From positions 12,554 through 76,553 of the forward strand of contig JBNMHO010000003.1 in NCBI GenBank assembly GCA_050872785.1: a stretch of DNA of 64,000 nucleotides, written 5' to 3'. The translations under genes were made by a program, and so were the position numbers. Positions within the stretch are counted from its first letter, which is position 1, and each line of letters begins with the position of its first letter. The notes beneath the pieces were generated by a model. It worked only from the letters and a program-made list of their open reading frames with translations, did no database searches and had not been told where the DNA came from. This document shows positions 1-64,000 of this stretch, in pieces. The DNA is from Clostridia bacterium. Its GTDB lineage: Bacteria; Bacillota; Clostridia; Christensenellales; UBA1242.

Positions 1-2592
1 GAAAAAATTGAGGGGCTTTCTCCCGCAATTTCAATCGACCAAAAAACAACTTCGCACAACCCTCGTTCCACTGTTGGAACTGTGACGGAAATTTACGACT
101 ATTTGCGATTGCTTTTTTCAAGACTAGGCACGCCATATTGTCCACATTGCAAAAAGCCAATAACCACAACCACTGTCGACAACATTGTTGACAATGTTAT
201 GGAACACGAAGAAGGCAGCAAAGTGGTTGTTGTGGCACCCATTGTCAGAAGCGAAAAGGGAACATTTGCCAAACTTTTTGAGGAACTAAGAAAAGACGGC
301 TTTGCTCGTGTGGAAGTTGACGGCGAAATTCGTGACTTAAGTGAAGAAATTGAGCTTGAAAAGAATGTAAAACACGAAATTAGTGTTGTTGTGGACAGGC
401 TTAAAGTTAGGGAAGAAAACAGAAGCCGACTTTCGCAAAGTGTGGAAGTGGCACTCAAAAAGTCTTCTGGACTTGTCGCCATTGAAATCAATGATGAAAA
501 ATTGCTCTTCAACAACTCCTACTCTTGTGCTGATTGCGGCTTCTCTTTTGAAGAGATTTCACCACGACTATTCAGTTTTAACAGTCCATTTGGGGCGTGC
601 GAAAAATGTGGCGGACTGGGCTTTGTTTCTGATATTGACGAAAAATTGCTTATTAAAGACCCAAACAAAACACTTCGGGAAGGCGGAATGAGAATTGCAA
701 GTTGGGCAATGGAAATTTCTTCAATTAGCGAAATGTATTTGAATGCTTTGTCGAAGAAATATAATTTTAGTCTTGATGTGCCAATAAAGTCGCTTCCAAA
801 AAGAGTTATGGACATATTGCTTTATGGAAATAACGGCGAAGAACTAGATCTGTCATATGTGAATTCAAAATTTTCGGGCAGTTATAAGGGCAGTTGGGAA
901 GGGGTTGTTCCAATGATTAGACGCCGTTTTGCCGAAAGTAAAAGTGAATATGCAAAACAAGAATATAGCAAACTCATGCGTGATTCACTTTGCAGCGAGT
1001 GTGGCGGCAAAAGGCTGAATGAAAAGGCACTTTCGGTGTATATTGGGCGAAAAAATATAAGCGATTTGACTGAAATGAGTGCAATGGAACTTAGAGATTT
1101 TTGCATGAATCTTAAAATAAAACCACAAGACGAAGCGGTTGCAAAGCCAATTTTGAAAGAAATTATTGCAAGATTATCATTCCTATGTGATGTTGGACTT
1201 GACTATTTGACCCTTGCCAGAATGGCAAAAACCTTAAGCGGTGGCGAAGCACAGCGAATAAGACTTGCAACTCAAATTGGCAGTGGACTTGTGGGCGTTT
1301 TATATATTTTTGACGAACCAAGCATTGGACTTCACCAATATGACAACGAAAAATTACTCAATTCTTTGAAAAAACTTCGTGACCTAGGTAACACTCTCAT
1401 TGTTGTTGAACATGATGAAGATACAATAAGAAGTGCGGACTATGTTGTTGACCTTGGTCCAAAAGCTGGGGAATTTGGGGGTAAAATTGTGGCTTGTGGC
1501 ACGCCAAAGGATATTATGAAGTGCAAAGAGTCACTGACTGGAAAGTATCTTATGGGCGAACTTAAGATTGAAATCCCAGAGAAAAGACGTAAACCACAAG
1601 GATATTTGACCATATCTGGTGTAAGGCAAAACAACCTCAAAAACATAAAAGTTGACATTCCATTAGGTGTCCTAACAGTTGTCACTGGGCTTAGTGGAAG
1701 CGGAAAGTCCAGTCTTGTAAATGAGGTCTTGTTTCCAGCAGTTTCCAATCAAGTTATGCATTCCAGTTTGCAAGAAGGGAAATATAGAAGCATAAAAGGT
1801 GTTGAGCAGATTGACAAAGTTATCAACATTGACCAATCACCAATCGGCAGAACGCCACGAAGCAACCCCGCAACATACATTGGACTATTCACTCTTATTC
1901 GTGACCTTTTTGCCTCCACTCCAGACGCTCAAGAACGTGGATATACAAGCGGCAGATTTAGTTTTAATGTGAAAGGCGGTAGGTGTGAAAATTGTGAAGG
2001 TGACGGCGAGAAAAAAGTTGAAATGTATTTTTTGCCAGATGTTTATGTGCCTTGCCCATATTGCCGTGGCAAAAGATATAATAGGGAAACATTGCAAGTG
2101 AAATATAAGGGCAAGAGTATAAGTGACGTGCTTGAAATGAGTGTTGAAGAAGCCTTGAAATTCTTTGAAAATTTGCCTTCAATAAGAAACAAAGTTCAGA
2201 GTCTTTATGATGTTGGCTTGGGATACATTAAACTCGGGCAAAGTGCCACAACTCTTAGTGGCGGCGAAGCACAAAGGGTTAAACTTGCCAGCGAACTTTG
2301 CAAGCGGGATACTGGCAAAACGCTTTATATTCTTGACGAACCTACAACGGGTCTTCACAGTTATGACATCAACAACCTTGTGAATATCCTTCAAAAACTT
2401 GTTGACAAAAATAATTCGGTTGTTGTTATTGAACACAATCTTGATGTTATAAAAATTGCCGACTACATCATTGACCTTGGTCCAAATGGGGGAGATAGGG
2501 GTGGAGAAGTGGTCGCACACGGAACGCCAGAGCATATTGCAAAAGTTCCAGAGAGCAAAACGGGACTTTTCCTTAAAAAACTTTTGAAATAA
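1..2592 (+). CDS. uvrA: Excinuclease ABC subunit A (5'-truncated by window edge)
   Basis: Open frame from base 1 (EKIEGLSPAISIDQKTTSHNPRSTVGT); CxxC zinc fingers, two LSGGEAQR ABC signatures, Walker A GLSGSGKSS. Confidence 0.98.
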   Translation, partial: EKIEGLSPAISIDQKTTSHNPRSTVGTVTEIYDYLRLLFSRLGTPYCPHCKKPITTTTVDNIVDNVMEHEEGSKVVVVAPIVRSEKGTFAKLFEELRKDGFARVEVDGEIRDLSEEIELEKNVKHEISVVVDRLKVREENRSRLSQSVEVALKKSSGLVAIEINDEKLLFNNSYSCADCGFSFEEISPRLFSFNSPFGACEKCGGLGFVSDIDEKLLIKDPNKTLREGGMRIASWAMEISSISEMYLNALSKKYNFSLDVPIKSLPKRVMDILLYGNNGEELDLSYVNSKFSGSYKGSWEGVVPMIRRRFAESKSEYAKQEYSKLMRDSLCSECGGKRLNEKALSVYIGRKNISDLTEMSAMELRDFCMNLKIKPQDEAVAKPILKEIIARLSFLCDVGLDYLTLARMAKTLSGGEAQRIRLATQIGSGLVGVLYIFDEPSIGLHQYDNEKLLNSLKKLRDLGNTLIVVEHDEDTIRSADYVVDLGPKAGEFGGKIVACGTPKDIMKCKESLTGKYLMGELKIEIPEKRRKPQGYLTISGVRQNNLKNIKVDIPLGVLTVVTGLSGSGKSSLVNEVLFPAVSNQVMHSSLQEGKYRSIKGVEQIDKVINIDQSPIGRTPRSNPATYIGLFTLIRDLFASTPDAQERGYTSGRFSFNVKGGRCENCEGDGEKKVEMYFLPDVYVPCPYCRGKRYNRETLQVKYKGKSISDVLEMSVEEALKFFENLPSIRNKVQSLYDVGLGYIKLGQSATTLSGGEAQRVKLASELCKRDTGKTLYILDEPTTGLHSYDINNLVNILQKLVDKNNSVVVIEHNLDVIKIADYIIDLGPNGGDRGGEVVAHGTPEHIAKVPESKTGLFLKKLLK

Positions 2593-2680
2593 CTTTAGCC
2601 TATTGTTTTTGTGCATTTAACGTTCAAAGTGATTTTTACTCAATAATTTCAGCGTATTTGAATAATAATTTAATGTAAAA

Positions 2681-2717
2681 AAATAAAATCTCAACATTTT
2701 TTGCTGGGATTTTATTT
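2681..2717 (+). terminator. Putative intrinsic terminator after uvrA
   Basis: Imperfect inverted repeat aaataaaatctcaaca / tgctgggattttattt. Confidence 0.5.
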
Positions 2718-2769
2718 ATAAATATAGTTAAAGAATTGCAAAAAAAGAAAAAATGAGTTACAATAAATT

Positions 2770-3240
2770 GTGGAAAATTTTTATGAGATACTACGAATAA
2801 AGCCAAATGCAACGCCAGAGGAAATTAAACGGGCGTTTATTTCGCTTGCGTCAATGTATCACCCAGACCGCTATGTTGGCGACAAAAAGTTTGCAGAAAG
2901 TTACATGGCAAGTATCTCTGAAGCCTATTGCACATTGCGTGACCCCGTCAAAAGAATGGATTATGACATTATCCACAACATAAACAAAACTCCAAGCAAA
3001 TTTGAGCGTAAGCACTCAAAACCGCTGAAAGAGAAGCCAAAAACAGAAAGTTATGCTAAAAAGACTAATGAGAAAATTTACGTCAGACCAATTTCCTCAA
3101 AATATTTCAGAAACTCAAAACGCAAGAAATCAAATCTCTTTGCAAAAATTTTTAAGTCAAAACTTTTCTATTCGATTATGTTTGTGCTTTTGCTTGAAAT
3201 TGTTATTTTGTTTTTAATTTTTGGCGGCGTTTTTGACTAA
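2770..3240 (+). CDS. J-domain (DnaJ-like) protein with C-terminal TM anchor
   Basis: NFYEIL...EIKRAF...YHPDR...EAYCTLRDPVKRMDYD J-domain; hydrophobic C-terminus. Confidence 0.85.
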   Translation: MENFYEILRIKPNATPEEIKRAFISLASMYHPDRYVGDKKFAESYMASISEAYCTLRDPVKRMDYDIIHNINKTPSKFERKHSKPLKEKPKTESYAKKTNEKIYVRPISSKYFRNSKRKKSNLFAKIFKSKLFYSIMFVLLLEIVILFLIFGGVFD

Positions 3241-3244
3241 TTAT

Positions 3245-3637
3245 TTAGAACAAGTTGTTTATATTAAAGCCCATGAAGTAGTGAAGCGACTCGGCTGAGG
3301 CTTTTATGATTGACAAGTTTTCAAGGGCAAGCGACTTGTCGTTGTCATCAAGGGCTTCTTCAAGTTTTATAAAACTTTCGTCAATAGTCCTTATTTTGTC
3401 ATAGTTGGTGAAATAGGTGATATATTTTTTTTGGTTGTCCCAATAGGCTTTTGTTTCGTCAAACTTGCTTACAACTTGTTTGGCATTTAATTCCTCTTTA
3501 TTTTGGGTAAAAAGCACTGTTAATTCGTTTGAGTATCCTTGCAAAGTGGTGTAGGTGGACTTCAAAAGTAGTTCTTCCAATATGCACACGCCAACAAGAA
3601 TTGCAATAAGAATTAAAACGTAAACATTTCTTTTCAT
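3245..3637 (-). CDS. DUF4363-family protein
   Basis: N-terminal TM then helical domain; ATGA overlap with upstream DUF421 gene, the usual pairing. Confidence 0.7.
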   Translation of the reverse strand: MKRNVYVLILIAILVGVCILEELLLKSTYTTLQGYSNELTVLFTQNKEELNAKQVVSKFDETKAYWDNQKKYITYFTNYDKIRTIDESFIKLEEALDDNDKSLALENLSIIKASAESLHYFMGFNINNLF

Positions 3638-4347
3638 TCTTTCACCTCGCACATAAAAGTTTTGCAAGGTTTATTTTTTTCTTGATAATAAACATTTCCG
3701 TTGCTGTTTATTGTCAAAACTAAAATATCATTCACACTCTTAGTTTTTTGAGATTTCATAAGTTTTTGGAGAAAATTCTGTGATAGTTTAAGTTCACTCA
3801 AATTTTCTTTCATAACTTTGCCGTCATTCACTAAAACATAGTTCAATGCACTTTGTTCTGGGGTGAGTTTTAGTTGCTCACTTGTTGCTGGACTGGCTGT
3901 AGATTTCAAAAGCACGCTAATATTTCCGTTTGTTTCTACAATGGCAAATGCCACGTCGGCTAGGTCAAAGCACTCACACCCTCTAAGTCCTTCAGTCAAA
4001 TCGTTTAACGTCATGTTCAGTTGCTTTAGGGCAGGGTAGTTTATGCCATCGCCGTCAATAACGATAATCGGCTTGCCGTTTAGAAGTTTTCTGAAAAAAA
4101 TACTTTTTCTGTTTAGAAGTGTAAACCCGTGGTGCAACACAACAAGTGTCAAAAGTGGAACTATGCCAAAAACAAGTGGGATGGAAACATCACTCATGGG
4201 AATGCATGCCAAGTCGGCAATTATAAGTGTCACTACAAGCTCAAATGGCTGCATATCGCCAATTTGCCTTTTGCCCATAATTCTGACAGCAAAAAGAACA
4301 ATCAAATAGATTATTAAAGACCTTAAAATTAACGTTATCATATGCAC
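3634..4347 (-). CDS. DUF421 / YetF-family membrane protein
   Basis: RIMGKRQIGDMQPFELVV and AIVETNGNISV motifs. Confidence 0.9.
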   Translation of the reverse strand: MHMITLILRSLIIYLIVLFAVRIMGKRQIGDMQPFELVVTLIIADLACIPMSDVSIPLVFGIVPLLTLVVLHHGFTLLNRKSIFFRKLLNGKPIIVIDGDGINYPALKQLNMTLNDLTEGLRGCECFDLADVAFAIVETNGNISVLLKSTASPATSEQLKLTPEQSALNYVLVNDGKVMKENLSELKLSQNFLQKLMKSQKTKSVNDILVLTINSNGNVYYQEKNKPCKTFMCEVKE

Positions 4348-4370
4348 AAATATTTACAATTTTGCAAGTT

Positions 4371-5903
4371 TTATGCGTCTTTTTTGGCTTGTTTGACTGA
4401 ATTCTTTTTGATTGTAATTTTTTTGAAGTCTGCAAAGGAAAATTTGAATAGATTGAAAAGCAGTCCAAAAATGAGATAGAAAATTGTTGCAATTATGCAT
4501 GACATAGCAAGTGACACGAACATTGGAAAGATATTTTTGCAAAGGTTATAGACCCAGCGGGACATCATGACGCTTGCAAGGGAAGATAGAATTGTTAGAA
4601 GCAAATATTTGAGATTGAAAAAGTTGTCGCCCAAAAATTTGTTAAGCATAAGAATGTTAAGAACACTCGCCCCACCAAGGCACAAAGCCATGCCCCAAAC
4701 AAGTGACAAAACCCCAAGTTTTGTTGTAAGAAAGACTATACACAACACAAGCGCCACAGTACCCACAAGATAATTTACAAAACTTTTGACTTCAAGATTA
4801 AGTGCATTTAGGCACGAAACAGTCACACCGCTGAGGCAAATGGGAAGAACTAAAAAACTTGAATAACTTAAGAAATAGCCTGAGTCGGCGTTGTTGTAAA
4901 AAAACATTCCAATAGGCCCGCCAAGTGAGAAAAAGAGCGGGATAAATATAAAAGAAATGAAGATTGCGAACTTTATTGAAAAGTGAATTTTTGACTTAAT
5001 TTCGTCATAATTTTGTGTAAAAACTGCGGAAGACAAGTCTGGAATAAGTGTTGTGGACAATGCCCCAATAACAGTCGATGGCACATATAAAAGAGGAAAA
5101 GTCATGCCCATTGCAACGCCAAAAATTGCAAGTGCTTGGTCGCTTGAGTAGCCAACGCTTACAAGTTTAAGTGGAATGATAACAGAAATAAGTGGCGTAA
5201 GTAGGCTGGACACAACTCGAACTATGGTTATTGGAAGTGACGATTTCATAATGGGTTTTACAAGTCCTTTGGGACTGGCGAACCCGCCGCCACGTTTAAG
5301 ATATAACAGCAAAACAAGCACGCTCGAAGCAACGCAAGAAATTGTGTAAGAAATGCCTGCTAGAAAGACTTTTTCAAGCGAGAAGCTGAGAACTGCAAGG
5401 AACAAAACTGTTAAAACAATGCGAACAATTTGCTCAATGAATTCTGTTAGTGACACCCAGAAATATTGTTTTTTGCCCCACAAACTGCCACGTAAAATGG
5501 AATATACTGTGGAAAAAACAAGCGAAGGTAAGAGAATTAAAAGAATGACTGTGCAGCGGGTGTCGGTGAATATTGTTGAAAGCAGATTTCTGAAAACGAA
5601 CACAATTCCGCAAAGTGCAAGAGCCGTGCAAGTCCCAATTAAAAGTGCTGCAGTAACAGTTTTAAAACTGCCTTTTTTATCATTTTTTGTTTCATATTCC
5701 GATGTTTTTTTGCTGACGACAAGGGGAAGTCCGCTTGAAATAAATGTTTCAAGAACCATAAAAACGGAAAAGGCTATTTGATAAATTCCTAAGCCTTCCG
5801 CTCCCACCATGCGGGAAAGGAATATCCTAAAAAAGAACCCCAGCGCCCGTGTCAGCACTGAAAATGATGTGATAACTGCTAATGCTTTAAAAAGTTTTTT
5901 CAA
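4371..5903 (-). CDS. spoVB: SpoVB/MurJ-like MOP-family flippase
   Basis: LGFFFRIFLSRMVGAEGLGIYQ...SGLP N-terminal motif, ~14 TM segments. Confidence 0.8.
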   Translation of the reverse strand: MKKLFKALAVITSFSVLTRALGFFFRIFLSRMVGAEGLGIYQIAFSVFMVLETFISSGLPLVVSKKTSEYETKNDKKGSFKTVTAALLIGTCTALALCGIVFVFRNLLSTIFTDTRCTVILLILLPSLVFSTVYSILRGSLWGKKQYFWVSLTEFIEQIVRIVLTVLFLAVLSFSLEKVFLAGISYTISCVASSVLVLLLYLKRGGGFASPKGLVKPIMKSSLPITIVRVVSSLLTPLISVIIPLKLVSVGYSSDQALAIFGVAMGMTFPLLYVPSTVIGALSTTLIPDLSSAVFTQNYDEIKSKIHFSIKFAIFISFIFIPLFFSLGGPIGMFFYNNADSGYFLSYSSFLVLPICLSGVTVSCLNALNLEVKSFVNYLVGTVALVLCIVFLTTKLGVLSLVWGMALCLGGASVLNILMLNKFLGDNFFNLKYLLLTILSSLASVMMSRWVYNLCKNIFPMFVSLAMSCIIATIFYLIFGLLFNLFKFSFADFKKITIKKNSVKQAKKDA

Positions 5904-5979
5904 AATTTTCTCCTATTGAATATATATATGTAAATATATTTACGATTTAGATGTTGTTAGAATGAAAAAAGGAGAAAAA

Positions 5980-6261
5980 ATGAGCGAAGTTAAAAAAGTT
6001 GACATTTTGCCGTTTGAAGTGGTGAAAACTGTGGGAAATACGAAGGCTGAAATTTCAAAAGACTTTTGTGTTCCGCAATCGGCGATTTTGGGGGAAGATG
6101 ACGGGTTTGTCATTGTTGATAGGAAAACAAACAGAGTTCATACAGTGCTTCCTGGCGAAACATTAAGTTCGATTGCGCAAAAATTTGGCACAACTGTGCA
6201 AGAAATTAAAGAAAAAAATAACATTTTATTCATTTTTGTTGGACAACAGTTGTTCATATAG
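5980..6261 (+). CDS. LysM-domain protein
   Basis: HTVLPGETLSSIAQKFGTTVQEIKEKNN...VGQQL; ATG after GGAG. Confidence 0.85.
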   Translation: MSEVKKVDILPFEVVKTVGNTKAEISKDFCVPQSAILGEDDGFVIVDRKTNRVHTVLPGETLSSIAQKFGTTVQEIKEKNNILFIFVGQQLFI

Positions 6262-6291
6262 TTGCAAAGTCCGCCCGAAAAATGTTATAAT
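6262..6291 (+). promoter_or_regulatory. sigmaA-type promoter
   Basis: TTGCAA-18-TATAAT with extended TG, upstream of ATG 6313. Confidence 0.5.
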
Positions 6292-6312
6292 AACATCAAG
6301 GTTAGGTTTCAG

Positions 6313-7434
6313 ATGATAACAATAAAAGAAGTTAAATCAAAAAGTGATATAAAAAAGTTTGTAAATTATCCACACAAACTTTATAAAGGCAACAAAAATT
6401 TTGTGCCATTTTTAAACATAGATGAAGTAAATAAATTTGACCCAGACAAAAATGAGTCCTATCATGATTGCGTGGTCAAATGTTTTTTGGCATACAAGGA
6501 CGGTGAGATTGTTGGCAGAATTGCTGGCATTATCCAAAAATTATATAACGAAAAAGTTAATGAAAAACGTGCAAGATTTTCTCGTTTTGACTGCATAAAT
6601 GACGGGGAAGTGGCAAAGGCTTTGTTTGATGCAGTGGAAAGTTGGGCAAAGTCCGAGGGCATGACCACAGTTCATGGTCCAATGGGTTACAACGACCTTG
6701 ACAGAGAGGGATTGCTTATTGAAGGCTTTGACCAAATGTCAACTTTTGAGGAACAATACAACTTTGACTACTATGGCAAACTTATTGAAGACAATGGCTT
6801 TAAGAAAGAGGTTGACTGGGTGGAATATAGAATTTTTGCACCAAAAGAACCAAATGAAAGAGTGGATAGAATTGCAGAAGCAGTAGCAAAGAGATATAAG
6901 CTCAATCTTATTACTCCTCCAAGCATAAAGTGGTTCGTGGACAACTACAAAGACCAATTCTTTGATGTGTTGGACGCGGCATATTCGCCACTTTATGGTG
7001 TTGTGCCATTTTCAGACAAAATGAAAGATTCTCTTATTTCCCAATTTGGACTTATCTTGAACAAAGATTTCTTGGTCGGGATAACAAATGAAGAAGGGAA
7101 ACTTGTTGCATTCGGGCTTGTGTTTCCATCACTTTCAGAATCTGTAAACAAGAGCAAAGGGAAGATTTTGCCATTTGGAATTTTTAGAATGTTGAAGCAA
7201 ATTAAAAAGCCAAAGAGCATTGACCTAGGGCTTATTGCAATTAGACCAGAGTATCAAAACAAAGGCGTCAACGCTATGATTGTGTCATATCTTATTCATG
7301 GAATGATTGAAAAGAATATCGAATATGCCGAAACAAACCTTATGCTTGAAGACAACACAAGAATTCAAGGACAATGGAGCGTATTTGACTACATTCAACA
7401 CAAAAGACGCAGAAGTTATGTTAAAAATATTTAA
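6313..7434 (+). CDS. Tandem GNAT-fold N-acetyltransferase (YghO-like)
   Basis: VGRIAG, GPMG...GLLIEGF, RPEYQNKGV motifs. Confidence 0.8.
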   Translation: MITIKEVKSKSDIKKFVNYPHKLYKGNKNFVPFLNIDEVNKFDPDKNESYHDCVVKCFLAYKDGEIVGRIAGIIQKLYNEKVNEKRARFSRFDCINDGEVAKALFDAVESWAKSEGMTTVHGPMGYNDLDREGLLIEGFDQMSTFEEQYNFDYYGKLIEDNGFKKEVDWVEYRIFAPKEPNERVDRIAEAVAKRYKLNLITPPSIKWFVDNYKDQFFDVLDAAYSPLYGVVPFSDKMKDSLISQFGLILNKDFLVGITNEEGKLVAFGLVFPSLSESVNKSKGKILPFGIFRMLKQIKKPKSIDLGLIAIRPEYQNKGVNAMIVSYLIHGMIEKNIEYAETNLMLEDNTRIQGQWSVFDYIQHKRRRSYVKNI

Positions 7435-7435
7435 T

Positions 7436-7467
7436 AAAAAAATCTCACAGTTTTGTGAGATTTTTTT
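7436..7467. terminator. Bidirectional intrinsic terminator
   Basis: aaaaaaatctcaca-gttt-tgtgagattttttt between convergent genes. Confidence 0.85.
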
Positions 7468-7477
7468 GTATCAGATT

Positions 7478-10400
7478 TTATCTTTTCTTTTTGCCTTGTG
7501 GCTTATCTTCAGTTTTTGTTTCTTTAGGATTTTTCAAAGCGTTAAATTCTTTTTCAACTTGTTTTTTCTTGCTTTTGATTTCTGACCTTTCGCTTGATTT
7601 AATGTTTTGATTGCTTTGAAGATAAGTTACTGCAGATTGCAAATATTCCATTCTATCTTTAACTTTGTTAAGTTTCTTGGCATATTCGCTATAAAGTTTT
7701 CCGTCAACTGCTTCATCACCTGTAGATTTTGAATCATACTCAGCTTTTATGCTGTCATATTCTTCTTGAAGGGAAGCAAGTTGAGCGTTAAGACCTTCAA
7801 GGCTGTTTTCTCTTTTAGATTTAAGTTCTGCTTTAATTTGTTTTTCGTTGATTGCTTTTGGAGATTTCTTGTATTCTGCTTTTTTAGTCTTCTCATGTTT
7901 TTGTTTTTTAGGAACACGTCTTAAAAGATATCCTGCGATTGCAAAGCCAAGTGCTACAACAAGAAGAAGGGAAGAAGCAATAATCCAAATGTTAACATCT
8001 GAGGAATGTGAGTGTTCTGTTGTTGTGTCGTCTGTTGTTGTGTCGTCTGTTTTTTCAACAACTTTGGAAACAATTGTGTAATCGTCAGAAGTTTTGCCAA
8101 CATATTCGCTTGAGTTCACGTCTGTAACAGTGTAACTGTCAATATACATCTTTCCAGTTGCTGGTTCGTCAGAAGTTCCAAGAGAGAATAGGAGTTTTAC
8201 ATTTTGGTCGGCTTCTGCAAGGATATAAATTGTGTAGAGTTTGTAGCCATTTTCTTCGTCATCTTCTTCTACTTCTGGGGTAACAATTTTCTTAAAGACA
8301 TTTGTGTTTTCTTCGTCAACGACAATGTTTCCGTCAGAGTCAAGTGTAACAACTTCCATTCTGCCAGCGCCGTCTGATGAAAGTTCATCAGTTCTTATCC
8401 ATGCACAGAATTTGTAATAACTTCCTTTTTTGAGGGAATAGGTGTAACTTGTTGCAAGGGTCTGATAACTGTTTTCAAATGTGTTATGAAGCGTAAGGAC
8501 TGATGTTGATGACTTTCTTGTTGGAAGGTCTGGGTCGTCAAGTTTGTTGTAAATTTTTGCTGAACATTCATTTTTGTTTGAAATTTCTGTTATGTCAAAG
8601 CCAAGTGCGTCTTGTGACCTTTTGTTTCCGTCCATTCTTGCTGTATCAAACTTGTTTTCATAAAGGTTGACTGAAAGGCTTGTTGAATTTGCAATAACTT
8701 TTTCAGAAGCAAGATAGCCTGCACAATCGAAGAATACACTTTGTGTTTCGCTTGAACTTCCATGAACGCCAACGACCATTTTTACATCTGTTGATGAAAT
8801 GCCATTTGTAAGATAGAAGTAAAGTTGTTTCCAATCGCCATTTGTGTTGATATTGTCGAAGATTGCAATAGTTTTGTTGTTGCTATCCACAAATTTCACA
8901 TATGCTTTTGCGTTTTTATAAGTGCTTACGCCCACAAAGAAGGTGACCTTGCTTTGGCTTGAGTTGCTGTTTGAAGAAACTGTAACTGCACTGCTTGTGT
9001 AGGAAACATCTTCTGCAGTTGAACTTCTGACCATAAGCACATTTTCTGTATCTTCTGCATAGTCGCCTTTGTTAAGATTGTAGAAATCTTTGTAGAAAGC
9101 ATAGTTTGCGCCTGGGTTTGTTATTGTGCTGTATATATCTTGTGGATTTCTTGACCCGTCAGCAAGGAAGTGTCCAATTCTAACAATTCCGCTTGAAAGT
9201 GTTTCGGATGTTGATTTTGAAACTGTCCAACTTGTTGGAACAAGTGGATAATTCATAACCATTGAGCCGTCTGTGCCGATTGTGTAACTGTTTGAAAGGG
9301 AATCAATAGTTGCAAAGTTGAATTGACCATTCTTGATGTTTGAAGTGTCTGTCATGCTGGACAAATCTAATGTGTTTGATGAAGAAGTCTTTGAAGACAA
9401 TTCACTTGAAGTAACAGCCTCAAGAACAATGTTATCTACAACAGCCCAGCCTTTTTCTGTTCCAAGTGACAACTTAAGAGAAACTTTTTCGTCACTTTCA
9501 CTGCTGCCTTTGATGTAGAAACTTACAACAGAGAAGCCGTTTCTTGCGTCTGTGCTTGAAGAACCTTTAAGGGTAGATTGTGAAACTGCTTTTGATGATA
9601 ATTTTTCGTTTGTTGGGGTGAGGGTTGCTGTAAGTCCAGATGTTTCACCGCCAGTTTTCAAAACGAATGACAATCTGTAAAGCCCGTGTTGACAAATTGT
9701 AAGAGTGTTGTCTTTAGCATTGTCTTTGTCGTCTGTAACTGATGAAATTGTTTTTGCCTCTGCAACAGCAGCGCTATTTACAAAGAACAGAGATTTGCTT
9801 GTTGATGTGTTTCCGTCAAAGACGTCTGCATTGTTGCCAGTTGTTTCAAAAATTGAATTTATTTGTGAGTTGATATAATCTTTTGTGTTTACATAAATGT
9901 CACTTGCACCATTGCCGCCTTCAACAGTCCAAAAGTCAAGGTCTTGTTCAAAGTCGGAATTCTTAAAAGAGGTGAGGGTAGTTCTTTGGAAACTCTTTTT
10001 TGCACTTGTGCCAGCGTTTGCTGCGTCAAGATAATCTGCTTCCGCCACTTCCGAAACTACAATGTGGTCATAGAACACAGCACCAGCATCATTGCCTTTT
10101 TTAAATTTTAATTGCAAAGTGAAATTTTTTGCTTCAAATGAGTCTGTTTGAACATAAAGAGTATATTTGCTCCATTCGCTCGTTGTGACATTGAGTGACA
10201 TATCAAGTTCTGGAGAATAAATTGTGCCAGAGCCGTTGCCTTGTGTCATTGCATACACGCTTATTTCATAAAACTTGTCCGCTTCAAGAGTTGCAGAGTC
10301 GCTTGTAACATATCCACTTGTTTGCCCAGTTGCATTGCTTGCACCACGGAACATAAGGATATAGTTATCTGGGTCAGAAATGTTAGTTGATGGCTTTGGC

Positions 10401-10696
10401 TTGTTTGTCAGCCCATAACTATTTGAACTGCTGGTGTCAATGACGCCGCATGAAACATCTTCTGGCACAGAAACTGTCCAGTTGTTGCCGTCAACAGAAG
10501 CAGGGAAGTTCTCGCCCCTATCCGTTTTGGTCTTAAAATCTCCATTTTTAATAATGTCGGTTTTTACAGATTGATAGTATGCTGCTTGCACGCTTGGATG
10601 AGAGTATCTGAGCATTGGCACGCCAGACAGCACACATGTTGCAGAAAGCGCAAGTGCTACAAGTGCTTTTTTAGTTTTTCCGAGATTGTGTTTCAT
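7478..10696 (-). CDS. Large secreted single-pass membrane protein with repeated CBM-like beta-sandwich domains and cytoplasmic coiled coil
   Basis: Signal peptide (MKHNLGK...VQA), repeated IKNGDF/FKNSDFE/IKNGQFN...W starts, TM NIWIIASSLLLVVALGFAIAGYLL, K/E-rich tail; ATG 10696 follows AGAAGG. Confidence 0.7.
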   Translation of the reverse strand: MKHNLGKTKKALVALALSATCVLSGVPMLRYSHPSVQAAYYQSVKTDIIKNGDFKTKTDRGENFPASVDGNNWTVSVPEDVSCGVIDTSSSNSYGLTNKPKPSTNISDPDNYILMFRGASNATGQTSGYVTSDSATLEADKFYEISVYAMTQGNGSGTIYSPELDMSLNVTTSEWSKYTLYVQTDSFEAKNFTLQLKFKKGNDAGAVFYDHIVVSEVAEADYLDAANAGTSAKKSFQRTTLTSFKNSDFEQDLDFWTVEGGNGASDIYVNTKDYINSQINSIFETTGNNADVFDGNTSTSKSLFFVNSAAVAEAKTISSVTDDKDNAKDNTLTICQHGLYRLSFVLKTGGETSGLTATLTPTNEKLSSKAVSQSTLKGSSSTDARNGFSVVSFYIKGSSESDEKVSLKLSLGTEKGWAVVDNIVLEAVTSSELSSKTSSSNTLDLSSMTDTSNIKNGQFNFATIDSLSNSYTIGTDGSMVMNYPLVPTSWTVSKSTSETLSSGIVRIGHFLADGSRNPQDIYSTITNPGANYAFYKDFYNLNKGDYAEDTENVLMVRSSTAEDVSYTSSAVTVSSNSNSSQSKVTFFVGVSTYKNAKAYVKFVDSNNKTIAIFDNINTNGDWKQLYFYLTNGISSTDVKMVVGVHGSSSETQSVFFDCAGYLASEKVIANSTSLSVNLYENKFDTARMDGNKRSQDALGFDITEISNKNECSAKIYNKLDDPDLPTRKSSTSVLTLHNTFENSYQTLATSYTYSLKKGSYYKFCAWIRTDELSSDGAGRMEVVTLDSDGNIVVDEENTNVFKKIVTPEVEEDDEENGYKLYTIYILAEADQNVKLLFSLGTSDEPATGKMYIDSYTVTDVNSSEYVGKTSDDYTIVSKVVEKTDDTTTDDTTTEHSHSSDVNIWIIASSLLLVVALGFAIAGYLLRRVPKKQKHEKTKKAEYKKSPKAINEKQIKAELKSKRENSLEGLNAQLASLQEEYDSIKAEYDSKSTGDEAVDGKLYSEYAKKLNKVKDRMEYLQSAVTYLQSNQNIKSSERSEIKSKKKQVEKEFNALKNPKETKTEDKPQGKKKR

Positions 10697-10870
10697 AAAT
10701 GACCTTCTTATACAATATTGTCGAACCAAAATAGGCTCTTTTTTTGTTTTTTGAGTTGATTTGAAACTCATAACTCTTGCATTATATAATAACTGGGCAA
10801 AAAATGCAATCAATTTTTGTTATTTATTACTATATAAAATATTTTTCTAGTAAATTAACATAATAGAATT

Positions 10871-11233
10871 ATGGACAGGAAGAGAAAAACTATAATTTTT
10901 TTTGTGTTTGCAGGGGTGGTTGGCATAATAAATGGACTTTTTGGGGGTGGAGGGGGTATGTTATGTGTGCCAATTTTCAAAAGCCTACTCAAACTTGAGG
11001 ACAAAGCCTCTCATGCCACGGCAGTTATGGTGATGTCCATTGTTAGTATTCCAACACTTATCATCTATCTATTTTCCTTGCCATTTAAGGCAGATGTTGG
11101 AATTTTTGTCACAATTGGCTCACTTGTTGGCGGACTTGTGGGGAGTTTTATTCTCAAGAAAATTAACAACAGACTTCTAAACTTTCTCTTTGTCCTTGTG
11201 CTTATTGCTTCGGGGCTAAAGATGTTCTTTTAA
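10871..11233 (+). CDS. Half-size TauE/SafE sulfite-exporter-family protein
   Basis: GIINGLFGGGGGML motif, 4 TM. Confidence 0.85.
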   Translation: MDRKRKTIIFFVFAGVVGIINGLFGGGGGMLCVPIFKSLLKLEDKASHATAVMVMSIVSIPTLIIYLFSLPFKADVGIFVTIGSLVGGLVGSFILKKINNRLLNFLFVLVLIASGLKMFF

Positions 11234-11277
11234 GATGTTTTGCAAAAAGTAAAAATTTTAAACTAGAAAGGTGAAAA

Positions 11278-11643
11278 ATGTGGATTGTGATTGTAATTTT
11301 AGGGCTTGTGACGGGGCTTATGGGCGCGCTTGGACTTGGTGGCGGAACAGTGCTTATTCCATTATTATCTCTTATCGGCGTTGGGCAAAAAGAGGCTCAA
11401 CTTATAAATGTTTTTTCCTTTGTCGTCATGGCGTTTATTGTCCTAATTTTCAACATAAAAAACGGGCTTGTTGATGTCTTCCCAGCGGTCATATTTTCGT
11501 GCGTTGCAGTGCCGTTTGCAGTCATTATCGCCTTGTGTGTTAGGGAAATTGATGAACATGTTTTAAAGATAACTTTTGGGGCTTTTTTGCTTATTATGGG
11601 GGCGGTGGAACTGGTGTGTTATCTTAAAAAATATCACTCATAA
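11278..11643 (+). CDS. Half-size TauE/SafE sulfite-exporter-family protein
   Basis: GLMGALGLGGGTVLIP motif, 4 TM; partner of preceding gene. Confidence 0.85.
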   Translation: MWIVIVILGLVTGLMGALGLGGGTVLIPLLSLIGVGQKEAQLINVFSFVVMAFIVLIFNIKNGLVDVFPAVIFSCVAVPFAVIIALCVREIDEHVLKITFGAFLLIMGAVELVCYLKKYHS

Positions 11644-11880
11644 TAGGCTTAGATGTTTCAAAATAAATGTTGTCAAGGAAAATTTTTCTTGACAATTTTT
11701 ATTTGTGTGATATTTTGTAGGGGAAGGCAAAACTTGGGTAATTTTGCTTAAAATAGTTGCCTTCGACCAAAATTTAAAGATTTTTCAATATTTATTGCTA
11801 GAAATTGCCTGCTTTGACGCAAAATTTCTTTACAACTTTCAAAACTTCGTGTAAAATACAATGTGATAAGGAGTAGAAAA

Positions 11881-12048
11881 ATGGTTGACAAAGAAAAATG
11901 TATCGGATGCGGCGCTTGCGAAGGTGTTTGCCCAGTTGGAGCAATAAAAATGGTTGACGGCAAGTCGCATATTGATGACGAAATTTGCATCGGCTGCCAC
12001 ACTTGCGAAGGCATATGTCCAGTGGAAGCAATCAAGATTGAAAAATAA
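11881..12048 (+). CDS. 2x[4Fe-4S] ferredoxin
   Basis: Two CxxCxxCxxxCP motifs. Confidence 0.95.
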   Translation: MVDKEKCIGCGACEGVCPVGAIKMVDGKSHIDDEICIGCHTCEGICPVEAIKIEK

Positions 12049-12075
12049 GCAGTTTTCTGCAAAGGAGTTTTTGTT

Positions 12076-13587
12076 TTGGAAAAATTAGCAGTTATTCATT
12101 TGGGAAGCACAAAAATAAATCTCACATTGTCATATCTCAATCAAGAAGGCAATTATGTTGTGTTTCAAGATATGAGCGAACCTGTCAAAATTGTTGACGA
12201 CTTTGACGGAGAGGGCCTTTTGAGAATGGCACGAAGCAGTGAGGCCTTGGTCGTTCTTAAAATGTTTAGAATGATGTGTGAAGTGAACAAGGTTACAAAT
12301 ATTTATGCCGTTGGCTCGCACTCTCTAAAAACGCTTAAAAACTATCGCAGTTTTTTGGACGAAATATACAACATAACAGGCTTTAAATTTAGAATTCTTG
12401 AAGAAGAAGAGGAACTTTCAAACCTTTATTGTGGGGTTATAAACACCCTTGACATTCCAAAAGGCGTTATTGTAAATGTAAGTGGCGGCTCAACCCGAAT
12501 TGTGCAATATAACAGAAGAAATATCGTAAATCAAGTGGTCATTCCATTTGGCTCTTATGAAGTGGCAAAAAGTTTGGAAGGGTCTGCAAGTGTTGCTGAA
12601 GGTTGCGACCTTATGGTCAAGAAATTTGCCGACAGTATAAGGGAAATTGATTGGCTTAGAGATATTGACCAAGAATTTAGTTTTGTTGGCGTGGGAAATG
12701 CCTTTTTAAACGCTGGCAAACTTTCTCGCAAACTCAGAAAATATCCAGTTGACATTGCCCACAACTATTCAATGACGAATGCTGAATTTGACGATATTTT
12801 CAAACTAATAAAAACACTTGACATTGACAAAACAAAGAAAGTTAAGGGCATATCCTCTGAACGTGCAGACGTTTTTGCTGCGGGAATTTGCATGACAAAG
12901 GCAATTTTTGACGTTTGCAAATTTGAGCAAGTTACAGTGTCAGAACGTGGCATGAACATGGGCTTTTTGCTTGGAAACGTTATGCCAGGGATAATCGAAA
13001 AGCCTCTAAGTGACCTTTTGGGATATAGCCTTGAAAATATCCGCACATTCCACGACGGGGAATTCAGTAACTCAAAGCAAGTCAACGACTTGTCACTTAT
13101 TTTGTTCAGACAACTCAAAGTTCTTCACAAGTTGCCAAGGGGATATATCAAAATTCTAAGAATCGCCTCTGCTATGCACGATTGCGGGCAAAGAATAAAA
13201 TTCTATGAACACGAGAAAAATAGTTTTCATATCATTCTCAATTCAGAATTGTTTGGCGTGACACATAGAGAAATTGTAATGGCATCATTTGTGAGTGCGT
13301 GTCAGAATTTGAGTGATTTTGACCTTGCAGAATGGATTAAATATAAAGACGTCCTAACAGACGAAGATTTGGACGCTATGCGAAAACTTGCACTTATTGT
13401 CCGCCTTGCAGAAGCACTTGACAAGAGTCACAGAAATGTTGTTCAAGACGTCAGTTGCGACATTTTGGGCGACAGTGTTATTATGAAAACAATCGTCACT
13501 ATGGACGCTTCAATAGAAATAAGGGAAACTGCAAAAGTTGGGCAGGATTTCAGAAAAGTTTATAAAAAGACCCTTGAAGTTTTGTAA
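12076..13587 (+). CDS. ppx: Ppx/GppA-family protein with C-terminal HD domain (phosphatase motifs degenerate)
   Basis: ASKHA-type layout, ERADVFAAG, MHDCG HD motif; DLGSN replaced by HLGST and DIGGGS by NVSGGS. Confidence 0.8.
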   Translation: MEKLAVIHLGSTKINLTLSYLNQEGNYVVFQDMSEPVKIVDDFDGEGLLRMARSSEALVVLKMFRMMCEVNKVTNIYAVGSHSLKTLKNYRSFLDEIYNITGFKFRILEEEEELSNLYCGVINTLDIPKGVIVNVSGGSTRIVQYNRRNIVNQVVIPFGSYEVAKSLEGSASVAEGCDLMVKKFADSIREIDWLRDIDQEFSFVGVGNAFLNAGKLSRKLRKYPVDIAHNYSMTNAEFDDIFKLIKTLDIDKTKKVKGISSERADVFAAGICMTKAIFDVCKFEQVTVSERGMNMGFLLGNVMPGIIEKPLSDLLGYSLENIRTFHDGEFSNSKQVNDLSLILFRQLKVLHKLPRGYIKILRIASAMHDCGQRIKFYEHEKNSFHIILNSELFGVTHREIVMASFVSACQNLSDFDLAEWIKYKDVLTDEDLDAMRKLALIVRLAEALDKSHRNVVQDVSCDILGDSVIMKTIVTMDASIEIRETAKVGQDFRKVYKKTLEVL

Positions 13588-13602
13588 AATAGAGAGGTTT
13601 TT

Positions 13603-14613
13603 ATGTTAAGTTATGAATTGTGTATTGACATGGGAAGTTCATACACAACAATTTATAAGAAAAACAGCGGAATTGTTTTGCGTGAGCCAACTTTGGCAAT
13701 TCTTCAAACTTCTGGCAAAAATATGAAAGTTGTTAAAATGGGGCTTGAAGCACAAAGACTTTATGGCAAAACTTCTGACGATGAAGTTTTTGTTAGACCT
13801 ATTGTTGATGACATTGTCAAAAATGTGTCACTTTCGCAAAAGATTTTGGAATATTTCCTAGGAAAAATTGTTAAATATCGCTTTGTTAAGCCTGCGATAA
13901 AAGTTATTGCTTGCCTTCCAGTTGGACTTAAAAAAGAAGAATATGACGACATAAAGAAAATGTATTTTGCCGTTGGCTTTGCCAAAATTGACTTTGTTTA
14001 TGGCAGTGTGTGTGCCAGTTTTGCCGGCAGTCCATATCTTGCTCAAAACAGAGCAAACCTCATTGTTGACATCGGCGGCGGAAGGACAGAAATTTCATGC
14101 ATTACAAATGGGAAGATAATTTCCGCTTGCAGTGTAAATGTTGGTGGAAACTATGTGGATAGGCTTATTGTTTCTGAACTTCAACACAACAAAAATTTTA
14201 TAATAAATCAAAATTTAGCGGGCAAAATTAAGTGTGAAATTGGCTCGCTTTATGAAACAGACACAAGCAGCATTGAGGTTGTTGTGCAAGAAGCGTCTGC
14301 CAATTCACAAATAACGACTGTTGTGCATGCCAGGGATATAACAAAGCCAATTTGCGAAGCATATTTCAAAATTGCACAACTCATTCAAGCATTTCTTGGC
14401 GATTGTTCGCCAGAAGTGGTGGAAGATATTAAAAAGTCTGGCATTGTTGTGTGCGGTGGCGGAGCAAAAATAACTGGGCTTGAAACATTCTTTAAAAAGA
14501 TTTTGGGCTTAAGCGTGTTTGTGCTTGACAACCCAGAAGTTGCAACTGTTTTGGGCAGTGAAAAGTTGCTAAGTGACTATAACATGCTTCAAAAAGTTAA
14601 AGAAGAAAACTAA
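13603..14613 (+). CDS. mreB: MreB/Mbl-like actin homologue (divergent)
   Basis: IDMGS, GIVLREPT, VDIGGGRTE, GGGA motifs. Confidence 0.8.
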   Translation: MLSYELCIDMGSSYTTIYKKNSGIVLREPTLAILQTSGKNMKVVKMGLEAQRLYGKTSDDEVFVRPIVDDIVKNVSLSQKILEYFLGKIVKYRFVKPAIKVIACLPVGLKKEEYDDIKKMYFAVGFAKIDFVYGSVCASFAGSPYLAQNRANLIVDIGGGRTEISCITNGKIISACSVNVGGNYVDRLIVSELQHNKNFIINQNLAGKIKCEIGSLYETDTSSIEVVVQEASANSQITTVVHARDITKPICEAYFKIAQLIQAFLGDCSPEVVEDIKKSGIVVCGGGAKITGLETFFKKILGLSVFVLDNPEVATVLGSEKLLSDYNMLQKVKEEN

Positions 14614-14703
14614 AATTTTGTTTTTTTGTCGAAAATAAAAAGTAAGACCAAATGCGGTTTTACTTTTTTTCTTTTGTTGCTAAAATTTCATTAGGAGAAG
14701 AAA

Positions 14704-15501
14704 ATGGCAAGAAAAATTGTTCTTACAAGTGGAAAGGGCGGCGTTGGCAAAACAACCATTTGCGCCAACCTTGGCGTAGCACTTGCGAAACTTGGAAAGC
14801 GTGTGTGCCTTGTGGATGTGGACATTGGGCTTAACAATCTTGACGTTGTAACTGGGGTGGAAAATAAAATTGTGTTTGACATTGTTGATGTCATTCAAAA
14901 TAGATGTCGCATAAAACAAGCCCTGGTGCAAGACCTAAATCAGCCAAACTTATTTATCATGCCGTCTGCCCATTCCTACAACAAATCACAAGTCACCGCT
15001 GAAAATGTAAGGAAAGTTATCGAAGGACTTAATGACTATTTTGACTTTGTGCTTATTGATTGCCCAGCGGGCATCGATGAACCATTTAAACGTGCAGTGT
15101 GTGGGGCAGATGAAGCGATAGTTGTCGTGACGCCACACTTGTCAAGTTTGAGAGATGCCGACAAAGTCCTTCTTATGCTAGGGAATTTTAACATTAAAGA
15201 TTATTCCATTGTTATAAATCGTGTAAGAGGGGATATGATTTTAGACAAAGAAATGCTTGATTGCAAAAAGATTTCTGAAATCTTAGATGCCAGACTGTCT
15301 GGAATTATACCAGAAGACGATGCAATAACAACTTTTCTTTCTGTGGGCAGAACAGTCAACAGGGCGTGCAATTCCTATGAAGCGTTTTCGCTTCTTGCCA
15401 AAAATATATTGGGCGAAACAACAAAGGTCTTTGACTGCACAGAAAAATATAAAGGCTTTACTGGCTTTTTCAAACGAATGATACTCAAAAAAGTTAAATA
15501 A
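14704..15501 (+). CDS. minD: Septum site-determining ATPase MinD
   Basis: SGKGGVGKTT, DIGLNNLD, IDCPAGI, C-terminal amphipathic helix. Confidence 0.95.
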   Translation: MARKIVLTSGKGGVGKTTICANLGVALAKLGKRVCLVDVDIGLNNLDVVTGVENKIVFDIVDVIQNRCRIKQALVQDLNQPNLFIMPSAHSYNKSQVTAENVRKVIEGLNDYFDFVLIDCPAGIDEPFKRAVCGADEAIVVVTPHLSSLRDADKVLLMLGNFNIKDYSIVINRVRGDMILDKEMLDCKKISEILDARLSGIIPEDDAITTFLSVGRTVNRACNSYEAFSLLAKNILGETTKVFDCTEKYKGFTGFFKRMILKKVK

Positions 15502-15511
15502 AAGGTGAAAT

Positions 15512-15748
15512 ATGAAAATTGCACAAAAATCACTTTTGAGAATAGAAAAAATGTTGAAATATGACAAAGAGCGAGTGTCGCAGCCGCTTCTCAATCTTCT
15601 TAAAAGTGATATTTATTCTGTTTTTGATAGTTATTTTGAAATGAGTCTAGAAGATATTTCCATAAGTTATTTTGTGGGGGAAGACGGCAAATATCACTTC
15701 AACCTTGACGTTGGCGCAAGACGAATGAAACGTCCCACATATTTTTAA
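15512..15748 (+). CDS. minE: MinE topological specificity factor
   Basis: 78 aa directly after minD; RIEKMLKYDK...LKSDIYSVFDSYFE pattern. Confidence 0.7.
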   Translation: MKIAQKSLLRIEKMLKYDKERVSQPLLNLLKSDIYSVFDSYFEMSLEDISISYFVGEDGKYHFNLDVGARRMKRPTYF

Positions 15749-15774
15749 ACTATCATTTTTTTATGCAAAAATGG

Positions 15775-15804
15775 GCATATTTTAAGCAATTTTTTACATA
15801 TTTT
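15775..15804 (+). promoter_or_regulatory. Putative sigmaE sporulation promoter
   Basis: gcATAt...17 nt...CATAtttT upstream of the spoIVFA-like gene. Confidence 0.4.
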
Positions 15805-15830
15805 TGGGACTTTTGGCATAAAAATTTTGT

Positions 15831-16439
15831 ATGAAAAAGATTGTAATTAAAACAGTTTCAACAAAAAAAATGCTCAAAAATACATGGGGATTTTTTAAAA
15901 AATATCTCACATTGTTTATCATTGCTCTCATTTTTCTTGCACTTGTTGTGTGCGACAGAGCGGGAAGCAGTGCGGGTGGAATGATTATGGATAACTTAAA
16001 GTCCATAGCCACCAGTTTTACGCCAACAACCGACCTTTTTGACGACGGAAGTGAAGTGTCTTTTGTGTCTTATTTTTTTGGCATGACTAGACCTCAAAAA
16101 GATGAAGTTGTTAAGTTTACGCTTCCTACAATGCAACAAAACACTTCTTCATCAGACGACTTTTTGTGTTATGATTTTGACGGAGTTTTGTCAAGCGTTG
16201 CAAATGGCACAGTGAGTGCAGTGGGGTGGACTTTGGACAATCAAAAATATATCGAAATTGACCACGCAAAAGGATACAAGTCAAGATATGTAGGCGTTTT
16301 TTCGCTCGGTGTTTCAACGGGGGACAAAGTGGCGGGAGGAAGCCTAATTGCTTCAACAACATCGGGGCAAAAGTGCAAAGTTTATGTCTTTCAAAACAAC
16401 AATATGCTAAAAATAAGTGAAGTGGAATGGACAAAATAA
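15831..16439 (+). CDS. SpoIVFA-like membrane protein with inactive M23/LytM domain
   Basis: TM then SVANGTVSAVG...IEIDH..GYKSRY...VSTGDKV; lacks HxH; overlaps spoIVFB. Confidence 0.7.
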   Translation: MKKIVIKTVSTKKMLKNTWGFFKKYLTLFIIALIFLALVVCDRAGSSAGGMIMDNLKSIATSFTPTTDLFDDGSEVSFVSYFFGMTRPQKDEVVKFTLPTMQQNTSSSDDFLCYDFDGVLSSVANGTVSAVGWTLDNQKYIEIDHAKGYKSRYVGVFSLGVSTGDKVAGGSLIASTTSGQKCKVYVFQNNNMLKISEVEWTK

Positions 16440-17272
16440 AGTTTAAAATTCACCCATTATTTCTTGTCTTTGCAGCGACACTTGTCTATTTTGGGCAAGG
16501 AGTGTTGTTTGTGAATTATCTTGTTGTTATGATTTTTCACGAATATGCCCACGCATATGCTGCAAGAAAATTGGGATACAATCTTCAAAACATAAAACTT
16601 ATTCCATTTGGCATTTGCCTAAATCTAAATTCCACAACTCTTGACCCAGTTGACGAGATAAAAATTGCAATTGCAGGGCCTTTGTGTAATTTTATTTTAG
16701 GAGCAGGAATGATTGCAATTTGGTGGCTTTTTCCAGCGACATACAATGTTACAAACTTGTTTTGTTATGCAAATATTGTGACGGCAATATTTAATCTTTT
16801 GCCCGCATTCCCACTTGACGGAGGAAGGGTTCTTCACGCATGTTCAAGCAAAGTGTTTGGACGGGACAAGGCTTCAAAAGTCTGCAAAATTTCAAGTGCT
16901 ATTTTGTGTGTTATGTTATTTTTGCTGTTTATTTTTAGTTTCTACCTTTCTCATGGCAATTTCACCTATTTGTTTGTTATATTTTGCCTTCTCACTGGCT
17001 TTTCACAAAAAGATGAGAAATTATCCTACAGTTTTTTCAACCTTTCAAAAGTCAAAAAGGATAAAAACGTCTTGAAGGTCAAAACGCTTTATGTGCGAGA
17101 TGATGTGAAACTATTTAAACTTTGCAAATACATTGATTCGGCAAGTTTTCTTAACCTTTATGTCTGCGACAAAAATGGGGAATTTGTGGACAATATCAAC
17201 GAAAAAGACCTAGGAAGACTTTTGGAAAATAATAATTCTACAACAACCCTTCATGACGCAATTTGGGGATAA
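16427..17272 (+). CDS. spoIVFB: SpoIVFB-like M50 site-2 protease
   Basis: HEYAH, AGP, NLLPAFPLDGGR motifs. Confidence 0.85.
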   Translation: MDKIKFKIHPLFLVFAATLVYFGQGVLFVNYLVVMIFHEYAHAYAARKLGYNLQNIKLIPFGICLNLNSTTLDPVDEIKIAIAGPLCNFILGAGMIAIWWLFPATYNVTNLFCYANIVTAIFNLLPAFPLDGGRVLHACSSKVFGRDKASKVCKISSAILCVMLFLLFIFSFYLSHGNFTYLFVIFCLLTGFSQKDEKLSYSFFNLSKVKKDKNVLKVKTLYVRDDVKLFKLCKYIDSASFLNLYVCDKNGEFVDNINEKDLGRLLENNNSTTTLHDAIWG

Positions 17273-17389
17273 AATTTAACTAAAGCCACTTTTTAGTGCA
17301 AAAAATGCCAAATTTTATGAACAAAGCGTGCAAATTCGCTTAACATATTTCTCAAAATATTTTAAAATATCTCTGTAGGGGATAAAAAA

Positions 17390-19756
17390 ATGAAATATGT
17401 TAGAAATGTTGACGATTTGAAAAAATACACCTTTGAATTCTTTGACGCCTTTTTGCCTCAAATGCTTTCCGACCAAATGGTCAATTATTTTTTGCTTAAT
17501 ATGGGTGATGGCGAAGTGCTTGAGAGAAGTGCCATTGCATATATGTCGCAAGGAAAGATTGCTCCCGAAGCAGTGGCGGACTATGGCGAGGCTATCTTGC
17601 AACTGAATGACTATAGAGGACTTCTTAAAAAGTTTGTGGAACTCCTATTAAAAGCCAAAAATTATGAAGGGCTTTGTGCGTTTTTAAATAGAATTTTCTT
17701 GCAACAAGTTGGCGACTGCAAATATAGAAGTGTCAAAAAGGAATATTCAATAAATGAAAGATATTTTGATAGATTTGTAGAGATTGTTACATATTGTGCC
17801 ATTGACAGAAGATTATACACACCTTTCTTCCTAGCAATTTTTGCAAGTGAGGCGGGGTCACGAATGTCTTATTACAAAGAACCATTGAAAGAATATCTTG
17901 ACGTGTTTTTGAAAGACGGCGAAGACGATGAGTTTATATCCCAACTTTTGGGACTTGACAACAAAGAGGGGATAAAGGAATATGCGTCATCAAATATGCA
18001 AAAGACCTTGAAAGCAATTATTATGGAATACATCTCGGGCGAAAATGGCAGCGCCGTGCTTGCAAAGCGTGCAGTTGCCATGCACAAACTTGAGGCGTTA
18101 GCCATTTTGGAAGAAATTTTGGCGGGAAATGAAGAAAACCTAAAACCAAAAGCCGTTCAACTGTTATGTTCTTTGAAAGAAGATAGACGTGTTAAGGAAA
18201 AGTTAAAAACTCTTTATGAAACAACTGAAAATGCAAGAATTGCAACTATTCTTGAAAAAGAATGTGGATTTGAAACGCTTAGAATGTTTGAAACAGAAGG
18301 CGAGTTTTTAAGCGAGGTGGAAAGAACCACCCCTCAAATTCAAGAAAGACTTTATGGCGTTAGGCTCAAAAGGTTTTATGACAAGCATGGGCTTGACAAC
18401 ACTGGCACAAACGGCAGAATTTTGACCTATGTTATGGAAACGTTTAAGTCAAAAGAAATTGACTCCAACTTAAGTGCCTACAAAGAGTATTTTCAATATG
18501 TGGATAAAGTTGTGCTTCAAAGGCTTTGTGATGTCATATGGGAAGTTGCTTTTTTAAAGGGCAAATTCTTGTGTAGCAAATGGGCAATGAGGCTTGTCGC
18601 AGTTTTTGCTTCCATGCCACTTATAAAAGGAATTACAGAAAGTTTGAAACTTTGGTATTTTGACAAAAACATGGCGACAAATGCAAAATATTTTGTGGAT
18701 ATGCTTGCAAGCAGCGGTCATGAGGGAACAATTTATGTGGTGAGGGAAATGCAAAAGGAAAACCTTTCGCCAAAGCAAAAAAAATATTTTGAACAAAAAC
18801 TTGAGAACTTTTCGGATAGGAGCAGCCAAAGCATTGAAGAAGTTAAGGATAAACTTGCAGACACATTTGGCTTTGACAAAGATGGATATTTGGAACTGGA
18901 CATCGGAACAAGAATTTTGCTTGCGAAAATCAACCTCGATTGCACAATTTCAATATATAATAGTGCAACGGGCAAACCAGCAAGGCTCAAAGGCGAAGAA
19001 CAATGCCAAGGCGAAAATGTTAAAAAATATCTCAAACAACTTGAAAAGGAAGTTAAGGAACAACGCAAAAGATTGTGGACAAGTTTTATGGAGTTTAGGG
19101 GATATGAACTCGCCACTTTCCGCAAGTGCATTGTGAACAACTGTCTTCTAAATTTCCTTTCGCAACACCTTTATTGGGGAAAATACAAAAAAGACAAACT
19201 ATGTGAAGTTTGTGTTTTTCATGACGATAGACTTGTGCATGAAGCGGGAAATGTGCTTGACGACCTTGACGACTACACCATTGCCATTTTGCAACCACTT
19301 GACGCAGAACTTTATGCCAGCAGACTAAACGGAAGAATTGAGCCTTTGTTCGACCAAATGAACTTCCCACATTACAGAGCAGACGAAAGTGTTGCAAATT
19401 GCAATTATGTCGATGTTCTGTCGGGTGTGTTCTGCAATGCACAACTGTTTGTTACAAGACTGGAAAAATTGAAATTTAAGGTGGCGGACTTAGATAGCCG
19501 TGGCACCTTTGGAACATTGTTTAAGGCAAACAAAAACTTAAACCTTATTACAACTGTAGAATTTGAGCGAGTACCAATGACAAATCAAAACTGTGGCACA
19601 ACGCTGGGGAAAATAAGATTTTATGACCTTTCCCGCCAAACCAAAAACGGCAAAATCTACGCCCTAAACAAGTCCGAAGCCCTAACCATAAAGGAAATAA
19701 ACGAATATATCCTAAGCAACGAAATCGGACAAATTATCAAAGCCACAAAAGGATAA
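17390..19756 (+). CDS. Large helical-repeat protein with DUF4132-like C-terminal domain
   Basis: DKLADTFGFDKDG...EQRKRL...QHLYWG...PLFDQM resembles DUF4132; HEAT-like middle region. Confidence 0.6.
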   Translation: MKYVRNVDDLKKYTFEFFDAFLPQMLSDQMVNYFLLNMGDGEVLERSAIAYMSQGKIAPEAVADYGEAILQLNDYRGLLKKFVELLLKAKNYEGLCAFLNRIFLQQVGDCKYRSVKKEYSINERYFDRFVEIVTYCAIDRRLYTPFFLAIFASEAGSRMSYYKEPLKEYLDVFLKDGEDDEFISQLLGLDNKEGIKEYASSNMQKTLKAIIMEYISGENGSAVLAKRAVAMHKLEALAILEEILAGNEENLKPKAVQLLCSLKEDRRVKEKLKTLYETTENARIATILEKECGFETLRMFETEGEFLSEVERTTPQIQERLYGVRLKRFYDKHGLDNTGTNGRILTYVMETFKSKEIDSNLSAYKEYFQYVDKVVLQRLCDVIWEVAFLKGKFLCSKWAMRLVAVFASMPLIKGITESLKLWYFDKNMATNAKYFVDMLASSGHEGTIYVVREMQKENLSPKQKKYFEQKLENFSDRSSQSIEEVKDKLADTFGFDKDGYLELDIGTRILLAKINLDCTISIYNSATGKPARLKGEEQCQGENVKKYLKQLEKEVKEQRKRLWTSFMEFRGYELATFRKCIVNNCLLNFLSQHLYWGKYKKDKLCEVCVFHDDRLVHEAGNVLDDLDDYTIAILQPLDAELYASRLNGRIEPLFDQMNFPHYRADESVANCNYVDVLSGVFCNAQLFVTRLEKLKFKVADLDSRGTFGTLFKANKNLNLITTVEFERVPMTNQNCGTTLGKIRFYDLSRQTKNGKIYALNKSEALTIKEINEYILSNEIGQIIKATKG

Positions 19757-19781
19757 AAAGACTCCCAAACGGGAGTTTTTT
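19756..19781. terminator. Bidirectional intrinsic terminator
   Basis: aaaagactccc-aaac-gggagtttttt. Confidence 0.8.
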
Positions 19782-19790
19782 GCTATATTT

Positions 19791-20402
19791 TTATTTGTTT
19801 TTCACTGGCTTCTTTTCGTTGTAAGATTTGTTATGAGGTGCGGTTTTTGTGAGGTCGTGGGTTGGGGAAGATTGCTCGTCTTTGTCGTGGTCATTTTCAA
19901 GTGCGCCAGAAGCCTTGCCGTGTTCTGCAATTTCGCTGCCCGGTTTGTTGTTCTCCACCAAGATATATGGTTTTAGGCGTTCAATATTGCTTTCCTCAAG
20001 TTCCAAAAGTCGCTTGCCAAAGAAGACAAGTTCTGGTTTGCATTTTTGGCAGTCGGAGAGGACGCTCATCAGGTCAATTATGCCCATTGTTGTGCCATAA
20101 ATGTTCACGCTGGCAATCTTTCTGTTTGACTTGTCAAGCATTGTCGCCATGTTCACAGAAAACCACATTTTCGCTTTCTTAAAGAACCCGTTGTTCACAA
20201 GTTCAATGTCCATTGCTTGCGCCAAGTCTTCGCAACTTTCGCTAAACTCGTCATAGTTCTTAAACTGTTTTTTGAGTTCTCTTTTAAGTTTGCTGTCTTG
20301 CACTTTTTCCATAACATTATTTATAGATTGCATTGCAGTTTGAATGTTTTGATGCAACGCAATAAGCAAATTTGTGTTCATTTCCTTTTGACTTTTTGGC
20401 AT
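19791..20402 (-). CDS. Ferritin-like four-helix hypothetical protein (possibly sporulation)
   Basis: Helical, GTTMG...EESNIERLKPYI pattern; disordered tail. Confidence 0.55.
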   Translation of the reverse strand: MPKSQKEMNTNLLIALHQNIQTAMQSINNVMEKVQDSKLKRELKKQFKNYDEFSESCEDLAQAMDIELVNNGFFKKAKMWFSVNMATMLDKSNRKIASVNIYGTTMGIIDLMSVLSDCQKCKPELVFFGKRLLELEESNIERLKPYILVENNKPGSEIAEHGKASGALENDHDKDEQSSPTHDLTKTAPHNKSYNEKKPVKNK

Positions 20403-20476
20403 AATAGCCCCCTTTTTTCATAGTTAGTTTGGCAGGTTTCAAAAATTTTATACATCTTTATGCAAAAATTTGGGTC

Positions 20477-20504
20477 TTGACAAATCTTCAAACAAAAGTA
20501 TAAT
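20477..20504 (+). promoter_or_regulatory. sigmaA promoter
   Basis: TTGACA-16-TATAAT. Confidence 0.7.
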
Positions 20505-20525
20505 TTTTATGTAATGAGGTGAATT

Positions 20526-21107
20526 ATGACAAATTGGTCTTTTAACAACGAAGATGTATCAGAATTTATGCTTGAAAACTCGTTTATAAAATCCGCTAAA
20601 AATTTCCCAACGTTTGAGGGCAAAAAGGGACTTTCTCTTATGGTCGGACGAAATGGCGACACAACAATTTTGTGGAAGATTGAACCATGCAGATTTTGGC
20701 AAGTGGAAAGAAACCTTACAACTGGCGAAGAAAGATTTATTAACGATTGGACATTCCAGTGGATGGACTTTTTGACAAAAAAGCATGGACAAGAATACAT
20801 TGACTATCTAAATAGTTATCTTCCACAACTTCAAAAAGAATACAAACAATTTCAATCAAGAATTATGTCAACAAGAACAGAAAGGGAACTTAGAAGTCTT
20901 CCAGAATGTGTCCTAATCAAAAAAATTGAAAGTTGTCCAAACATCGGCTCCTCTGACGGTGACTTTGACGAGAAGTATGAAGACTTTGAAGGACATAAAC
21001 AACGCTTCGATAACAAAGTCTATCGTTATATGGAAATGAAGTGGAATAAAATCAAATATCTTGAAAAACACTTCTCGCAAAAGCAAACTTCCGAACCAGA
21101 AATGTAA
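20526..21107 (+). CDS. Hypothetical (orphan) protein
   Basis: 193-aa ORF with GAGGTG RBS, own promoter and terminator. Confidence 0.7.
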   Translation: MTNWSFNNEDVSEFMLENSFIKSAKNFPTFEGKKGLSLMVGRNGDTTILWKIEPCRFWQVERNLTTGEERFINDWTFQWMDFLTKKHGQEYIDYLNSYLPQLQKEYKQFQSRIMSTRTERELRSLPECVLIKKIESCPNIGSSDGDFDEKYEDFEGHKQRFDNKVYRYMEMKWNKIKYLEKHFSQKQTSEPEM

Positions 21108-21133
21108 AAAAGACTGGAAATTCCAGTCTTTTT
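21107..21133. terminator. Bidirectional intrinsic terminator
   Basis: aaaaagactggaa-a-ttccagtcttttt. Confidence 0.85.
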
Positions 21134-21161
21134 GCTTGTATATTTTGTTTGCAAGGGTAGG

Positions 21162-22229
<1,068 letters not shown>

Positions 22230-22282
22230 TTATACAACAAAGACTGTCCATCTTCCAACTTTTAAAACAAACTTTTATACAT

Positions 22283-23305
22283 TTATTTCACTTTTTTTGT
22301 GGAAGTGGTCGCTTTTGGTGTCTTTTTTGTGTTACTTTTAACTGTTTTTGCTTTTGTAGAAGTTTCTTTTGTCACTTTTTCTTTTTTAGTGACGGTCTTT
22401 TTGCTAGTTTTAGTTGTTTTTTCTGACATGGTGCTTTTATCTTCAATTTTTTGACTTTTGCTTGCAGATTTTTTCTCAAATGTTGAGTATTCAATCACTT
22501 TGCCAGTGTTTCTTAAGTCAAAAAAGTGCTTGCAAACCATCATAAGGCAAACGGAAAGTGAAACTATCATGAAAAACACTGACACAAGAGTTATTACAAG
22601 TTGATGTGCGGGGAACAAAATGTCAAGAGTTATCATAAGAGCAAGTGCAACTTCAAATATTATGTTAGACACAATAGCACTCCTCAAGGCAGAAGACTTT
22701 TGATGAAAATCTGGCGAATATGTTTCACTTGTGCCGTCAATGAAGATTGTTTTTGACGAGAAACCCACAAGTGAGTTTGAGTTTTTAAGAAGGCAAGATT
22801 TCTCGGGGAGTGATTGCATAATTTCCACCACATCACGAGAATAAAGTCCCAAAGATAAGACATTTCCGCTGTCTTTCTGATTTGCCACAAGGGAAGAAAA
22901 GAGTTTGGAACAATTTGACCAAAGATTTGCAAAAAAACCTTTTGCTTTGCCAAAACTCTTTGCCAAATGCACAATATCCGCTCCATTTTTGTGTTCTTCA
23001 AGGCACATTTCAAACACAGTGTCAATGCCACACAAAGCACAGTCACCAAGAAGCAAAACATCACCGTCAAAGTCTTTTAGGCAAGTTTTGAAGGCGTCGT
23101 TATAACTAAACTTCTTTTCAAAAACATTGAGCGTTACATTTGGAATGGTTTTAAGATAGGACAGATTTTTGTCATCAGAGTTTTCGCACGCAAAGACAAT
23201 TTTCCTATCTATGTGGGTTTTGTAAAATTCGCTTTTTGAAAATTCCTCAAAAAACCTACTTGCGTCAACATCTTTGAATATTGGAAAAAAATAACATATT
23301 TTCAT
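22283..23305 (-). CDS. Degenerate GT2/GtrB-like glycosyltransferase-fold membrane protein with K/T-rich tail
   Basis: YFFPIF, NSDDK, GADIV, YSRDVV layout; two C-terminal TMs; no clear DxD. Confidence 0.5.
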   Translation of the reverse strand: MKICYFFPIFKDVDASRFFEEFSKSEFYKTHIDRKIVFACENSDDKNLSYLKTIPNVTLNVFEKKFSYNDAFKTCLKDFDGDVLLLGDCALCGIDTVFEMCLEEHKNGADIVHLAKSFGKAKGFFANLWSNCSKLFSSLVANQKDSGNVLSLGLYSRDVVEIMQSLPEKSCLLKNSNSLVGFSSKTIFIDGTSETYSPDFHQKSSALRSAIVSNIIFEVALALMITLDILFPAHQLVITLVSVFFMIVSLSVCLMMVCKHFFDLRNTGKVIEYSTFEKKSASKSQKIEDKSTMSEKTTKTSKKTVTKKEKVTKETSTKAKTVKSNTKKTPKATTSTKKVK

Positions 23306-23428
23306 ACCAAAAGTATAACTTATTCTAAAAAAAAAGAAAACAAAATTTAAGAAAATTTGCAAAAATGGGAATATTTATTTAACAATTTCTAAAAAACAAT
23401 GTAAAATATTGGCATAAAGGAGTAAATT

Positions 23429-24355
23429 ATGGAAAAATTTTTGTTGACTGACGCACTTAAAAACGGATACGCCGTTGGTGCTTTTAACTTTGGAACAATG
23501 GAAGTTTTAAAGGCAATTATTCTTGGGGCAGAGAGCAAAAACTCTCCCGTTATTTGCCAAATTTCTGAAAGTGCAATGAACTTTGTGGGGGATGAATATC
23601 TCAAAAATCTCATTAAGGCTGCAAGAAAAACTTGCCACGTGCCAGTTAGTTTTCACCTTGACCATGGCAGGTCTTTTGAAATGGCAAAAAGAGCAATTAA
23701 GGCAGGTTGCGACTCGGTGATGATTGACGCTTCAATGCTTCCTTATGAAGACAATGTTGCAATCACCAAAAAAGTTGTAGATTATGCACACGCAAAGGGT
23801 GTGTTTGTTGAAGGGGAACTTGGCTCCATTGCTGGCATTGAAGACGAACTGAAAGTTGAAGATAAAAACAGTTTTTACACTTCTCCAAAGCAAGCAAAAG
23901 ACTTTGTAAAACGCACTGGTGTCGATAGCCTTGCAATAGCAATCGGCACAAAACATGGGGCATACAAATATTCTGGTGACGCAAAACTTCGCTTTGACAT
24001 TTTGGAGCAAATTCAAAAGGAAATTCCAAATGTTCCACTTGTTTTGCATGGAGCAAGCGGTGTGGAGAAAAATGACGTTGACGCACTTTATGAACTTGGG
24101 GTCGATATTCGTGGAGCAAAGGGAATTCCAGAACCATTTCTTCAAAAAGCATGCGGCATGCACATTTGCAAAGTAAACGGCGACACCGACCTTAGAATTT
24201 CTTATTTGAAGGGAATTTTGGGAGATATTAAAAACAACAACAAAAACATTGACTACAGAAAATATCTCGCCAGCGGAATGAATGAAATTTCAAAAATTGT
24301 TGCCCACAAAATTGATGTTTATGGCAGTGCAAACAAAGCACCTAAACAATCATAG
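23429..24355 (+). CDS. fba: Class II fructose-bisphosphate aldolase
   Basis: GYAVGAFN, HLDHG, SVMIDAS, VEGELG, PLVLHGASG. Confidence 0.96.
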   Translation: MEKFLLTDALKNGYAVGAFNFGTMEVLKAIILGAESKNSPVICQISESAMNFVGDEYLKNLIKAARKTCHVPVSFHLDHGRSFEMAKRAIKAGCDSVMIDASMLPYEDNVAITKKVVDYAHAKGVFVEGELGSIAGIEDELKVEDKNSFYTSPKQAKDFVKRTGVDSLAIAIGTKHGAYKYSGDAKLRFDILEQIQKEIPNVPLVLHGASGVEKNDVDALYELGVDIRGAKGIPEPFLQKACGMHICKVNGDTDLRISYLKGILGDIKNNNKNIDYRKYLASGMNEISKIVAHKIDVYGSANKAPKQS

Positions 24356-24770
24356 CAACAATCAAAAACAGCGAGCATACAACCGCCAAAACGGACAAAA
24401 CTATGCCAATAATTCCAATGGACTTGCGATTGAGCCTGCATTGCATAACGCCAAATACAAAGCCATAAATTGCAAGGATAATTGAAATTACAATTCCACT
24501 GAAAATATATATAACAAGCATCAAAACATATGACATTCCAATTACGTCAAGTTCCATAAGATTTGCAATCAAGCAACAGCCCGACACAAGCAGGGCAATT
24601 ATGGACAGCATAAGTGACAACTTGCCATATTTTTTGATGTTTTTTCTTTCTTCTTCGGGTTTTTCTTTGTCGGCATTGTAGCCGTTTACAATGTTTCTAA
24701 ACAAGAAAAACCCCGTAACCTTTCCCACCGAGTCCTTTTCATCAAGCCCATTTTTGCTCCTTAACTCCAT
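24342..24770 (-). CDS. Hypothetical membrane protein (3 TM)
   Basis: 142-aa ORF with GGAGG RBS and three hydrophobic helices. Confidence 0.7.
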   Translation of the reverse strand: MELRSKNGLDEKDSVGKVTGFFLFRNIVNGYNADKEKPEEERKNIKKYGKLSLMLSIIALLVSGCCLIANLMELDVIGMSYVLMLVIYIFSGIVISIILAIYGFVFGVMQCRLNRKSIGIIGIVLSVLAVVCSLFLIVAMIV

Positions 24771-24872
24771 TTTCTACCTCCCATTTTATCCATATTTTGT
24801 GCAGAAATTGAACAATTAAAACAAAGTCAATATTTTTATTTAAAACATGTGCAAAAAACACATACCAAAAAC

Positions 24873-24901
24873 TTGACAAGCAGGGAAATATATTTTAGAA
24901 T
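24873..24901 (+). promoter_or_regulatory. sigmaA promoter of poly-G surface gene A
   Basis: TTGACA-17-TAGAAT. Confidence 0.65.
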
Positions 24902-24935
24902 TTTGATATAATAAATTTAAAGGGAGAAAACGAAA

Positions 24936-26535
24936 ATGAGATTTTGGGACAAAATGAGAGTTGGCATGTTGTGCGTAAATTACACGCTTGTCATGGCTCT
25001 TTTGTCCATTATCATCTTCGGAGCAACCCAACAAAGAACTTCCTCAAACGTGTCTGTAAGGTATTCTAGACCCTCATACACCGTGACTTTTGACCCAAAC
25101 GGCGGTGAGTTATCCACAATAGGGGGGGGGGGTATCCTCTAAGCAAGTAACCCTTGGTGACGCCTACGGCGACTTACCATTGCCCACAAAAACGGGTTAT
25201 TCATTTGTCGGTTGGAAATATGGCAATGAACTTGTCACTGCTACAACCAAAAACTTGACCCAAGGCGACCATACCTTGACCGCTTCATGGGGACATTCAG
25301 TTAAATTTGACTATAACAACGGAACCCTATCGAACTCACTTTCTCCAACTTATGCTGGGGAAGTCGGCACAACAACTTCACTTCCAAGCACACTTAACCC
25401 AACCTACTCGGGTCACACCTTTGCGGGCTGGCATTATGGAAAAAATTTAATTGAGCCAACGACATTCACTGGCTCCAATTTTATCGCTCTCGGTCGTGAT
25501 TATATGTACACCGACAAAATTACAATCGTAGTCAGAGCATATATGGACGATTGGACGAAATTTGGCACAAAAAAAACCACCCTTATCAGTTGCACTGAAA
25601 GAGGGGGGTGGTCGTTGAGTAATGAGATTGACTATAATGCTGTCAACTATATTTCATTTGCTATTATGAGTGAAAAGACGAATTTATACATACACACACA
25701 TAGTTCTATAACTTTTTCCCAAATGTCTAGTGGTTATCATACATTTATTGGGACTTTTGATGGCTCATATGCACGCTTATATATTGATGGGATTTTGGTT
25801 GGGACAAGTGCAAATGCTTCAACTACAATAAAATATGATTCATCAAATGGAATATTTGTTGGAGCTGAAGCAGAAGCGAATACAGTTTCTCCTTATGGTT
25901 ATTTTTTTACGGGAAAGGTTGATTATGTATCAATAGAAAATAGCACAATAGACGAAGCAAAAAATATAGGAGCTAACTTAATAACAGAAACCAATTTTGA
26001 TGGGTCAAATTATATTTCACTTGGAAAAGCATATAAGTATAAAAGTAAGATAGCTATAACAGTAATGGCTTCAATGAATGACTGGTCAAAATTCTCTTTA
26101 ATGTCAATGATTTCTTGCACCAATGGCGGTGGCTGGACTATTGAGGCAAAGCAAGACGTAATTTTACTTGCTGCATATGATAATAGTAGCAATGATTACA
26201 ATCGGGTCTCTTCTTCTATAAAGACATCTGAACTAAAAAGTGGATATCATAAATTTGTTGGTATATTCAACGGGGAAAATTTGAAATTATATGTAGATGA
26301 TGAGCTTGTGGCAAATGGGACAAAGTTTGGCTCAAAAAACATTAAATATTATTCCGACAATGGTATATTTGTTGGAGCTGAAGCAGGCAATAATACTTCA
26401 ACCCCAGAAGTAGGTTATTGTCAGTATTTTAAGGGAACAATAAGCCATGTTTTCATTGACAATACGTTTGTGGCAGAAAGAGGTATATATATTTATCAAG
26501 ACTTCGATGTTGTTGCAACGGCAATTTGGAACTGA
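24936..26535 (+). CDS. Frameshifted (phase-variable, OFF) surface protein: signal helix + InlB B-repeats + two LamG-like domains
   Basis: ORFs 24936-25142 and 25180-26535 fuse into 532 aa if G11 becomes G10, restoring TVTFDPNGG...GGGVSSKQVTLGDAYGDLPLPTKTGYSFVGW (B-repeat). Confidence 0.85.
25122..25132 (+). repeat. Poly-G (G11) tract in coding sequence, out of frame
   Basis: ata-GGGGGGGGGGG-tatcctct. Confidence 0.95.
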
Positions 26536-26569
26536 AAATATATTTTAGAACAAATATCCCACAAATCTC

Positions 26570-26598
26570 TTGACAAGTGGGACAAAGTGTGGTAAAGT
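26570..26598 (+). promoter_or_regulatory. sigmaA promoter of rplU operon
   Basis: TTGACA-17-TAAAGT with extended TG. Confidence 0.7.
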
Positions 26599-26599
26599 G

Positions 26600-26660
26600 G
26601 CGGTATCCGCATGGAAAAGGTTTAAAAGTGGGCTTTTGGCTTCACCTTAACAGCGAGTTT
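26600..26660 (+). ncRNA. Probable L21 ribosomal-protein leader
   Basis: ccgca...aagg...cctt...gcgagt structured 5' UTR directly upstream of rplU. Confidence 0.55.
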
Positions 26661-26682
26661 GGAGGATAAGGAGGAAAACAAA

Positions 26683-26994
26683 ATGTATGCTATCGTTCTT
26701 TCTGGCGGAAAGCAATATAAGGCAGAAGAAGGCAAGTTTATTGATGTTGAGAAACTTGACGGAAATGTTGGAGATAAAGTAAATCTCGATGTGCTTTGCG
26801 TGTCAGACGAAAAAGGTCTTGAAACAGGCAAACCTGTTTTGAGCAAGGTTAAGTGTGAAGCAGAAATCATTCTTCAAGGAAAACAAGACAAAATCATCGT
26901 TTTCAAATACAAAGCAAAGAAGAATGAAAGAAAGAAACAAGGTCACAGACAACCTTTCACCAGAGTTAAAATATTGTCGATAAAGAGAGTTTAA
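26683..26994 (+). CDS. rplU: 50S ribosomal protein L21
   Basis: MYAIVLSGGKQYK...KQGHRQPFT. Confidence 0.98.
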   Translation: MYAIVLSGGKQYKAEEGKFIDVEKLDGNVGDKVNLDVLCVSDEKGLETGKPVLSKVKCEAEIILQGKQDKIIVFKYKAKKNERKKQGHRQPFTRVKILSIKRV

Positions 26995-26999
26995 TTTTT

Positions 27000-27329
27000 A
27001 TGACAAAAATTACGGTCACTAAAAAAAATGATGAAATCGTGGAACTGGAATGTGACGGACACACCGATTATGGCGTGAACGGCGAAGACATTGTGTGCAG
27101 TGCATTGTCAAGCATTGTCCAAACAGCTGTTTTGGGGCTTATGATGGTCGCTGGCATAAATGTTTCACTGAAAAGGGACGAAAATAGGGGTTATCTTAAA
27201 CTCGTTCTCCCACAAAACATTTCGCAAGAAGCAAGACACGATGCAAATGTAATCTTAAACACAATGATGTGTGGAATAAGTGACCTGAGGGAAGGTTTTT
27301 CAGATTTTATAGAACTGGAGGTTAAGTAA
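27000..27329 (+). CDS. prp: Ribosomal-processing cysteine protease Prp (YsxB)
   Basis: GH...[10 protein letters not shown] motif, between rplU and rpmA. Confidence 0.93.
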
Positions 27330-27330
27330 G

Positions 27331-27624
27331 ATGTTTATTCAGTTGCAATTGTTCGCTCACAAAAAGGGCGGTGGTAGCACAAAGAACGGACGTGACAGTC
27401 AAGCCAAAAGACTTGGCGTTAAATGTGGTGACGGTCAACACGTTCTTGCTGGCAATATTATTGTTCGCCAACGTGGCACAAAATTTTACCCAGGCGACAA
27501 TGTAGGTCTTGGAAAGGACTACACATTGTTTGCACTTCGTGACGGAAAGGTGAAATTTATCACAAAACATGGCGACAAAAAATATGTCACAGTGGTTGAA
27601 GAAACTGCAAAGAAAGCAAAATAA
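27331..27624 (+). CDS. rpmA: 50S ribosomal protein L27 with Prp-cleaved N-terminal extension
   Basis: [23 protein letters not shown]. Confidence 0.98.
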
Positions 27625-27628
27625 ATTG

Positions 27629-27656
27629 AAAATTCCTCGAAATGGGGAATTTTTTT
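27629..27656 (+). terminator. Intrinsic terminator after rpmA
   Basis: aaaattcctc-gaaat-ggggaattttttt. Confidence 0.75.
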
Positions 27657-27657
27657 C

Positions 27658-27686
27658 TTGACAAAATTTATCATATATCCTACACT
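27658..27686 (+). promoter_or_regulatory. sigmaA promoter of poly-G surface gene B
   Basis: TTGACA-17-TACACT. Confidence 0.6.
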
Positions 27687-27721
27687 TTTTGAGAATAATA
27701 AAAATATGGAGGAATTTTAAA

Positions 27722-28610
27722 ATGACTAAAAGGGAACGATTTGTTTTGTGGCTCAATAGGTTTTATCACAAGCAAAATAAGATTACAATTTGTGTCTTAT
27801 ACACCCTCCTTATGGCTATCCTTGGTGTCATTATTTATGGGGCAACTCATCAAAGTTCCTCAAGCAATGTTTCAGTAAAATATACAGTCCCATACTACAC
27901 AATTACCTTCGACCCAAACGGCGGAACCCTCGAAAATGCAGGGGGGGGGGGTATTCTCAAAGCAAGTAAAACTTGGTGACACTTACGGCGATTTGCCACT
28001 GCCAAGCAGACCGGGTTATAGCTTCAACGGTTGGTATGAAGAAGCCCTTGTAACATCAGAATCAGTCCTTTCCACCCCATGCGACAAAACCCTAATCGCC
28101 GAATGGAATGATGGTATACCAGCAGATATGAGAAATTGGGAATTTATAACACCGCCTTATGAAATAGACTTTGCCAATTCGTTTACAAATTGGAATGTCA
28201 GCAATGGGGAAAATAAGTTCGATTTTTGTGGAGTAGGTGGGAGTGAAGTTAAATATACTGCACTTAATCTTGAAAAAAATAAAACATATTCAGTAGTTTT
28301 TGATTATGTTTTGCCAAATTTTACTTATACTGATGCAAACGGGAATTTCCGAGATAAAATGTATTCATATATTGTCAGCATTGATCCTGAAGCAAATTTA
28401 TTATATAATATGACGGATAGGATAGAAACAGTTGTTTCGATTTACACTTTAAATTCAAATACAGACGGGAAAGCCGTCCTATCTTTTACTGCAAGGGAAA
28501 CGGCAAAATATTATCTTGTGGTGAATTTTGGTTATTTGAATGACAATATAACTTATCACTTTGAATTTAATAATTTCACTCTATACACACACCAATGCAC
28601 ATTTGGCTGA
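27722..28610 (+). CDS. Frameshifted (phase-variable, OFF) surface protein: signal helix + InlB B-repeat + CBM-like beta-sandwich
   Basis: ORFs 27722-27979 and 27936-28610 fuse into 295 aa if G11 becomes G10 (TITFDPNGG...GGGVFSKQVKLGDTYGDLPLPSRPGYSFNGWY); paralogous N-terminus to 24936. Confidence 0.85.
27941..27951 (+). repeat. Poly-G (G11) tract in coding sequence, out of frame
   Basis: gca-GGGGGGGGGGG-tattctca. Confidence 0.95.
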
Positions 28611-28699
28611 GTGGTGGGTAGTCTAAATGGTGGGGAAGAAAAATATAAATAATATAATAGGTTTTGGCTTGTTATATTATTTTTTTTGCTGGGGGGATA

Positions 28700-28963
28700 A
28701 TGGTTTCGTTTTTGGAGGAGATTGCAAAGGTTTCGGGGGTTGATCCAAGTGTTGTCGTTGGAAGTAGCAGAGTGTTATATCTTGGTGGCAAGGTTGTTAT
28801 GATAGAAGGCAAGACTAAGTTGGTTGAGATGTCAGACGAACTTGTAAAGGTTAAACTTAAGCGGGGCATGGCGGTTGTTAGTGGCAAAAACTTGAAACTT
28901 AAAAACCTTAATCTTGAAAGTGTTATGATAGTTGGGGACATTGCAGAATTTCAGATTTGTTAA
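28700..28963 (+). CDS. yqfC: YabP/YqfC-family sporulation protein
   Basis: VMIEG...VSGKNLKLKNL...IVGDI pattern, upstream of yqfD. Confidence 0.75.
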   Translation: MVSFLEEIAKVSGVDPSVVVGSSRVLYLGGKVVMIEGKTKLVEMSDELVKVKLKRGMAVVSGKNLKLKNLNLESVMIVGDIAEFQIC

Positions 28964-28996
28964 AGTTGATATGTATAGTTATTAGATTTATGCGAA

Positions 28997-29250
28997 GGCT
29001 CCCCATTGTAAGGGGGAGTGGGTGGGGTCCCCGAAAGTAGCAGCATAGCGAAACTTTTGGGGGAAAAGGAAAGCATGTCCGTAAATTGAGTGGTTGTGTG
29101 AGCAACCTGAATAGAGGACAATGCTTGACGACCCGAGGGGGTAGTCCAGTTTGAGTTATTACTCTATCGTAATATGCTAGTAGAGTAGTTATCCTTGTTG
29201 GACTACCCTTTCGTCAACTTCGTTGACACCTTCCCTTACAAGGGCAGGCA
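28997..29250. repeat. GC-rich multi-hairpin REP/MITE-like element
   Basis: Terminal inverted core TTGTAAGGG (29006-14)/CCCTTACAA (29233-41) plus several internal stems, in an AT-rich intergenic gap. Confidence 0.6.
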
Positions 29251-29327
29251 CACACATTAAATAAATATGCGGTTAATTTTTAGCCTTCAAAAAAAATAAC
29301 ATATTAGTTTATAAAAGTGGGGGATAT

Positions 29328-30245
29328 ATGACGACTTATGAAGTTGTGGGGTTAAATTTTCCAAAGTTTTTAAGCGAGATTGAAAGGCGAAATATATCTT
29401 TAAACAGCCTTGTTAAACTTTCGCATGACAGGTTTTGCGTGGAAGTCGCTTTGGCACAGAAAAAGAAGTTTTTGAACCTTTGCTCGCTTCTTAATATGGA
29501 AGTAACAGAAAAGAAAATTCCCGTTTATGAGCGTGTTTTGCGTGGGATAAAATGCCATGTGCCACTGTCTATTTTTGTAGCAGTTTGCGTGGCTGTTCTT
29601 TTGTTTTCGCAAATGTTTGTGTTCCGAATTGAAGTTTTTGGCGAAACAAGTGTAAGCGAAGATGAGATTGTTTCTGTCTTAAAACAAAACGGCTTTGACA
29701 CGTGGAAAATGCGGGGAAGTTATGACACGCAAGAAGTGGAGCGAGTGCTTACTTCAAACATTCCAAAGATAAGTTTTGCTTCATGCGTTGTGCGTGGCGG
29801 GACACTGGTTGTAAACGTCTATGAAAAAATTGATGCGGAGAAGTCTTTAAGTGCGGGCAAGCCTATTGTTGCACCTTGCGACTTGATAATTGAAGAAATT
29901 TCTTGCACCAGCGGAACAGTGGTCAAACACCAAGGGCAAACGGCAAAGACGGGCGAGAGCATTGTTGAGAATTTTATCATGCTAGGACAAACGAAAATTG
30001 ACATTCCCGCGCATGCAACATTTACTGCAAAAGTGGAGCAGAGTATAAGTCAATTTTTGACACAAAAGACACAAGATGATATGGACATAAAAAAAGTGGT
30101 TGAAGAAAACAAAAGAATGTTGTATAATATGTTATCAGAAGCAAAACTTCTGGACAATATTGAAGAAGAAACAGAACTTTTGGAAACGGAAAACGGGTGC
30201 TTGGTGATAAGCCGTTTTAGAACTAAAATTGAAATTTCTTCATAA
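29328..30245 (+). CDS. yqfD: Sporulation protein YqfD
   Basis: TM then POTRA-like IEVFG..., IVAPCD...G; context yqfC-yqfD-ybeY-era. Confidence 0.8.
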   Translation: MTTYEVVGLNFPKFLSEIERRNISLNSLVKLSHDRFCVEVALAQKKKFLNLCSLLNMEVTEKKIPVYERVLRGIKCHVPLSIFVAVCVAVLLFSQMFVFRIEVFGETSVSEDEIVSVLKQNGFDTWKMRGSYDTQEVERVLTSNIPKISFASCVVRGGTLVVNVYEKIDAEKSLSAGKPIVAPCDLIIEEISCTSGTVVKHQGQTAKTGESIVENFIMLGQTKIDIPAHATFTAKVEQSISQFLTQKTQDDMDIKKVVEENKRMLYNMLSEAKLLDNIEEETELLETENGCLVISRFRTKIEISS

Positions 30246-30258
30246 CAAAGGAAACATT

Positions 30259-30759
30259 ATGAAAGTTGAAATAAACGATTACGCATTGTCAAAAAATTTT
30301 ACAAAACTCATTGGAAAGTTGCTTAAAACTGCAAACAAATATTCAAAATTCAATCAACGAAAAGTGCAAGTGGCAATTAGTTTTGTGGACAAAGACGAAA
30401 TTCAAAAATTGAACAAGGAAACCCGTGGCATAGACAAGCCAACGGACGTTTTGTCATTTCCAACCTTAAACCTTGTCTCACTTCAAAAAATTAACATGAA
30501 AGATCCAGAAATTAGGTGCGACATTGACCCAGAAACCAAACACCTTATGCTTGGCGACATAGTTATTTGCGAAGATGTTGCAAGGAAAAATGCCGAGGAA
30601 TATGGACACAGTTTTGAAAGGGAAATTTGCTATCTTGTTGTGCATGGATTCTTGCACCTTTTGGGTTATGACCACATGGAAGAAGACGACAAAATTGTTA
30701 TGCGTGCGCTAGAGGAAGCAGTGCTTAAAAAATATAACATAACGAGAGATGAAAAGTGA
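30259..30759 (+). CDS. ybeY: rRNA maturation RNase YbeY
   Basis: PTDVLSFP, HGFLHLLGYDH. Confidence 0.96.
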   Translation: MKVEINDYALSKNFTKLIGKLLKTANKYSKFNQRKVQVAISFVDKDEIQKLNKETRGIDKPTDVLSFPTLNLVSLQKINMKDPEIRCDIDPETKHLMLGDIVICEDVARKNAEEYGHSFEREICYLVVHGFLHLLGYDHMEEDDKIVMRALEEAVLKKYNITRDEK

Positions 30760-31658
30760 AAATTAAGTGTGGATTTGTAGCCGTTGTTGGCAAGCCCAAT
30801 GCGGGCAAAAGCAGCCTTGTAAATGCAATTATTAAGGAAAAGGTTTCAATCGTTTCGCCAAAACCACAAACAACGAGAAATAACATTTTGGGGATATATA
30901 ACAGTGACCACAGCCAAATTGTTTTTGTGGACACACCTGGCATAAACAAAACTTCAACGGGCCTTGACAAATTTATGCAAAAGAGCATAAAAGGGGCAGT
31001 GAGTGACGTTAATGCGGTTATTATTGTTTGCGACATAACAAAAGGCGTGGATAGGGTGGAAACTGACCTTGTAGAAAAATATAACAAGGAAAATATCCCA
31101 GTCGTGCTTGTTTTGTCCAAAATTGACCTTGTGAGCGATGAAGTGGTGTTTAAAACATTGCAACAATTATCTCCACTTGCGACACAGTGCGAGATTGTTC
31201 CGCTTTCAAGCATAAAGGACAGAAACGTTGAAACAGTGATTGACGTGGTGGAGAAATTTCTTCCAGAAGTTGACGAAAGAAACAAATATTTTGACGATGA
31301 CGAATACACAGACAAACCCCTAAACTTTTTGGTGGCGGAGATTGTTAGGGAAAAAGCGCTATACTATCTCGATAGGGAAATTCCACATGGCATAGCCGTT
31401 GTAACTCAAAGATTTGAGGAAGACGAAAACTTGATAGATATTGACGTTGACATTGTTTGCGACAAGAATTCACATAAAGCAATTATCCTCGGCAAACAAG
31501 GAACTATGCTCAAAAAAATCGGGCATGACGCTCGTGTTACAATTCAAAAAATTGTCCAAAAAAAGGTTATGCTAAATATTTTTGTTAAAGTTAAACCAAA
31601 TTGGAAAAATAATTTGGAGTTTTTGGATAGTTTGGGTTATAATATAAACGAGTTGTAG
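30756..31658 (+). CDS. era: GTPase Era
   Basis: GKPNAGKSS, PQTTR, DTPG, KH domain. Confidence 0.97.
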   Translation: MKIKCGFVAVVGKPNAGKSSLVNAIIKEKVSIVSPKPQTTRNNILGIYNSDHSQIVFVDTPGINKTSTGLDKFMQKSIKGAVSDVNAVIIVCDITKGVDRVETDLVEKYNKENIPVVLVLSKIDLVSDEVVFKTLQQLSPLATQCEIVPLSSIKDRNVETVIDVVEKFLPEVDERNKYFDDDEYTDKPLNFLVAEIVREKALYYLDREIPHGIAVVTQRFEEDENLIDIDVDIVCDKNSHKAIILGKQGTMLKKIGHDARVTIQKIVQKKVMLNIFVKVKPNWKNNLEFLDSLGYNINEL

Positions 31659-31723
31659 GAATAAATTTTGTTTTTTGAAACATTCTAGTGCTGATGATGC
31701 AACTTGCACGCAAGGGGGACACA

Positions 31724-31981
31724 ATGAACATTGAAAAAGCGTTTGCAAAAGTAAAACTGAATAACTCTAAAAGCAAAGCCTGTGTTGAAACATTAAATTT
31801 CTTAATGGGCAAATACGGCTGGGGTATAACTGTGCTTGCATATCTTACGGGCGAAGACCCAACAACTCATGAGCATTATTGCACAGACGAAGTTTTTGAC
31901 GCCTACGTTGAAGCACTGGAAAATCAAAAATTTGAAACAAATAACAACTTGGAGCAAGAAGAACCTACACTTGAAAGATAA
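31724..31981 (+). CDS. Hypothetical (orphan) protein
   Basis: 85-aa ORF with AGGGGG RBS between era and recO. Confidence 0.6.
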   Translation: MNIEKAFAKVKLNNSKSKACVETLNFLMGKYGWGITVLAYLTGEDPTTHEHYCTDEVFDAYVEALENQKFETNNNLEQEEPTLER

Positions 31982-32000
31982 TTAAAAAAAGAGATTAACA

Positions 32001-32720
32001 ATGGATAAAGCAGTTTCGGGGCTTGTTTTAAAAGCCATTGATTACAAAGAGAACGATAAACTACTCACAATTTTAACTTTGGATATGGGCAAAATTTTAG
32101 TGACCGCTCGTGGTGTCAAAAAACCTACAAGCAAACTAAAATCCTATAGCCAAAGTTTTTGTTTTGGTGAATTTGAATTGCAACAGGGCAAGGCGGGTTG
32201 GGTGCTTGTTGGCGTAAACCCAGTTGACACATTTTTTGAACTTCTATCAGACTTTGAAAAATATAAGGAAGCATGCACTGTCATTGAAATTTGTGACAAA
32301 ATATGTGTTGAAAACCAGTCCTATCCAAAACTTCTTTTGGAAGCCTTGAAAACCATAAAACAAATAAACTACTCGCAAATTTCCCCAAAGTTGCTCCTTA
32401 GCAAGTTTATTATGAATGTTCTAAATTATGAAGGCTTTGGAATGAGTGCAACCCATTGTGCAAACTGCAGAAGTCCATTTATGAAAGAAGTGTATTTTGA
32501 CACCACAACGGGCGAACTTCTTTGCCATGCATGCAGAAATGAAAATTGTGAGCAACTTGACGGCGGCGTGTTTTCCGCACTTAAAATTTTATCCACCACC
32601 GAAGAAAGTAAACTCTCCACCGTCCGCCTGCCAAATGCAGTTGTCGAACGCACATTCACCTTCCTAAACCGAAACCTCTGTAACAAGTTCGAAATCCACC
32701 TCAGTTCGGCTAAATTGTAA
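32001..32720 (+). CDS. recO: DNA repair protein RecO
   Basis: GLVLKAIDYKENDKLLTILT...ARGVKK; CxxC...CxxC. Confidence 0.93.
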   Translation: MDKAVSGLVLKAIDYKENDKLLTILTLDMGKILVTARGVKKPTSKLKSYSQSFCFGEFELQQGKAGWVLVGVNPVDTFFELLSDFEKYKEACTVIEICDKICVENQSYPKLLLEALKTIKQINYSQISPKLLLSKFIMNVLNYEGFGMSATHCANCRSPFMKEVYFDTTTGELLCHACRNENCEQLDGGVFSALKILSTTEESKLSTVRLPNAVVERTFTFLNRNLCNKFEIHLSSAKL

Positions 32721-32738
32721 GAAATTGGGAATAATTTG

Positions 32739-32767
32739 AAAAAATAGGGCTTTAAACCCTATTTTTT
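32739..32767 (+). terminator. Intrinsic terminator after recO
   Basis: aaaaaataggg-ctttaaa-ccctatttttt. Confidence 0.8.
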
Positions 32768-32779
32768 ATGTCATTTTTG

Positions 32780-32808
32780 TTGACAAATTGGGGACAAATA
32801 TATAAAAT
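32780..32808 (+). promoter_or_regulatory. sigmaA promoter of ppdK
   Basis: TTGACA-17-TAAAAT. Confidence 0.65.
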
Positions 32809-32839
32809 TTTCTTTGTGATTTTTAAAGGAGAAAAATAA

Positions 32840-35473
32840 ATGGCAAAAAAATACGTTTATCTATTCAGCGAAGGAAACTCCAAAATGAGAGAAATTTTGG
32901 GCGGGAAAGGTGCTAACTTGGCTGAAATGACCAACCTTGGACTTCCAGTTCCACAAGGCTTTACAATTTCAACAGAAGCCTGCACACAATATTATGAAGA
33001 CGGCCGTCAAATCAATGACCAAATTCAAAAAGAAATTATGGAATACATTGCCAAAATGGAAAAGATTACTGGCAAGAAGTTTGGCGACAAAGAAAACCCA
33101 CTTTTGGTGTCTGTTAGAAGTGGTGCAAGGGCAAGTATGCCTGGCATGATGGACACAATCTTGAACCTTGGACTTAACGAAGAAGTTGTTGAAGTTTTGT
33201 CCAAAAAGTCTGGCAATCCACGTTGGGCTTGGGACTGCTACAGAAGATTTATCCAAATGTATAGCGATGTCGTTATGGAAGTTGGCAAGAAATATTTTGA
33301 ACAACTTATCGACAAAATGAAAAAGGAAAAAGGTGTTAAACTTGACACAGAACTCACAGCAAGTGACCTTGCAGAACTTGCACATGAGTTTAAAGCAGAA
33401 TACAAAGCAAAAATTGGACAAGATTTTCCAAGTGATCCAAAAGAACAACTTATGGGTGCAATTAAGGCTGTGTTTAGGTCATGGGACAACCCAAGAGCAA
33501 ACTACTACAGAATGCAAAATGACATTCCATACAGCTGGGGAACTGCTGTTAATGTTCAAATGATGGTGTTTGGAAACATGGGCGAAACAAGTGGCACAGG
33601 TGTCGCTTTCACTCGTAATCCAGCCACTGGCGAAAAGAAACTTATGGGCGAATTTTTGATGAACGCACAAGGTGAAGACGTTGTTGCTGGTGTCAGAACC
33701 CCAATGCCTATTGCAAAAATGGCAGAAATTATGCCAGAAGTTTATACACAATTCCAAGAAATTTGCAAAACTCTTGAAGGACACTACAAAGATATGCAAG
33801 ATATGGAATTCACAATAGAAGACAAGAAGTTGTATATGCTTCAAACAAGAAACGGCAAGAGAACTGCACGTGCAGCACTCAAAATTGCTTGCGACCTTGT
33901 TGATGAAGGGATGATTACAGAACAAGAAGCTCTTATGCAAATTGACCCAAAGAGTCTTGATAGTCTTCTTCACCCACAATTTGACCCACAAGCTTTGAAA
34001 GACGCAAAACCAGTGGCACAAGCACTTGCTGCTTCTCCTGGGGCAGGGTGCGGGGCTATTGTGTTTACAGCAGAAGATGCAGTTGCTCGTGGCAAAAACA
34101 AAGAAAGAGTTGTGCTTGTCCGTCTTGAAACTTCTCCAGAAGACATTGAAGGCATGCACTATGCTCAAGGCGTTCTCACTGTTCGTGGCGGAATGACATC
34201 TCACGCAGCAGTTGTTGCTCGTGGCATGGGAACTTGCTGTGTTTCTGGCTGTGGCGAAATTGAAATGGACGAAAAGAACAAATGCTTCACCCTTGCTGGA
34301 AGGACTTATCATGAAGGGGACATTATCTCCATTGACGGCTCAACAGGCAAGATTTATGGCGAAGAAATTAAAACTGTGCCAGCAAACACAAATGATGGTG
34401 ATTTCGGCAGAATTATGGCATGGGCTGACAAATATAAAGCACTTGAAATCAGAACAAATGCTGACACTCCAAAAGACGCAAAACAAGCCAAACTCTTTGG
34501 TGCACAAGGCATCGGTCTTTGCAGAACAGAACACATGTTCTTTGACCCAGACAGAATTTCTGCAATAAGGGAAATGATTTGCTCTGACACTCTTGAACAA
34601 CGTGAAAAGGCATTGAGCAAACTTGAACCAATGCAACAAGGTGACTTTGAACAACTTTACGAAGCAATGGAAGGACTTCCAGTTAACATCCGTTATCTTG
34701 ACCCACCTCTACACGAATTTGTGCCAACTGAAGAAGCAGATATTGCTCTTCTTGCCAAATCTCAAGGCAAAACTGTTGCTCAAGTAAAACAAATTATTGC
34801 TTCTCTTCATGAATTTAACCCAATGATGGGACACCGTGGTTGCAGACTTGCCGTTACATTCCCAGAAATTGCCGTTATGCAAACAACTGCAGTCATAAAG
34901 GCCGCTCTTAATGTCAGCAAAAAACACAACTGGAATATTGTTCCAGAAATTATGATTCCACTTGTTGGGGAAGTGAAAGAGCTTGCTTATGTCAAGAAAA
35001 TTGTTTGTGAAACAGCAGACAAACTTATAAAAGAAGCAAAATCTAACATGAAATACAAAGTCGGCACAATGATTGAAATTCCACGTGCTGCACTTATGGC
35101 TGACAAGATTGCTGAAGAAGCAGAATTCTTCTCATTCGGAACAAACGACCTAACACAAATGACCTTTGGCTTCAGCCGTGATGACGCTGGCAAATTCTTG
35201 GGTTCATATTATGAAAAGAAAATTTATGAATCTGACCCATTTGCTCGTCTTGACCAAGAAGGCGTTGGCAAACTTGTTGAAATGGCAGCAAAACTTGGAA
35301 GAAGTACCCGCCCAGACCTTCACCTTGGAATTTGTGGCGAACATGGCGGCGACCCAAGCTCAATCGACTTCTGCCACAGAGTTGGACTTAACTATGTTTC
35401 TTGCTCTCCATTCCGTGTTCCTATTGCACGTCTTGCAGCAGCACAAGCAAACATCAGAAATCCAAGAAAATAA
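32840..35473 (+). CDS. ppdK: Pyruvate, phosphate dikinase
   Basis: GGKGANLAEM, GGMTSHAAVVAR, FSFGTNDLTQ, CGEHGGDP. Confidence 0.98.
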   Translation: MAKKYVYLFSEGNSKMREILGGKGANLAEMTNLGLPVPQGFTISTEACTQYYEDGRQINDQIQKEIMEYIAKMEKITGKKFGDKENPLLVSVRSGARASMPGMMDTILNLGLNEEVVEVLSKKSGNPRWAWDCYRRFIQMYSDVVMEVGKKYFEQLIDKMKKEKGVKLDTELTASDLAELAHEFKAEYKAKIGQDFPSDPKEQLMGAIKAVFRSWDNPRANYYRMQNDIPYSWGTAVNVQMMVFGNMGETSGTGVAFTRNPATGEKKLMGEFLMNAQGEDVVAGVRTPMPIAKMAEIMPEVYTQFQEICKTLEGHYKDMQDMEFTIEDKKLYMLQTRNGKRTARAALKIACDLVDEGMITEQEALMQIDPKSLDSLLHPQFDPQALKDAKPVAQALAASPGAGCGAIVFTAEDAVARGKNKERVVLVRLETSPEDIEGMHYAQGVLTVRGGMTSHAAVVARGMGTCCVSGCGEIEMDEKNKCFTLAGRTYHEGDIISIDGSTGKIYGEEIKTVPANTNDGDFGRIMAWADKYKALEIRTNADTPKDAKQAKLFGAQGIGLCRTEHMFFDPDRISAIREMICSDTLEQREKALSKLEPMQQGDFEQLYEAMEGLPVNIRYLDPPLHEFVPTEEADIALLAKSQGKTVAQVKQIIASLHEFNPMMGHRGCRLAVTFPEIAVMQTTAVIKAALNVSKKHNWNIVPEIMIPLVGEVKELAYVKKIVCETADKLIKEAKSNMKYKVGTMIEIPRAALMADKIAEEAEFFSFGTNDLTQMTFGFSRDDAGKFLGSYYEKKIYESDPFARLDQEGVGKLVEMAAKLGRSTRPDLHLGICGEHGGDPSSIDFCHRVGLNYVSCSPFRVPIARLAAAQANIRNPRK

Positions 35474-35516
35474 TCTCACAACTTGTCTTGGCACAAAAAG
35501 TATATATTCTACAACC

Positions 35517-35545
35517 AAAAACAGCACTTATCTGGTGCTGTTTTT
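35517..35545. terminator. Bidirectional intrinsic terminator
   Basis: aaaaacagcac-ttatctg-gtgctgttttt. Confidence 0.85.
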
Positions 35546-35552
35546 GCTATTA

Positions 35553-36707
35553 TCACTTAAGTTGCGACATTTTGGCAAGTTCTGATATAGCTTTTGCAAG
35601 CACATTTATGTCATGATAAGAATTCTTAAAATCTACTCCCACACGAGTAAGCCCACTTTCCATTGTCCCCAAAAACTTGTGTGCAAGCGGGGCACAATGA
35701 AGCCCACCACGGGAGGCAATGTGATATTTGTCACTCAAAAAATCTGTCACTTCAATGGAGTCAAAGCCCGCAACGGAAAATGCAACAACTCCATATGTGT
35801 TGTCAAGATTTGAATAAATCTTAACTCCTTTAATATCCCGCAATTTGCTTATCATATATTGTGTCAACTTTGCAACTTTTTTGACGTGATTATCAAAGTG
35901 TTTTTCAACATATTTTGCCCCCGCAGACAAACTTGCAATAAGCGGACTGGCAACCGTCCCACTTTCATAACATTCTGGGGGAACAGTTGGCTGCAACAGA
36001 TTTTCACTCTCTGTCCCCGTTCCGCCAAAAATTATTGGGGCGGGGTAGGTCTTGGAATTTATGCACAATGCTCCAATGCCTTGCGGAGTGTGCAACCCTT
36101 TGTGACCAGAGAAGGCAAGAAAGTTTATGTGCGACTTTTTCATATCTATTTTTATGTGTCCAACACCTTGTGCGTCATCAAGCAAAAATAATATGCCATT
36201 TCTGTTGCACAACGCTCCCACATCCTCAAAATTGTTTCTGTTGCCCGTTACATTTGATATTGCCGTCAAACACACAAGAAAAGTGTTTTTCTTTATGACT
36301 GAGGCAATGTCACTTGCGGTGATAAACTTTTTATTTTTCGGGCTGATAACAGTCAGCGTAATTTCACCCAAACTTTCAAGATGATGAAGCGGTCTTAAAA
36401 CGGAATTATGCTCAAAGCAACTGCAAATGACGTGTTTTCCTTTGTTTTTTCTGCAAAGACCTAAAATTGCAATGTTCAACGCTTCAGTTGCGTTTTTTGT
36501 AAAAATTACATCTTCTGGCTCAATATTTCCAAATTGTTTTGCCAAATTTTCACGAGTTTGCCAAATCATAGCAGCATTTTTGACGGCAAGCGGATGACCG
36601 CCACGACCGGGGTTGGCACTTAAGGAAAGATATTTCAAAAAAACCTTTTTTACACATCTTGGCTTGAAGTGGCTGGTTGCTGGGGTGTCAAGATAAATAG
36701 TTTTCAT
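35553..36707 (-). CDS. Cysteine desulfurase-family (class V PLP aminotransferase)
   Basis: IYLDTPATS, NPGRGGH, EHNSV, FSGHKG, RGGLHCAP. Confidence 0.92.
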   Translation of the reverse strand: MKTIYLDTPATSHFKPRCVKKVFLKYLSLSANPGRGGHPLAVKNAAMIWQTRENLAKQFGNIEPEDVIFTKNATEALNIAILGLCRKNKGKHVICSCFEHNSVLRPLHHLESLGEITLTVISPKNKKFITASDIASVIKKNTFLVCLTAISNVTGNRNNFEDVGALCNRNGILFLLDDAQGVGHIKIDMKKSHINFLAFSGHKGLHTPQGIGALCINSKTYPAPIIFGGTGTESENLLQPTVPPECYESGTVASPLIASLSAGAKYVEKHFDNHVKKVAKLTQYMISKLRDIKGVKIYSNLDNTYGVVAFSVAGFDSIEVTDFLSDKYHIASRGGLHCAPLAHKFLGTMESGLTRVGVDFKNSYHDINVLAKAISELAKMSQLK

Positions 36708-36843
36708 ATTCAACCTCAAAACATCTTATGTGTTTTTGAGTTTTGTTGTGTTTATAAACATTATTTTGAAAAAGATAATATAGTGATTTGAGAGAAAGAT
36801 ATTTCATGGGTCTTTCTCAAAAAGTCTGAAAAGAGGGAATAAA

Positions 36844-37086
36844 ATGTATTATCTTGTGGTCTTTAGGGCGAGAAGTGAAACAATGAAGTTTGCCAGCATA
36901 TTGTCGTCTTATGGAGTTAAAAGCACCATTGTAAACACCCCAAGGCAAATTGCTGTGTCGTGCGGAATTTCCGTTAAAGTTGACGCAAACGCGCTTAATA
37001 TTTGCAAACAAATTTTGTCACGAAGGCAATTTTGGACTTTCGGCGGCATTTATCTCATGCAAAATGACTCTTATGTGCAACAATAA
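36844..37086 (+). CDS. DUF3343-family protein
   Basis: TPRQIAVSCGISV motif, adjacent to cysteine desulfurase. Confidence 0.8.
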   Translation: MYYLVVFRARSETMKFASILSSYGVKSTIVNTPRQIAVSCGISVKVDANALNICKQILSRRQFWTFGGIYLMQNDSYVQQ

Positions 37087-37136
37087 GGTTGATTAAACAC
37101 ACATTTTGTGCTAAACTTTGCCAAAGGATAGGGAAA

Positions 37137-37781
37137 ATGCAAGCAAAAGAAGTTTATGAAACACTGCTACAAAGATTTGGTGATAGAAGTTGTGAACTTG
37201 ATTTTCGCAACAATTTTGAACTAATTGTGGCAGTGATTTTATCAGCCAGATGCACGGACAAGCGTGTTAATATTGTAACAAAAGACTTGTTTAAACACTA
37301 TAAAACTCCTCAAGATTTGGCAAACGCAAATGTTGACGAATTATCAAAAGAAATTTACTCTTGTGGCTTTTACAGAAATAAAGCAAAAAATCTTATCCTC
37401 ATGGCAAAAGATTTGTGCGAAAGATTTTCAGGCGAAGTGCCAAATAATTATCAAGACTTAGTAAGTCTTGCTGGGGTGGGCAGAAAGACGGCGAATGTTG
37501 TGTTATATGTGGGCTTTGGTGTGCCAGCCATCGCCGTTGATACTCATGTTTTCAGAGTTTCAAACAGACTAGCACTCGTGCATGCCAAAACACCTCTTGA
37601 ATGTGAACTTTCGCTTCAAAAACAAATAGACAAGTCTTCGTGGGGCAAGTTTCACCACCTTTTGGTGCTTTTTGGAAGATATATTTGTTCCTCTCGCTCG
37701 CCAGCGTGCAGCGATTGTGAATTTAAGACAAAATGCCCATATTTTGCTCAAAAAAAGCGTGGAAAAGTGGCAAAAAAGTGA
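37137..37781 (+). CDS. nth: Endonuclease III
   Basis: GVGRKTANVV HhH, AVDTHV, C-x6-CxxC-x5-C cluster. Confidence 0.96.
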   Translation: MQAKEVYETLLQRFGDRSCELDFRNNFELIVAVILSARCTDKRVNIVTKDLFKHYKTPQDLANANVDELSKEIYSCGFYRNKAKNLILMAKDLCERFSGEVPNNYQDLVSLAGVGRKTANVVLYVGFGVPAIAVDTHVFRVSNRLALVHAKTPLECELSLQKQIDKSSWGKFHHLLVLFGRYICSSRSPACSDCEFKTKCPYFAQKKRGKVAKK

Positions 37782-37908
37782 ATTTTCTAGTTAAATTCTT
37801 AAAAAATAACAAATTTGAGCCAAATAAAAAGTAAATGTGTAAAAATGTTTAGAAAATTGTCAAAATTGTTGTATAATATATGTAGAAAGTTGAATTTTGG
37901 AGGCAGAT

Positions 37909-39177
37909 ATGTTTGTTGACAGAGTTAATATAAAAATTAAAGCGGGCGATGGCGGGAAAGGTGCCATTTCCTTTAGACGTGCAAAGGGAATTCCAAACGG
38001 GGGCCCAGACGGTGGCAACGGTGGACGTGGCGGGAACATTGTTTTTCGTGCGACAAAAGATTTGAACAATCTTGTTGCATTCCGTTTTCAATCGCACTTT
38101 AAGGCACAAAATGGTGAACCGGGTGGCAAAAAAAGTTGCAACGGCAAAAGTGGACAAGACCTTGTTATAAAAGTGCCACAAGGGACAATTATAAAAGACG
38201 CCGAAACGGGCAAGGTTATTGCGGACTTGTTTTATCTTGACAAAGACTATGTAATTTTGCGTGGCGGTGACGGCGGAAAGGGCAATGAGTTCTTTAAATC
38301 ACCAACACGTCAAGCGCCTCATTTTTCGCAAATGGGTGAAGCAACAAAAGAACACACCGTCACCCTTGAACTAAAAGTCCTTGCAGATGTCGGCTTGATT
38401 GGCTTTCCAAATGTTGGCAAAAGCACACTTTTGTCTGTTATTTCAAACGCAAAGCCAAAAATTGCAAACTATCACTTCACAACTCTCAGCCCAAACCTCG
38501 GTGTTGTAAAATATTATGACCACAGTTTTGTTGTGGCAGACATTCCTGGGCTTATTGAAGGAGCAAGCGAAGGACAGGGGCTGGGACATGAATTTTTAAG
38601 ACACATTGAAAGAACTCGTATGCTTGTTCATGTGGTGGATATTTCCGAAGCAGACGGCAGACAGGCATACAACGATTATCTTACAATCAATGAAGAACTT
38701 ACAAAATTTAACAAGGTTTTTGGTGAATTGCCACAAATTGTTGTGCTTAACAAAATTGACCAAATAAGAGATTATTTTGTTGTTGAAGAATTTAAGCATA
38801 GACTAAATAATAACAAAATTAAGGTTATTTGCGTTTCGGCACTGTGCAGAGAAAACATTGAAGAACTTGTGCGTGAAATGTGGAAAACCCTTGAAACTTT
38901 GCCACCTCAAGTGCCAGTTGACGTGGAAGAGTTTGGCTTTGACGAACAAGACAAAACGGCAATTAACATCGAAAAATTGTCGGGCGACACCTATGAACTT
39001 TCGGGCGGATTTATTGAAAATATTTCTCGTGGAATTGTTGTCAACGATTATGAGTCTTTGTCATATTTCTGGAAGCGTCTTAAAAATGACGGCATAATTG
39101 ATATGCTAAAAGAAAAAGGCGTCAAAGACGGTGACACTGTAAAAATTGGCAGTGTAGAATTTGAATTTGTGGAATAA
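37909..39177 (+). CDS. obgE: GTPase ObgE/CgtA
   Basis: Gly-rich Obg fold, GFPNVGKSTL, DIPG, OCT domain. Confidence 0.98.
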   Translation: MFVDRVNIKIKAGDGGKGAISFRRAKGIPNGGPDGGNGGRGGNIVFRATKDLNNLVAFRFQSHFKAQNGEPGGKKSCNGKSGQDLVIKVPQGTIIKDAETGKVIADLFYLDKDYVILRGGDGGKGNEFFKSPTRQAPHFSQMGEATKEHTVTLELKVLADVGLIGFPNVGKSTLLSVISNAKPKIANYHFTTLSPNLGVVKYYDHSFVVADIPGLIEGASEGQGLGHEFLRHIERTRMLVHVVDISEADGRQAYNDYLTINEELTKFNKVFGELPQIVVLNKIDQIRDYFVVEEFKHRLNNNKIKVICVSALCRENIEELVREMWKTLETLPPQVPVDVEEFGFDEQDKTAINIEKLSGDTYELSGGFIENISRGIVVNDYESLSYFWKRLKNDGIIDMLKEKGVKDGDTVKIGSVEFEFVE

Positions 39178-39186
39178 GGAGAGAAT

Positions 39187-39486
39187 ATGTTAACATCAAA
39201 AGATAGAGCAACTTTAAGGGGCATTGCCTCAACTCAAGAGGCAGTTTGCTTTGTAGGGAAGGAAAGTCTTAGCGAAAGTTGCCTTGAAAGCATTGAAGAC
39301 GCACTTGCTGCTCGTGAACTTGTAAAAGTTTCTGTGCTTCAAAATTGCGACAGCGACACAAAGTCCATTGCAAACGAAATTTGCGAAAGACTTGAATGTG
39401 ACTGCGTTGGCATTGTTGGGAGAAAAATTGTTATTTACAAATATAACCCTAACAACAAAAATCATGTTTTATCAATAAAATTTTAA
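39187..39486 (+). CDS. yhbY: CRM-domain RNA-binding protein YhbY
   Basis: MLTSKDRATLRG...ARELVKV. Confidence 0.93.
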   Translation: MLTSKDRATLRGIASTQEAVCFVGKESLSESCLESIEDALAARELVKVSVLQNCDSDTKSIANEICERLECDCVGIVGRKIVIYKYNPNNKNHVLSIKF

Positions 39487-40316
39487 GAGGACTTTTGTAA
39501 AGTCCTTTTTTTTGCCAAACATAAAATTGATAAGAAAAACATCACAGAACTCATCAAAACATAATAAAAATTATATCTAACAACAAGCGAGCAGAAAAAT
39601 ATCAAAAGTCCGCTTAAAAAATACTTCTTTGCTTTTGGCGGGTCAATGGCTTCCTTGGCTAGTTCTTTGAACCTAATTTTGTTTTGTGAAACGCTTACAA
39701 GTTCGATTTCTGGTGGGGTGGAATATTTGCAAAAATATTCATATGCCTTTGAAAAAACATAAACTTCAATCTTAACGTTTTTTATAGATTGCAGAAGAGT
39801 TAAGTCTTCTTTTTGACAAGTTTGGCACAAAATAATAAGCGTATTAACTCCACTTTTTAGGGCAAATTTTGCGTGAGATAGTGCCAAAGATATATCAAGC
39901 GGCTTTTGTTCAAGTGCAACAAATGTAAGAGTGTTGTCGTTCAAATACAAATTGTTTTTCACTCGCTTGCCAAGTGATTCGCCCACAAGCGTTGTCCGTT
40001 CTTTTTGAGAAAGTGACATATAATTTATAAAAAAATCTTTTGTGCTATTTAGCAGTTGTTTTTGAGAAGTTGTGGGGCGTTTTTTGTCACGAAAAAAGTA
40101 TTTTAAAACATTTAGCCCCGCCAAAATTACAAGAGAAATAGCAACCGCTGTGGCAAAAGATTTTGTCACAAATCTTATCCACGCAAGAAGAAATAGAAAA
40201 ATACACAAATTGAAAAATATCCAATCAAAAAGTCTTGCAAGAGAGAAATTTTTGAACAATCTTGCAAGCGTTTCTTTAAAGTTATATGACTTTTTTGTTA
40301 CATTTACATTTTCCAT
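39483..40316 (-). CDS. Hypothetical membrane protein (2 TM + soluble domain + 2 TM)
   Basis: 277-aa ORF with hydrophobic termini. Confidence 0.6.
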   Translation of the reverse strand: MENVNVTKKSYNFKETLARLFKNFSLARLFDWIFFNLCIFLFLLAWIRFVTKSFATAVAISLVILAGLNVLKYFFRDKKRPTTSQKQLLNSTKDFFINYMSLSQKERTTLVGESLGKRVKNNLYLNDNTLTFVALEQKPLDISLALSHAKFALKSGVNTLIILCQTCQKEDLTLLQSIKNVKIEVYVFSKAYEYFCKYSTPPEIELVSVSQNKIRFKELAKEAIDPPKAKKYFLSGLLIFFCSLVVRYNFYYVLMSSVMFFLSILCLAKKRTLQKSS

Positions 40317-40417
40317 ATCTCAATTTTTGACCAAATTATCCACAATATTCTTGTTTTGCTTGTGTTTTTTTTGCTTTTGAGTTATGCTAATAGCATAAAT
40401 GTAATTTTGGAGGACTT

Positions 40418-40834
40418 ATGAGCAAATATCCAGAAAAAGTTGTTGAACTTTGCAAACTTCTTGACGAGAAGAAAGCAAGCGATATTGTCGTGTGTGACGT
40501 TTCAAAAGCAAAGGACTTTGTAAAGTATTTTATTGTAGCAACACTTGATTCCACTGCACACATAAGGGAAGTTGTAGATTTTCTTATGGAAAACACTTCT
40601 GGCGGTGACTTTTCTTTTTGGCAAAGAGAAGGCTTTAATATGAGCGAATGGGTCGTGCTTGATTACTATGACGTCTTTATCCACTTGTTTACAAAAGACG
40701 AGCGAAATCACTATAGTTTTGACAAACTCATGTCGGGCGAAGCCTCTGTGCAATCTTACAAACGAATTTTATCCGACATCCAAAAACAACAAAAACTTCA
40801 AAATGAACAATCAAAGGAAAAGAATAAAAAATGA
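40418..40834 (+). CDS. rsfS: Ribosome silencing factor RsfS
   Basis: DEKKASDI, EWVVLDYYDVFIHLF..ER..Y. Confidence 0.92.
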   Translation: MSKYPEKVVELCKLLDEKKASDIVVCDVSKAKDFVKYFIVATLDSTAHIREVVDFLMENTSGGDFSFWQREGFNMSEWVVLDYYDVFIHLFTKDERNHYSFDKLMSGEASVQSYKRILSDIQKQQKLQNEQSKEKNKK

Positions 40835-41397
40835 GTGCAAGTGAAATATTTTTTTGGGTTCTTATCGGCGTGTTTTGTTTGGCACTCGCTTTCTTGATTG
40901 TGGAGGTTGTGGCATTTCAAATAGTGAAAATGAAGGGGAAAAAACTTCTTCCAGATGTAAATGAAGATAGACTTTTGATGTTTGAAATTTCACTTTCACT
41001 TCGTCAAACAAAAATCATCGCAAAAGAAATTTTGCCATACATAAAAAAAGGCGACATAATAGTTCTGCAAGGTGACTTAGGTGCGGGGAAAAGTGTCCTT
41101 ACAAGGGAAATCTTGGGACAACTTGGCGTAAAGAACAAAATTACAAGCCCAACTTTCACTTTGGTCAACGAATACAAAACGGGAAACGGGCATTATTATC
41201 ATTTTGATATGTATAGACTTGAAGACGAAACAGAAGCGGAAAACATTGGCTTTGAAGAAATGATTGCAGACGGCGAGGCTATAAAATTTGTTGAGTGGGC
41301 AGAAAATGTGAAAAGTTATCTGCCAAAACACTATAAAAAAATCTCAATCGCAAAACTTGGCAAACACAGCAGAGCCATTGCTTTTGAGCAAATTTAA
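40831..41397 (+). CDS. tsaE: tRNA t6A ATPase TsaE with N-terminal TM extension
   Basis: GDLGAGKS, SPTFTL, HFDMYRL, VEW. Confidence 0.92.
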   Translation: MSASEIFFWVLIGVFCLALAFLIVEVVAFQIVKMKGKKLLPDVNEDRLLMFEISLSLRQTKIIAKEILPYIKKGDIIVLQGDLGAGKSVLTREILGQLGVKNKITSPTFTLVNEYKTGNGHYYHFDMYRLEDETEAENIGFEEMIADGEAIKFVEWAENVKSYLPKHYKKISIAKLGKHSRAIAFEQI

Positions 41398-41406
41398 AGA
41401 GGAATT

Positions 41407-42456
41407 ATGGAACTTATTATTGATACAAGTTCAGATGAACTTATTGCTATTTTAAAAGATAAAGAAAAGGTGTTTCAGTCGGAAAAACTTCGTGGAAAAC
41501 ACCAAGAAACACTTTTGCCACAAATTGACTTGCTACTTAAAAACGCTAACAAAACTCCAAAAGATATTGACGTTTTTGGCGTTGTTGTGGGGCCAGGGTC
41601 TTTTACGGGTGTAAGGCTTGCAGTTTCCACAGTCAAAGCCTTTTGTTCCGTTTTTGACGCCAAAGTTGTTGGTATAAATATGCTTGACCTTTTGGGTGAA
41701 AAACTAAAAGACGGGCAAGCAGCCGCAATAAAATGCACCAGTCAAAAAGTTTATCTTGTAAGGAAAGAGCAGGGGGAACTTCATAAGTCCGTTTGCCTAA
41801 ACGAAGAAGTTTTGCCACTTGCAAAAACTCATAATCTTTTTGGCTTCAACATGGACAAAATTGGGGAAGAAACTCTGCCGCAAATTGCTTTAAGCACAGA
41901 CGATTATATTAACTTTGTTGAAAGAGAGATTAAACAAAACAATTTTGTTCCCGCTCAAAGACTTGAACCAGTGTATATGGCTCTTTCTCAAGCGGAAGAA
42001 GAGCTTTTGAAAAAGGAACACACACAAATTGTTTCTTTTGAAGAAAAATATGCAGAAGATATGTTTGAATTGCAAGACGCCGTCATGCCCGAACTTGATA
42101 AAATGTCAAAAAAGAGTTTTATGGCGGAATTTAAGGAAAAAACAAGAACATATTTTGTTGCAAAACGAGGTGACATTGTTGTAGGCTACATTGGGCTTTT
42201 GTCTTGCGACACCGACCAAAATATAGTTAGCATTGCCGTCAGAAAAGAACTTTGGGGACAGGGAATTGGAAGTGAACTTGTCTTGCGAGCAAAAAAATTT
42301 GCTGTGGAAAATGGCTACAAAACTTTATCGCTTGAAGTTGATGAAAAAAATGATAGAGCAGTTACTTTTTACAAAAAAATCGGCTTTGAAGTAACAAATA
42401 TTAGAAAAAAATATTATAAGGATAATGACGCCCTTGTGATGTTTTTAAAAATATGA
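41407..42456 (+). CDS. tsaB: TsaB-RimI fusion protein
   Basis: IDTS...GPGSFTGVR (TsaB), then IAV...GQGIG...LEVDEKN..A..FY...RKKYY..DAL (RimI GNAT). Confidence 0.9.
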   Translation: MELIIDTSSDELIAILKDKEKVFQSEKLRGKHQETLLPQIDLLLKNANKTPKDIDVFGVVVGPGSFTGVRLAVSTVKAFCSVFDAKVVGINMLDLLGEKLKDGQAAAIKCTSQKVYLVRKEQGELHKSVCLNEEVLPLAKTHNLFGFNMDKIGEETLPQIALSTDDYINFVEREIKQNNFVPAQRLEPVYMALSQAEEELLKKEHTQIVSFEEKYAEDMFELQDAVMPELDKMSKKSFMAEFKEKTRTYFVAKRGDIVVGYIGLLSCDTDQNIVSIAVRKELWGQGIGSELVLRAKKFAVENGYKTLSLEVDEKNDRAVTFYKKIGFEVTNIRKKYYKDNDALVMFLKI

Positions 42457-43196
42457 AATGTTATTTTGAGAATGTAGAAATAAACTATGAAATATTAAAA
42501 ACGGGGGAGATAGACACTCCCCTTGTTTTTTTGCATGGCTGGGGTGGCAGCACAAAAAGTTTTGAATATTTTGCAAAAGAAATGAGTGAATTTCGCACAT
42601 GCGTCCTCATTGACTTCCCGCCATTTGGCAAATCTGGAAGTTTTGATACGTCTTGGGATATTGACAAATATACAAATTGTGTTTTGCAAGTTTTAAAAGA
42701 TATTGGGACAAAAAAATGTGACATTGTAGCACATTCCTTTGGCGGCAGGGTTGCCCTTCAAATGGCTGGGAAAACTGACATAGTCAGACGTATGCTTCTC
42801 ACTGGCTGTGCGGGGATAAATCAAAAAAGTTTTAAAACAAAATGTAAAATTAGGATATATAAGTTTAAAAAGTTTTTATGCAAATGCGGGCTTTTATCAA
42901 AGTCAAAACTTTTGGGCAAGGGAAGTGAGGAATACAAAAACCTTTCGCCAATTATGAAGCAAACATTTAGAAATGTTGTAAACTATGATGAAAGATATTT
43001 GTTCAAAAATATTTCTTGCCCAACCCTTCTTGTTTGGGGAAAGAACGACACAGCAACCCCTTTTCGCTGGACAAAAATCTTTAAAAAACATATAAAAGAT
43101 TGTGAAGTTATAAGTCTAGACGGCGACCACTTTGCTTATCTTCAAAATGCGAGCAAATTTCTTAAAATAATGCAATCTTTTTTGGCAAAAATATAA
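42453..43196 (+). CDS. Alpha/beta hydrolase
   Basis: FLHGWG, AHSFGG, WGKND, H near C-terminus. Confidence 0.92.
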   Translation: MKCYFENVEINYEILKTGEIDTPLVFLHGWGGSTKSFEYFAKEMSEFRTCVLIDFPPFGKSGSFDTSWDIDKYTNCVLQVLKDIGTKKCDIVAHSFGGRVALQMAGKTDIVRRMLLTGCAGINQKSFKTKCKIRIYKFKKFLCKCGLLSKSKLLGKGSEEYKNLSPIMKQTFRNVVNYDERYLFKNISCPTLLVWGKNDTATPFRWTKIFKKHIKDCEVISLDGDHFAYLQNASKFLKIMQSFLAKI

Positions 43197-43249
43197 AATC
43201 ATTAACTTTTGGTTTGAATATACAAAAAATAGTGCTAAAATAAAGCGAG

Positions 43250-44881
43250 GTGAAAATGAATTTTCTTGCAGTTGATAACATTCATTTGTATATAACGATT
43301 GTCCTGTCGCTCCTAAACGGAGTGCTTATGTGCTTTGCTTCATACAAATATTTTCAAATTATCCAACTTTCTGGCTATAAACTCAAAGGCTACTTCAGTT
43401 GGCTTAGGGAAACAAAGTGGAGTTACGCTTTAAGAATGGTGCTTTTAAGTTTGCTTAGTGGCTTTTGCGTGCTTGTAACAAATGCACTTTTCAATGTCTA
43501 TCACAAGCAAGCGTTATACTCATATATCGGGCTGATATTTTATTTCTATTTTGCAATCGTATTCATAAAAGCCCTTTACAACGCTCCAAAGAAAATTCCA
43601 CTTAAAAACACCACCCGCATGACAAGACTTAATGTTGCAATGTTCATTTTCGTAAGTTTGTTTTCGTTTGCAGTCGTTTGGGCGTCATTTCAACACCTAA
43701 ATTTTGTAAAGTTCGGTGCCTTGTGTTTTGTGCCAGCGTTTGTTGTGTTTATTGTTCCTATCGTGCATATTATTATGCTTCCACTTGAAAAACTTATTGT
43801 TGCAAGATATCTTCACAGTGCAAAAAGAAAACTTGCCAAACGCCAAGACTTAATTAAAATTGGTGTCACTGGAAGTTATGCAAAAACAAGTGTAAAATAC
43901 ATCTTAAACACAATTTTATCTCAAAAATACAAAGTCTGCATGAGCCCTCAAAGTTTTAACACCCAAACGGGACTTAGCAAAGTGGTGAATAACTATCTTA
44001 CAGACCTAGACCAAGTTCTTATTGCCGAAATGGGAGCAAGGAGCAAGGGAGATATCAAAAAACTTTGCAAACTTATCTCGCCAAAATATGGGATAATAAC
44101 GGGAATTTCACCACAACACCTTTTAACTTTTAAGTCATTGGATAACATAAAGAAAACAAAATTTGAACTGGTGGAAAGTCTGCCAAGTGACGGAACTTGT
44201 GTGTTTAATGGCTTTGACAGCGAAGTCTGCGACATGTATTCATGGACAAATTTAGAGAAAAAATATCTTGTTGGAAAAGACAAAGACCTTGCTGCAAAAG
44301 ACATTACATTCGACCAAGATGGCACAAAATTTACCCTTGTTATGGGTAAAAAAGAGTATAAAGTTTCAACAAAACTTTTGGGCGAACACAATGTCCAAAA
44401 CATATTGCTCTGTGTCAAAATGGCAAAATGCCTCGACCTTGACGACAAACAAATTATTGCTGGAATTGAGTCCTTGCAACCAGTGCCACACCGACTTGAA
44501 ATTATAAAAACTCCAACAAACATTATCCTTGACGACTCATTCAATGCAAATGTCCGTGGCAGCAAAATAGCCCTTGACGTGTTGAGCAAACTTCCGGGCA
44601 GAAAAGTTGTCATAACCCCAGGACTTGTGGAACTGGGAGAAAAAGAATATGAAGAAAACTTCGCCTTTGGTGCAGAAATCGCAAAAATATCTGACTTTGT
44701 AATTATCGTAAACAAAGTGAACTTTGAAGCAATTAAAGCAGGGCTTGACAGCGAGAACTTTAAGGAAGAAAATATCTTCCAAGCCGAAACCCTAGACCAA
44801 GCCAAAATACTTATGAAAGATTTTCTCGCCCCCGGCGACACCATTCTCTTTGAAAACGACCTCCCAGACAACTATATCTAA
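43250..44881 (+). CDS. murF: UDP-MurNAc-tripeptide:D-Ala-D-Ala ligase with N-terminal TM domain
   Basis: GVTGSYAKT, EMGA, DDSFNAN, ENDLPD. Confidence 0.88.
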   Translation: MKMNFLAVDNIHLYITIVLSLLNGVLMCFASYKYFQIIQLSGYKLKGYFSWLRETKWSYALRMVLLSLLSGFCVLVTNALFNVYHKQALYSYIGLIFYFYFAIVFIKALYNAPKKIPLKNTTRMTRLNVAMFIFVSLFSFAVVWASFQHLNFVKFGALCFVPAFVVFIVPIVHIIMLPLEKLIVARYLHSAKRKLAKRQDLIKIGVTGSYAKTSVKYILNTILSQKYKVCMSPQSFNTQTGLSKVVNNYLTDLDQVLIAEMGARSKGDIKKLCKLISPKYGIITGISPQHLLTFKSLDNIKKTKFELVESLPSDGTCVFNGFDSEVCDMYSWTNLEKKYLVGKDKDLAAKDITFDQDGTKFTLVMGKKEYKVSTKLLGEHNVQNILLCVKMAKCLDLDDKQIIAGIESLQPVPHRLEIIKTPTNIILDDSFNANVRGSKIALDVLSKLPGRKVVITPGLVELGEKEYEENFAFGAEIAKISDFVIIVNKVNFEAIKAGLDSENFKEENIFQAETLDQAKILMKDFLAPGDTILFENDLPDNYI

Positions 44882-44884
44882 CCC

Positions 44885-44911
44885 AAAAGACTAGACCTTC
44901 TAGTCTTTTTT
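44885..44911 (+). terminator. Intrinsic terminator after murF
   Basis: aaaagactaga-cct-tctagtctttttt. Confidence 0.75.
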
Positions 44912-44963
44912 CTAAACATTTTGGCGGGCTGTTTCATATATAAAGCCAAAGGACGGGAAAGAT

Positions 44964-46112
44964 ATGAAACAGAATGTTGTGGTGTTGTTTGGCGGGGTGA
45001 GTGTTGAACATGATATTTCAATTATAACTGGTTCGCAAGTGCTTGCAAATTTGGATAGGGAAAGGGACAATATTATTCCAATATACATTTCAAAAGACGG
45101 CAGATTTTTGACGGACGAAAACTTTTGGGATGTTACATATTTTGCAAAAGAACAAAACTTCTCTAAGGCGAAGCAAGTGTTTTTTGCTGCGGGCGGGAAT
45201 TTGTTTTGCATAAAGGGCAAAAAGGCAAAACTTTTATGTAAGGTAGATTTTGCATATCTTGCACTTCATGGCGGAATGGGGGAAAGCGGCTCTGTTCAGG
45301 GACTTCTTGATTGTGCTGGGGTGAAATATTCCAGTTGCGACAGTTTTGCAAGCGGTGTTTGCATGAACAAATTTTGCACCAAAGTTCTAGCAAAAGAGCA
45401 AAAAATACCTGTAGCAAAGGGCATTTTGTTATCTTCAGATGACAAAAATATTTCTGTAAGCGACCTATCTGAGCGGGTTAAGGGGCTTAATTATCCAATA
45501 GTTGTAAAGCCAAACAATCTTGGCAGCAGCATCGGCATAACCTTTTGCAAAGACGAGGAAATGTTGCATGGGGCGGTGACTTTCGCTTTCTTATTTGACA
45601 CAGAAGTTCTGTGCGAGGAAGCAGTCTGCAACTTGAGAGAACTCAACATTGCTTGTCTGGGCTCGGGTGAGATGTGCGAATGTTCTCTTGTTGAAGAAGT
45701 GACACCGAACAAAGATTTCTTAACTTTTGAAAACAAATATCTTGGTGGCGGCAAGGGCATGGAATCGCAAAAGCGAATTGTGCCAGCAAGCGTTTCAAAA
45801 AAGATATTGAATAGGATAGAAATTTATGCAAAGAGAATGTTTAAGGTGGTCAAAATGAAGGGCTGCGTGCGAATGGACTTTTTGATGGATGAAAAGACAG
45901 AAACAGTCTATCTTAATGAGGTCAATCCAATCCCTGGCTCGCTGGCGAATTATCTTTGGGGGAATAAGGGCTATTCTTTCCAAAATTTGCTCGAAAAAAT
46001 GAAGGACTACGCCGACATGGACTATGAGGAAAAGGAGAAAAAGATAACTCAATTTTCTTCTTCCGTTTTGAAAAACTTTTCTGGGTGCGATGGGGACAAA
46101 TTCGGGAAATAA
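44964..46112 (+). CDS. ddl: D-alanine--D-alanine ligase
   Basis: FGGVSVEHDIS, HGGMGE.G, GSSIG, NEVNPIPG. Confidence 0.93.
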   Translation: MKQNVVVLFGGVSVEHDISIITGSQVLANLDRERDNIIPIYISKDGRFLTDENFWDVTYFAKEQNFSKAKQVFFAAGGNLFCIKGKKAKLLCKVDFAYLALHGGMGESGSVQGLLDCAGVKYSSCDSFASGVCMNKFCTKVLAKEQKIPVAKGILLSSDDKNISVSDLSERVKGLNYPIVVKPNNLGSSIGITFCKDEEMLHGAVTFAFLFDTEVLCEEAVCNLRELNIACLGSGEMCECSLVEEVTPNKDFLTFENKYLGGGKGMESQKRIVPASVSKKILNRIEIYAKRMFKVVKMKGCVRMDFLMDEKTETVYLNEVNPIPGSLANYLWGNKGYSFQNLLEKMKDYADMDYEEKEKKITQFSSSVLKNFSGCDGDKFGK

Positions 46113-46203
46113 CACTTAATACAAAAATTGGGAAACATGATTTTCGTTGATTTTTGTTGTAAATTTGTGCAATTTATTGTATCATTTTACAAAAGGAAAA
46201 AAA

Positions 46204-47049
46204 ATGAGAGTTTTGCAAGAGAAAAACAGAATTATTGTTGAAAGCGAAGACGATTTTGACATAAAGCAAATTTTGGAATGTGGGCAAGTCTTTAGTTTTT
46301 ACAAAAGGGACAACGGATACATAGTCACAAGCATGGATAAGGTGGCACGCATAACTCTTTGTGGAGATAAGACAATTATTGATACAAGTGACATTGACTA
46401 TTTTTACAACTATTTTGACCTCGGCACAGATTATGGCAAAATTAGGTCTAAAATTAAGGAATATTATCCCAATTTTGACAAATATTTTGCTGGCGGAAGG
46501 GATATTCGCATTTTGCACCAAAACCCATTTCAAACAATTATTAGTTTTATCGTTTCGGCAAATAACAACATTGCAAGAATTAAGAAAATATTAAACAACA
46601 TATCTTTTAAGTTTGGCAAAAAACTTGAAGATGAAATTTATTCATTCCCAACATTGCAAGCACTAAAAAGTGCTAGAGAAGAAGACTTTGCGGCTGCTGG
46701 GGCGGGTTATAGAAGTGAATATCTTGTTAAAACTATAGAAATGTTGCAAGAAGATAGATATAGCATAAAAAATATGGAAAAATTGCCAACAAATGATCTT
46801 AGAGAACGGCTTATGGAACTTAAAGGGGTTGGCGGAAAAGTGGCAGATTGCATACTATTTTTTGGCTTTGGGCGAAGTGACAGTTTTCCAGTGGATACGT
46901 GGATAAGAAGGGCTTATCTTCTTTTTTGCAGCAAGCCTAGGACGGATAAGGAAATTTCAAAATATTTCTTGCAGATTTTTAGAGAAGTTTCGGGCTATGC
47001 ACAACAATATATCTTCAACTACATGATAAATTACAAACAAGCGGCATAA
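46204..47049 (+). CDS. 8-oxoguanine DNA glycosylase (Ogg)
   Basis: ECGQVF, SANNNI, GVGGKVADC, FPVDTW, GYAQQY. Confidence 0.92.
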   Translation: MRVLQEKNRIIVESEDDFDIKQILECGQVFSFYKRDNGYIVTSMDKVARITLCGDKTIIDTSDIDYFYNYFDLGTDYGKIRSKIKEYYPNFDKYFAGGRDIRILHQNPFQTIISFIVSANNNIARIKKILNNISFKFGKKLEDEIYSFPTLQALKSAREEDFAAAGAGYRSEYLVKTIEMLQEDRYSIKNMEKLPTNDLRERLMELKGVGGKVADCILFFGFGRSDSFPVDTWIRRAYLLFCSKPRTDKEISKYFLQIFREVSGYAQQYIFNYMINYKQAA

Positions 47050-47225
47050 CAAAGTGCGAAGAATGTCGAAAAAAAGTGGAGAAAAATCAATCAATTTATT
47101 TTTTTATTGACCTTTTGTGTGATAAACTAAAGTGTCGAAAGTCAAAATAGGGAAATTTATCTTAAATGACTTTTGGCAAAAACTTATGAAAAAAATTTCT
47201 TGAAACACACAAAGGAGGTTTCAAC

Positions 47226-47729
47226 TTGAAAACAAATATTGTCCTTGTTGGACTTTATGACAAGATGACAAAATCTGTTGCAAAACGGCTGGCTGACGAT
47301 TTTGATATGTATCTTGCCGATTTGGTGGAAATTGTAAAATATAACTTAATGAATGAAGAAGAAATTGAGAAAATTTGTGGCGTGCAATATCTAAACAAGC
47401 AAAAAGCAAAAGTTGTGGGTGATGTTGCAAGTTATGAAAACTCTGTTATCCATTTGCCATATTCCATTTTTTCTGAAGGGGAAAACTCGGACAAGTTTAA
47501 AAAAAATGGCACAACAATTTTTTTAAAACTATCTCTTTCTGCTTTCAAAAAACTTCTTGACAAGGACAAAACAATGTCAAGTGACGAAAAGAAACTTGCA
47601 TTGATTGTTTTTGAAGATAGGACAGTTTTGGGGAAGAAAATGTGCGATTTGACGGTGGAAGTTGACTCGCCAGACTATTTGACGGCTTACAAAAGGACGA
47701 GAAAAGCCTTGGACAACTTTCTTTTGTAA
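47226..47729 (+). CDS. Shikimate-kinase-like protein with degenerate P-loop
   Basis: MKTNIVLVG...AKRLA...D, GTTIFL, R...CDLTV layout but no GxxxxGK[ST]. Confidence 0.55.
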   Translation: MKTNIVLVGLYDKMTKSVAKRLADDFDMYLADLVEIVKYNLMNEEEIEKICGVQYLNKQKAKVVGDVASYENSVIHLPYSIFSEGENSDKFKKNGTTIFLKLSLSAFKKLLDKDKTMSSDEKKLALIVFEDRTVLGKKMCDLTVEVDSPDYLTAYKRTRKALDNFLL

Positions 47730-47812
47730 AAATTTGATTTTTGCAAAAACTAATAGTAAAATTATGTGTAAATATGCGAAAAATGTAGAAAAATGTAAAA
47801 TGTGAGGAAAAA

Positions 47813-49750
47813 ATGAACGAAACATTGGTTAATTATTTAAGAGTTACATCTTGCCTTGAAATTGAAAAAGCGGGTTCTGGACACCCAGGGGTTTGCCTTG
47901 ACGGGGCTCCCATTGCCTTTTCCATTTTTAAAAATGCCAAAAGAGATTGCAAAAACCCTAGGTGGGGAAATAGGGATAGAATTGTCTTTTCCGCAGGGCA
48001 TGCAAGCGCACTTGTGTATGCGTGTCTAAATCTTTTTGGCTATGACATGACTATTTCAGACTTGCAAAGTTTTAGGCAACTTGGCTCAAAGTGTAAGGGT
48101 CACCCAGAGGTGGACATTCCAGGTGTTGACGCCACAACGGGACCGCTTGGACAAGGTGTTGGCATGGCAGTTGGCATGGCGGTTGCAGAAGAATATTTAA
48201 GGGGCAAATTCGCCCATGGGAATTTAAGCCCTATTGACCACTACACCTATTGCTTTGTTGGTGACGGCGACCTTATGGAAGGTGTGGCACAAGAGGCAAT
48301 AAGTTTCGCTGGCACACAAAAGTTATCTAGACTTATCCTTTTGTATGACAAAAACGACATCACAATCGAGGGTTCAACCAACTTTTCAAATAGGGAAAAT
48401 GTAAAACAAAAGTTTATTTCTATGGGTTGGAATGTTTTTGAAGTGGAAAACGGCAACAGTGTGGAAGAAATAGACAGTGCTATTTTGCAAGCCAAAAAAA
48501 GTGACAGACCAAACATCATAATTGTCAAAACAAGAATTGGCTTTGGCAGTGAACTTGAAGGGACAGCAGCAGTTCATGGAAAACCATTAAACAAAGAACA
48601 AATTGAGCATTTACGCCAAAATCTTGGATATTTTGTGCCAGATTGGACTTTAAGTGACGCACAAAAAGAAGAAATGGAAAGAATCCTCTTGCAAAAGCAA
48701 CAAGAAGTGAAATTGTATAACGAAAACATGGACGAATACAAAAGAAAATTCCCAAAAGATTATGCCGAGTATCAAAATATGATAAGTTCGCCTGTGGTGG
48801 AACTTTCAACCTTAATAGAAAAAACGGGGGATAAATTTGACGGCAGAAAGGTGCTGGGGAATGTGCTTAACAAGGTTTATGGCATTGTCCCTATGCTAAG
48901 TTTATGTGCCGACCTCACTCCTTCAACTAAAACAAATGTCGTGGACGGTGGCAACTTTTGTGTGGATAACAGAACAGGCAGAAACGTTATGCTAGGGATA
49001 AGGGAACACGCCATGGGCGCTGTGTGCAATGGAATTGTTTTGAGTGAGCTACCCGCACTTTGCTCAACTTTTATGTCTTTTGCAAACTACATGACTCCAG
49101 CAATAAGACTTAGTACAATGATGTCTGTTCCAACACTATATGTCTTTACGCACGACTCAATATTGGTGGGCGAGGACGGACCAACTCACGAGCCTATTGA
49201 ACAAATTGCAACACTCAGAGCAATGCCAAATATAAATGTTTTCCGCCCATGCGGTGAGGAAGAACTTTTGGCAAGTTTGCAGTGTCATTTTGAAGGAAGA
49301 AAGCCTAGCGCAATCTTAATTTCCCGCAGTGCAGTTTGTGGGGTGAAAGACAACTTTTCAAAGGCACTTTACGGCGGTTACATTTTAAGTGACGCAAAAG
49401 ACTATGTCGCAACTTTAGTTTCTACGGGGACAGAAGTCAGTTTGTGCGAAAAGGTTAAAGAAAACCTTGCAAAAAAGGGAATAAACGTCAGAGTTGTCAG
49501 CATGCCTTGCGTGGAAGTTTTTGACAAACAAAGAAAGAGTTATAAAGATAAAGTTTTGGACGGGACAAAGCCTATTATCTGCGTGGAAGCAAGCAGTGAT
49601 AACGTGTGGCACAAGTTCGCTCAAAAGGAAGAATATGTCTTTACGTTAAAAACTTTTGGCGAAAGCGGAAAACTTGAAGATGTTTGCAAACATTTTGGGT
49701 TAGAAGAAAACTACTTAACAAAATATGTCGAAAAAGTAATTTTTAGTTGA
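47813..49750 (+). CDS. tkt: Transketolase
   Basis: SGHPG, TTGPLGQG, GDGDLMEG, GIREHAMG, GEDGPTH. Confidence 0.97.
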   Translation: MNETLVNYLRVTSCLEIEKAGSGHPGVCLDGAPIAFSIFKNAKRDCKNPRWGNRDRIVFSAGHASALVYACLNLFGYDMTISDLQSFRQLGSKCKGHPEVDIPGVDATTGPLGQGVGMAVGMAVAEEYLRGKFAHGNLSPIDHYTYCFVGDGDLMEGVAQEAISFAGTQKLSRLILLYDKNDITIEGSTNFSNRENVKQKFISMGWNVFEVENGNSVEEIDSAILQAKKSDRPNIIIVKTRIGFGSELEGTAAVHGKPLNKEQIEHLRQNLGYFVPDWTLSDAQKEEMERILLQKQQEVKLYNENMDEYKRKFPKDYAEYQNMISSPVVELSTLIEKTGDKFDGRKVLGNVLNKVYGIVPMLSLCADLTPSTKTNVVDGGNFCVDNRTGRNVMLGIREHAMGAVCNGIVLSELPALCSTFMSFANYMTPAIRLSTMMSVPTLYVFTHDSILVGEDGPTHEPIEQIATLRAMPNINVFRPCGEEELLASLQCHFEGRKPSAILISRSAVCGVKDNFSKALYGGYILSDAKDYVATLVSTGTEVSLCEKVKENLAKKGINVRVVSMPCVEVFDKQRKSYKDKVLDGTKPIICVEASSDNVWHKFAQKEEYVFTLKTFGESGKLEDVCKHFGLEENYLTKYVEKVIFS

Positions 49751-49830
49751 TTAAATTTTATTTTAATGCTAAAATGCCTATGTAAGTCGAATAATGTAAA
49801 ATTTAAACTTTAGTTTTTGAAGGAGGGAAA

Positions 49831-50451
49831 ATGGCAGTCACAAATTCAAAAAAGAAATTGATAATTGCAGTATTTATGCTTTGCACGGCAATCGTTGGCT
49901 TTGTGGCAATGACTTTTTCTATCCTTGCTGCAACAACTCAACAAGTGCAGTCAGTTTTTTCTGTAACATACGCTGGCGACAACGTCTATGCAACTGTTTC
50001 TGGAACATATAGCATAAACGGCGGCACAGCAAGCAACCTAACTGCCACAGACGGCTCCACAAGCCTTGTTTTTACACCAGGAATGGGGCAAACTTCAAAA
50101 ACTCTTTCTTGCCCAGAAGTTGACCTGTCACCAGAAAATAGCTGCTTGTTCTTTGTGTATAAGTTTGAAAACAAAAACCCAAGCGGTGGATATGCAATGC
50201 AAGTTGCTTTTTCAGACGGCTCCACTTCCACAAACATGACAATTACATACTACGCCTCAACGACTTCCGTGCCAACATTGGCTCAAACAGAGGCTTCCAC
50301 CACGGGCAAAAACATAAGTCTTACAGTAAATGCACAATCAACTGGCTACATCGCCGTGTGCGTTAAGATAACGTCAGTTTACCTTGACGCAAGTTACCTC
50401 AGCACCGCTGCAAATGGTGTTTGTGCAACAATTTCAAGTTTAGCGTCATAA
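49831..50451 (+). CDS. Secreted S/T-rich beta protein; stand-alone paralogue of the N-terminal domain of 50546
   Basis: Signal helix + ATTQQVQSVFSVTY; shares NV..S.TY, QT.KTL, F.NKN, NMT..YY, ANG with 50546. Confidence 0.8.
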   Translation: MAVTNSKKKLIIAVFMLCTAIVGFVAMTFSILAATTQQVQSVFSVTYAGDNVYATVSGTYSINGGTASNLTATDGSTSLVFTPGMGQTSKTLSCPEVDLSPENSCLFFVYKFENKNPSGGYAMQVAFSDGSTSTNMTITYYASTTSVPTLAQTEASTTGKNISLTVNAQSTGYIAVCVKITSVYLDASYLSTAANGVCATISSLAS

Positions 50452-50466
50452 ATAACATTCAATCGC

Positions 50467-50493
50467 TTGACAATTCGACATAAATCTTATAAT
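50467..50493 (+). promoter_or_regulatory. Possible sigmaA promoter of gene 50546
   Basis: TTGACA followed by TATAAT (15-nt spacer, suboptimal). Confidence 0.4.
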
Positions 50494-50545
50494 CTATTGT
50501 ATATTTCAATGTGTAAATCAAAAGACTAAGGATAGGAGAGAAAGG

Positions 50546-52096
50546 TTGAAAAAGAAGATTTTTTCGTTGATACTCACAGCAGTTCTTATTGTGACAGCCT
50601 CTGTCGCAATGGTCTTTTATGCTTTGGCTGCAACCCAAATCAACCTAAAATCTACCATTGAAGTTGGTTATACTGCAGCACCAAATGTCGTCTGCGAAGC
50701 CAGTGCAACCTATCAACTGGAAAAAGATGCCTCGGCAACTGCCTTTACTTCTGGTGGACAAAGTTTCGCTTACATAGACTCTCAAACAACAAAAACACTC
50801 ACCGCCAGCAACTCTGCCTTGGTGCTTAATGACATGACCAGTTCATATGTCATATTCACATTCACATTTAAGAACAAAAACTTAATGTCAACTTTCAATC
50901 TTAACATCAAACTTACAGACAATTCACTCTGCTCAAATATGACAAGAAAATATTATTTTGGCTCACTTTCTTCATCAAACCTTGCCAATCTCGCCAGCCA
51001 AATAAAATCTAACGGCGTTGACTACTCCGCACTTTCAAGCCAAACCTTAACTCTGGGCTATCAAGAAACTGGCAAAGTCTATATGCTTGTGGAAATCATT
51101 TCTGGCCTTAAGGGAAGTTACACCGCAAACACCGCAAATGGCTTCAAATTTACGCTTACAACCACCACGGGGGGGGGGGTAGCCTTTCTTAGCAGTGACT
51201 GGAAAGACCGCCTTAACATAGGTATAGAAAATATAGAAGACAACAATGTAACAACCCTTATTTTTACAAAAGACTCAGCCCAAACAAGCGGACTTTCAAA
51301 TAGCAAGTCAGTTGGCACAAACAGTGCAACAAGCACTTCTGCCTACACAACAGCCCCAGGAATTTCTGATGTTACAGCCTACTGGAATAGCAACAAGTCA
51401 AAAATTGTTATTTATTCACCAAACACCATTTATGCCCCACAGAGCTGCTATCAATTGTTTGATCTTTGTGAAAAAATGACAACCATAGATTTATCCAACT
51501 TTAATACTAGCATTGTGACCGATATGTTTTGTATGTTTTCTGGCTGTAAATCTCTAATAAACCTAGATTTAAGCAATTTTAACACCAGCAATGTGACGAA
51601 TATGTGTGAAATGTTCTTGCGTTGTTCTGGACTAACCAGTCTAAACTTAAGCAATATTGATACAAGCAAAGTGACGGATATGGAGGGTATGTTCTATAAT
51701 TGTTCTGGGTTAACCAGTCTAAACCTAAGCAATATTGATACAAGCAAAGTGACGGATATGGGGATTATGTTCAGCGGTTGTTCTGGGCTAACTAGTCTAA
51801 ACCTTGGCAACTTTAACATGCAGGCCTGCACTAATTTTTATTACATGTTTGATGATTGCTCCGCCCTTAATTCAATAACTCTGCCATACAACTTGCAAAG
51901 CGGAAAGACAATAGACCTGCCAAGTCTAGATAGTGGATATTATTACACTGCCGATACTTCTGACATTTCCGTAGGTGCTTATTCTTTTACAAAAATTGGA
52001 ACGGAAACTAATCTCGCAAATAATGTTATAGCTTGTTCAACAGCAAGCAAAAAAGTAGAGGTGTGGAAAAACTCTGGTACTCCTGATATAACCTAA
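50546..52096 (+). CDS. Surface protein: ~210-aa N-domain + in-frame poly-G hinge + BspA/DUF285-like LRR repeats (phase ON)
   Basis: Signal helix; TTTGGGV encoded by G11; 26-aa repeats LxxLNLSNxxTSxVTxMxxMFxxC. Confidence 0.85.
   Translation: MKKKIFSLILTAVLIVTASVAMVFYALAATQINLKSTIEVGYTAAPNVVCEASATYQLEKDASATAFTSGGQSFAYIDSQTTKTLTASNSALVLNDMTSSYVIFTFTFKNKNLMSTFNLNIKLTDNSLCSNMTRKYYFGSLSSSNLANLASQIKSNGVDYSALSSQTLTLGYQETGKVYMLVEIISGLKGSYTANTANGFKFTLTTTTGGGVAFLSSDWKDRLNIGIENIEDNNVTTLIFTKDSAQTSGLSNSKSVGTNSATSTSAYTTAPGISDVTAYWNSNKSKIVIYSPNTIYAPQSCYQLFDLCEKMTTIDLSNFNTSIVTDMFCMFSGCKSLINLDLSNFNTSNVTNMCEMFLRCSGLTSLNLSNIDTSKVTDMEGMFYNCSGLTSLNLSNIDTSKVTDMGIMFSGCSGLTSLNLGNFNMQACTNFYYMFDDCSALNSITLPYNLQSGKTIDLPSLDSGYYYTADTSDISVGAYSFTKIGTETNLANNVIACSTASKKVEVWKNSGTPDIT
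51169..51179 (+). repeat. Poly-G (G11) tract in coding sequence, in frame
   Basis: accaccac-GGGGGGGGGGG-tagcc. Confidence 0.95.
51467..51880 (+). repeat. 78-bp tandem coding repeats (about 5 LRR units)
   Basis: tgttctgg units at 51623, 51701, 51779 exactly 78 bp apart with near-identical framework. Confidence 0.85.
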
Positions 52097-52106
52097 TGAG
52101 ATTAAC

Positions 52107-52167
52107 AAAAAAGACCTTTTGATTGTCGCTTCTTCCCGTGGGAAGGGTGGGACTGAAAGGTCTTTTT
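52107..52167. terminator. Long bidirectional hairpin/terminator between convergent genes
   Basis: aaaaagaccttt...aaaggtcttttt enclosing cttccc/gggaag. Confidence 0.6.
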
Positions 52168-52185
52168 CTTTGCAAGAGATATGAC

Positions 52186-52341
52186 TTACTTGCTTTTTGC
52201 TTTTTGGATGATGTTTTGGGTTTCTTCTTTCAAGGTTTCTGCTGTTTTCTTCACTGCATTTTGCGCTGGTTTGCAAAGTGCCACAACAGTTGCCCCTGCA
52301 ATGCCCCCAAGCATTATTCCAAGCAACATATCACAGTTCAT
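52186..52341 (-). CDS. Small YtxH-like protein (51 aa; absent from ORF track)
   Basis: GGAGGT RBS; MNCDMLLGIMLGGIAGATVVALCKPAQNAVKKTAETLKEETQNIIQKAKSK*. Confidence 0.75.
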   Translation of the reverse strand: MNCDMLLGIMLGGIAGATVVALCKPAQNAVKKTAETLKEETQNIIQKAKSK

Positions 52342-52518
52342 ATTTTACCTCCTTGCAAAACTATTTTGTGCAAATTGGCTTTACTGTTGCATGGCAATTT
52401 TTGGCAAAGGCTTTTATTCGATATTTTTTGCAAAAATATTTTTTTTCTCTATTCATTTTGTTTGCCAGTTTTCAAAATTTGTTGTAAGATATATTGTATC
52501 AAATAAAGGTAGGTATTT

Positions 52519-53085
52519 ATGTTAGAAGATTTTGACATTAACTTTTTGGAATTTGAAGAAAATCTTTCCAAAAGAATTGACCGCATGAAATATGACTATT
52601 CCATTATCCGTGCGGGTAGGGCAAACCCAAGAATGTTAGACAAGGTTTGTGCCAATTATTATGGTGTTATGACCCCAATTTCACAAATGGCAAATATCTC
52701 TGTGCCAGAAGCCAGGATGATTGTTATTTCGCCATGGGACATTTCCACAGTTAAGGAAATTAACAAAGCAATTATGTCCAGCGACATTGGCGTAACCCCA
52801 ACAGATGATGGCAGACTTATTCGCCTTGTGTTCCCAAGTTTGACCGAAGACAGACGCAAGGAAATTGCAAAAGAAGTTCGCAGTCTTGCAGAAGAAGCTC
52901 GTATTTCTGTTCGTGGGCTGAGAAAGGATATTTTGGAAGTTTTCAAAACCGCTGAAAAAGACAAAAAACTGACCAAAGACGAACTTGAAACAGCCAATGA
53001 GAAAGTTCAAAAAATGGTTGACAAATATAACGGCATAATTGACGACCTTTGCACTTCAAAAGAAAAAGAAATTATGGAAGTGTAA
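52519..53085 (+). CDS. frr: Ribosome recycling factor
   Basis: IRAGRANP, LTEDRRKE, KEKEIMEV. Confidence 0.97.
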   Translation: MLEDFDINFLEFEENLSKRIDRMKYDYSIIRAGRANPRMLDKVCANYYGVMTPISQMANISVPEARMIVISPWDISTVKEINKAIMSSDIGVTPTDDGRLIRLVFPSLTEDRRKEIAKEVRSLAEEARISVRGLRKDILEVFKTAEKDKKLTKDELETANEKVQKMVDKYNGIIDDLCTSKEKEIMEV

Positions 53086-53095
53086 GAGGAATAAC

Positions 53096-53836
53096 ATGTT
53101 TTTTAAAAAGAAAAAAGAAAAAATAGATATGACACGTATGCCAAAGCACGTGGCGTTTATTATGGACGGCAACGGACGCTGGGCAAAAAAACGTGGCATG
53201 CCTCGTACCTATGGTCACAAAATTGGCGTTGACTCGCTGTCTTGCGTTGTTCGTCACGCAAGGGAACTGGGGATAAAAGTTGTGTCATTCTTTGCCTTTT
53301 CCACTGAAAACTGGAACAGGTCACAAGAAGAAGTCACCGAGATTTTCCGTCTTTGCCTTGAACTTTTGAAAAAGAAAAAGCAAGAATATCTTGACTCTGA
53401 CTTAAGATTTTGCGTGATTGGTGACTATTCAAAAATTGCCAAAGTAAACAAGGAATTGGTTGACGAAATTTCAGACCTTATCTCAAAAACAAAAAAACAC
53501 ACTGGCATGATTGTAAACATTGCCCTAAACTATGGCGGGCGAGCAGAAATCGTGCGTGCATGCAACAAAATTTTGGCAAATGGACTTAGCGAAGTTGACG
53601 AAAAAACTTTTGCAAAATATCTTGACGAACCAGAACTCCCAGACCCAGACCTTGTGATAAGAACCAGCGGGGAAATGCGAGTTAGCAACTTTATGATGTG
53701 GCAAATGGCTTATGCCGAACTCTACTTCCCAAAGACCCACTGGCCAGACTTTAGGGAAAGGGAACTTGACGAAGCCATTGTGGCTTATCAAAAACGAGAT
53801 AGACGTTTTGGCAAAATAAAAGAGCAAAAGGCTTGA
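53096..53836 (+). CDS. uppS: Undecaprenyl diphosphate synthase
   Basis: HVAFIMDGNGRWA, FSTENW, IRTSGE.R.SNF, RRFG. Confidence 0.97.
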   Translation: MFFKKKKEKIDMTRMPKHVAFIMDGNGRWAKKRGMPRTYGHKIGVDSLSCVVRHARELGIKVVSFFAFSTENWNRSQEEVTEIFRLCLELLKKKKQEYLDSDLRFCVIGDYSKIAKVNKELVDEISDLISKTKKHTGMIVNIALNYGGRAEIVRACNKILANGLSEVDEKTFAKYLDEPELPDPDLVIRTSGEMRVSNFMMWQMAYAELYFPKTHWPDFRERELDEAIVAYQKRDRRFGKIKEQKA

Positions 53837-53998
53837 AATTTTGCTCAAAATGTGATAAATTTGTGCATAAGTTGATGTTTTAAAATACATCTAAACCACC
53901 AAAATTACATTTTTCAACATATTTTGACAATTTTCTTCAAAAAATATGTGAATTTTGGTGGATAACTTATGACGACAACATGAAAGAAGGATAAAAAA

Positions 53999-54940
53999 AT
54001 GAAAGATAAAGTTAAAATTGGGCTTTTGCTTACGCTTGTTCTATGCGCAATGCTTGTGGTTGATTATTTCTCGGCCTATGTGTTTGACGCAATCATTTTG
54101 ACTTTTGCACTTTTTGCAACAGTTGAATTTGCACGTTTGCAACTAAAGTCCGGCATGCCATGCTTCAAATGGGTGCCAGAAATTGCCACCACTTTAATAT
54201 TCTTAACCGCAGTGGTGGGGTATCTTTGCTCACTCAGTGCAATCTTAATCTTTGTGTGCGAAGCAGTGGTTATTGGGCTTGTGTATCTCACAGTTTTCTT
54301 GGGTTCTGCCTTTGTTTTTAAAGCAGACACAGAACAGGACGAATTCCGCCAAGCGGTGGGAATGTCCACAACAAGATTTGCTTTTTTCAAATCTAACAAC
54401 ACACTTTTTGCAATATTGTATCCAAGTGTAATGCTCCTATTTATGTCCATGCTCAATCACTGCCAAGAATTGGGGCTTGTGGGCTTTACAGCCAACACAG
54501 AAGGCTCAAAAATGGGACTTGTTGGCATAATTCTTATATTTGCAATTTGCTGCCTTGAAGACACTTTTGCAATGCTATTTGGCACATGGATTGGTGGCAA
54601 AAAACTTTGTCCAAAAATCAGCCCAAAAAAGACAATTTCTGGTGCATTATTTGGACTTTTAGGTGGTATTTTAGGTGCAATTTTGGTCTATTTTGTGGCG
54701 GGAGCAATTTATAAAGATGTGTTCTCTCAAGTCGCATTTTGGGAGTTTGCAATAGTTGGACTTGTAGGTGCAGTGGTTGCCGAAGTTGGTGACATTTTTG
54801 AATCTGCCGTCAAACGCAAAGCGGGTGTTAAAGACGCTGGCGACTTGTTCAGAAGCCACGGCGGCGTTCTTGACAGACTTGACAGCATAATTTATGCCAC
54901 TCCATATGTCTTTGTTTGCTTGCTTTTCTTGTTTGGCTAA
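53999..54940 (+). CDS. cdsA: Phosphatidate cytidylyltransferase
   Basis: SPKKT..G, GDIFES.VKR..GVKD.G....HGGVLDRLDS. Confidence 0.95.
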   Translation: MKDKVKIGLLLTLVLCAMLVVDYFSAYVFDAIILTFALFATVEFARLQLKSGMPCFKWVPEIATTLIFLTAVVGYLCSLSAILIFVCEAVVIGLVYLTVFLGSAFVFKADTEQDEFRQAVGMSTTRFAFFKSNNTLFAILYPSVMLLFMSMLNHCQELGLVGFTANTEGSKMGLVGIILIFAICCLEDTFAMLFGTWIGGKKLCPKISPKKTISGALFGLLGGILGAILVYFVAGAIYKDVFSQVAFWEFAIVGLVGAVVAEVGDIFESAVKRKAGVKDAGDLFRSHGGVLDRLDSIIYATPYVFVCLLFLFG

Positions 54941-55051
54941 TAAATTTTGATTTTCTGTAAAAAATTAACTTGATAAGACTTTGAAACACGATGGTTTGTG
55001 TTAAATTGTTTGTTGTGTAATAGAAATATTATATAGGCAAAAGGGGAAAGA

Positions 55052-56347
55052 ATGAGTTTTTTTAGTTGGGTTTTGTATATCGCCATAGCCATTCTTGTGC
55101 TTATGGTTATGATAACTGTGCATGAGTTTGGGCATTTCACCGCAGGGAAATTATTGAAGTTTAAGATTAACGAATTTTCCATTGGCTTTGGCAAAGCATT
55201 GTTTCAAAAAAACATGAAAGACGGAACAAAGTTTGCAATAAGACTTGTTCCTCTTGGCGGATATTGTGCTTTTGACGGCGAAGACGAAGAAGGCGAAAAA
55301 GAAGGCTCTTTCAACTCTCAACCAGTTTGGAAGCGACTTATCGTGCTTTTCATGGGACCTTTTTTCAACTTTTTGTCCGCACTTCTTGTGTCAGTCATTT
55401 TTCTTATGTGCTTTGGCTATGCAGACAATGTTGTTGTTGCAAAAGTCAATCTTCCAGCATCAGCCACTGCTGAAACATGGCTTATGGAAGGGGATAGAAT
55501 AACTGCAGTAAATGGCACTACAACCGATTTTGTTTATGACAATTATTTTCACACACTCATCACCCAATATGACTATGACGAAGACTTTACAATAACAGTG
55601 GAACGAAATGGGGAATACAAAGACATTGTTGTTTCAAAGAAGATGTGGGACAATGTTCCAAGTCAAGTTGTAAACAATTTTACTTATGCGAAAAAATATT
55701 CTCTTGATGGCGAAAACTACAACTATACAATCATTTACAACTCAGAACTTGCAGGCAAGTATCAACTTGCAAAATTGGACGGGAATGGTGTGCCAGTTGC
55801 ATACTTTAATGCCGAGCAAACTCCAAACGGCTATCTTGTAAAAGAACCCGAACTTGGAAAAACATTCCTTATCGAATCAACTTCAGAATCGGCAGAAAAT
55901 TACAGTGATTTGACACTAAAATCTGCCATTATTGGAATTAACACTGCAAACTACAAATATGGCTTCTTTGAGGCCCTTGGTGGGTCGTTTGTGTTCTGCT
56001 TTAAATGGGCGTGGAAAATTCTTATAATCTTGTGGCAACTTATAACTTGTCAACTTGCCATCTCAAACATAGGTGGAACAGTTACAACAGTTGTTACAAT
56101 GGCTCAGGTTGCCCACACAAATATGGCAAATCTTCTGCTTTTATTCCCACTAATTTCAATAAACCTTGCCGTGTTCAATCTTCTTCCTTTCCCAGCACTT
56201 GACGGGGCAAGAATGGTGTTTGTGGGCATAGAAGGTGTGCGTGGCAAGCCAATAAATAGAAAAATTGAAGCAAATATTCACTTCTTTGGACTTGTTTTCT
56301 TGTTAGCCTTCGTTTTGATAGTTGACATATTACACTTTGTGCTTTAA
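55052..56347 (+). CDS. rseP: RIP metalloprotease RseP/RasP
   Basis: HEFGH, PLGGYC, PDZ-like GDRITAVNG, NLLPFPALDG. Confidence 0.93.
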   Translation: MSFFSWVLYIAIAILVLMVMITVHEFGHFTAGKLLKFKINEFSIGFGKALFQKNMKDGTKFAIRLVPLGGYCAFDGEDEEGEKEGSFNSQPVWKRLIVLFMGPFFNFLSALLVSVIFLMCFGYADNVVVAKVNLPASATAETWLMEGDRITAVNGTTTDFVYDNYFHTLITQYDYDEDFTITVERNGEYKDIVVSKKMWDNVPSQVVNNFTYAKKYSLDGENYNYTIIYNSELAGKYQLAKLDGNGVPVAYFNAEQTPNGYLVKEPELGKTFLIESTSESAENYSDLTLKSAIIGINTANYKYGFFEALGGSFVFCFKWAWKILIILWQLITCQLAISNIGGTVTTVVTMAQVAHTNMANLLLLFPLISINLAVFNLLPFPALDGARMVFVGIEGVRGKPINRKIEANIHFFGLVFLLAFVLIVDILHFVL

Positions 56348-56356
56348 AATATATAC

Positions 56357-57934
56357 ATGGCAACAAAACAAGAATTTTTAAATTATATAAACAAAAAAAC
56401 TTGCGACAAATTCAGTTTTATCAGACTGAAGCAAGTTTTTTTTGATGCTACAAAGAATTGTTGTAATATCCAGTTTATTTATCCCGCCGAAAAGACCTTG
56501 ACCGATGACGATAAATTGGAAATTGAACGAGTAGTGAGGGAATACATCTGTGCCCCTTGCAGTGTGAATATTAGAATAAATAAAAGTTTTATTGAAGCGC
56601 CACTTATCTTGGAGCAAACACAAAAATTTCTTGCAAAAAACAATCCCATTGTGTCGCAAGCCTTGACAAAAGAGGATATTGTAATAAATCTAACTTTTCC
56701 AGTTGAGATAACCTTAAAAATGGAGCAATCGTTGGTTGACTATTTTGAAAAAAACAGTGTTGCTAGAAATCTTGAGAACGACCTAAAACAAAACTTTTGC
56801 ACAGAGTTTGACATAAAAACTGAGTGTGTGGAAAAGCAGATAAATAGCGACCAAATGCTTGAAGATAGACTGCGAGAAATTAGACTTAAAAGCGACTTAG
56901 ACAGCCTTGTTGCTCAAAGTCACGACAAATATTTTGTGCAAAATAAAAGAGTTATTTTAGGCAAGGAAATTACGCTTTCTCCACGTTACATAAAGAGCGT
57001 AAATAGGGAATACGACACTTGTGTTTTGGGCGGAATGATTTGTTTCCTTACAGAAAAATCTTTTAAAAGCAAACGAACAAAAGTCAATGAAAATGGCGAA
57101 GAGGAGCCAATTCAGAAGCCATATTTTTCCTTGCAACTTAAAGACGAAACGGGAAAGATAAATTGTGTCGTATTTCCAAGCAAAGAAGGTTATCACAAAA
57201 TGCACTTACTATCAAACGGCAATACAGTCGTTGTTGAAGGGAAAATTACAAAATTTAATGGCGGGTTCGATATGACGGTTAAAAAAATCTCTCTTTGCGA
57301 CTTGCCAGACAAAAATGAAGTTGTAACGGTGGAAAATCAAGACGAAATTACAGATTATCGCTTTGTCAGACCACAAAAATACACAAGTGAACGACAAACA
57401 AGCCTATTTTTTGAAAGAAAGTTGTCTGAACAGGTGGAAAGAGGGAAATTTGTTGTTTATGACCTTGAAACAACGGGCGTTGACCCCGCACGTGATGAAA
57501 TTATTGAAATTGGTGCTTTGAAAATTGAAAATGGCGAGTTTAGCGAGTTTTGGACAACGCTTGTCAGACCTTCAAGACCAATTCCACCAGATGCAACAAA
57601 AGTTAACAGAATTACAAACGAAATGGTCGCTCATTGCTTTAATATCAGTCAACTTATCTCCGATTTTTATCTTTTCTGCAAAGATTGCACCATTGTTGGA
57701 TACAACAGCATTGCTTTTGACAACTTATTCTTGCAAAAAGCGGGCAATAATAGCAAAATCACTTTTGACAACCCCGTTTTGGACGTTTTCCTTATGGCAA
57801 AGCAAAAATTGAGGGGACTTAAGAACTATAAACTTGGGACTGTTGCAAAATTCCTTGACATTAACCTTGTTGACGCTCACAGAGCCTTAAATGACGTTAT
57901 TGCCACTGCCGAAGTGTTCTTAAAATTGTATTGA
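56357..57934 (+). CDS. PolC-derived protein: N-terminal domain + OB fold + DEDDh 3'-5' exonuclease; no PHP/polymerase
   Basis: LKDETGKINCVVF OB fold; YDLETTG, GYN..FD, HRALND exonuclease motifs; stop right after exonuclease; sits at the polC position (rseP...rimP). Confidence 0.8.
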   Translation: MATKQEFLNYINKKTCDKFSFIRLKQVFFDATKNCCNIQFIYPAEKTLTDDDKLEIERVVREYICAPCSVNIRINKSFIEAPLILEQTQKFLAKNNPIVSQALTKEDIVINLTFPVEITLKMEQSLVDYFEKNSVARNLENDLKQNFCTEFDIKTECVEKQINSDQMLEDRLREIRLKSDLDSLVAQSHDKYFVQNKRVILGKEITLSPRYIKSVNREYDTCVLGGMICFLTEKSFKSKRTKVNENGEEEPIQKPYFSLQLKDETGKINCVVFPSKEGYHKMHLLSNGNTVVVEGKITKFNGGFDMTVKKISLCDLPDKNEVVTVENQDEITDYRFVRPQKYTSERQTSLFFERKLSEQVERGKFVVYDLETTGVDPARDEIIEIGALKIENGEFSEFWTTLVRPSRPIPPDATKVNRITNEMVAHCFNISQLISDFYLFCKDCTIVGYNSIAFDNLFLQKAGNNSKITFDNPVLDVFLMAKQKLRGLKNYKLGTVAKFLDINLVDAHRALNDVIATAEVFLKLY

Positions 57935-58144
57935 TTTCTTTGGAATGGAAAAGTTGCAATTATGTGGCATATTTAAAAGAGTTTTAAGACAATAAAATGA
58001 CATTTTTGGGCAAAAAATGAGTTTTCGCAGCAAAAAGGCGAAAAATAGAGATAAATTTTTGAAAAAATGTGAAAAAAAGTGACACTGGGGCTTGATATTT
58101 GTAAATTGTTGTGTTAAAATAATTATGCTTTAAAATGTGTAGTT

Positions 58145-58169
58145 TTAAGAGTGGCTTGACCGCTCTTAA
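58145..58169 (+). promoter_or_regulatory. rimP-leader hairpin
   Basis: ttaagagtgg-cttga-ccgctcttaa, resembling the conserved AAGAGTGG stem upstream of Firmicute rimP. Confidence 0.6.
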
Positions 58170-58196
58170 TTGCTATTTATAGAATGGAGGGAAAAG

Positions 58197-58661
58197 TTGA
58201 AGCAAACTATTGCATCTATTGTTGAAGAAAACTTGAAAGATGTTGTCGCAAAATGCGGGTGTGAACTTTATGAAGTTGAATATGCAAAAAAGCAAAATGG
58301 CATGAATTTAACTTTGTTCATTGTGAAAAGGTCGGGCATCGTGAATATTGACGATTGCGAGGCCGTCCACAGAGCGGTTGACCCAATTTTGGACGAGATA
58401 AACCCAACGGGCGACACGCCATACACGCTTAATGTTTCATCACTTGGACTGGATAGACCAATAAAGTCGGACAAAGATTTTGAGTGGAACATTGGAAAAG
58501 ACGTTGATGTCAAGTTGTTTGAAAAAATGCAAAACAAAAAAGAGTTTGAAGGCAAAATTTTAAGTTTTGACGGAAAGATAGTCGCTTTTGATGTGGCAGG
58601 GGAAAAAATTGAAGTTCCAAAGACAATGATTGCTGGGTGCAAACTTCATTTGGACTTCTAA
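58197..58661 (+). CDS. rimP: Ribosome maturation factor RimP
   Basis: IDDCE, YTLNVSSLGLDRP; TTG start after GGAGG. Confidence 0.95.
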   Translation: MKQTIASIVEENLKDVVAKCGCELYEVEYAKKQNGMNLTLFIVKRSGIVNIDDCEAVHRAVDPILDEINPTGDTPYTLNVSSLGLDRPIKSDKDFEWNIGKDVDVKLFEKMQNKKEFEGKILSFDGKIVAFDVAGEKIEVPKTMIAGCKLHLDF

Positions 58662-58695
58662 TATGAAAGATTAAATTTAAGGAGAAAATATTAAA

Positions 58696-59829
58696 ATGGT
58701 AAACAAGGATTTTTTTGCAGCACTTGAAGATTTGGAAAAGGAAAGGGGGATAAACAAAGAGGTTTTTGTGAATGCACTTGAAACAGCACTTACATCTGCA
58801 TACAAAAAGAACTTTGGCGAGGCTATGAGTGCCAGCGTAAAACTTAACCCAGAAAACAACTCCATAAGAGTTTACAGTTACAAAACAGTTGTTGCAGAAG
58901 TGACAGACCCAGACAAGGAAATTTCACTTGAAGACGCAAAGGCAATCAAAAAGTCTTATGCACTTGACGATGTAATTTCGCAAGAAGTTACGCCAAAGAA
59001 TTTCGGCAGAATTGCCGCACAAATTGCAAAGCAAGTCGTTCTTCAAAAACTTCGTGAAGTGGAACAAGAAAACGCTATGAACGAACTTTCTGAAAAGCAA
59101 AACGAACTTGTAACTGGTCTTGTTAAGAGAATTGAAAATAACATTGTTTATGTTGAAATTCCAGGCAGTTCACTTGAATGTGTTATGCAAGAGAAGGACC
59201 AAATTCCAGGCGAAAACTATGCAATAGGTGAAAGAATTAAAGTCTATGTCAAAAACTTGAGAGATTTTAAGGAATATTCAAAGTCTTTTGTGCAAGTTTC
59301 AAGAAGTCACCCAGGGTTTGTGAAAAAACTTTTTGAACTTGAGGTGCCAGAAATTAAATCGGGAGATATTGAAATTAAAAATATCGCAAGAGATGCTGGA
59401 TATAGGTCAAAAGTCGCTATCGTTTGTCACAATCCAAATCTTGACGCACTTGGTGCTTGTGTTGGCAACAAGGGAATGAGAATTAACAACATTATCAGCG
59501 AACTTAATGGCGAAAAGATTGATATTGTGGAATATTCTGACAACCCACTTGAATATATCGCTCGTGCCCTAAGCCCAGCAAAAGTTTTGACGGTTTATGC
59601 CCTTGAAGGACAAAACTATGCAAGAGCCGTTGTTCCAGATGACAAACTTTCACTTGCCATTGGTCGTGGCGGACAAAATGTTAGACTTGCGGTCAAACTT
59701 ACTGGTTGGAAAATTGACGTTAAGAGTGAGTCGGTTGCAAAACAACTTGACGGGGAATTGCTTTTTAACCTAGAAAACGGACTTGAAGCAGAAAACACTG
59801 TGGACGAAGAAACAACAGACGAAGAATAA
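58696..59829 (+). CDS. nusA: Transcription factor NusA
   Basis: FGRIAAQ.AKQ, S1 and KH domains, AIGRGGQNVRLA. Confidence 0.98.
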   Translation: MVNKDFFAALEDLEKERGINKEVFVNALETALTSAYKKNFGEAMSASVKLNPENNSIRVYSYKTVVAEVTDPDKEISLEDAKAIKKSYALDDVISQEVTPKNFGRIAAQIAKQVVLQKLREVEQENAMNELSEKQNELVTGLVKRIENNIVYVEIPGSSLECVMQEKDQIPGENYAIGERIKVYVKNLRDFKEYSKSFVQVSRSHPGFVKKLFELEVPEIKSGDIEIKNIARDAGYRSKVAIVCHNPNLDALGACVGNKGMRINNIISELNGEKIDIVEYSDNPLEYIARALSPAKVLTVYALEGQNYARAVVPDDKLSLAIGRGGQNVRLAVKLTGWKIDVKSESVAKQLDGELLFNLENGLEAENTVDEETTDEE

Positions 59830-59846
59830 TTTGTGTGAGGTAGAAA

Positions 59847-60116
59847 ATGCCAAAAAAACAGCCACTTAGAATGTGCGTGGCATGTAGGGAAATGAAAGAA
59901 AAGGACGACCTTTTGCGAATTGTGAAAAATAGTCAAGGCGAAATATTTGTTGACGAAACATTCAAAGCAAACGGTCGTGGTGCATATATTTGCAAATGCG
60001 AAGATTGTCTTGCAAAAGCACAAAAGTCCAAAGCCTTGCAAAGAGCATTTAAGCAAAATGTTGGACAAGAGATTTATGAAGAGATAGGGAGATTTATTTT
60101 AGCGAATGAGCAATGA
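59847..60116 (+). CDS. ylxR: YlxR/RnpM RNA-binding protein
   Basis: PLRMCVAC...GRGAYIC. Confidence 0.93.
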   Translation: MPKKQPLRMCVACREMKEKDDLLRIVKNSQGEIFVDETFKANGRGAYICKCEDCLAKAQKSKALQRAFKQNVGQEIYEEIGRFILANEQ

Positions 60117-62802
60117 AGAAAAACAACAAAATGTAAACAACATAAAGTCGCTTAGCAAGTTAAGCTTGGAAGGTTCTGTGCCTTCACTTTTTCGTGAAGT
60201 GAAAAGGGCAAAACAGCAAGCAATCACCATGCTTAATGCTTTAAGAGATAGGGCAAATGTCGTTCGCCGAGAGGAAGAAGACAAGGCAAGGGCAGAGGCA
60301 CTTCGTGCGCAAGCACAAAAAAGACTTTCTTCTGTGCAACAAAAAGACTCCGAGCAATCTTTTGCCGAACTTTTTGAAAAATCAACTGGTGGCGTGGTGG
60401 ATGAAAAAGAAGCACCAAAGCCAGTTGAAGAAAAGAAATCTGTTGTGGAAGAAAAACCTGCTTCAAAAGTTGAAGTTAAGGTTGAAACCCCTGCTCCAAA
60501 GCCAGCACCAGCCGCACCAAAGCCTGTTATGCAAAATAGACCAGCTGCAAGTCAAGACAGATTTGCAAGCAAGCCAAAAATGCAAAATCAAGCACCAAGG
60601 CAAAATGGTGGCGGGCTTAGACCATTTAATAATTATGCAATGCGTAACGACAAGCCAAGACAATTTGGACAAAATAACAGACCATTTGGTCAAAACGCAG
60701 GGCAAAGACCATTTGACAGACCTTTTGGGCAAAATCAAAACGGCAATCGTTTTGCAAAACCTCAAATGGGCCCAAACGGGCAAGTTAGAGCACAAAATAA
60801 GGCTTTGACAAGCATTATCCCAAGAAAAAATGCACAACTTGAATCTGCAACCGCAGCCTTTGCAACAAAGGAAAGAGCGTTTGGGAATAAGAAGAAATCA
60901 AATGAAAGAGTGGACAACGAAAAGAGAATTAACAAGAAATCTCTTCTTCGCCGTGGACTTATTGAAGAGGCAAACATTGAAGAGAGAATGGTCACTCGAA
61001 AACTTAAACTCAAAAAGCAAAAAGTTGACGTTGCTCCAATTATCGCTGCTCCTATTACAAATGCAGTTATCACAACAAACAACCTAACTGTCAAAATGCT
61101 TTCTGAAAAAATCGGCAAGCCTGTTACGGAAATCATAAAACAACTTATGGTCCTTGGAATTATGACCACAATCAACAGCCCAATCGACTTTGCAACAGCC
61201 GAACTTGTGGCAAGTGAACTGGGCGTAACCCTTGAACTTAAACTTGAAAAAACATATGAAGAAAAATTGAAAGAAAACGCTATTGATGACGGCACAAACA
61301 CAGAAAAACGTGCACCAATCGTCACCATTGTTGGTCACGTTGACCACGGCAAAACTTCACTTTTGGACTACATCAGAAAAACACACGTTACAACAAGCGA
61401 AGCGGGCGGTATTACTCAATCTATCGGTGCATATTCAATAAATTGGAATGGCGAAGACATAACATTTATCGACACCCCAGGACACGAAGCCTTTATAAAT
61501 ATGCGTAAGCGTGGCACAGAAATAACTGATGTGGCAGTGCTTATTGTTGCTGGTGATGACGGCGTTAAACCTCAAACCATTGAGGCAATTAAGCATATTA
61601 AAGAAGCCAAAGCACCAATGATTGTTGCAATTACAAAAATTGATAAGCAAAATGTTGATATTGACAGAATTAAACAACAACTTGCCGAACAAGAAGTGCT
61701 TCCAGAAGATTGGGGCGGCGATGCAATCATTGTTCCAGTGTCATCTGTCACAGGGCAAGGCATTGACAAACTTCTTGAAACAATTTTGCTTGTTGCAGAA
61801 ATGCAAGAACTAAAATGCAACAGGGATAGAAACGCAGTCGGGACTGTCATTGAAGCAACGCTTGACAAAAACAGAGGACCTATTGCAAACATTATTGTTC
61901 AAAACGGAACGCTTAAAATCGGCGACAGCATCGTGTCGGGCTTTGCACTTGGCAAGGTTAGAGCATTGGTCGATAGCCGTGGCAAAAATGTTCAAAAAGC
62001 AGAACCTTCAACTCCAGTTTCAGTTTTGGGCTTTGACAGCGTGCCAAAAGCGGGCGACACAATTCAAGCAGTTGACGAAAAGTTGATTAAAAATGTTATT
62101 GAAGAACGCCGAATTAAAATGGCACAAGAAAAAATTGAACATGGCGCTGGCGTTAGCCTTGACGAATTCTTGGCAACTCCAGTTAAGGAAGATATGAAGA
62201 CACTAAATCTTCTTATAAAAGCAGACAGCCAAGGTTCAGCAGAAGCCTTAAAGCAAAGTTTGGGCGAAATTAAAAACGAAGAAGTCAAAGTGGAAATTGT
62301 TTCTTGCGGCGTTGGAAATATCAACGAAAATGATATTCAACTTGCAAAAGTTTCAAACGCAATTATCATTTCCTTCGACACAAAAGTTTTGGGCAAAATT
62401 TCAACCTATGCAAAGCAAAATAAAGTTGAAATTAGAGAATATGACATCATTTACAAGGCAATCGAAGACATTGAAAAACTTGCAAAATCTATGATGGCTC
62501 CAAAATTTGAAGAAAAAGTTGTGGGACATGCAGAAGTAAGGGCATTGTTCAAAATTAGCAGTGTTGGAACTATTGCAGGAAGTTATGTCACAGACGGTAA
62601 AATTGTCAGAAATTCCTCTGTCAAAGTTTCCCGTGGCGGAAAAGAAATTTTTGCGGGCAAAATTGCAACCTTAAAGCGTGGCAAGGATGACGCAAAAGAA
62701 GTGGCTGCTGGATATGAATGTGGCATAAAAATTGATGGCTTTAATGATGTTCAAGAAGGCGATATTATTGAATGTATTGTCAAAGAACAACTATTTTCGT
62801 GA
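60106..62802 (+). CDS. infB: Translation initiation factor IF-2
   Basis: GHVDHGKT, GGITQ, DTPGH, ECGI. Confidence 0.98.
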   Translation: MSNEEKQQNVNNIKSLSKLSLEGSVPSLFREVKRAKQQAITMLNALRDRANVVRREEEDKARAEALRAQAQKRLSSVQQKDSEQSFAELFEKSTGGVVDEKEAPKPVEEKKSVVEEKPASKVEVKVETPAPKPAPAAPKPVMQNRPAASQDRFASKPKMQNQAPRQNGGGLRPFNNYAMRNDKPRQFGQNNRPFGQNAGQRPFDRPFGQNQNGNRFAKPQMGPNGQVRAQNKALTSIIPRKNAQLESATAAFATKERAFGNKKKSNERVDNEKRINKKSLLRRGLIEEANIEERMVTRKLKLKKQKVDVAPIIAAPITNAVITTNNLTVKMLSEKIGKPVTEIIKQLMVLGIMTTINSPIDFATAELVASELGVTLELKLEKTYEEKLKENAIDDGTNTEKRAPIVTIVGHVDHGKTSLLDYIRKTHVTTSEAGGITQSIGAYSINWNGEDITFIDTPGHEAFINMRKRGTEITDVAVLIVAGDDGVKPQTIEAIKHIKEAKAPMIVAITKIDKQNVDIDRIKQQLAEQEVLPEDWGGDAIIVPVSSVTGQGIDKLLETILLVAEMQELKCNRDRNAVGTVIEATLDKNRGPIANIIVQNGTLKIGDSIVSGFALGKVRALVDSRGKNVQKAEPSTPVSVLGFDSVPKAGDTIQAVDEKLIKNVIEERRIKMAQEKIEHGAGVSLDEFLATPVKEDMKTLNLLIKADSQGSAEALKQSLGEIKNEEVKVEIVSCGVGNINENDIQLAKVSNAIIISFDTKVLGKISTYAKQNKVEIREYDIIYKAIEDIEKLAKSMMAPKFEEKVVGHAEVRALFKISSVGTIAGSYVTDGKIVRNSSVKVSRGGKEIFAGKIATLKRGKDDAKEVAAGYECGIKIDGFNDVQEGDIIECIVKEQLFS

Positions 62803-62810
62803 GGTGAAAA

Positions 62811-63182
62811 ATGAACAGTAGGATTGAAAGGGGAAACTCTCAACTAAAGAAAAAACTTTCCGAAATAATATCATTCGACCTCAGCGACCCAAGAATTCTT
62901 GAAAATATGGTCACCGTCACCAAAGTGTCACTTTCAAGTGACCTAAAATATGCAAAAGTTTTTGTCAGCGTGTATGGCTCGGGCGACCCAAAAGATGTGC
63001 TTGTCGCACTTAAAAAGGCAGAAGGACATATTAAAAAGTTGCTTGCTGGCAAACTCGAGTTTAGAATGATGCCTACATTTGATTTTGTTCTTGATACAAG
63101 CGAAGACTACAGTGACAAGATTAACAAAATTCTTAAAAATATAACATATAGCAACCAACCTGACGATAGTCAGAGCGAGTGA
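62811..63182 (+). CDS. rbfA: Ribosome-binding factor A
   Basis: DPRI...SSDLKYAKVFVS...R.MP.F.F..D.S. Confidence 0.95.
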   Translation: MNSRIERGNSQLKKKLSEIISFDLSDPRILENMVTVTKVSLSSDLKYAKVFVSVYGSGDPKDVLVALKKAEGHIKKLLAGKLEFRMMPTFDFVLDTSEDYSDKINKILKNITYSNQPDDSQSE

Positions 63183-63252
63183 ATTTGTGCCAAGATTTTC
63201 TTGGCATTAAATTTTTATAAATATATCATTCATTTTTACAATAGGAGATAAA

Positions 63253-64000
63253 ATGGCAATCGACAAACAAAAACTAAACGAAGTTGCAAAGAAACTTTTG
63301 GCGGCGAAATCTGTTGCACTGTTTTGTCATCAAAACCCAGACGAAGACGCACTGGGTTCTTGCGGAGCGTTGAAGCTTGCTCTTGAAAAACTGGGCAAAC
63401 GTGCAGAAATTTTTTGCGAAGACAAAGTGCCAAAAAGACTTGAATTTCTTGAAGTCAATTTGTGTGACGACAAAAACGAACTTGAAAACTATGAAGTTTT
63501 TTGCCTTGTTGACGGCTGTGCTGCGTATAGAACTGGCTCTTTTGAAAAATATTTTGACAATGCAAAAATACGACTTTGCCTTGACCACCACCAAATTGAA
63601 GAATATACTTTTGACTGTGCCTATCAAGACCCAACTTGTGCCAGTGCAAGCGATATTGTGACAGAACTTATCCCACTTTTGGACGTTCAAATTAACGGCG
63701 CAATGGCAACGCTTTTGTATGCAGGCATAACGGCTGACACGGGCAGATTCCTTTTCCCATCGCCAACAGCAAGCAACAGCCTAAACCATGCAAGCACTCT
63801 TTTGACTCTTGGGGCAGATATGGACAAAGTGAACTTCAATTCGTTTAGAAAAAAGCGAAAAGATTATCCAATGTTCCTTAAAAAATTCTTAAAAAACACA
63901 AAACCTTTCTTTGACGGCAAAATATTTTTGACCACTATAAAGCAAAAAGAGTATGAAAAATACAAAGAAATGTGGGACGAAAACGACTGCCCAAAAACAC
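63253..64000 (+). CDS. nrnA: DHH-family phosphoesterase NrnA-like (3'-truncated by window edge)
   Basis: HQNPDEDALGS, CLDHH, AGITADTGRF; follows rbfA; open to end of window. Confidence 0.88.
   Translation, partial: MAIDKQKLNEVAKKLLAAKSVALFCHQNPDEDALGSCGALKLALEKLGKRAEIFCEDKVPKRLEFLEVNLCDDKNELENYEVFCLVDGCAAYRTGSFEKYFDNAKIRLCLDHHQIEEYTFDCAYQDPTCASASDIVTELIPLLDVQINGAMATLLYAGITADTGRFLFPSPTASNSLNHASTLLTLGADMDKVNFNSFRKKRKDYPMFLKKFLKNTKPFFDGKIFLTTIKQKEYEKYKEMWDENDCPKT

Follow-up and report, generated by a model that had tools for sequence, protein, structure and literature searches.

The window, the whole stretch of 64,000 nucleotides analysed here, comes from the genome of an uncultured gut member of the Christensenellales (G000; 1,110,236 bases in 37 contigs, 37.7% GC, 98.5% complete). 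Gene A, on the forward strand, is a gene of 532 codons in which codons 63-66 contain an uninterrupted run of eleven G (G11). We observed that the frame starting at ATG 24936 closes shortly after this run, and that a long second frame, shifted by +1, continues from it (Table 1). Translation of the downstream frame from 25123 starts GGGVSSKQVTLGDAYGDLPLPTKTGYSFVGW / GGGVSSKQVTLGD... With one G fewer (G10) or two more (G13), the two frames become a single one of 62 + 470 = 532 aa. As in a simple-sequence-repeat contingency locus, an uninterrupted slippable repeat lies in the 5' coding region, and a change of one unit toggles between a full-length and a truncated frame.

Table 1. Coordinates of gene A, its neighbouring paralog and the third G11 tract, numbered from the first base of the window.
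Feature	Position	Strand	Description
Promoter-like site, gene A	24873..24901	+	TTGACA, 17-base spacer, TAGAAT; 11/12 matches
Ribosome-binding site, gene A	24920..24926	+	AAGGGAG, 9 bases before ATG 24936; read from the sequence
OFF-state frame, gene A	24936..25142	+	68 aa, leader and first part of B-repeat 1, ...IGGGGIL; stop 25140-25142
Hydrophobic segment, gene A	24960..25016	+	Residues 9-27, preceded by Arg/Lys; mean Kyte-Doolittle 2.25 over 19 residues
First Flg_new (Listeria-Bacteroides) repeat	25077..25284	+	Interrupted by the tract; start read from the YTVTFD motif
Proposed switch, gene A	25122..25132	+	G11 homopolymer; in frame if G10 or G13
Downstream frame, gene A	25123..26535	+	470 codons and stop (26533-26535), shifted +1, no other lesion
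Second Flg_new repeat	25294..25443	+	Approximate limits, read from KFDYNNG...FAGWHYG; Pfam gives two Flg_new stretches
First LamG/concanavalin-A-like domain	25471..25953	+	Laminin_G_3, downstream residues 117-277, E 1.3e-12
Second LamG-like domain	26179..26463	+	Laminin_G_2, downstream residues 353-447, and second Laminin_G_3 stretch
Gene B (paralog of gene A)	27722..28610	+	Same leader type and a comparable repeat; G11 at 27941-27951, out of frame; upstream frame stops at 27977-27979, downstream frame reaches the end of the gene
Tract of DUF285/LRR protein	51169-51179		G11, in frame

The initial annotation had read gene A as one 532-aa B-repeat/LamG protein split by a single extra G, with an OFF product of 68 aa made of the leader and part of the first repeat, and with no second lesion in the remaining frame. 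We left the two pieces unjoined and aligned each separately to an intact paralog from the same genome, C17, which has a G10 tract and 558 aa counted from its MTKYERF start. The upstream piece aligned to C17 residues 13-76 (64% identity), and the downstream piece aligned end to end to residues 74-555 (54% identity, E 2e-177). Both pieces were colinear with C17 and met at its Gly triplet, residues 74-76, and the C-terminal sequence ...DFDVVATA(I/M)WN was common to the two proteins. Their colinearity with the intact C17 makes gene A one split gene. The open reading frame from ATG 24936 confirmed the length and ending of the short product, its match to C17 confirmed the composition of that product, and the 470 open codons together with the end-to-end alignment bore out the lack of a second lesion. 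A separate gene starting at TTG 25180 was rejected, as we found no Shine-Dalgarno-like stretch in the preceding 20 bases; its product would also begin within the repeat, without a membrane leader.

We assessed the signals around the start of gene A. Of 15 promoter-like sites in 24600-28800, the one of gene A shared the top score; shuffled sequences yielded at least as many sites, so it is a consensus match only. A helix at residues 20-43 of the AlphaFold model of C17 matched the hydrophobic segment of the gene A leader. On reading the sequence, LPXTG was absent at the gene A C-terminus (...VATAIWN). Judging from its sequence, the gene A product putatively attaches to the membrane through this hydrophobic segment, taken as an N-terminal anchor or signal.

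Pfam analysis of the downstream piece gave matches above the cut-off for Flg_new (PF09479; 49.8 bits, cut-off 27), Laminin_G_3 (PF13385; 48.5 bits, cut-off 27.6, in two stretches) and Laminin_G_2 (PF02210; 27.4 bits, cut-off 22.9). TIGR02543 was also matched above its cut-off (25.4 bits, cut-off 20.95). These domains lend further support to the reading of gene A as a B-repeat/LamG protein. Residues 2-54 of the downstream piece matched positions 9-64 of the 65-position Flg_new profile. In the intact C17, one Flg_new match (profile 1-64, residues 59-127) crossed the Gly triplet. Because this single match spans the triplet, the tract lies inside the first B-repeat; both this placement and the Flg_new content had been put forward in the initial annotation, and the spanning match upheld them. 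No LRR family match was found in gene A by Pfam.

The AlphaFold model of C17 had a mean pLDDT of 66.5, with values below 50 in the B-repeat part (residues 40-176). It is usable for the LamG parts only (pLDDT ~85-92 in the first) and is silent on the placement of the Gly triplet. A fold search with this model returned pairs of laminin LG4-5 domains as the top PDB matches (E 7.6e-11), at whole-model TM-scores of 0.2-0.3. Clostridial neurotoxin binding domains also appeared among the fold matches; they ranked below the laminin LG pairs, and we set them aside as a generic concanavalin-A-like jelly-roll. The LamG/concanavalin-A-like domains suggest a glycan- or protein-binding adhesin. The likeliest role of gene A is that of an adhesin or lectin anchored at its N-terminus and carried on a stalk of Flg_new repeats; its product would be exposed at the cell surface, where a glycan or protein would be its ligand. 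We rejected an identity as an internalin of the InlA/InlB type, since gene A has no LRR and no LPXTG and its anchor is N-terminal.

Tracts of this kind were in excess both in the window and in the genome. The window held 12 matches to G8, all inside three G11 tracts (gene A, gene B and a DUF285/LRR protein); across 100 shuffles the mean was 0.43 and none reached 12. The lengths of G/C runs in G000 were bimodal: 25 runs had six bases, a single run had seven, and 24 had 8-12 (one G8, two of 9, six of 10, ten of 11 and five of 12). We observed that 19 of the 24 long runs occupy one homologous codon position in the first Flg_new repeat of a single paralog family. GGG is the rarest Gly codon in this genome, accounting for 14.4% of 17,508 Gly codons in G000 open reading frames of at least 250 codons. 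By shuffling, run-length distribution and GGG rarity, tracts are over-represented relative to composition. Further tracts were seen in a DUF285 protein and a glycosyltransferase-like gene, as well as within three leader-ORF/terminator units that precede genes for surface proteins.

Members of the family share the order leader, hydrophobic segment, YTVTFD motif, tract and ...KLGD.YGDLP.PTR.GY.F.GW. Past this shared 5' module the genes diverge, and their C-terminal domains are unrelated. Among the 16 of 19 paralogs passing the filter, median pairwise nucleotide identity was 71% (maximum 94%) over the 210 bases before the tract and 58% over 600 bases starting 90 past it. We performed a Pfam scan on 15 of the 19 paralogs, with genes A and B scanned separately and the stubs in C32 and C37 left out. 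It gave two LamG domains in gene A and C17, DUF285 with LRR_5 in C2:8935, a weak CBM_4_9 in C5, extra Flg_new repeats, or nothing known.

The tracts of the family were in a mixture of ON and OFF states. Five of the 19 were in frame (C4:11652, C11, C17, C20 and C37), C37 being a weak case with eight codons to its contig end. The other 14 were out of frame, and each of these that is uncut by a contig end keeps an open downstream frame of 192-618 codons. Three further G000 copies bear the leader without the run (...NGGSC...), and all three are open (344, 372 and 452 codons).

We examined tract lengths in Logan contigs of sequencing runs X1-X4, of which X1-X3 may be the source samples. Contigs of run X2 crossed the gene A tract without a gap, as G11, and contigs of three runs crossed the gene B tract as G11. 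Because these contigs agree, the tract length is not the product of a single assembler, though the runs may be the source samples. One contig per run had one G fewer at 25122 (depth 20.1, 4.68 and 7.1) and is equally assignable to the G10 paralogs C17 or C37, as a G10 paralog with almost the same flanks could give it. Contig ends at 25130-25133 were considered as a branch within the tract and rejected because paralogs share the flanks: C21 differs from gene A only from 25100 upstream, and C21 and C33 share the downstream sequence to 25161. Within the G000 assembly we found no allelic contigs differing only in tract length. The sole pair with at least 93% identity over at least 150 bases, C4:84347 and C37 (93%), are not alleles. 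In run X4, a relative covered the flanking housekeeping genes and left the bodies of genes A and B without cover.

We searched other genomes for at least nine G followed by TATYYYC, with the reversed pattern as a control. Besides G000, 4 of the 24 further genomes sampled within the genus had the pattern, and none of the 16 genomes taken from the order's other families did; the reversed pattern gave 0 matches everywhere. The four other species carried 23 tracts of G9-G14. Six of these were in frame (one of them, L026, uncertain owing to a masked stretch) and 17 were out of frame, nine needing one G fewer and eight one more. Among further copies, L084 and L096 were out of frame and L092 and L101 in frame. 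The syntenic ortholog of gene A in G008 was out of frame at G12, against G11 in G000, and that of gene B was out of frame at G11, the same length as in G000. The ON form of gene A itself was not found among G000, the G008 ortholog and the close database proteins. Database proteins P0001, P0002, P0003 and P0005 all begin in the alternative frame, immediately ahead of the Gly run.

Using the N-terminal module (105 residues) as a protein query, we located the family in 6 of 28 genomes belonging to the genus. The sixth species, G006, had no match to the pattern. In each of its five copies the run at the corresponding position is broken by other bases (G5-A-G4 and G6-T-G-C-GG are examples), and all five are intact, with open frames of 366-773 codons. 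These interrupted runs serve as a natural control. Overall, 11 of 42 tract-bearing copies were in frame, compared to 8 of 8 copies without an uninterrupted run; the copies are kin, so this is a description rather than a test. From these counts, disruption of the frame tracks the uninterrupted run.

Short-read platforms tend to make errors in long G runs, so the homopolymers could have been miscounted. The true tract would then be G10, gene A and most paralogs would be intact, and the frameshifts would be sequencing or assembly errors. Such an error would fit the many contigs that end at or near tracts, and also the 11 of 14 out-of-frame G000 copies that need exactly one G fewer. Against it, the independent Logan unitigs, from runs that may be the source, gave G11 at both genes. 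In addition, assemblies from other projects showed the same mix of states in the four other species, where the required corrections had no one-sided bias (nine versus eight), and called proteins from further samples begin in the shifted frame. It would also be unusual for the consensus to be wrong at about 70% of tracts. We consider a miscount very unlikely.

A dN/dS comparison, of the kind the initial annotation had suggested, was made between the downstream frame of gene A and that of its syntenic G008 ortholog. Over 428 codons, past the first 40, dS was 0.241 and dN 0.030, a dN/dS of 0.126; neighbouring genes gave 0.023 (aldolase), 0.104 (Prp) and about 0 (L21 and L27). A metagenome locus with 93% protein identity to gene A (L066), apparently from the same species as G008, gave 0.159 over 469 codons. 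Purifying selection acts on the part of gene A that follows the tract. L066 is one close locus from a metagenome scan, and its contig ends inside the tract.

These values bear on whether gene A is instead a recently inactivated pseudogene in a shrinking genome, with the G run merely its breakpoint. The genome is small (1.11 Mb at its estimated completeness), and gene A and its orthologs were out of frame in every sample seen, as decay would predict. A dead gene would move towards a dN/dS of 1 and gather stops, so the low dN/dS and the open frame contradict decay: gene A retains 470 codons without a stop or second frameshift, and its dN/dS of 0.126 at a dS of 0.24 comes from a comparison with an ortholog that is itself out of frame. 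The intact frames of copies with an interrupted run or no run also speak against decay. Long open downstream frames are likewise kept in the 14 out-of-frame paralogs where no contig end cuts them. The run GGG-GGG-GGG-G is kept uninterrupted in five species though GGG is the rarest Gly codon, which argues that the run itself is maintained. Decay is therefore highly improbable. The preference of the initial annotation for a reversible switch over decay is supported by the colinearity with C17, the domains and the dN/dS.

A different explanation accepts that the DNA is stably out of frame and attributes the full-length protein to slippage of RNA polymerase, or to frameshifting of the ribosome, at the G run. 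Long homopolymers can provoke both transcriptional slippage and tRNA slippage, and most copies, among them every close relative of gene A that was seen, are conserved despite being out of frame. The geometry speaks against this explanation: tract lengths range over G9-G14, the needed shift is -1 or +1 and about a quarter of copies are in frame, unlike a programmed site of fixed geometry. Transcriptional slippage is documented best for A/T runs. We found no Rfam frameshift element or other RNA family near the gene A tract, the only matches being weak ones elsewhere. With length and required shift varying among copies and no RNA family at the tract, we rejected a programmed frameshift site. Recoding as the main explanation is unlikely; some leaky expression through it is likely, and this would be compatible with switching in the DNA.

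Gene A is probably a phase-variable contingency gene that switches by slipped-strand mispairing, with the OFF state (G11) in the consensus. In this mechanism, the poly-G in the codons for Gly-Gly-Gly of the first repeat would gain or lose a G during replication. Each such change would move gene A in or out of frame, G11 being OFF and G10 or G13 ON, and only the 68-aa leader fragment would be made in the OFF state. The 19 paralogs have a common leader and tract-bearing half-repeat and unrelated C-termini, and could in this way produce many combinations of surface proteins across the population. We infer that the switching takes place within the population. Three observations count against this reading: the gene B tract has one length in both G000 and G008, every close relative of gene A seen is OFF, and G000 encodes MutS and MutL.

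We also compared the segments of gene A with the rest of the family. The leader (24936-25097) was closest to C2:57794, C2:121799 and C14 (85-90% identity), with alignments ending at ~25097. The region around the tract (25071-25217) was closest to C33, C37 and C27 (84-88% identity). The G008 ortholog carries another tract context, ...FDPA-Gn-VSPSQ..., and dS between gene A and this ortholog was 1.4 in the first 40 codons past the tract compared to 0.24 in the rest. The leader and tract region match different paralog subgroups, and this, together with the step in dS, supports a mosaic structure; gene conversion among paralogs around the gene A tract may account for it.

The mosaic allows a broader and more tentative reading, in which a portable 'switch cassette' has spread by gene conversion onto about 19 genes, so that the unit of variation is the cassette and not the single gene. 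The cassette would comprise the promoter, the membrane-anchor leader and the first half of the B-repeat, with a conserved Gly-Gly motif turned into poly-G. The binding domains of its recipients would be unrelated to one another (LamG, DUF285/LRR, CBM-like and unknown folds). Since the sister species G006 keeps interrupted, stable runs, the origin of such a cassette set could be placed within the genus. We regard this as possible, at somewhat less than even chances. If it is true, this would be among the densest known sets of phase-variable genes, in a 1.1-Mb genome with mismatch repair intact.

In mucosal pathogens, phase variation through homopolymers is textbook knowledge. To our knowledge, it is little documented for uncultured gut Clostridia that live as commensals. 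Among the matches listed in our literature search, none described homopolymer phase variation in Christensenellales, and none tied a homopolymer switch to proteins with Listeria-Bacteroides repeats. The mechanism of the contingency locus is already known; our data support gene A as extending it to a family-wide, genus-restricted set of switches. If the switching is real, a lineage with a reduced genome commits about 19 genes to varying its surface stochastically, which bears on escape from phages or host antibody and on attachment to partners or mucus. There is also a consequence for annotation practice, since gene callers split or truncate tract genes and assemblies break at the shared cassette.

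Campylobacter, which is not known to encode MutS and MutL, offers the first comparison. G000, an uncultured gut member of the Christensenellales (Bacillota), differs in that it encodes both proteins, and given these its switching rates may be lower than those of Campylobacter. Campylobacter jejuni has intragenic G/C homopolymers of ~8-13 bases in many surface-structure genes, where one-base changes switch the frame (PMC8355987, PMC8437040). G000 resembles this system in its putative poly-G contingency tracts and in their density, which is comparable at about 22 per Mb in G000. It differs in that most of its tracts lie at one homologous codon of one paralog family, not in unrelated genes, and in that switching is here proposed from sequence.

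The opa genes of Neisseria form a multigene adhesin family of outer-membrane beta-barrels, with a pentamer repeat in the region coding for the signal peptide. The gene A family is likewise a putative multigene adhesin family, in which each copy has a simple repeat in the 5' leader-coding part and in which recombination among copies appears to occur. Because each copy carries its own repeat, the copies would, as in opa, switch independently. Unlike opa, the gene A family has a homopolymer, placed in the first extracellular repeat domain, and unrelated C-terminal domains.

Two further systems involve surface proteins closer to gene A in their repeats. inlA of Listeria monocytogenes has a 5' poly(A) tract in which a frameshift leads to a very short product, reversibly and at high frequency (PMC2831843). 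Gene A is similar in that its homopolymer lies close to the start of a gene for a B-repeat surface protein and in that the frameshift gives a very short product. inlA is a single gene with poly(A), whereas gene A is a family member with poly-G and without LRR or LPXTG. In Streptococcus zooepidemicus, SZO08560 is described as an LPXTG-anchored surface protein with PF09479 repeats, controlled by recombinase-driven promoter inversion (PMC2654543). Gene A shares with it the PF09479 repeats and the proposed on/off phase variation. Where SZO08560 is a single gene switched by inversion of its promoter, the switch of gene A would be a simple-sequence repeat.

Three poly-G tracts of the genome lie outside the family of gene A paralogs, at L018, L019 and L020, and belong to a common unit that is distinct from the gene A-type cassette. 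The tracts are G12, G9 and G11, respectively. The unit opens with a TTGACAA box, a ribosome-binding site and a tiny ORF (MTYKNAH...CNI) that leads into the poly-G. This is followed by a hairpin, a T run and the ATG of a surface protein that bears a signal peptide. We observed that the hairpin stem is not constant among the copies (CATGCC/GGCATG vs CTCGT/ACGAG). In the contig C3 copy (L018), one frame reaches a stop 8 codons past the poly-G, and another crosses the hairpin and ends in a TGA that overlaps the ATG of the next gene. The unit may be a phase-variable leader-peptide attenuator.

Homopolymer tracts and their locations in the genome under study (G000)
Feature	Location	Context
Poly-G unit L018	C3:79479-80197	just past window end; G12
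Poly-G unit L019	C4:61863-62467	G9
Poly-G unit L020	C24:598-1213	G11
Third window G11	window 51169-51179	within DUF285/BspA-type LRR protein gene, open frame 50471-52096
G8 run	C18:5317-5324	near start (about residue 12) of 370-codon ORF

The third G11 of the window is in frame with its gene and separates a ~230-residue N-terminal part from the LRR part. A one-base change in this tract would remove the LRR part of the protein. The G8 run on contig C18 is also in frame in this genome; the N-terminal sequence of its ORF is MKILFQHRHMVSGGVEKAL, and we take the product, by the look of its sequence, to be a putative glycosyltransferase.

Genes A and B, the paralogous surface-protein genes, are separated by the L21, Prp and L27 genes. 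Immediately before these three genes, at window 26608-26658, the sequence weakly resembles the leader of ribosomal protein L21 (RF00559), scoring 26.1 bits where the gathering threshold is 36 (E = 0.041). Upstream of gene A in the sister species G008, a C9 run (L052 1309-1317; G9 on the coding strand) lies within the ribosome-binding region of a minus-strand membrane-protein gene. Its counterpart in G000 is an interrupted cctccc (window about 24768-24785).

Sequence of a related strain in run X4 covers the flanking housekeeping genes at about 90-95% likeness but leaves most of genes A and B themselves, their bodies, uncovered (window 25083-26204 and 27701-28448). The gap may stem from other strains carrying different cargo domains at these sites, although absent cover by itself is no proof.

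Follow-up and report, generated by a model that had tools for sequence, protein, structure and literature searches.

Four genes for predicted exported proteins were analyzed in the window, a 64,000-nt stretch of DNA from a Clostridia bacterium (GCA_050872785.1, JBNMHO010000003.1:12554-76553). They belong to two paralogous classes, here called A and B, and in all four a hydrophobic helix with a small last residue (G or A) is followed at once by a 14-residue motif. The features are as follows, with positions counted from the first nucleotide of the window.

24936..25142, + strand: class A gene 1, 5′ ORF of 68 aa, stop just past the G run (OFF)
25023-25064, + strand: motif copy of gene 24936, ATQQRTSSNVSVRY
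25122..25132, + strand: 11-G homopolymer of gene 1, 99 nt from the motif start
25133..26535, + strand: class A gene 1, downstream part, +1 frame
27722..27979, + strand: class A gene 2, 5′ ORF of 85 aa from the ATG, OFF state
27842-27883, + strand: motif copy of gene 27722, ATHQSSSSNVSVKY
27936..28610, + strand: class A gene 2, downstream part, +1 frame
27941..27951, + strand: 11-G homopolymer of gene 2, 99 nt from the motif start
49831..50451, + strand: class B stand-alone protein of 206 aa, with signal helix (residues 4-33), motif (34-47) and a predicted beta sandwich of ~160 aa
49930-49971, + strand: motif copy of gene 49831, ATTQQVQSVFSVTY, residues 34-47
50546..52096, + strand: class B fused protein of 516 aa, from the ORF call and profile matches
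50630-50671, + strand: motif copy of gene 50546, ATQINLKSTIEVGY
51169..51179, + strand: 11-G homopolymer within 50546, in frame (ON), where the beta sandwich meets the PARCEL domain

Class A and class B genes

The original prediction missed that in the assembly 24936 and 27722 are each split by an 11-G run; both 5′ ORFs end shortly past it, and the adhesin domains lie in the +1 frame. Because of these poly-G frameshifts, both are regarded as phase-variable genes in the OFF state. The 5′ ORF of gene 1 encodes a 29-aa leader with the hydrophobic helix, the motif, and the beginning of the first Listeria-Bacteroides repeat, and a tract of 10 or 13 G would bring both frames together. Its downstream part completes this Flg_new repeat and adds another one, along with two concanavalin/LamG-like domains (PF09479, E 1e-11; PF13385, Laminin_G_3, E 1.7e-12; PF02210, E 4.8e-6; TIGR02543). 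In gene 2, a 40-aa leader (MTKRERFVLWLNRFYHKQNK plus the helix) precedes the motif and the beginning of the Flg_new repeat, and the downstream part consists of a Flg_new repeat (PF09479, E 4e-8) and a domain of ~165 aa without a family. Thus, PF09479 occurs in both class A window genes and Laminin_G_3 in one.

In the class B protein 50546, the signal helix and motif are followed by the class B beta sandwich, which a TTTT-GGG linker joins to a leucine-rich repeat domain of the DUF285/PARCEL type (PF03382, E 4.7e-36; TIGR02167, E 6e-47). The class B domain (~170 aa) is without a Pfam family; its predicted fold is a pilin-like beta sandwich. In the AF2 monomer of 49831 (pLDDT 84.6), the motif strand (E37-47) sits within the protein's own sandwich, which suggests that the domain may be self-complete and the motif merely its first strand. 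A search of the class B profile against PDB sequences gave a best match at only E 0.049, a LolA-family protein. No sequence homology of class B to TasA/camelysin (Peptidase_M73) was found: PF12389 gave no match at E <= 0.1 in the six window pieces and the whole genome, and in a profile-profile comparison (hhalign) with 14 clostridial TasA-like proteins the alignment was confined to 38 columns of the signal peptide (probability 77.5). In the genomes G033 (14 matches) and G202 (12 matches), the class B domain also stands at the head of many long multidomain proteins.

Occurrence and register of the motif

That the motif stands in register in all four proteins was borne out, as the peptides and ORFs are present in the sequence and the strict pattern, [GAS]AT-x5-S-x-[VFIL]-x-V-x-Y, had 21 matches in the 1.11 Mb genome translated in six frames, always directly after an N-terminal hydrophobic helix, against 0 matches in the reversed genome and 0-1 in 10 triplet shuffles. 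A looser pattern gave 32 matches, 23 of which follow an N-terminal helix and form one family; the other 9 are scattered and due to chance. In an alignment of 18 class B sequences (8 genomes), the final motif residue, Y47, never varies, and A33 at position -1 almost never does. Position -1 is small (G, A or S) and position -3 aliphatic or small in every member seen (n = 23; n = 18), and in many members G or S also occurs among positions -4 to -6. The core S-x-I-x-[IV]-x-Y keeps a constant distance from the predicted cleavage site even in genus members with 20-28% overall identity.

The four proteins had been described as otherwise different. Their folds after the motif do differ, with PF09479 in the first two genes and the ~170-aa domain without a Pfam family in the last two, but all four are members of two paralogous classes that together count about 30 genes in the genome. 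Convergence of four unrelated proteins on the motif is rejected for this reason.

Family, host and anchoring

The host is a Christensenellales (Clostridia) genome of ~1.1 Mb, in which ~30 predicted exported surface proteins, representing ~3% of all genes, share the 14-residue motif at the predicted mature start. Class A includes ~21 copies, 24936 and 27722 among them (a leader search gave 22 matches in the genome of the window, G000), and is built of a long basic leader, the helix, the motif, the Listeria-Bacteroides repeat and then highly diverse binding domains. The 5′ regions of class A are 66-93% identical across the first 58-130 residues, and the conservation of the motif within this class could reflect recent paralogy or gene conversion. 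The class B domain has 9 matches in G000, 8 of them full length, including 49831 and 50546; signal helix, motif and the pilin-like beta sandwich stand alone or with PARCEL/DUF285 or Flg_new+LamG domains. The motif is the sole thing that the two classes have in common, yet its register is kept.

The claim that the four proteins carry no LPxTG or SLH anchor was confirmed, as none of the six window pieces matched an LPXTG or SLH family at E <= 0.1 in the profile search. The genome (98.5% complete) has the cell wall genes for Mur ligase, Ddl and MreB, but a sortase was not found in it. With neither a sortase gene nor an LPXTG sorting signal found, sortase-assembled Gram-positive pili are not supported. 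Nor did a type IV (class III signal) pilin match reach the cut-off, PF07790 giving only E 0.025 in one piece (15.9 vs 25.2 bits).

Poly-G tracts and probable phase variation

Of 24 G/C runs of at least 8 nt in the genome, 23 lie within or just upstream of genes of the motif family. The distribution of G/C run lengths is bimodal, with 25 runs of 6 nt, one of 7, one of 8, and 22 of 9-12, whereas A/T run lengths decay smoothly, which argues against a general homopolymer error. In 19 class A genes, a tract of 9-12 G about 77-99 nt past the motif sets the frame of the adhesin; when the frame was worked out for each gene, 5 of these tracts in coding regions were ON and 14 OFF.

Of 28 genus genomes, 5 from separate assemblies have the tract context at the same codon, with lengths from 9 to 13, including one tract of 13 G in G011. 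G000 and G011 both have 11 G in the tract of 50546, whereas the sister genome G008 has 10 G, and its orthologue is OFF with a stop directly past the tract. Class A gene 1 has 11 G in G000 vs 12 G in G008, and gene 2 has 11 G in both. The 11-G tract of gene 2 is spanned by one 3922-nt contig in each of three sequencing runs. A variant contig with one G fewer at 25122 was seen in each of three sequencing runs of one study, but its flanks are common to paralogues, it reaches only 3-5% of the summed depth, sequencing stutter could explain it, and this study may itself be the source. Many family copies lie on tiny contigs, and a relative (L059) has a scaffold gap right after the tract.

The reading frame of these genes is set by a long homopolymer within the 5′ part of the coding sequence, and tract length varies among related genomes, with weak within-sample support. 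On this sequence evidence, the G-tract genes of the motif family are predicted to be phase-variable contingency loci. Slippage in the G runs very likely acts as an ON/OFF switch for single adhesins, and each cell would present a different subset. In 50546, slippage would convert a bare beta-sandwich subunit into a PARCEL-carrying subunit and back.

A SipW-like peptidase and its operon

The original prediction proposed a search for a SipW-like peptidase, and a divergent SipW-type signal peptidase was found in G000 (C2:485-2617), away from the window genes, none of the four being adjacent to it. A search of this genome with SipW and S26B families gave nothing at E <= 0.01; the peptidase is 47% identical to a protein of G003, which matches TIGR02228 (E 2.3e-9) and the Bacillus SipW model NF046067 (E 5.6e-7), both under the curated cut-offs (37.3 vs 51.85 bits and 29.3 vs 190, respectively). 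In an alignment with five SipW genes from the neighborhood of TasA-like genes, S97-M98 (SxSM box, with the catalytic Ser), the catalytic H192 (HxV box) and the T-x-G-x-x-N box are invariant, and an important residue, the Asp of the GDxN box, is replaced by Ser. The peptidase further has an N-terminal extension of ~50 aa, an internal insertion and a K/E-rich tail of ~430 aa.

In a near-identical relative (L039), a single contig carries three 49831-like class B genes in an operon with an accessory gene (187 aa) and, last, the SipW-like gene, whose start is overlapped by the stop of the accessory gene; in G000, the operon genes are located at contig ends (C19 and C2). The peptidase adjoins class B genes in at least 10 genus genomes and in further genera (G202, G244, G248 and G263). 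Both searches covered 18 same-genus genomes, of which 11 have the class B domain together with the peptidase and 7 have neither, with no discordant genome. At the family level, 61 of 81 genomes have a SipW-type peptidase (17 of 18 with class B vs 44 of 63 others), and because such peptidases are this common, co-occurrence at that level does not discriminate.

Discussion

Taken together, our data are best explained by a family processed by the SipW-like peptidase, with a complementing N-terminal strand and poly-G-switched adhesins, although we place this explanation as a whole a little short of even. Its parts differ in strength. The motif is most likely the mature N-terminus of SipW-like substrates, and the enzyme probably cuts after the G or A; with this predicted cleavage, the motif would become a free N-terminus. 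By analogy with TasA and TapA, the alternating S-x-hydrophobic-x-V-x-Y strand would then be used for strand complementation, the class B sandwiches would build a scaffold, and the class A proteins, with the strand and without an acceptor domain, would dock onto it; this step is possible, at somewhat less than even odds. The motif had been read as a donor-strand pilin signature, and this reading is upheld in part: a motif at the predicted mature N-terminus, the different folds behind it and the SipW-like peptidase speak for it, while the strand placed in cis by AF2 and the absence of TasA/Peptidase_M73 homology speak against it. The roles given to 49831 (shaft subunit), 50546 (decorated shaft subunit) and 24936 and 27722 (capping adhesins) are putative.

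These same two points would suit a motif that acts only as an export tag, namely the recognition and first-strand region of substrates of the SipW-like peptidase, with monomers that are either released or kept at the cell, the sandwich as a stalk, and neither strand exchange nor fibre. The position of the class B domain at the head of long multidomain proteins, like a generic N-terminal stalk, fits this as well. We consider it rather unlikely, as it leaves unexplained why class A has the same strand in the same register before a different fold and why three small single-domain class B proteins lie in the peptidase operon, and it does not account for adhesin retention on a walled cell without sortase. 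In another reading, the helix would be kept in the membrane as an uncleaved signal anchor, and the motif would be a membrane-near strand spacing the first extracellular domain. The class A leader, with a 20-residue basic N-region and a helix of ~20 residues, has membrane-spanning length, other anchor types were not found, and the mycoplasma signal-anchor model TIGR02184 matches very weakly (E 0.84). Nevertheless, the residues at -1, at -3 and, in many members, at -4 to -6 are traits of cleaved signals that an anchor does not need, a dedicated signal peptidase gene adjoins the class B genes, and the TapA signal sequence is comparably long, at 43 residues in the available text of PMC10151520, which makes an anchor improbable.

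The similarity of the class A 5′ regions, the many copies on tiny contigs and the scaffold gap in L059 could also mean that the motif has no special function, being common through recombination that homogenizes the 5′ ends of paralogues, and that the G runs come from errors in assembly or sequencing. This is very improbable and largely refuted already by the present results: classes A and B are alike only in the motif, whose register is nonetheless kept, the core spacing is constant in divergent genus members, the tracts recur at one codon in separately assembled genomes with differing lengths, and the A/T runs decay smoothly.

Returning to the preferred reading of a SipW-processed, strand-complementing family, its strongest form would be a new donor-strand fibre unrelated to TasA, with its own SipW-like peptidase and ~20 adhesins plugged in via the 14-residue strand and independently switched by poly-G tracts, which we regard as unlikely. 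Genes in the OFF state would still export a strand-only peptide of ~40 residues. Such a peptide could nucleate or cap fibres, by analogy with the N-terminal fragment of TapA, which suffices for TasA assembly in the available text of PMC10151520.

The host is one of the Christensenellales from animal and human guts that are uncultured and have very small genomes, and our literature search (SipW; homopolymer phase variation) found nothing on their surface biology and nothing linking the Listeria-Bacteroides repeat with phase variation. That ~3% of genes belong to one homopolymer-switched export family suggests strong, fluctuating selection on adhesion, which may come from the host, mucus, phage or partner cells. 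If the strand docks, the TasA/TapA principle would have been invented a second time, independently, and here for the first time with a nucleator or cap position filled from a phase-variable repertoire; if the fibre reading is true, a sortase-less 1.1 Mb gut bacterium would have combinatorial, heritable yet reversible binding tips. The model is directly testable. Gene callers would label such loci short hypothetical ORFs and pseudogenes, concealing the largest surface-protein family of the organism.

Comparison with known systems

In the available text of PMC9674648 and PMC10151520, the first 11 residues of mature TasA (28-38) form the donor strand, TapA has this strand despite a different fold, and the tapA and sipW genes overlap; TapA is described as needing only its N-terminal residues (PMC10151520). 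As in TasA-TapA-SipW of B. subtilis and camelysin/SipW of B. cereus and clostridia, the peptidase here is encoded with small secreted beta-sandwich paralogues, and the accessory gene's stop overlaps the peptidase start as in the tapA-sipW-tasA layout and likewise in clostridial examples. A conserved strand also lies right after the predicted cleavage site and recurs on another fold, TapA there and class A here. In contrast, the motif is A-T-x5-S-x-hydrophobic-x-V-x-Y here and AWFTD...FTAGTVxI in clostridial TasA-like proteins, the strand is present on about 21 adhesin genes, mostly phase-variable, and the peptidase differs from SipW of the TasA system in its N-terminal extension, internal insertion and K/E-rich tail. 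FimA, the rod subunit of the type 1 chaperone-usher pilus, is also among the closest known systems.

The variable parts of the window genes match Listeria-Bacteroides repeat (InlB B-repeat, PF09479) and PARCEL/DUF285 proteins above the curated cut-offs. The known proteins are usually LPXTG-, GW-, lipoprotein- or otherwise anchored, whereas the constant part here is the leader and motif only.

For the switch, the comparison is with the poly-G contingency loci of Campylobacter jejuni and draws partly on general background. As far as the available text of PMC8437040 and PMC4889913 describes them, those loci likewise have many runs of 9-13 G/C in the 5′ coding parts of surface-related genes, a small AT-rich genome, mixed ON/OFF frames and bimodal lengths. 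Unlike in C. jejuni, the host here belongs to the Clostridia, 23 of 24 tracts fall in one gene family at the same codon of the repeat domain, and the switch parts a constant export and strand module from a variable binding module.

Results

The shared motif and the genes that carry it

The four genes 24936, 27722, 49831 and 50546, named by start position, and the peptides quoted for them in the original prediction were present exactly as described, and in all four a hydrophobic helix ending in G or A directly precedes the 14-residue motif. In a six-frame translation of the whole genome holding the window (G000; 1,110,236 bases in 37 contigs, 98.5% complete by tool estimate), the strict pattern [GAS]AT-x5-S-x-[VFIL]-x-V-x-Y gave 21 matches, compared with none in the reversed genome and 0–1 in ten triplet shuffles. 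Therefore, the observation is real and far above chance. With a looser pattern, 23 of 32 matches followed an N-terminal helix and the other nine were scattered chance matches. Although the motif is shared in register as proposed, its carriers are not four unrelated proteins but belong to one gene family, in which we distinguish class A (leader, motif and Flg_new, the Listeria-Bacteroides repeat; including 24936 and 27722) and class B (motif and beta sandwich; including 49831 and 50546).

Motifs and G tracts of the four window genes
25023–25064: motif of 24936 (class A)
25122–25132: 11-G run in 24936; the 5' ORF stops a few codons after
27842–27883: motif of 27722 (class A)
27941–27951: 11-G run in 27722; the 5' ORF stops a few codons after
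49930–49971: motif of 49831 (class B)
50630–50671: motif of 50546 (class B)
51169–51179: 11-G run in 50546, in frame (ON), exactly between the N-terminal beta domain and the DUF285/PARCEL domain

Class A genes

Both 24936 and 27722 proved to be broken in the assembly by an 11-G homopolymer, which the original prediction had missed. What remains of the first Listeria-Bacteroides repeat reads in the +1 frame, as do the binding domains, and the frames of each gene would fuse with ten or thirteen G. The class A leader had 22 matches in G000, two of them weak, and the proteins share one order of parts.

Order of parts in class A proteins
Part 1: basic N-region of 20 residues, or a shorter MRFWDK variant
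Part 2: helix of about 20 residues, the last residue being G
Part 3: the motif
Part 4: Flg_new repeat containing the G tract
Part 5: very different C-terminal domains, including LamG pairs

A fold model of the class A N-terminus (first 130 aa, from an alignment of only five sequences) reached a mean pLDDT of 56, with the motif region below 50, too low to be informative. Several class A genes of G000 lie on contigs of 1.4–4.3 kb, among contigs C27–C37, and at position 1699 of locus L059 in the related genome G008 a scaffold gap of Ns directly follows the G run. Because assemblies break at these loci, the family copy numbers are lower bounds. Divergent from 24936 and directly upstream of it, a 142-aa ORF (24345–24770, minus strand) encodes a predicted multi-helix membrane protein without a Pfam family.

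G tracts and phase variation

The lengths of G/C runs in the genome are bimodal (25 runs of 6, a single run each of 7 and 8, and 22 of 9–12), whereas A/T runs decay smoothly. Among the 24 G/C runs of 8 or more, 19 lie in class A genes, at 77–78 or 98–99 nt after the motif start, and place the adhesin part in frame (ON) in five cases and out of frame (OFF) in 14. The remaining five comprise the ON tract of 50546, three runs 150–270 nt 5' of other class B genes and one unrelated run of 8 G. The tract context recurred in five genomes out of 28 searched in the genus (16, 10, 8, 7 and 3 copies) and was absent from the reversed-pattern control.

Tract lengths also differ between genomes. In G008, the orthologues of 24936 and 27722 have 12 and 11 G, respectively, both OFF, and that of 50546, with 10 G, stops directly behind the tract, so that its product consists of the beta domain alone; the 50546 site of another relative, G011, has 11 G, and a 13-G tract also occurs among related genomes. 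Taken together, the tract positions, the mixed frames and these length differences make it very probable that the G-tract genes are contingency loci of the simple-sequence-repeat type.

Logan contigs from three runs of one study, possibly the source of the assembly, were aligned to the region. In each run, a single contig was one G shorter at 25122 (depth 4.68, 20.1 and 7.1; single-copy contigs beside it had depths of about 7–12, 35–40 and 11, and the summed depth there was 144, 565 and 132). This variant is weak evidence of within-population length variation, since the flanks of the contig are common to paralogues. Contigs of all three runs span the 27941 tract, with 11 G. Runs X4–X6 covered small shares only, X4 matching only ribosomal-protein genes at about 93% identity.

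The three runs upstream of class B genes, of 9–12 G, are at G000:C3:79881–79892 (L003 382–393), G000:C4:62072–62080 and G000:C24:828–838, and another lies at 1336 of the G008 locus L014. They sit in a conserved, non-coding-looking stretch, ..caatata-Gn-tatctctcaagcaaa, that resembles the class A coding tract, and on the opposite strand a promoter-like site, TTGAGA-16-TATATT, has the G run as its 16-nt spacer. The stretch may be left over from a class A 5' end or may act as a transcriptional switch.

Class B genes

The class B domain had nine matches in G000, eight of them full length, and no Pfam or NCBIfam family matched this domain.

Architecture and forms of class B proteins in G000
All: MKKK-type signal helix ending in A, then the motif, then a domain of ~170 aa
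Stand-alone: 49831 and three tandem genes on contig C19
Fused to PARCEL/DUF285: 50546 and C4:61802
Fused to Flg_new plus LamG: C3:80044

In an alignment of 18 class B sequences from eight genomes, only 20–28% identical to 49831, the last motif residue (Y47) is invariant, A33 at position -1 is nearly so, and the core S-x-I/V-x-I/V-x-Y lies at a fixed distance from an A-x-A-like site. The A-T start of the motif occurs only in the subclade in which class A is present too. A homology word-index search with 49831 returned only five close relatives (64–93% identity), and in a profile search against 1.84 billion representatives (alignment A1; 483 positions, including the DUF285 part) giant PARCEL proteins dominated the list. 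For the four window genes, both classes included, weak matches to Pilin_N (E 0.025), DUF4179 (0.045), choice-of-anchor J (0.0044) and EF0750_LPXTG (0.026) were judged to be noise, and no signal-peptide class of NCBIfam, a library that possibly lacks a SipW-cognate model, matched their proteins at E <= 1.

Across the bacterial family, the domain was found in 18 of 81 genomes and 15 of 58 genera. Two other genomes of that family, G033 and G202, have 14 and 12 matches headed by the domain; most are open frames of 490–810 aa, and many are placed at contig starts. The module is thus a widespread N-terminal carrier of long surface proteins.

A gap of ~420 nt (52097–52518) separates 50546 from the ribosome recycling factor gene; its single long ORF (52123–52503) has no Pfam match, and the gap has no Rfam family. 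Rfam gave no family at gathering score anywhere in the window (1–64000), including upstream of the L21-Prp-L27 genes at 26659–27624. Two further observations in the window are listed below; the second could be a half-size gene pair or a rearranged gene.

Other window features
7481–10813, minus strand: ORF of 1111 aa that no Pfam family matches at E <= 1e-5
10871–11230 and 11278–11640, plus strand: adjacent ORFs of 120–121 aa, matching the C-terminal and then the N-terminal half of the TauE/SafE profile

A SipW-like peptidase next to class B genes

A family search (TIGR02228) of G000 found no SipW-type enzyme, only the LepB type. In relatives, a protein with an S-x-S-M box adjoins the class B loci; its matches to TIGR02228 (E 2.3e-9) and to Bacillus SipW (E 5.6e-7) fall short of the curated cut-offs. 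With this orthologue as query, the G000 gene that the family search had missed was found.

SipW-like peptidase of G000
C2:485–2617 (L025; counterpart in contig L039 at 5001–7133): 710 aa; ~50-residue cytoplasmic N-terminal extension, TM helix, peptidase domain with an insertion, second TM helix, and a K-, E-, A- and P-rich tail of ~430 residues

The tail and the N-terminal extension are unusual for a signal peptidase. When the protein is aligned with five SipW genes of other clostridia, all of which flank true TasA-like genes, the Ser-Met, His and T-x-G-x-x-N residues are invariant, and in its GDxN box Ser takes the place of Asp. The MAG contig L039, whose first 280 peptidase residues are 100% identical to the G000 protein, carries the whole operon in one piece: three class B genes, then a gene for an accessory protein (187 aa, helix plus beta), then that for the peptidase, whose start overlaps the accessory stop; in G000 the corresponding genes are split between the end of contig C19 and the start of C2. 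Thus, the SipW-like peptidase sought by the original prediction exists and is operonic with class B genes in L039.

Among the 18 same-genus genomes searched for both, which are related and hence not independent samples, class B domain and peptidase were both present in 11 and both absent in seven. At the family level, co-occurrence says little (17 of 18 genomes with class B, 44 of 63 others), because SipW-type peptidases are common (61/81). The adjacency of class B and peptidase recurs in four further genera, and the long peptidase form is present in each of the six genomes whose class A leader matches are clear.

Fold of the class B domain

The AF2 model of 49831 (11-row alignment, mean pLDDT 84.6) comprises a helix (residues 4–33) followed by a beta sandwich, in which the motif forms strand 37–47. 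Its best PDB matches by Foldseek were self-complemented or strand-reversed FimA (E 5.5e-6 to 2.9e-5, TM 0.28–0.37), followed by mu-homology domains. TasA was not among the matches listed in the fold-library searches, though the fold may yet resemble it. By sequence, no kinship with TasA was found: PF12389 matched neither the window pieces nor the whole genome, hhalign of class B against 14 clostridial TasA-like proteins aligned only the signal peptide, and the best hit of a PDB profile search with class B was a LolA-family protein (E 0.049). In the ESM Atlas, the nearest clusters were unnamed (0.94), and the nearest named cluster (0.92) has Peptidase_M73 on 22% of its members, which is a lead only.

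Discussion

The most solid new result is a large adhesin family, phase-variable as read from its tracts, that is tied to a SipW-like operon; neither has been described for this lineage in the literature searched. The fibre model of the original prediction is supported in part, by a SipW-like peptidase and a pilin-like fold; polymerisation and the roles it assigns are only proposed. Slippage in the G tracts would, in all likelihood, switch the genes reversibly. The SipW-like enzyme probably cleaves just before the motif. More tentatively, the motif strand might complement class B sandwiches; class A proteins would then be docked or capping adhesins, and 50546-type proteins would be decorated subunits. 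The host has cell-wall and sporulation genes (Mur ligase, Ddl, MreB, YabP and YqfD) and no sortase was found in its genome, so some way of holding the adhesins beyond the wall is needed; this favours a fibre or scaffold and does not prove it.

That the motif is an export tag without polymerisation is rather unlikely. Oligomer models of three copies of mature 49831 (residues 33–206, A1) scored 0.00 in both runs, made without controls, and speak neither for nor against polymerisation. An uncleaved anchor is an improbable reading; the near-invariant A33 and the operonic peptidase are to be set against it. Least credible is mere paralogy combined with assembly error; the smooth decay of A/T runs and the recurrence of the tract context in five genomes speak against it.

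Strand complementation by a freshly cleaved N-terminus is described for the TasA-TapA-SipW system. According to one account (PMC9674648), TasA fibres form when the first mature residues, 28–38, reach as a donor strand into the next subunit, TasA as a monomer complements itself with another strand, and both signal peptides are removed by SipW. Another (PMC10151520) reports that the TapA N-terminus, following a signal sequence of residues 1–43, is donated by strand complementation in an arrangement resembling Fim and Pap pilins, that secretion of TapA residues 44–57 alone still supports biofilm formation, and that the tapA stop overlaps the sipW start. The present system resembles it in a dedicated SipW-type peptidase, tandem small sandwich subunits, an accessory gene that overlaps the gene for the peptidase, and a strand, predicted to follow the cleavage site, in common with proteins of another fold, although the sequences are unrelated. 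It differs in the subunit family, the motif and the elaborate peptidase and, above all, in having the strand on the products of roughly 20 adhesin genes controlled by poly-G tracts.

Follow-up and report, generated by a model that had tools for sequence, protein, structure and literature searches.

Poly-G tracts with features of phase variation in a dispersed family of predicted surface-protein genes from an uncultured Clostridia lineage

The three long poly-G tracts in the window (the whole 64-kb stretch of DNA analyzed here, from a Christensenellales MAG, G000) are probably switches of classical slipped-strand ON/OFF phase variation. The first-pass annotation of this DNA had proposed ON/OFF switching by a candidate new system. 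The signatures of switching are present, as the ORFs downstream of the tracts are intact, one out-of-frame gene is under purifying selection and orthologues differ in tract length. The claim of a new system does not hold, as the mechanism is well-known homopolymer phase variation and not a new kind; what has no earlier description is G-run phase variation in this bacterial lineage and protein family.

The window contains exactly three G runs of at least nine, all on the + strand (Table 1); 0.06 would be expected by chance, and the observed count was reached in none of 100 shuffles. As first annotated, each run is a G11 followed by TA in a gene of its own, only one of the three genes is in frame, and there is no other such run in the window. 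At all three tracts the productive frame reads the same Gly-Gly-Gly-Val hinge; an in-frame paralogue was translated as well. The description of the genes as lying between housekeeping operons also proved correct, the neighbors being class-II aldolase, L21-Prp-L27, YabP/YqfD, transketolase, RRF and UppS. The promoter-like sequences reported for each gene were found upstream of all three as consensus matches only; the site of gene 3 (50467-50493) has perfect TTGACA and TATAAT hexamers separated by a 15 nt spacer, which is beyond the range of the promoter scan.

Table 1. Features of the three tract-bearing genes and their surroundings (window positions)
Feature	Position	Strand	Content or basis
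Gene 1 promoter-like site	24873..24901	+	TTGACA-17 nt-TAGAAT; 11/12 consensus matches, consensus match only
Gene 1 5' cassette	24936..25121	+	62-aa leader and first Flg_new strand; leader family census
Tract 1, G11	25122..25132	+	Out of frame; in frame at G10 or G13
Gene 1 part 3' of tract 1, open over 466 aa	25135..26535	+	Rest of Flg_new, Laminin_G_3, Laminin_G_2
Gene 2 promoter-like site	27658..27686	+	10/12 consensus matches
Gene 2 5' cassette	27722..27940	+	73-aa leader and start of Flg_new
Tract 2, G11	27941..27951	+	Out of frame; in frame at G10 or G13
Gene 2 part 3' of tract 2, open over 218 aa	27954..28610	+	Rest of Flg_new, then all-beta C-terminal region
Stand-alone paralogue of gene 3 N-terminal domain, 206 aa	49831..50451	+	31% identity by tblastn
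Gene 3 N-terminal part	50546..51168	+	Signal-peptide-like helix and beta-sandwich domain (pLDDT 85.4)
Tract 3, G11	51169..51179	+	In frame; linker between N-domain and PARCEL/DUF285 module
Gene 3 C-terminal module	51180..52096	+	PARCEL (TIGR02167) / DUF285 (PF03382) repeats

A dispersed, genome-wide set of tracts in surface-protein genes had been suggested from these three genes, and a scan for further family members found many more. The MAG, a reduced genome of 1.11 Mb and 37.7% GC, has 23 G/C runs of 9 to 12, all with G on the sense strand (about 20 tracts per Mb), and 17 of them are currently non-productive. Lengths are bimodally distributed: the counts for lengths 6, 7, 8, 9, 10, 11 and 12 are 25, 1, 1, 2, 6, 10 and 5, leaving only two runs of 7 or 8. 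Homopolymers of slippage-prone length (about 8 and above) are over-represented relative to base composition in the window and genome-wide. Of 28 genomes of the genus, 18 contain one or several G runs of nine or longer, with 23 such runs in G000, 16 in G008, 13 in G019, 10 in G011 and 9 in G041; the sequence G9TATC was absent from all 16 genomes examined from other families of the order.

Nineteen of the 23 tracts occupy the same position, inside the first Flg_new repeat encoded by a family of 22 membrane-anchored, leader-bearing loci with a common 5' cassette and diverse C-termini; three of these loci have no tract. The best Flg_new match starts at most six residues from the tract, at profile positions 13 to 16, in 14 of the 17 downstream parts scanned, and several paralogues reach just 22 to 25 bits for Flg_new (PF09479, the Listeria-Bacteroides repeat; cut-off 27), as the first 12 profile positions are lost at the tract. 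Some genes are in frame with 10 Gs and others with 11, and tracts of 9 to 12 are seen; each gene has one productive length class, so that a one-unit change would switch an otherwise intact gene. Five of the 19 copies are in frame, a share also expected under neutral drift of length. Among the 14 out-of-frame copies, 12 have complete downstream ORFs of 218 to 618 aa and two run off contig ends. Paralogue homology spans from the start codon to about 90 nt beyond the tract, and the flank subtypes on either side are concordant in all 19 copies. The proposal that the tract is a module-shuffling junction thus fails for the main family; it stands for gene 3 (see below) and for one chimera in a sister species whose junction is at the tract (L127 of G019). 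Among 26 related sequences fetched from public assemblies, 17 read GGGV at the tract position; the other nine read GGV, GGEV, GGAV, GGGS, GGGA or GGES, mostly with interrupted tracts, so that most of them are taken to be fixed ON.

The leader of gene 1 has a charged N-terminus and about 21 hydrophobic residues, and its cassette ends in an NGGELSTI motif. From the ATG, the G11 frame stops at 25140-25142. Based on Pfam searches, the gene encodes Flg_new (46.7 bits, cut-off 27) followed by the two LamG domains that had been read from its sequence. Its downstream part shows a dN/dS of 0.15 relative to the orthologue in G008, although the gene is out of frame in both genomes (G11 in G000, G12 in G008); purifying selection therefore acts on gene 1 despite its out-of-frame state in two species. 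This result bears on the possibility that the runs are mutational hot spots by which a redundant, decaying family is being inactivated on its way to loss. Decay would suit the reduced genome, the excess of non-productive tracts and the relatives with tract-less or interrupted versions. We consider it very unlikely, since besides the constraint on gene 1 none of the 12 complete out-of-frame copies has a second lesion, and since tracts are held at 9 to 14 across at least three species while runs of 7 to 8 are almost absent, which points to selection for long runs.

Concerning gene 2, Flg_new was its sole Pfam match (29.3 bits, cut-off 27), leaving the C-terminal region without one. The earlier label of this region as CBM-like is a lead only: a language-model score of 0.93 to GalBD-like/CBM_4_9 clusters agrees with it, and the Pfam result and an unusable AlphaFold model (pLDDT 46.8) give it no backing.

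Tract lengths were compared between G000 and its nearest species, G008, in orthologues with flanks 87-98% identical. They differ in four of the seven pairs mapped by both flanks (9 v 11, 11 v 12, 11 v 10 and 10 v 11; lengths in a MAG may be off by one base) and are 11 v 11 in the other three; a difference is likewise seen in two extra pairs that were matched through their upstream flank only. In contrast, only 4 of 114 A/T runs of 6 to 9 differ in length over the same 40 kb, so that repeat number varies between species beyond the divergence of the flanks. Under a strict automated flank rule four G tracts were scorable, and one differed. Within samples, tract 2 was bridged as G11 by one 3922-nt Logan contig in each of three runs, with no variant listed; these runs are not independent because they come from one study, possibly the MAG's own source. 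At tract 1, where contigs break, a 50-nt Logan contig with one G fewer (G10) stands beside G11 in all three runs holding the locus, at depths of 4.7, 20.1 and 7.1 vs single-locus depths of 11.9, 39.5 and 11.1; its 48 nt fit gene 1 and a twin locus (G000:C21:6065) equally, and sequencing or PCR mistakes in the homopolymer could account for the G10 branch. The first-pass annotation had named three outcomes that would speak against it, uniform G10 at the first two tracts, a lack of length polymorphism and an absence of further family members. What was found is G11 at 27941 in public contigs from three runs, possibly the MAG source, different lengths between genomes, and many additional members.

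Illumina sequencing is error-prone in homopolymers of at least 10, and the true tracts might all be in frame with the MAG consensus off by one. The contig breaks at tract 1 agree with such an artefact, as do a metagenome contig that ends in a run of 15 G and a study of Bifidobacterium that reports G-tract artefacts and a tract whose length in the database was not the one prevailing in the culture (PMC9187656). We nevertheless give this explanation hardly any credence. The separate Logan assemblies recover G11 at tract 2, lengths vary among identical contexts inside one assembly, and the same family shows varied lengths in separately assembled genomes, with tracts of G10-G14 in G019. Moreover, the copies differ in the correction that they need, +1 or -1, and a one-base error would therefore not bring them all into frame.

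Alternatively, the tracts could be fixed in DNA, with RNA polymerase slippage or ribosomal frameshifting giving some full-length protein from every copy. Long homopolymers are slippage sites for RNA polymerase, as established for A/T runs; full-length translation depends on a one-base shift for two window genes out of three and for 14 of the 19 family copies, and tract 2 is G11 in the three runs and also in the G008 orthologue. Recoding is nonetheless improbable, because lengths of 9 to 12 occur in identical contexts, five copies need no shift, the required shift is not uniform among the rest (-1 for some, +1 or +2 for others), and the DNA itself differs in length in the orthologue pairs described above. 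A programmed frameshift or transcriptional realignment site was considered and rejected, as it requires one length and one shift direction. With mixed states, an in-frame length of 10 or 11 and observed lengths of 9 to 12, no single systematic error or programmed shift fits. Some leakiness from RNA slippage may still accompany DNA switching.

Gene 3 is a member of a second family. The shared leader attributed to all three genes is common to genes 1 and 2, whereas gene 3 has a different N-terminal domain of 207 aa, from a small family with 72 cluster representatives in 1.84 billion proteins; it has no Pfam model and gave no clear fold match in structure comparison. With G11 the gene (50546-52096) is a single open frame of 516 aa. 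Its C-terminal module matches the PARCEL and DUF285 profiles above their curated cut-offs (123.6 bits, cut-off 25; 156.7 bits, cut-off 30, in five stretches), in agreement with the DUF285 repeats named earlier. The G008 orthologue has a G10 tract, and dS between the two genes is 1.93 in the C-terminal module vs 0.27 in the N-domain; identity breaks at tract 3, which is the 5' edge of a divergent C-terminal allele. The stand-alone paralogue immediately upstream of gene 3 has no Pfam match. The same switch would here be placed at a domain linker, and the OFF state would leave an N-domain protein of roughly 210 aa resembling the stand-alone paralogues.

Three further tracts of the MAG lie within a conserved upstream small ORF that is followed by a terminator-like hairpin. 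This ORF has a strong ribosome-binding site, and site and start are conserved in eight loci of three species. A hairpin plus T-run is present 3' of the ORF in all seven judgeable loci, with z-scores of -2.9 (L110), -2.9 (L084), -0.45 (L103) and -0.25 (L099), and in G019 the stops of two frames are just 8 nt apart. In the sister species G041, G9-G29 runs are located between TTGACA and TAAAAT/TAGAAT hexamers, those of 16 to 29 G being perhaps partly assembly artefacts. A joint reading, which is possible although we hold it as doubtful, is that the G-run is the general switch of the genus, used in the cassette, in promoter spacers and in an upstream-ORF attenuator, and also as a recombination edge. 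In the upstream-ORF part, only one length class (7, 10 or 13) would let the ribosome into or through the hairpin or to an ATGA stop-start overlap, and the second-family gene downstream would thereby be switched on; such an arrangement would act as a phase-variable attenuator that senses the reading frame. C-terminal head swaps may also use the tract or hinge as a preferred recombination edge, as at gene 3 and in L127 of G019.

In slipped-strand phase variation, the reading that we prefer, mispairing during replication would make a G9-G12 run gain or lose one G, moving the gene between one productive frame (Gly-Gly-Gly-Val) and two non-productive frames that would stop after a membrane stub of 60 to 90 aa. 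The predicted protein has an N-terminal membrane anchor, an Flg_new stalk and a variable head (LamG, CBM-like, PARCEL or unknown beta-rich), presumably displayed at the cell surface. About 20 genes would switch, each independently and reversibly, and a population would therefore display changing combinations of surface proteins; the benefit might be escape from host immunity or phage, or a changed binding target.

Most of what is known about homopolymer phase variation comes from a small number of cultured pathogens. In the uncultured, reduced-genome, commensal-type Clostridia lineage of animal guts described here, about 2% of the genes appear to be under such switches, which suggests that these dependent gut bacteria rely on stochastic surface variation as part of their lifestyle, for immunity or phage escape or for changing partners. 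Gene callers split or mis-start the tract genes, as in database relatives beginning MTRQGGGV, and MAG-based inventories therefore undercount the surface proteins of these bacteria. The tracts, about 20 built-in markers, also allow population dynamics within a host to be tracked by amplicon sequencing, and the upstream-ORF arrangement, if true, would be a simple natural device in which a change in DNA length decides on transcription or translation.

Among known systems, Neisseria opa comprises about a dozen dispersed paralogues with a slippage-prone repeat in the leader-coding region. Both sets consist of unlinked surface paralogues, mosaics made by recombination, with a shared repeat-bearing 5' cassette, independent switching and combinatorial expression. 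They differ in that the repeat here is a G9-G12 homopolymer in an Flg_new repeat (its first strand or loop) behind the membrane anchor, whereas that of opa is a pentamer inside the cleaved signal peptide; the Flg_new/LamG/PARCEL proteins of this Clostridia lineage have no sequence relation to the beta-barrel outer-membrane Opa proteins. Campylobacter jejuni and Helicobacter pylori have dozens of G/C tracts of about 8 to 13 in a small genome, mostly in surface-structure genes, and resemble this genome in bimodal length distribution and tract density. Their tracts lie in unrelated genes, largely glycosyltransferases and similar genes, whereas most of those described here share one homologous position. 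To our knowledge, Campylobacter and Helicobacter lack MutS and MutL; both are present in this genome, so that a slippage rate raised by repair loss cannot be argued. Homopolymer switches in promoter spacers, known from Mycoplasma vlp and Neisseria porA/opc, are similar to the runs of G041 and unlike the arrangement in the window. The three upstream-ORF tracts compare with known variable G runs in 5' leaders that tune downstream surface genes, except that here the run is part of a presumably translated small ORF with a terminator-like hairpin behind it. In Bifidobacterium breve, also a Gram-positive gut commensal, a G11/G12 tract in pilus genes splits the secretion signal from the surface-protein body, ON/OFF switching occurs by replication slippage, and the gene is annotated as two in databases; each Bifidobacterium genome has one or two such loci, which are LPXTG sortase-dependent pilin genes (PMC9187656). 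The set described here differs from that case in belonging to another family, in which no LPXTG was seen, in its about 20 loci and in having tracts also in upstream small ORFs.

Exactly three G runs of at least nine nucleotides occur in the window, one in each of the genes that start at 24936, 27722 and 50546 (genes 1, 2 and 3, carrying tracts 1, 2 and 3), and each consists of G11 followed by TA; a shuffled window gave 0.06 such matches. The tract encodes Gly-Gly-Gly-Val in the productive frame of all three genes. The run count and a frame check confirmed the first-pass annotation, which had described two of these tracts as out of frame and one as in frame. An AlphaFold model of the C-terminal part of gene 2, built without an alignment, reached a pLDDT of only 46.8. 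A divergent small MFS-like ORF on the minus strand (start 24770) is preceded, 7 nt before its start, by the ribosome-binding site GGGAGG, which is replaced by a nine-G run in the sister species.

Coordinates of tracts and associated features in the window, in its source genome (G000; C-numbers are contigs, L-numbers individual loci) and in the related species G008 and G019
Feature	Position	Tract	Remark
Gene 1	ATG 24936; downstream frame to 26535	G11, 25122-25132	Stop soon after tract; downstream frame joined by G10/G13
Gene 2	ATG 27722; downstream frame to 28610	G11, 27941-27951	Stop soon after tract; downstream frame joined by G10/G13
Gene 3	50546-52096	G11, 51169-51179	Frame open through G11
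Stand-alone gene 3 N-domain ORF	49831-50451		Directly upstream of gene 3
Three tandem stand-alone N-domain ORFs	G000:C19:11978-14346
Upstream-ORF tract	G000:C3:79881-79892 (L099 1882-1893)	G12
Upstream-ORF tract	G000:C4:62072-62080 (L103)	G9
Upstream-ORF tract	G000:C24:828-838 (L110)	G11
Upstream-ORF tract	G008 L084 1731-1741
Upstream-ORF tract	G008 L089
Upstream-ORF tracts	G019 L120, L123, L128
Ribosome-binding site of MFS-like ORF	24771-24782 (- strand)		GGGAGG
Same site, sister species	G008 L081 2364-2372; L116 4692-4700	Nine-G run

The genome from which the window derives (G000) comprises 1,110,236 bases in 37 contigs with 37.7% GC, 98.5% completeness and 0% contamination, and its nearest named relatives are MAGs of Christensenellales, with 'Christensenella sp. 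UBA7862' (G008) the closest of them, the transketolases being 96% identical. When all homopolymers were counted, G/C runs of 6, 7, 8, 9, 10, 11 and 12 nucleotides were found 25, 1, 1, 2, 6, 10 and 5 times in G000. There is a clear second mode at lengths 9-12, made up of 23 runs, and every one of these (23/23) reads G on the sense strand. G runs of at least nine are present in 18 of 28 genomes of the genus, and the motif G9TATC was found in none of 16 genomes from other families of the order. G000 retains both mutS and mutL, and slippage driven by loss of mismatch repair was rejected for this reason.

Nineteen of the 23 tracts of G000 share one context, that of genes 1 and 2 (main family). A leader with a charged N-terminus plus some 21 hydrophobic residues is followed by a conserved stretch ending in YTVTFDP, then by the tract and by the pattern (S/Y)xSxKxVxLGDxYGDLPxPTRxGYxFxGW. 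The stretch 3' of the tract matches the Pfam Flg_new (Listeria-Bacteroides) repeat from profile positions 13-16 onwards in 14 of 17 scanned downstream parts. The tract therefore lies in the first strand or loop of the repeat; several matches, deprived of profile positions 1-12, score slightly below the curated threshold. By tblastn, G000 was found to contain 22 loci with the leader, 19 with the tract and three without it, which read NGGS... at the tract position. Past the first repeat the C-terminal parts are diverse according to Pfam: LamG pairs (gene 1 and a member on C17), DUF285 with BspA-type LRR (C2:8935), a sub-threshold CBM_4_9 (C5) and, in other members, additional Flg_new repeats or no Pfam match. 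Between the start codon and a point some 90 nt 3' of the tract, paralogues share a nucleotide identity of about 0.7, against about 0.3 beyond; it is about 0.2 upstream of the start, so the promoters are not shared. The best available name among database relatives is 'InlB B-repeat-containing protein'. Three of them (P0027-P0029, relatives of G000:C20:12166) begin with MTRQGGGV and lack the membrane leader, since the gene callers chose an in-frame TTG just 5' of an out-of-frame tract; these starts are spurious internal ones, an annotation artefact of the switch. Full-text literature searches found no description of this family, nor of phase variation in this lineage, and the main text of a report on reduced-genome Christensenellales of farm-animal guts is without the terms 'surface', 'adhesi' or 'repeat' (PMC12306168). 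In a degenerate pattern scan of all species genomes unrelated matches dominate among those listed, where 3 of 81 tract contexts belong to the leader family and one to the upstream-ORF type described below.

Several observations speak for reversible switching and against decay or error. Five of the 19 main-family copies are in frame and 14 out of frame, with lengths of 9-12 and a productive length of 10 or 11 depending on the gene. All 12 complete out-of-frame copies retain downstream ORFs of 218-618 aa, two further copies truncated by contig ends being outside this count. Gene 1 is out of frame both in G000 (G11) and in G008 (G12), and its downstream part is 93% identical at the protein level between the two, with a dN/dS of 0.15 (aldolase control, 0.02). 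Tract length differs in four of seven orthologous pairs of G000 and G008 mapped by both flanks, which are 87-98% identical (9 v 11, 11 v 12, 11 v 11, 11 v 10, 11 v 11, 10 v 11 and 11 v 11); it differs too in two more pairs mapped from the upstream flank alone, and five G008 tracts, masked or at contig ends, were excluded from the pair count. A/T runs of 6-9 in a 40-kb alignment of both genomes differ in length in 4 of 114 cases, and under the strict automated rule used there only four G tracts were scorable, of which one differed. The initial proposal is supported in its core: surface-protein genes scattered over the genome, switched by poly-G tracts and combinatorial as a set.

Tract lengths were also read from Logan contigs of three runs of one study, which may be the source of the window. 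At tract 1 the contigs break, and each of the three runs contains a 50-nt contig that is one G shorter, at depths of 4.7, 20.1 and 7.1, against single-locus depths of 11.9, 39.5 and 11.1; the 48 nt of this contig that lie on the window match gene 1 no better than its twin at C21:6065. These contigs suggest, short of proof, that G10 and G11 are mixed at one locus. Tract 2 shows that a G11 run does not of itself generate a variant branch, as it is spanned by one 3922-nt contig in each of the three runs with no variant listed; since contigs drop rare variants, this absence is no proof of uniformity. In run X4, from another study and 90-95% alike, the housekeeping flanks are covered and the bodies of genes 1 and 2 are not (uncovered, 25104-26160 and 27671-28576), a hint, with no X4 contig spanning the loci, that both genes differ in this relative and are strain-variable islands. 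A metagenome scan with the neighbouring aldolase yielded four loci only and no strain series; of its sister-species contigs, one ends within the tract (G15 at the end) and the other lacks a tract altogether. A contig present in two runs links window position 26956 to 27346, omitting the Prp protease gene that separates the ribosomal protein genes L21 and L27; with 23 letters on its shorter side, this contig may derive from another organism.

The first-pass annotation had also assigned a common leader to the three genes, which holds for genes 1 and 2; gene 3 lacks it and carries the N-terminal domain of a second family. Its first 207 residues form a signal-peptide-like helix and a beta-rich domain without a Pfam match, present in eight copies in G000: gene 3 itself, the four stand-alone ORFs of the table and three longer genes. 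The stand-alone proteins of about 205 aa are secreted and represent an unnamed beta-sandwich family. Among 1.84 billion cluster representatives 72 relatives of the domain were found, mostly stand-alone and about 205 aa long. The domain was modelled with a pLDDT of 85.4 and gave no clear fold match, the best Foldseek TM-score being 0.35 and the best VIA-align Z 6.3 (pilin and adhesin domains), in the range that the tool calls common. Tract 3 is located at the linker joining this domain to a PARCEL/DUF285 module, where relatives read, for instance, GDGV. The tract of the G008 orthologue is G10, a state in which gene 3 would yield a protein of the N-domain only.

Concerning recombination, in each of the 19 main-family copies the flank subtypes 5' and 3' of the tract agree with one another (NGGELSTI...SSK or FDPA...SPS). 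Leader and flank types combine with counts of 10, 4, 3 and 1, plus one unclassed copy, and since the two leader types pair with both flank types, exchange has occurred between leader and tract patch. Gene 1 is 93.5% identical overall between G000 and G008, and in G008 some 60 nt around its tract belong to the other subtype, a sign of short-patch conversion among paralogues. Identity of gene 3 to its G008 counterpart is 0.82-1.00 up to 51181, 0.37-0.75 to the gene end and at least 0.95 after 52142, and dS rises from 0.27 on the 5' side of the tract to 1.93 on the 3' side; a divergent C-terminal allele thus starts within about 15 nt of the tract. A swap with an intragenomic paralogue was rejected as its origin because the G008 allele is still the nearest (66% nucleotide identity) and paralogues reach at most 41% at the amino acid level. 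Tract and domain linker coincide at gene 3, which makes a hot spot indistinguishable from a site that simply tolerates exchange. In G019, another species of the genus, one family tract out of nine joins the long upstream flank to the SPS downstream flank (L127). The suggestion that the tract doubles as a module-shuffling junction is therefore favoured by gene 3 and this single chimera, and not by the main family, in which it is not a module border.

Tracts of G9-G12 in upstream ORFs, three in G000, two in G008 and three in G019, have one common arrangement: the small ORF around the tract is conserved, has a strong ribosome-binding site, encodes a peptide starting with MTY and lies 150-400 nt 5' of second-family genes. 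In all seven assessable loci a hairpin and then a T-run are found 3' of the small ORF, with a formal terminator-like match at L084; the fold z is -2.9 for L110 and L084, and -0.45 and -0.25 for L103 and L099. Lengths of 7, 10 or 13 provide the only frame in which the small ORF extends into the hairpin (L084, L110), and at L099 this frame runs through the hairpin and ends where an ATGA overlaps the main start. None of the five tracts of this type in G000 and G008 is in that frame, and one of the three in G019 is G10, the stops of two frames there being just 8 nt apart. We hypothesize frame-dependent attenuation or coupling at these tracts. Elsewhere in the genus, runs of G9-G29 lie in promoter spacers, between -35 and -10 hexamers, in G041 (L133-L137; for example G15 between TTGACA and TAAAAT in L137), the longest of which may be assembly artefacts, and G9 and G10 are found within multi-pass membrane-protein genes of G042 (L138, L139). 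At a Collinsella locus (L140-L215, e.g. L186 4287-4306), conserved across more than 30 species records, G9-G13 separates a TTGCC/TTGCA-like box from TATCCT, an arrangement that resembles a promoter-spacer switch.

Mechanistically this would be the classical switch, a kind of system that is already known. The opa family of Neisseria is the closest analogue of the main family in logic, and Campylobacter is closest in tract type and tract density. In ecology the nearest counterpart is found in Bifidobacterium breve, whose pili are switched by a G-tract (PMC9187656). What is new is the lineage, the protein family and its size, about 2% of the genes; the upstream-ORF arrangement is possibly new as well.

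Follow-up and report, generated by a model that had tools for sequence, protein, structure and literature searches.

In the gene for a predicted surface protein, a run of 11 guanosines marks the exact joint of two modules. The length of this run varies in the DNA of natural strains, and the leucine-rich C-terminal head is included in the protein or left off accordingly. The gene is probably a slipped-strand contingency locus in which the head is switched and the anchored N-terminal domain (N-domain) is made in every state; that a switch exists at the DNA level is much more certain than this complete reading. In the proposed mechanism, replication slippage would alter the length of the G tract between the two modules. 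Lengths of 3n+2, such as G11, would yield a protein of 516 aa, in which a membrane helix and the beta-sandwich N-domain precede a leucine-rich head of the PARCEL/DUF285 type. Any other length would place a stop 0-3 codons past the tract and yield a protein of 211-216 aa with a complete N-domain, an architecture shared by many family members that occur naturally as stand-alone proteins. Since these other lengths would end the protein just past a complete N-domain, only the head would be turned on and off. Taken together, the length variation, the reading frames, and the position of the domain boundary point to slipped-strand phase variation of the ordinary kind, with an unusual placement that confines the switching to the head.

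The gene was found in a 64,000-nucleotide stretch of DNA (the window; C3:12554-76553) from the genome G000, which comprises 1,110,236 bases in 37 contigs, with a G+C content of 37.7% and a completeness of 98.5%. Homologous proteins are attributed to Christensenellales metagenome-assembled genomes.

Organization of the Locus and Reading Frames at the Tract

The features of the locus are collected in Table 1. The 94-nt intergenic region upstream of the 516-aa gene is 92.6% identical to that of G008, the genome of a sister species. The promoter-like pair within this region was not listed by a promoter scan that demanded a spacer of 16-18 nt. The inverted repeat behind the stop codon is, by its sequence, a likely bidirectional terminator.

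Table 1. Features of the switch locus (positions in the window).
Feature	Position	Strand	Remarks
Stand-alone N-domain paralogue, 206 aa, ATG start	49831..50451	+	ORF; poly-G absent inside and upstream
Promoter-like TTGACA, 15-nt spacer, TATAAT	50467..50493	+	Read from sequence; within the 94-nt intergenic region
Focal gene, long state, 516 aa, TTG start	50546..52096	+	Signal-anchor, beta-sandwich N-domain, Gly turn, linker, PARCEL/DUF285 LRR head
Hydrophobic helix at the N-terminus (residues 2-28), predicted to be a membrane anchor or signal sequence	50549..50629	+	In both structure models
N-domain beta-sandwich core, residues 50-207	50693..51166	+	Model pLDDT 90.7
G11 homopolymer (the switch)	51169..51179	+	Length 3n+2 keeps the head in frame
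Two out-of-frame TAG stops, 51180-51182 (G10) and 51190-51192 (G12)	51180..51192	+	Close the slipped frames 0 and 3 codons past the tract
Head: linker from AFLSSDWKDR, followed by DUF285/PARCEL LRR repeats (51443-51880, about residues 300-445)	51182..52093	+	
Perfect 12-nt inverted repeat, 36 nt between arms, 3′ of the stop codon	52108..52167	.	Also in G008

Variation of the tract length in silico gave products of 211 aa for G10, 516 aa for G11, and 215 aa for G12. With G10, the next codon is the first TAG, whereas with G12, the tail GSLS is added before the second TAG is reached. The same products had been predicted for G10 and G12 in an earlier note, made from the sequence alone, and were thus reproduced. 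The chance of both off-frames closing this early is 0.022 at random in-frame positions in the long ORFs of the genome, a figure from a single test that was picked after the data were seen. The note had further stated that either slip leaves an N-domain protein without the leucine-rich repeats (LRR), and this was borne out, both by the complete N-domain in the two slipped frames, and by the head-less forms that make up most of the public orthologues (see below). Its summary of the locus as "an isoform switch, not an ON/OFF switch" held only in part. The N-domain is indeed complete in all frames, but the wording is too strong, as the LRR head itself is exactly ON/OFF, and it is weakened further by about 19 other poly-G tracts of the genome, which are plain whole-protein ON/OFF switches.

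Natural Variation of the Tract

The possibility, raised beforehand, that the tract is invariant in DNA did not hold, as G10, G11, and G12 all occur among strains. G11 is present in G000 and in a second genome, G011, both of which carry the long state, and G10 is present in G008, where it encodes the 211-aa product. In a metagenome contig (L056), which is again head-less, G12 is preceded by a C, and the site exceeds that of G008 by three bases. L056 is 98.9% identical across 4621 nt to another contig, L031, the tract context of which is that of G008:C14. Public assemblies yielded 22 distinct orthologous proteins in three 90%-identity clusters, 5 of them headed and 17 head-less. At the junction, the head follows in five (including the protein of the window itself), and the others end in GGG (five), GGGG (three), GGGGSLS (six), or GGGGGSLS (three, one of which has an odd upstream stretch); these are distinct sequences rather than independent samples, and their tract lengths are inferred except where the DNA was seen. 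L056 was recovered, together with L057, by a protein-based scan of metagenome contigs; a scan of such contigs for the exact pattern of the tract and its flanks gave no matches.

Errors or decay might be suspected behind such differences, with the homopolymer lengths being assembly errors, or the head-less alleles being pseudogenes that are being lost. Sequencing is error-prone at homopolymers, the contigs of several relatives start or stop in G runs, and errors in sequencing, PCR, or assembly at such runs could account for part of the differences in length from one assembly to another. However, the G run is found at the same site in independent assemblies of differing sources, and the head frame has stayed open over its 282 codons in the two head-less strains, G008 and L056, in spite of their unlike tract lengths. 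The bimodal run lengths in the genome, and the restriction of the runs to surface-protein genes, also argue against an artefact. In Logan contigs, G11 was found across the tract without any indel in all four runs examined, which weighs against variation of the tract, although three of the runs come from one study, two are possibly the source of the window DNA, one contig belongs to a relative of about 95% identity, and contigs hide minor variants. That the length is reproduced in contigs of three runs argues in turn against an artefact. Overall, we consider artefact or decay to be a very improbable account of the locus. The contigs of run X3 are fragmented around the tract; an effect of the tract was considered as the cause and rejected, as a nearby SNP at position 51208 explains the breaks.

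A second explanation places the slippage on the G run at the level of the RNA or the ribosome, such that both forms would be produced in each cell from one DNA template, at a ratio set by the tract. Long homopolymers are slippage sites for RNA polymerases, as established in the literature on A/T runs, and the sole point in favor of this explanation at the focal locus is the presence of an 11-nt homopolymer. The 121 nt from 51160 to 51280 fold no better than shuffled sequences (z +1.41, with folding as good or better in 190 of 200 shuffles), which gives no sign of a stimulatory structure, and the locus has no match in Rfam. In addition, length variation in DNA suffices for the observed products, and slippage in RNA or on the ribosome is an improbable source of the two forms. 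Putative RNA-level slippage could nevertheless add both forms to each cell. The dnaX gene, which encodes tau and gamma, provides a known case of a homopolymer slip at the RNA or ribosome level; both forms are present in each cell, and the short form is functional without the C-terminal domains. The focal locus resembles dnaX in that a slip at a homopolymer stops the protein at a domain boundary, but differs in that variation is seen at the DNA level.

The N-Domain Family and the Domain Boundary

The N-domain of the focal protein was found to be homologous to the stand-alone protein encoded directly upstream. BLASTP placed residues 7-196 of the upstream protein (206 aa) against residues 2-199 of the focal protein (516 aa; 63 of 202 identical, 31%; E 8e-15), and the family profile search is in agreement. 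The two claims of the earlier note that concern this domain, namely its homology to the upstream protein, and the location of the G tract at a domain boundary, can thus both be maintained, the latter being supported by the family alignment, the architectures of the 150 best representatives, and the full-length structure model. In the 17-sequence family alignment, the ends of the stand-alone proteins fall close to focal residue 207, at most a few residues away.

Of 1.84 billion cluster representatives, 1182 were matched at E<=1e-3 by a profile of the N-domain made from these 17 sequences. The 150 best include 110 stand-alone proteins, none above 240 aa, and 40 longer ones. The domain is N-terminal in 39 of the 40 longer proteins, the exception being P0133, in which it occupies residues 65-267. 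The C-terminal parts, scanned in 38 of these 40 proteins, include DUF285, BspA-type LRR_5, Listeria-Bacteroides repeats with LamG, and Big_2, and many are without a Pfam match. A Gly run near the C-terminus was seen in just 1 of the 114 short proteins of the family, indicating that the stand-alone forms are genuine rather than hidden short states. No Pfam family covers the N-domain; the best matches, weak ones to DUF6550, were seen for 34 of the 108 members examined (lowest E 2e-4). Peptidase_M73, a lead from the protein atlas, applies to just 22% of the members of one cluster, and lies outside the 25 families that are most often matched by N-domain members.

These results bear on a plain ON/OFF interpretation, according to which the 516-aa protein is the sole functional product, the 211-216-aa products are inert or degraded, and the joint position arose from Gly/Thr codons that drifted into a G run. 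In line with this interpretation, the joint tract is seen in one orthologue group only, and relatives at 65-66% identity have GDG in place of the focal GGG. The headed fraction of the orthologues (5 of 22) is also near the third that random frames would give. On the other hand, the short product matches a widespread architecture, that of the 110 stand-alone proteins mentioned above. Furthermore, the proteins of a related cluster, at 74% identity, end at the joint without a Gly run. Judged from these protein sequences, the short form may be fixed in this cluster, the DNA of which was absent from the 28 genus genomes searched. Together with the selection data described below, we consider the plain ON/OFF interpretation to be unlikely, although it is a serious competitor of the module switch.

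Selection on the Two Modules and Replacement of the Head

The N-domain is under purifying selection similar to that of housekeeping genes, and the head is relaxed. Comparison of G000 with G008 gave a dN/dS of 0.039 for the focal N-domain (dS 0.27), and of 0.083 for tkt, 0.014 for frr, and 0.043 for uppS (dS 0.28-0.32). The latter three are neighboring genes of the focal locus. The upstream stand-alone gene (49831..50451) has a dN/dS of 0.098 relative to its G008 orthologue. For the head, the same two genomes gave a dN/dS of 0.16 at a dS of 2.17. Nucleotide identity to G008 is 63.6% in the head versus 93.9% in the N-domain, with the break located within about 30 nt of the tract. The high dS, and the drop in identity, indicate that the head was replaced between the two sister species. 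Comparison of G000 with G011 gave a dN/dS of 0.34 for the head (dS 0.22), and of 0.044 for the matching part of the N-domain (dS 0.49). In two whole-protein ON/OFF genes of the window, the regions downstream of the tracts have dN/dS values of 0.15 and 0.39.

The plain ON/OFF interpretation is disfavored by the housekeeping-like constraint on the N-domain, given that most sampled alleles are head-less. The low dN/dS of the N-domain, in this single gene, fits exposure to selection in every phase. Intrinsic constraint alone could equally explain it.

The Genome-Wide Set of Poly-G Tracts

The window contains 12 G8 words (three G11 tracts), compared to 0.43 expected; none of 100 shuffled sequences attained 12, so that chance does not account for the tract. 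Over the whole genome, the distribution of run lengths is bimodal. At length 6, there are 13 G and 12 C runs, followed by a single C7, and then by 24 runs of 8-12 nt. Nineteen of these 24 runs are located 55-130 codons into paralogous surface-protein genes, with the long ORF open at one length in three. The genes of this 19-tract family share a common N-terminal anchor, carry the tract inside the first Listeria-Bacteroides repeat, and have varied C-terminal domains; most of them are out of frame in the present assembly. At least one G9 run was found in 18 of 28 genomes of the genus, and many such runs in about eight. G000 encodes MutS and MutL, and slippage is therefore not unchecked.

The 19 other coding tracts lie early in their genes, so the usual logic of the organism is whole-protein ON/OFF switching. 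These classic early-gene switches favor the plain ON/OFF interpretation of the focal gene as well, and the joint position of the focal tract could be incidental. Eight N-domain genes are present in G000, four headed and four stand-alone. The headed genes are the focal gene, C3:80044 (Listeria-Bacteroides repeat and LamG), C4:61299 (DUF285), and a gene on C24 that encodes 429 aa; the stand-alone genes are the paralogue at 49831 and three tandem copies on C19. A poly-G tract accompanies all four headed genes and none of the four stand-alone genes. The tract is at the joint in the focal gene alone; the remaining three headed genes have it in a conserved upstream leader.

One possibility is that selection keeps the tract at the joint, such that slippage remodels the protein instead of silencing it. 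Each frame would then provide a complete, exported, and anchored N-domain with a constant function of its own, and only the exchangeable LRR head would be gambled. We offer this selective reading tentatively, as its probability is perhaps somewhat below even.

Structure of the Anchor, N-Domain, and Head

The AlphaFold2 model of the full-length protein has a mean pLDDT of 88.4; the N-domain was also modeled separately, from a 108-sequence alignment. In the models, the helix (residues 2-28) is followed by an extended segment and the beta-sandwich (residues 50-207), and the three Gly residues form a turn between strands 200-208 and 212-215. The predicted anchor signal consists of a KKK motif followed by the hydrophobic helix. 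The head matches PF03382 (DUF285) with an E of 4.7e-36 (123.6 bits, cut-off 25), and TIGR02167 (PARCEL repeat) in six stretches with an E of 6.2e-47 (156.7 bits, cut-off 30).

The proteins of the N-domain family share several features with donor-strand-exchange pilins and TasA-like fibre subunits, including a helix that acts as signal or anchor, an extended segment at the N-terminus, and a sandwich of the Ig-like type (about 160 aa); tandem paralogue arrays occur in relatives. However, the fold matches are below a convincing level, and the genome is without a SipW-type peptidase or a sortase (0 matches in G000 each for the archaeal-type SipW peptidase, TIGR02228, and for sortase, PF04203). The best Foldseek matches of the N-domain were CfaB and FimG, which were unspecific (E 3.4e-3 to 7e-3, TM <= 0.35). 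In VIA, the best Z was 6.6, on a generic sandwich, and the bundling pilus 7ueg gave a Z of 5.6 with an rmsd of 8.7. A profile search of the sequences of solved structures with the N-domain gave a single match, at E 2.7. Since the matches are only generic Ig-like or weakly pilin-like, the N-domain was not assigned to any fibre family. The fold searches gave no sign of N-domains assembling together, which is in keeping with the plain ON/OFF interpretation.

For the module switch that we favor, the short product would be stable, exported, and useful, and switching would be frequent and reversible inside a population. The head would be a putative binding module, the display of which may be costly under immune, phage, or niche pressure.

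Relation to Known Systems and Implications

Homopolymeric-tract contingency loci (phasomes) are known from Campylobacter, Neisseria, Haemophilus, and Helicobacter. The present genome resembles these pathogens in having G/C runs of about 8-13 nt in surface-protein genes, bimodal run lengths, one length in three in frame, and differences between strains. It differs in that the host is an uncultured member of the Christensenellales in which MutS and MutL are both present, and in that the focal tract follows a complete domain and is not near the gene start. A full-text literature search found no work linking Christensenellales with phase variation, the sole co-occurrence of the terms being in a paper with an unrelated title.

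The general slipped-strand mechanism of homopolymer-tract contingency loci is described in PMC3711429. Close counterparts of the focal protein are in Mycoplasma agalactiae, where frameshift phase variation has been proposed for the PARCEL/DUF285 lipoproteins MAG1330 and MAG3260, which have a poly-G tract near the gene start (PMC2996958). As these lipoproteins are described there, they share with the focal protein the PF03382/TIGR02167 repeats, the membrane-anchored surface location, and the poly-G tract. However, the focal tract follows an autonomous domain of 207 aa, and the focal anchor is a helix with a beta-sandwich rather than a lipobox. Intragenic invertons of gut bacteria are a further case in which, according to PMC10028968, a reversible DNA change in a coding region leads to two protein versions from one gene. 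These depend on enzyme-mediated inversion as reported in that source, in contrast to the slippage at the focal tract, and the two systems are not homologous.

Contingency loci, which are mainly known in a few pathogens and in mycoplasmas, are extended by these results to an uncultured member of the Christensenellales with a small genome and a complete set of 24 tracts. A design rule is suggested, in which an early or leader tract switches the whole protein, and a tract at a joint affects the distal module alone and leaves the base in place. If selection does keep the tract at the joint, then the focal gene, taken together with the leader poly-G of its three paralogues, would mean that the placement of the tract selects which module varies. 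The three natural alleles, with their predictable product sizes, provide a directly testable case. The results also carry a warning for annotation: "truncated" proteins of 211-216 aa, and "split genes", in metagenome-assembled genomes of this kind would be phase states rather than pseudogenes.

Head replacement at the tract joint

The head of the focal gene, which encodes a DUF285/PARCEL LRR region directly 3′ of the G11 tract, was compared with its counterpart at the comparison locus L013 and was replaced between the sister species. The dS was 2.17 for the head, compared with 0.27 for the N-domain, and identity between the two genes breaks at most about 30 nt from the tract. The gene C2:8935, from the other anchor family, also contains the linker motif with which the focal head begins. 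The cluster formed by proteins P0157 and P0204 (208 and 213 aa, known from protein sequence alone) shares 74% identity with the focal N-domain, and its C-terminal end lies exactly at the joint, without a Gly run; this cluster may represent either an ancestor form or a head-less descendant in which that state is fixed.

Features with their coordinates
Feature	Location	Tract	Remarks
Focal head	window 51180-52096		compared with L013
Surface-protein gene	window 24936-26535	G11, 25122-25132	out of frame in G000 assembly
Surface-protein gene	window 27689-28610	G11, 27941-27951	out of frame in G000 assembly
Conserved element 5′ of head-bearing N-domain genes, L061	G000:C3:79836-80030		outside window
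Same element, L063	G000:C4		outside window
Same element, L064	G000:C24		outside window
Same element, L060	G008:C5		outside window
Sporulation-like ORFs	L015 4885-6389 (G000:C3), minus strand		outside window
G8 run in other ORF	G000:C18:5317-5324	G8	G7 would restore frame

Distribution of the tracts

The whole genome carrying the window (G000) contains 24 G/C tracts of 8-12 nt (for example at C2:8935, C4:11652, C5:48871, and C21:6065), and 19 of them belong to a single family of paralogous surface proteins whose N-termini are near-identical. About five of the tract genes in that family are in frame in the assembly. Both surface-protein genes in the window consist of an N-terminal anchor, a tract located inside the first Listeria-Bacteroides repeat, and then LamG or other domains; in the sister-species genome (G008), the tract is G12 in the orthologue of the first gene and G11 in that of the second. 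At least one G9 run was found in 18 of the 28 genus genomes. The sole G000 tract outside both surface-protein families is the G8 run on C18, found in a 370-codon ORF of a different kind, 16 codons from its start. The L015 ORFs resemble, as judged by eye only, a sporulation sigma factor and an anti-sigma/anti-anti-sigma pair; these putative sigma-factor ORFs sit in a genome of merely 1.1 Mb.

Leader element upstream of head-bearing genes

Three head-bearing N-domain genes are preceded by a conserved element. Its parts are an RBS, an ATG, a stretch of 15 conserved codons, and a tract of G9-G12, and a hairpin with T6 lies 73-99 nt 3′ of the tract. The stem deviates in one copy, in which the position and the T-run are retained. 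An Rfam search of the element returned no match. In each complete copy, the leader ORF reaches or enters the hairpin at a single tract length (stop codon end at +80, +155, or +59), and with the remaining tract lengths the ORF ends at +19 to +54. On this arrangement, the element could be a phase-variable leader-peptide attenuator.
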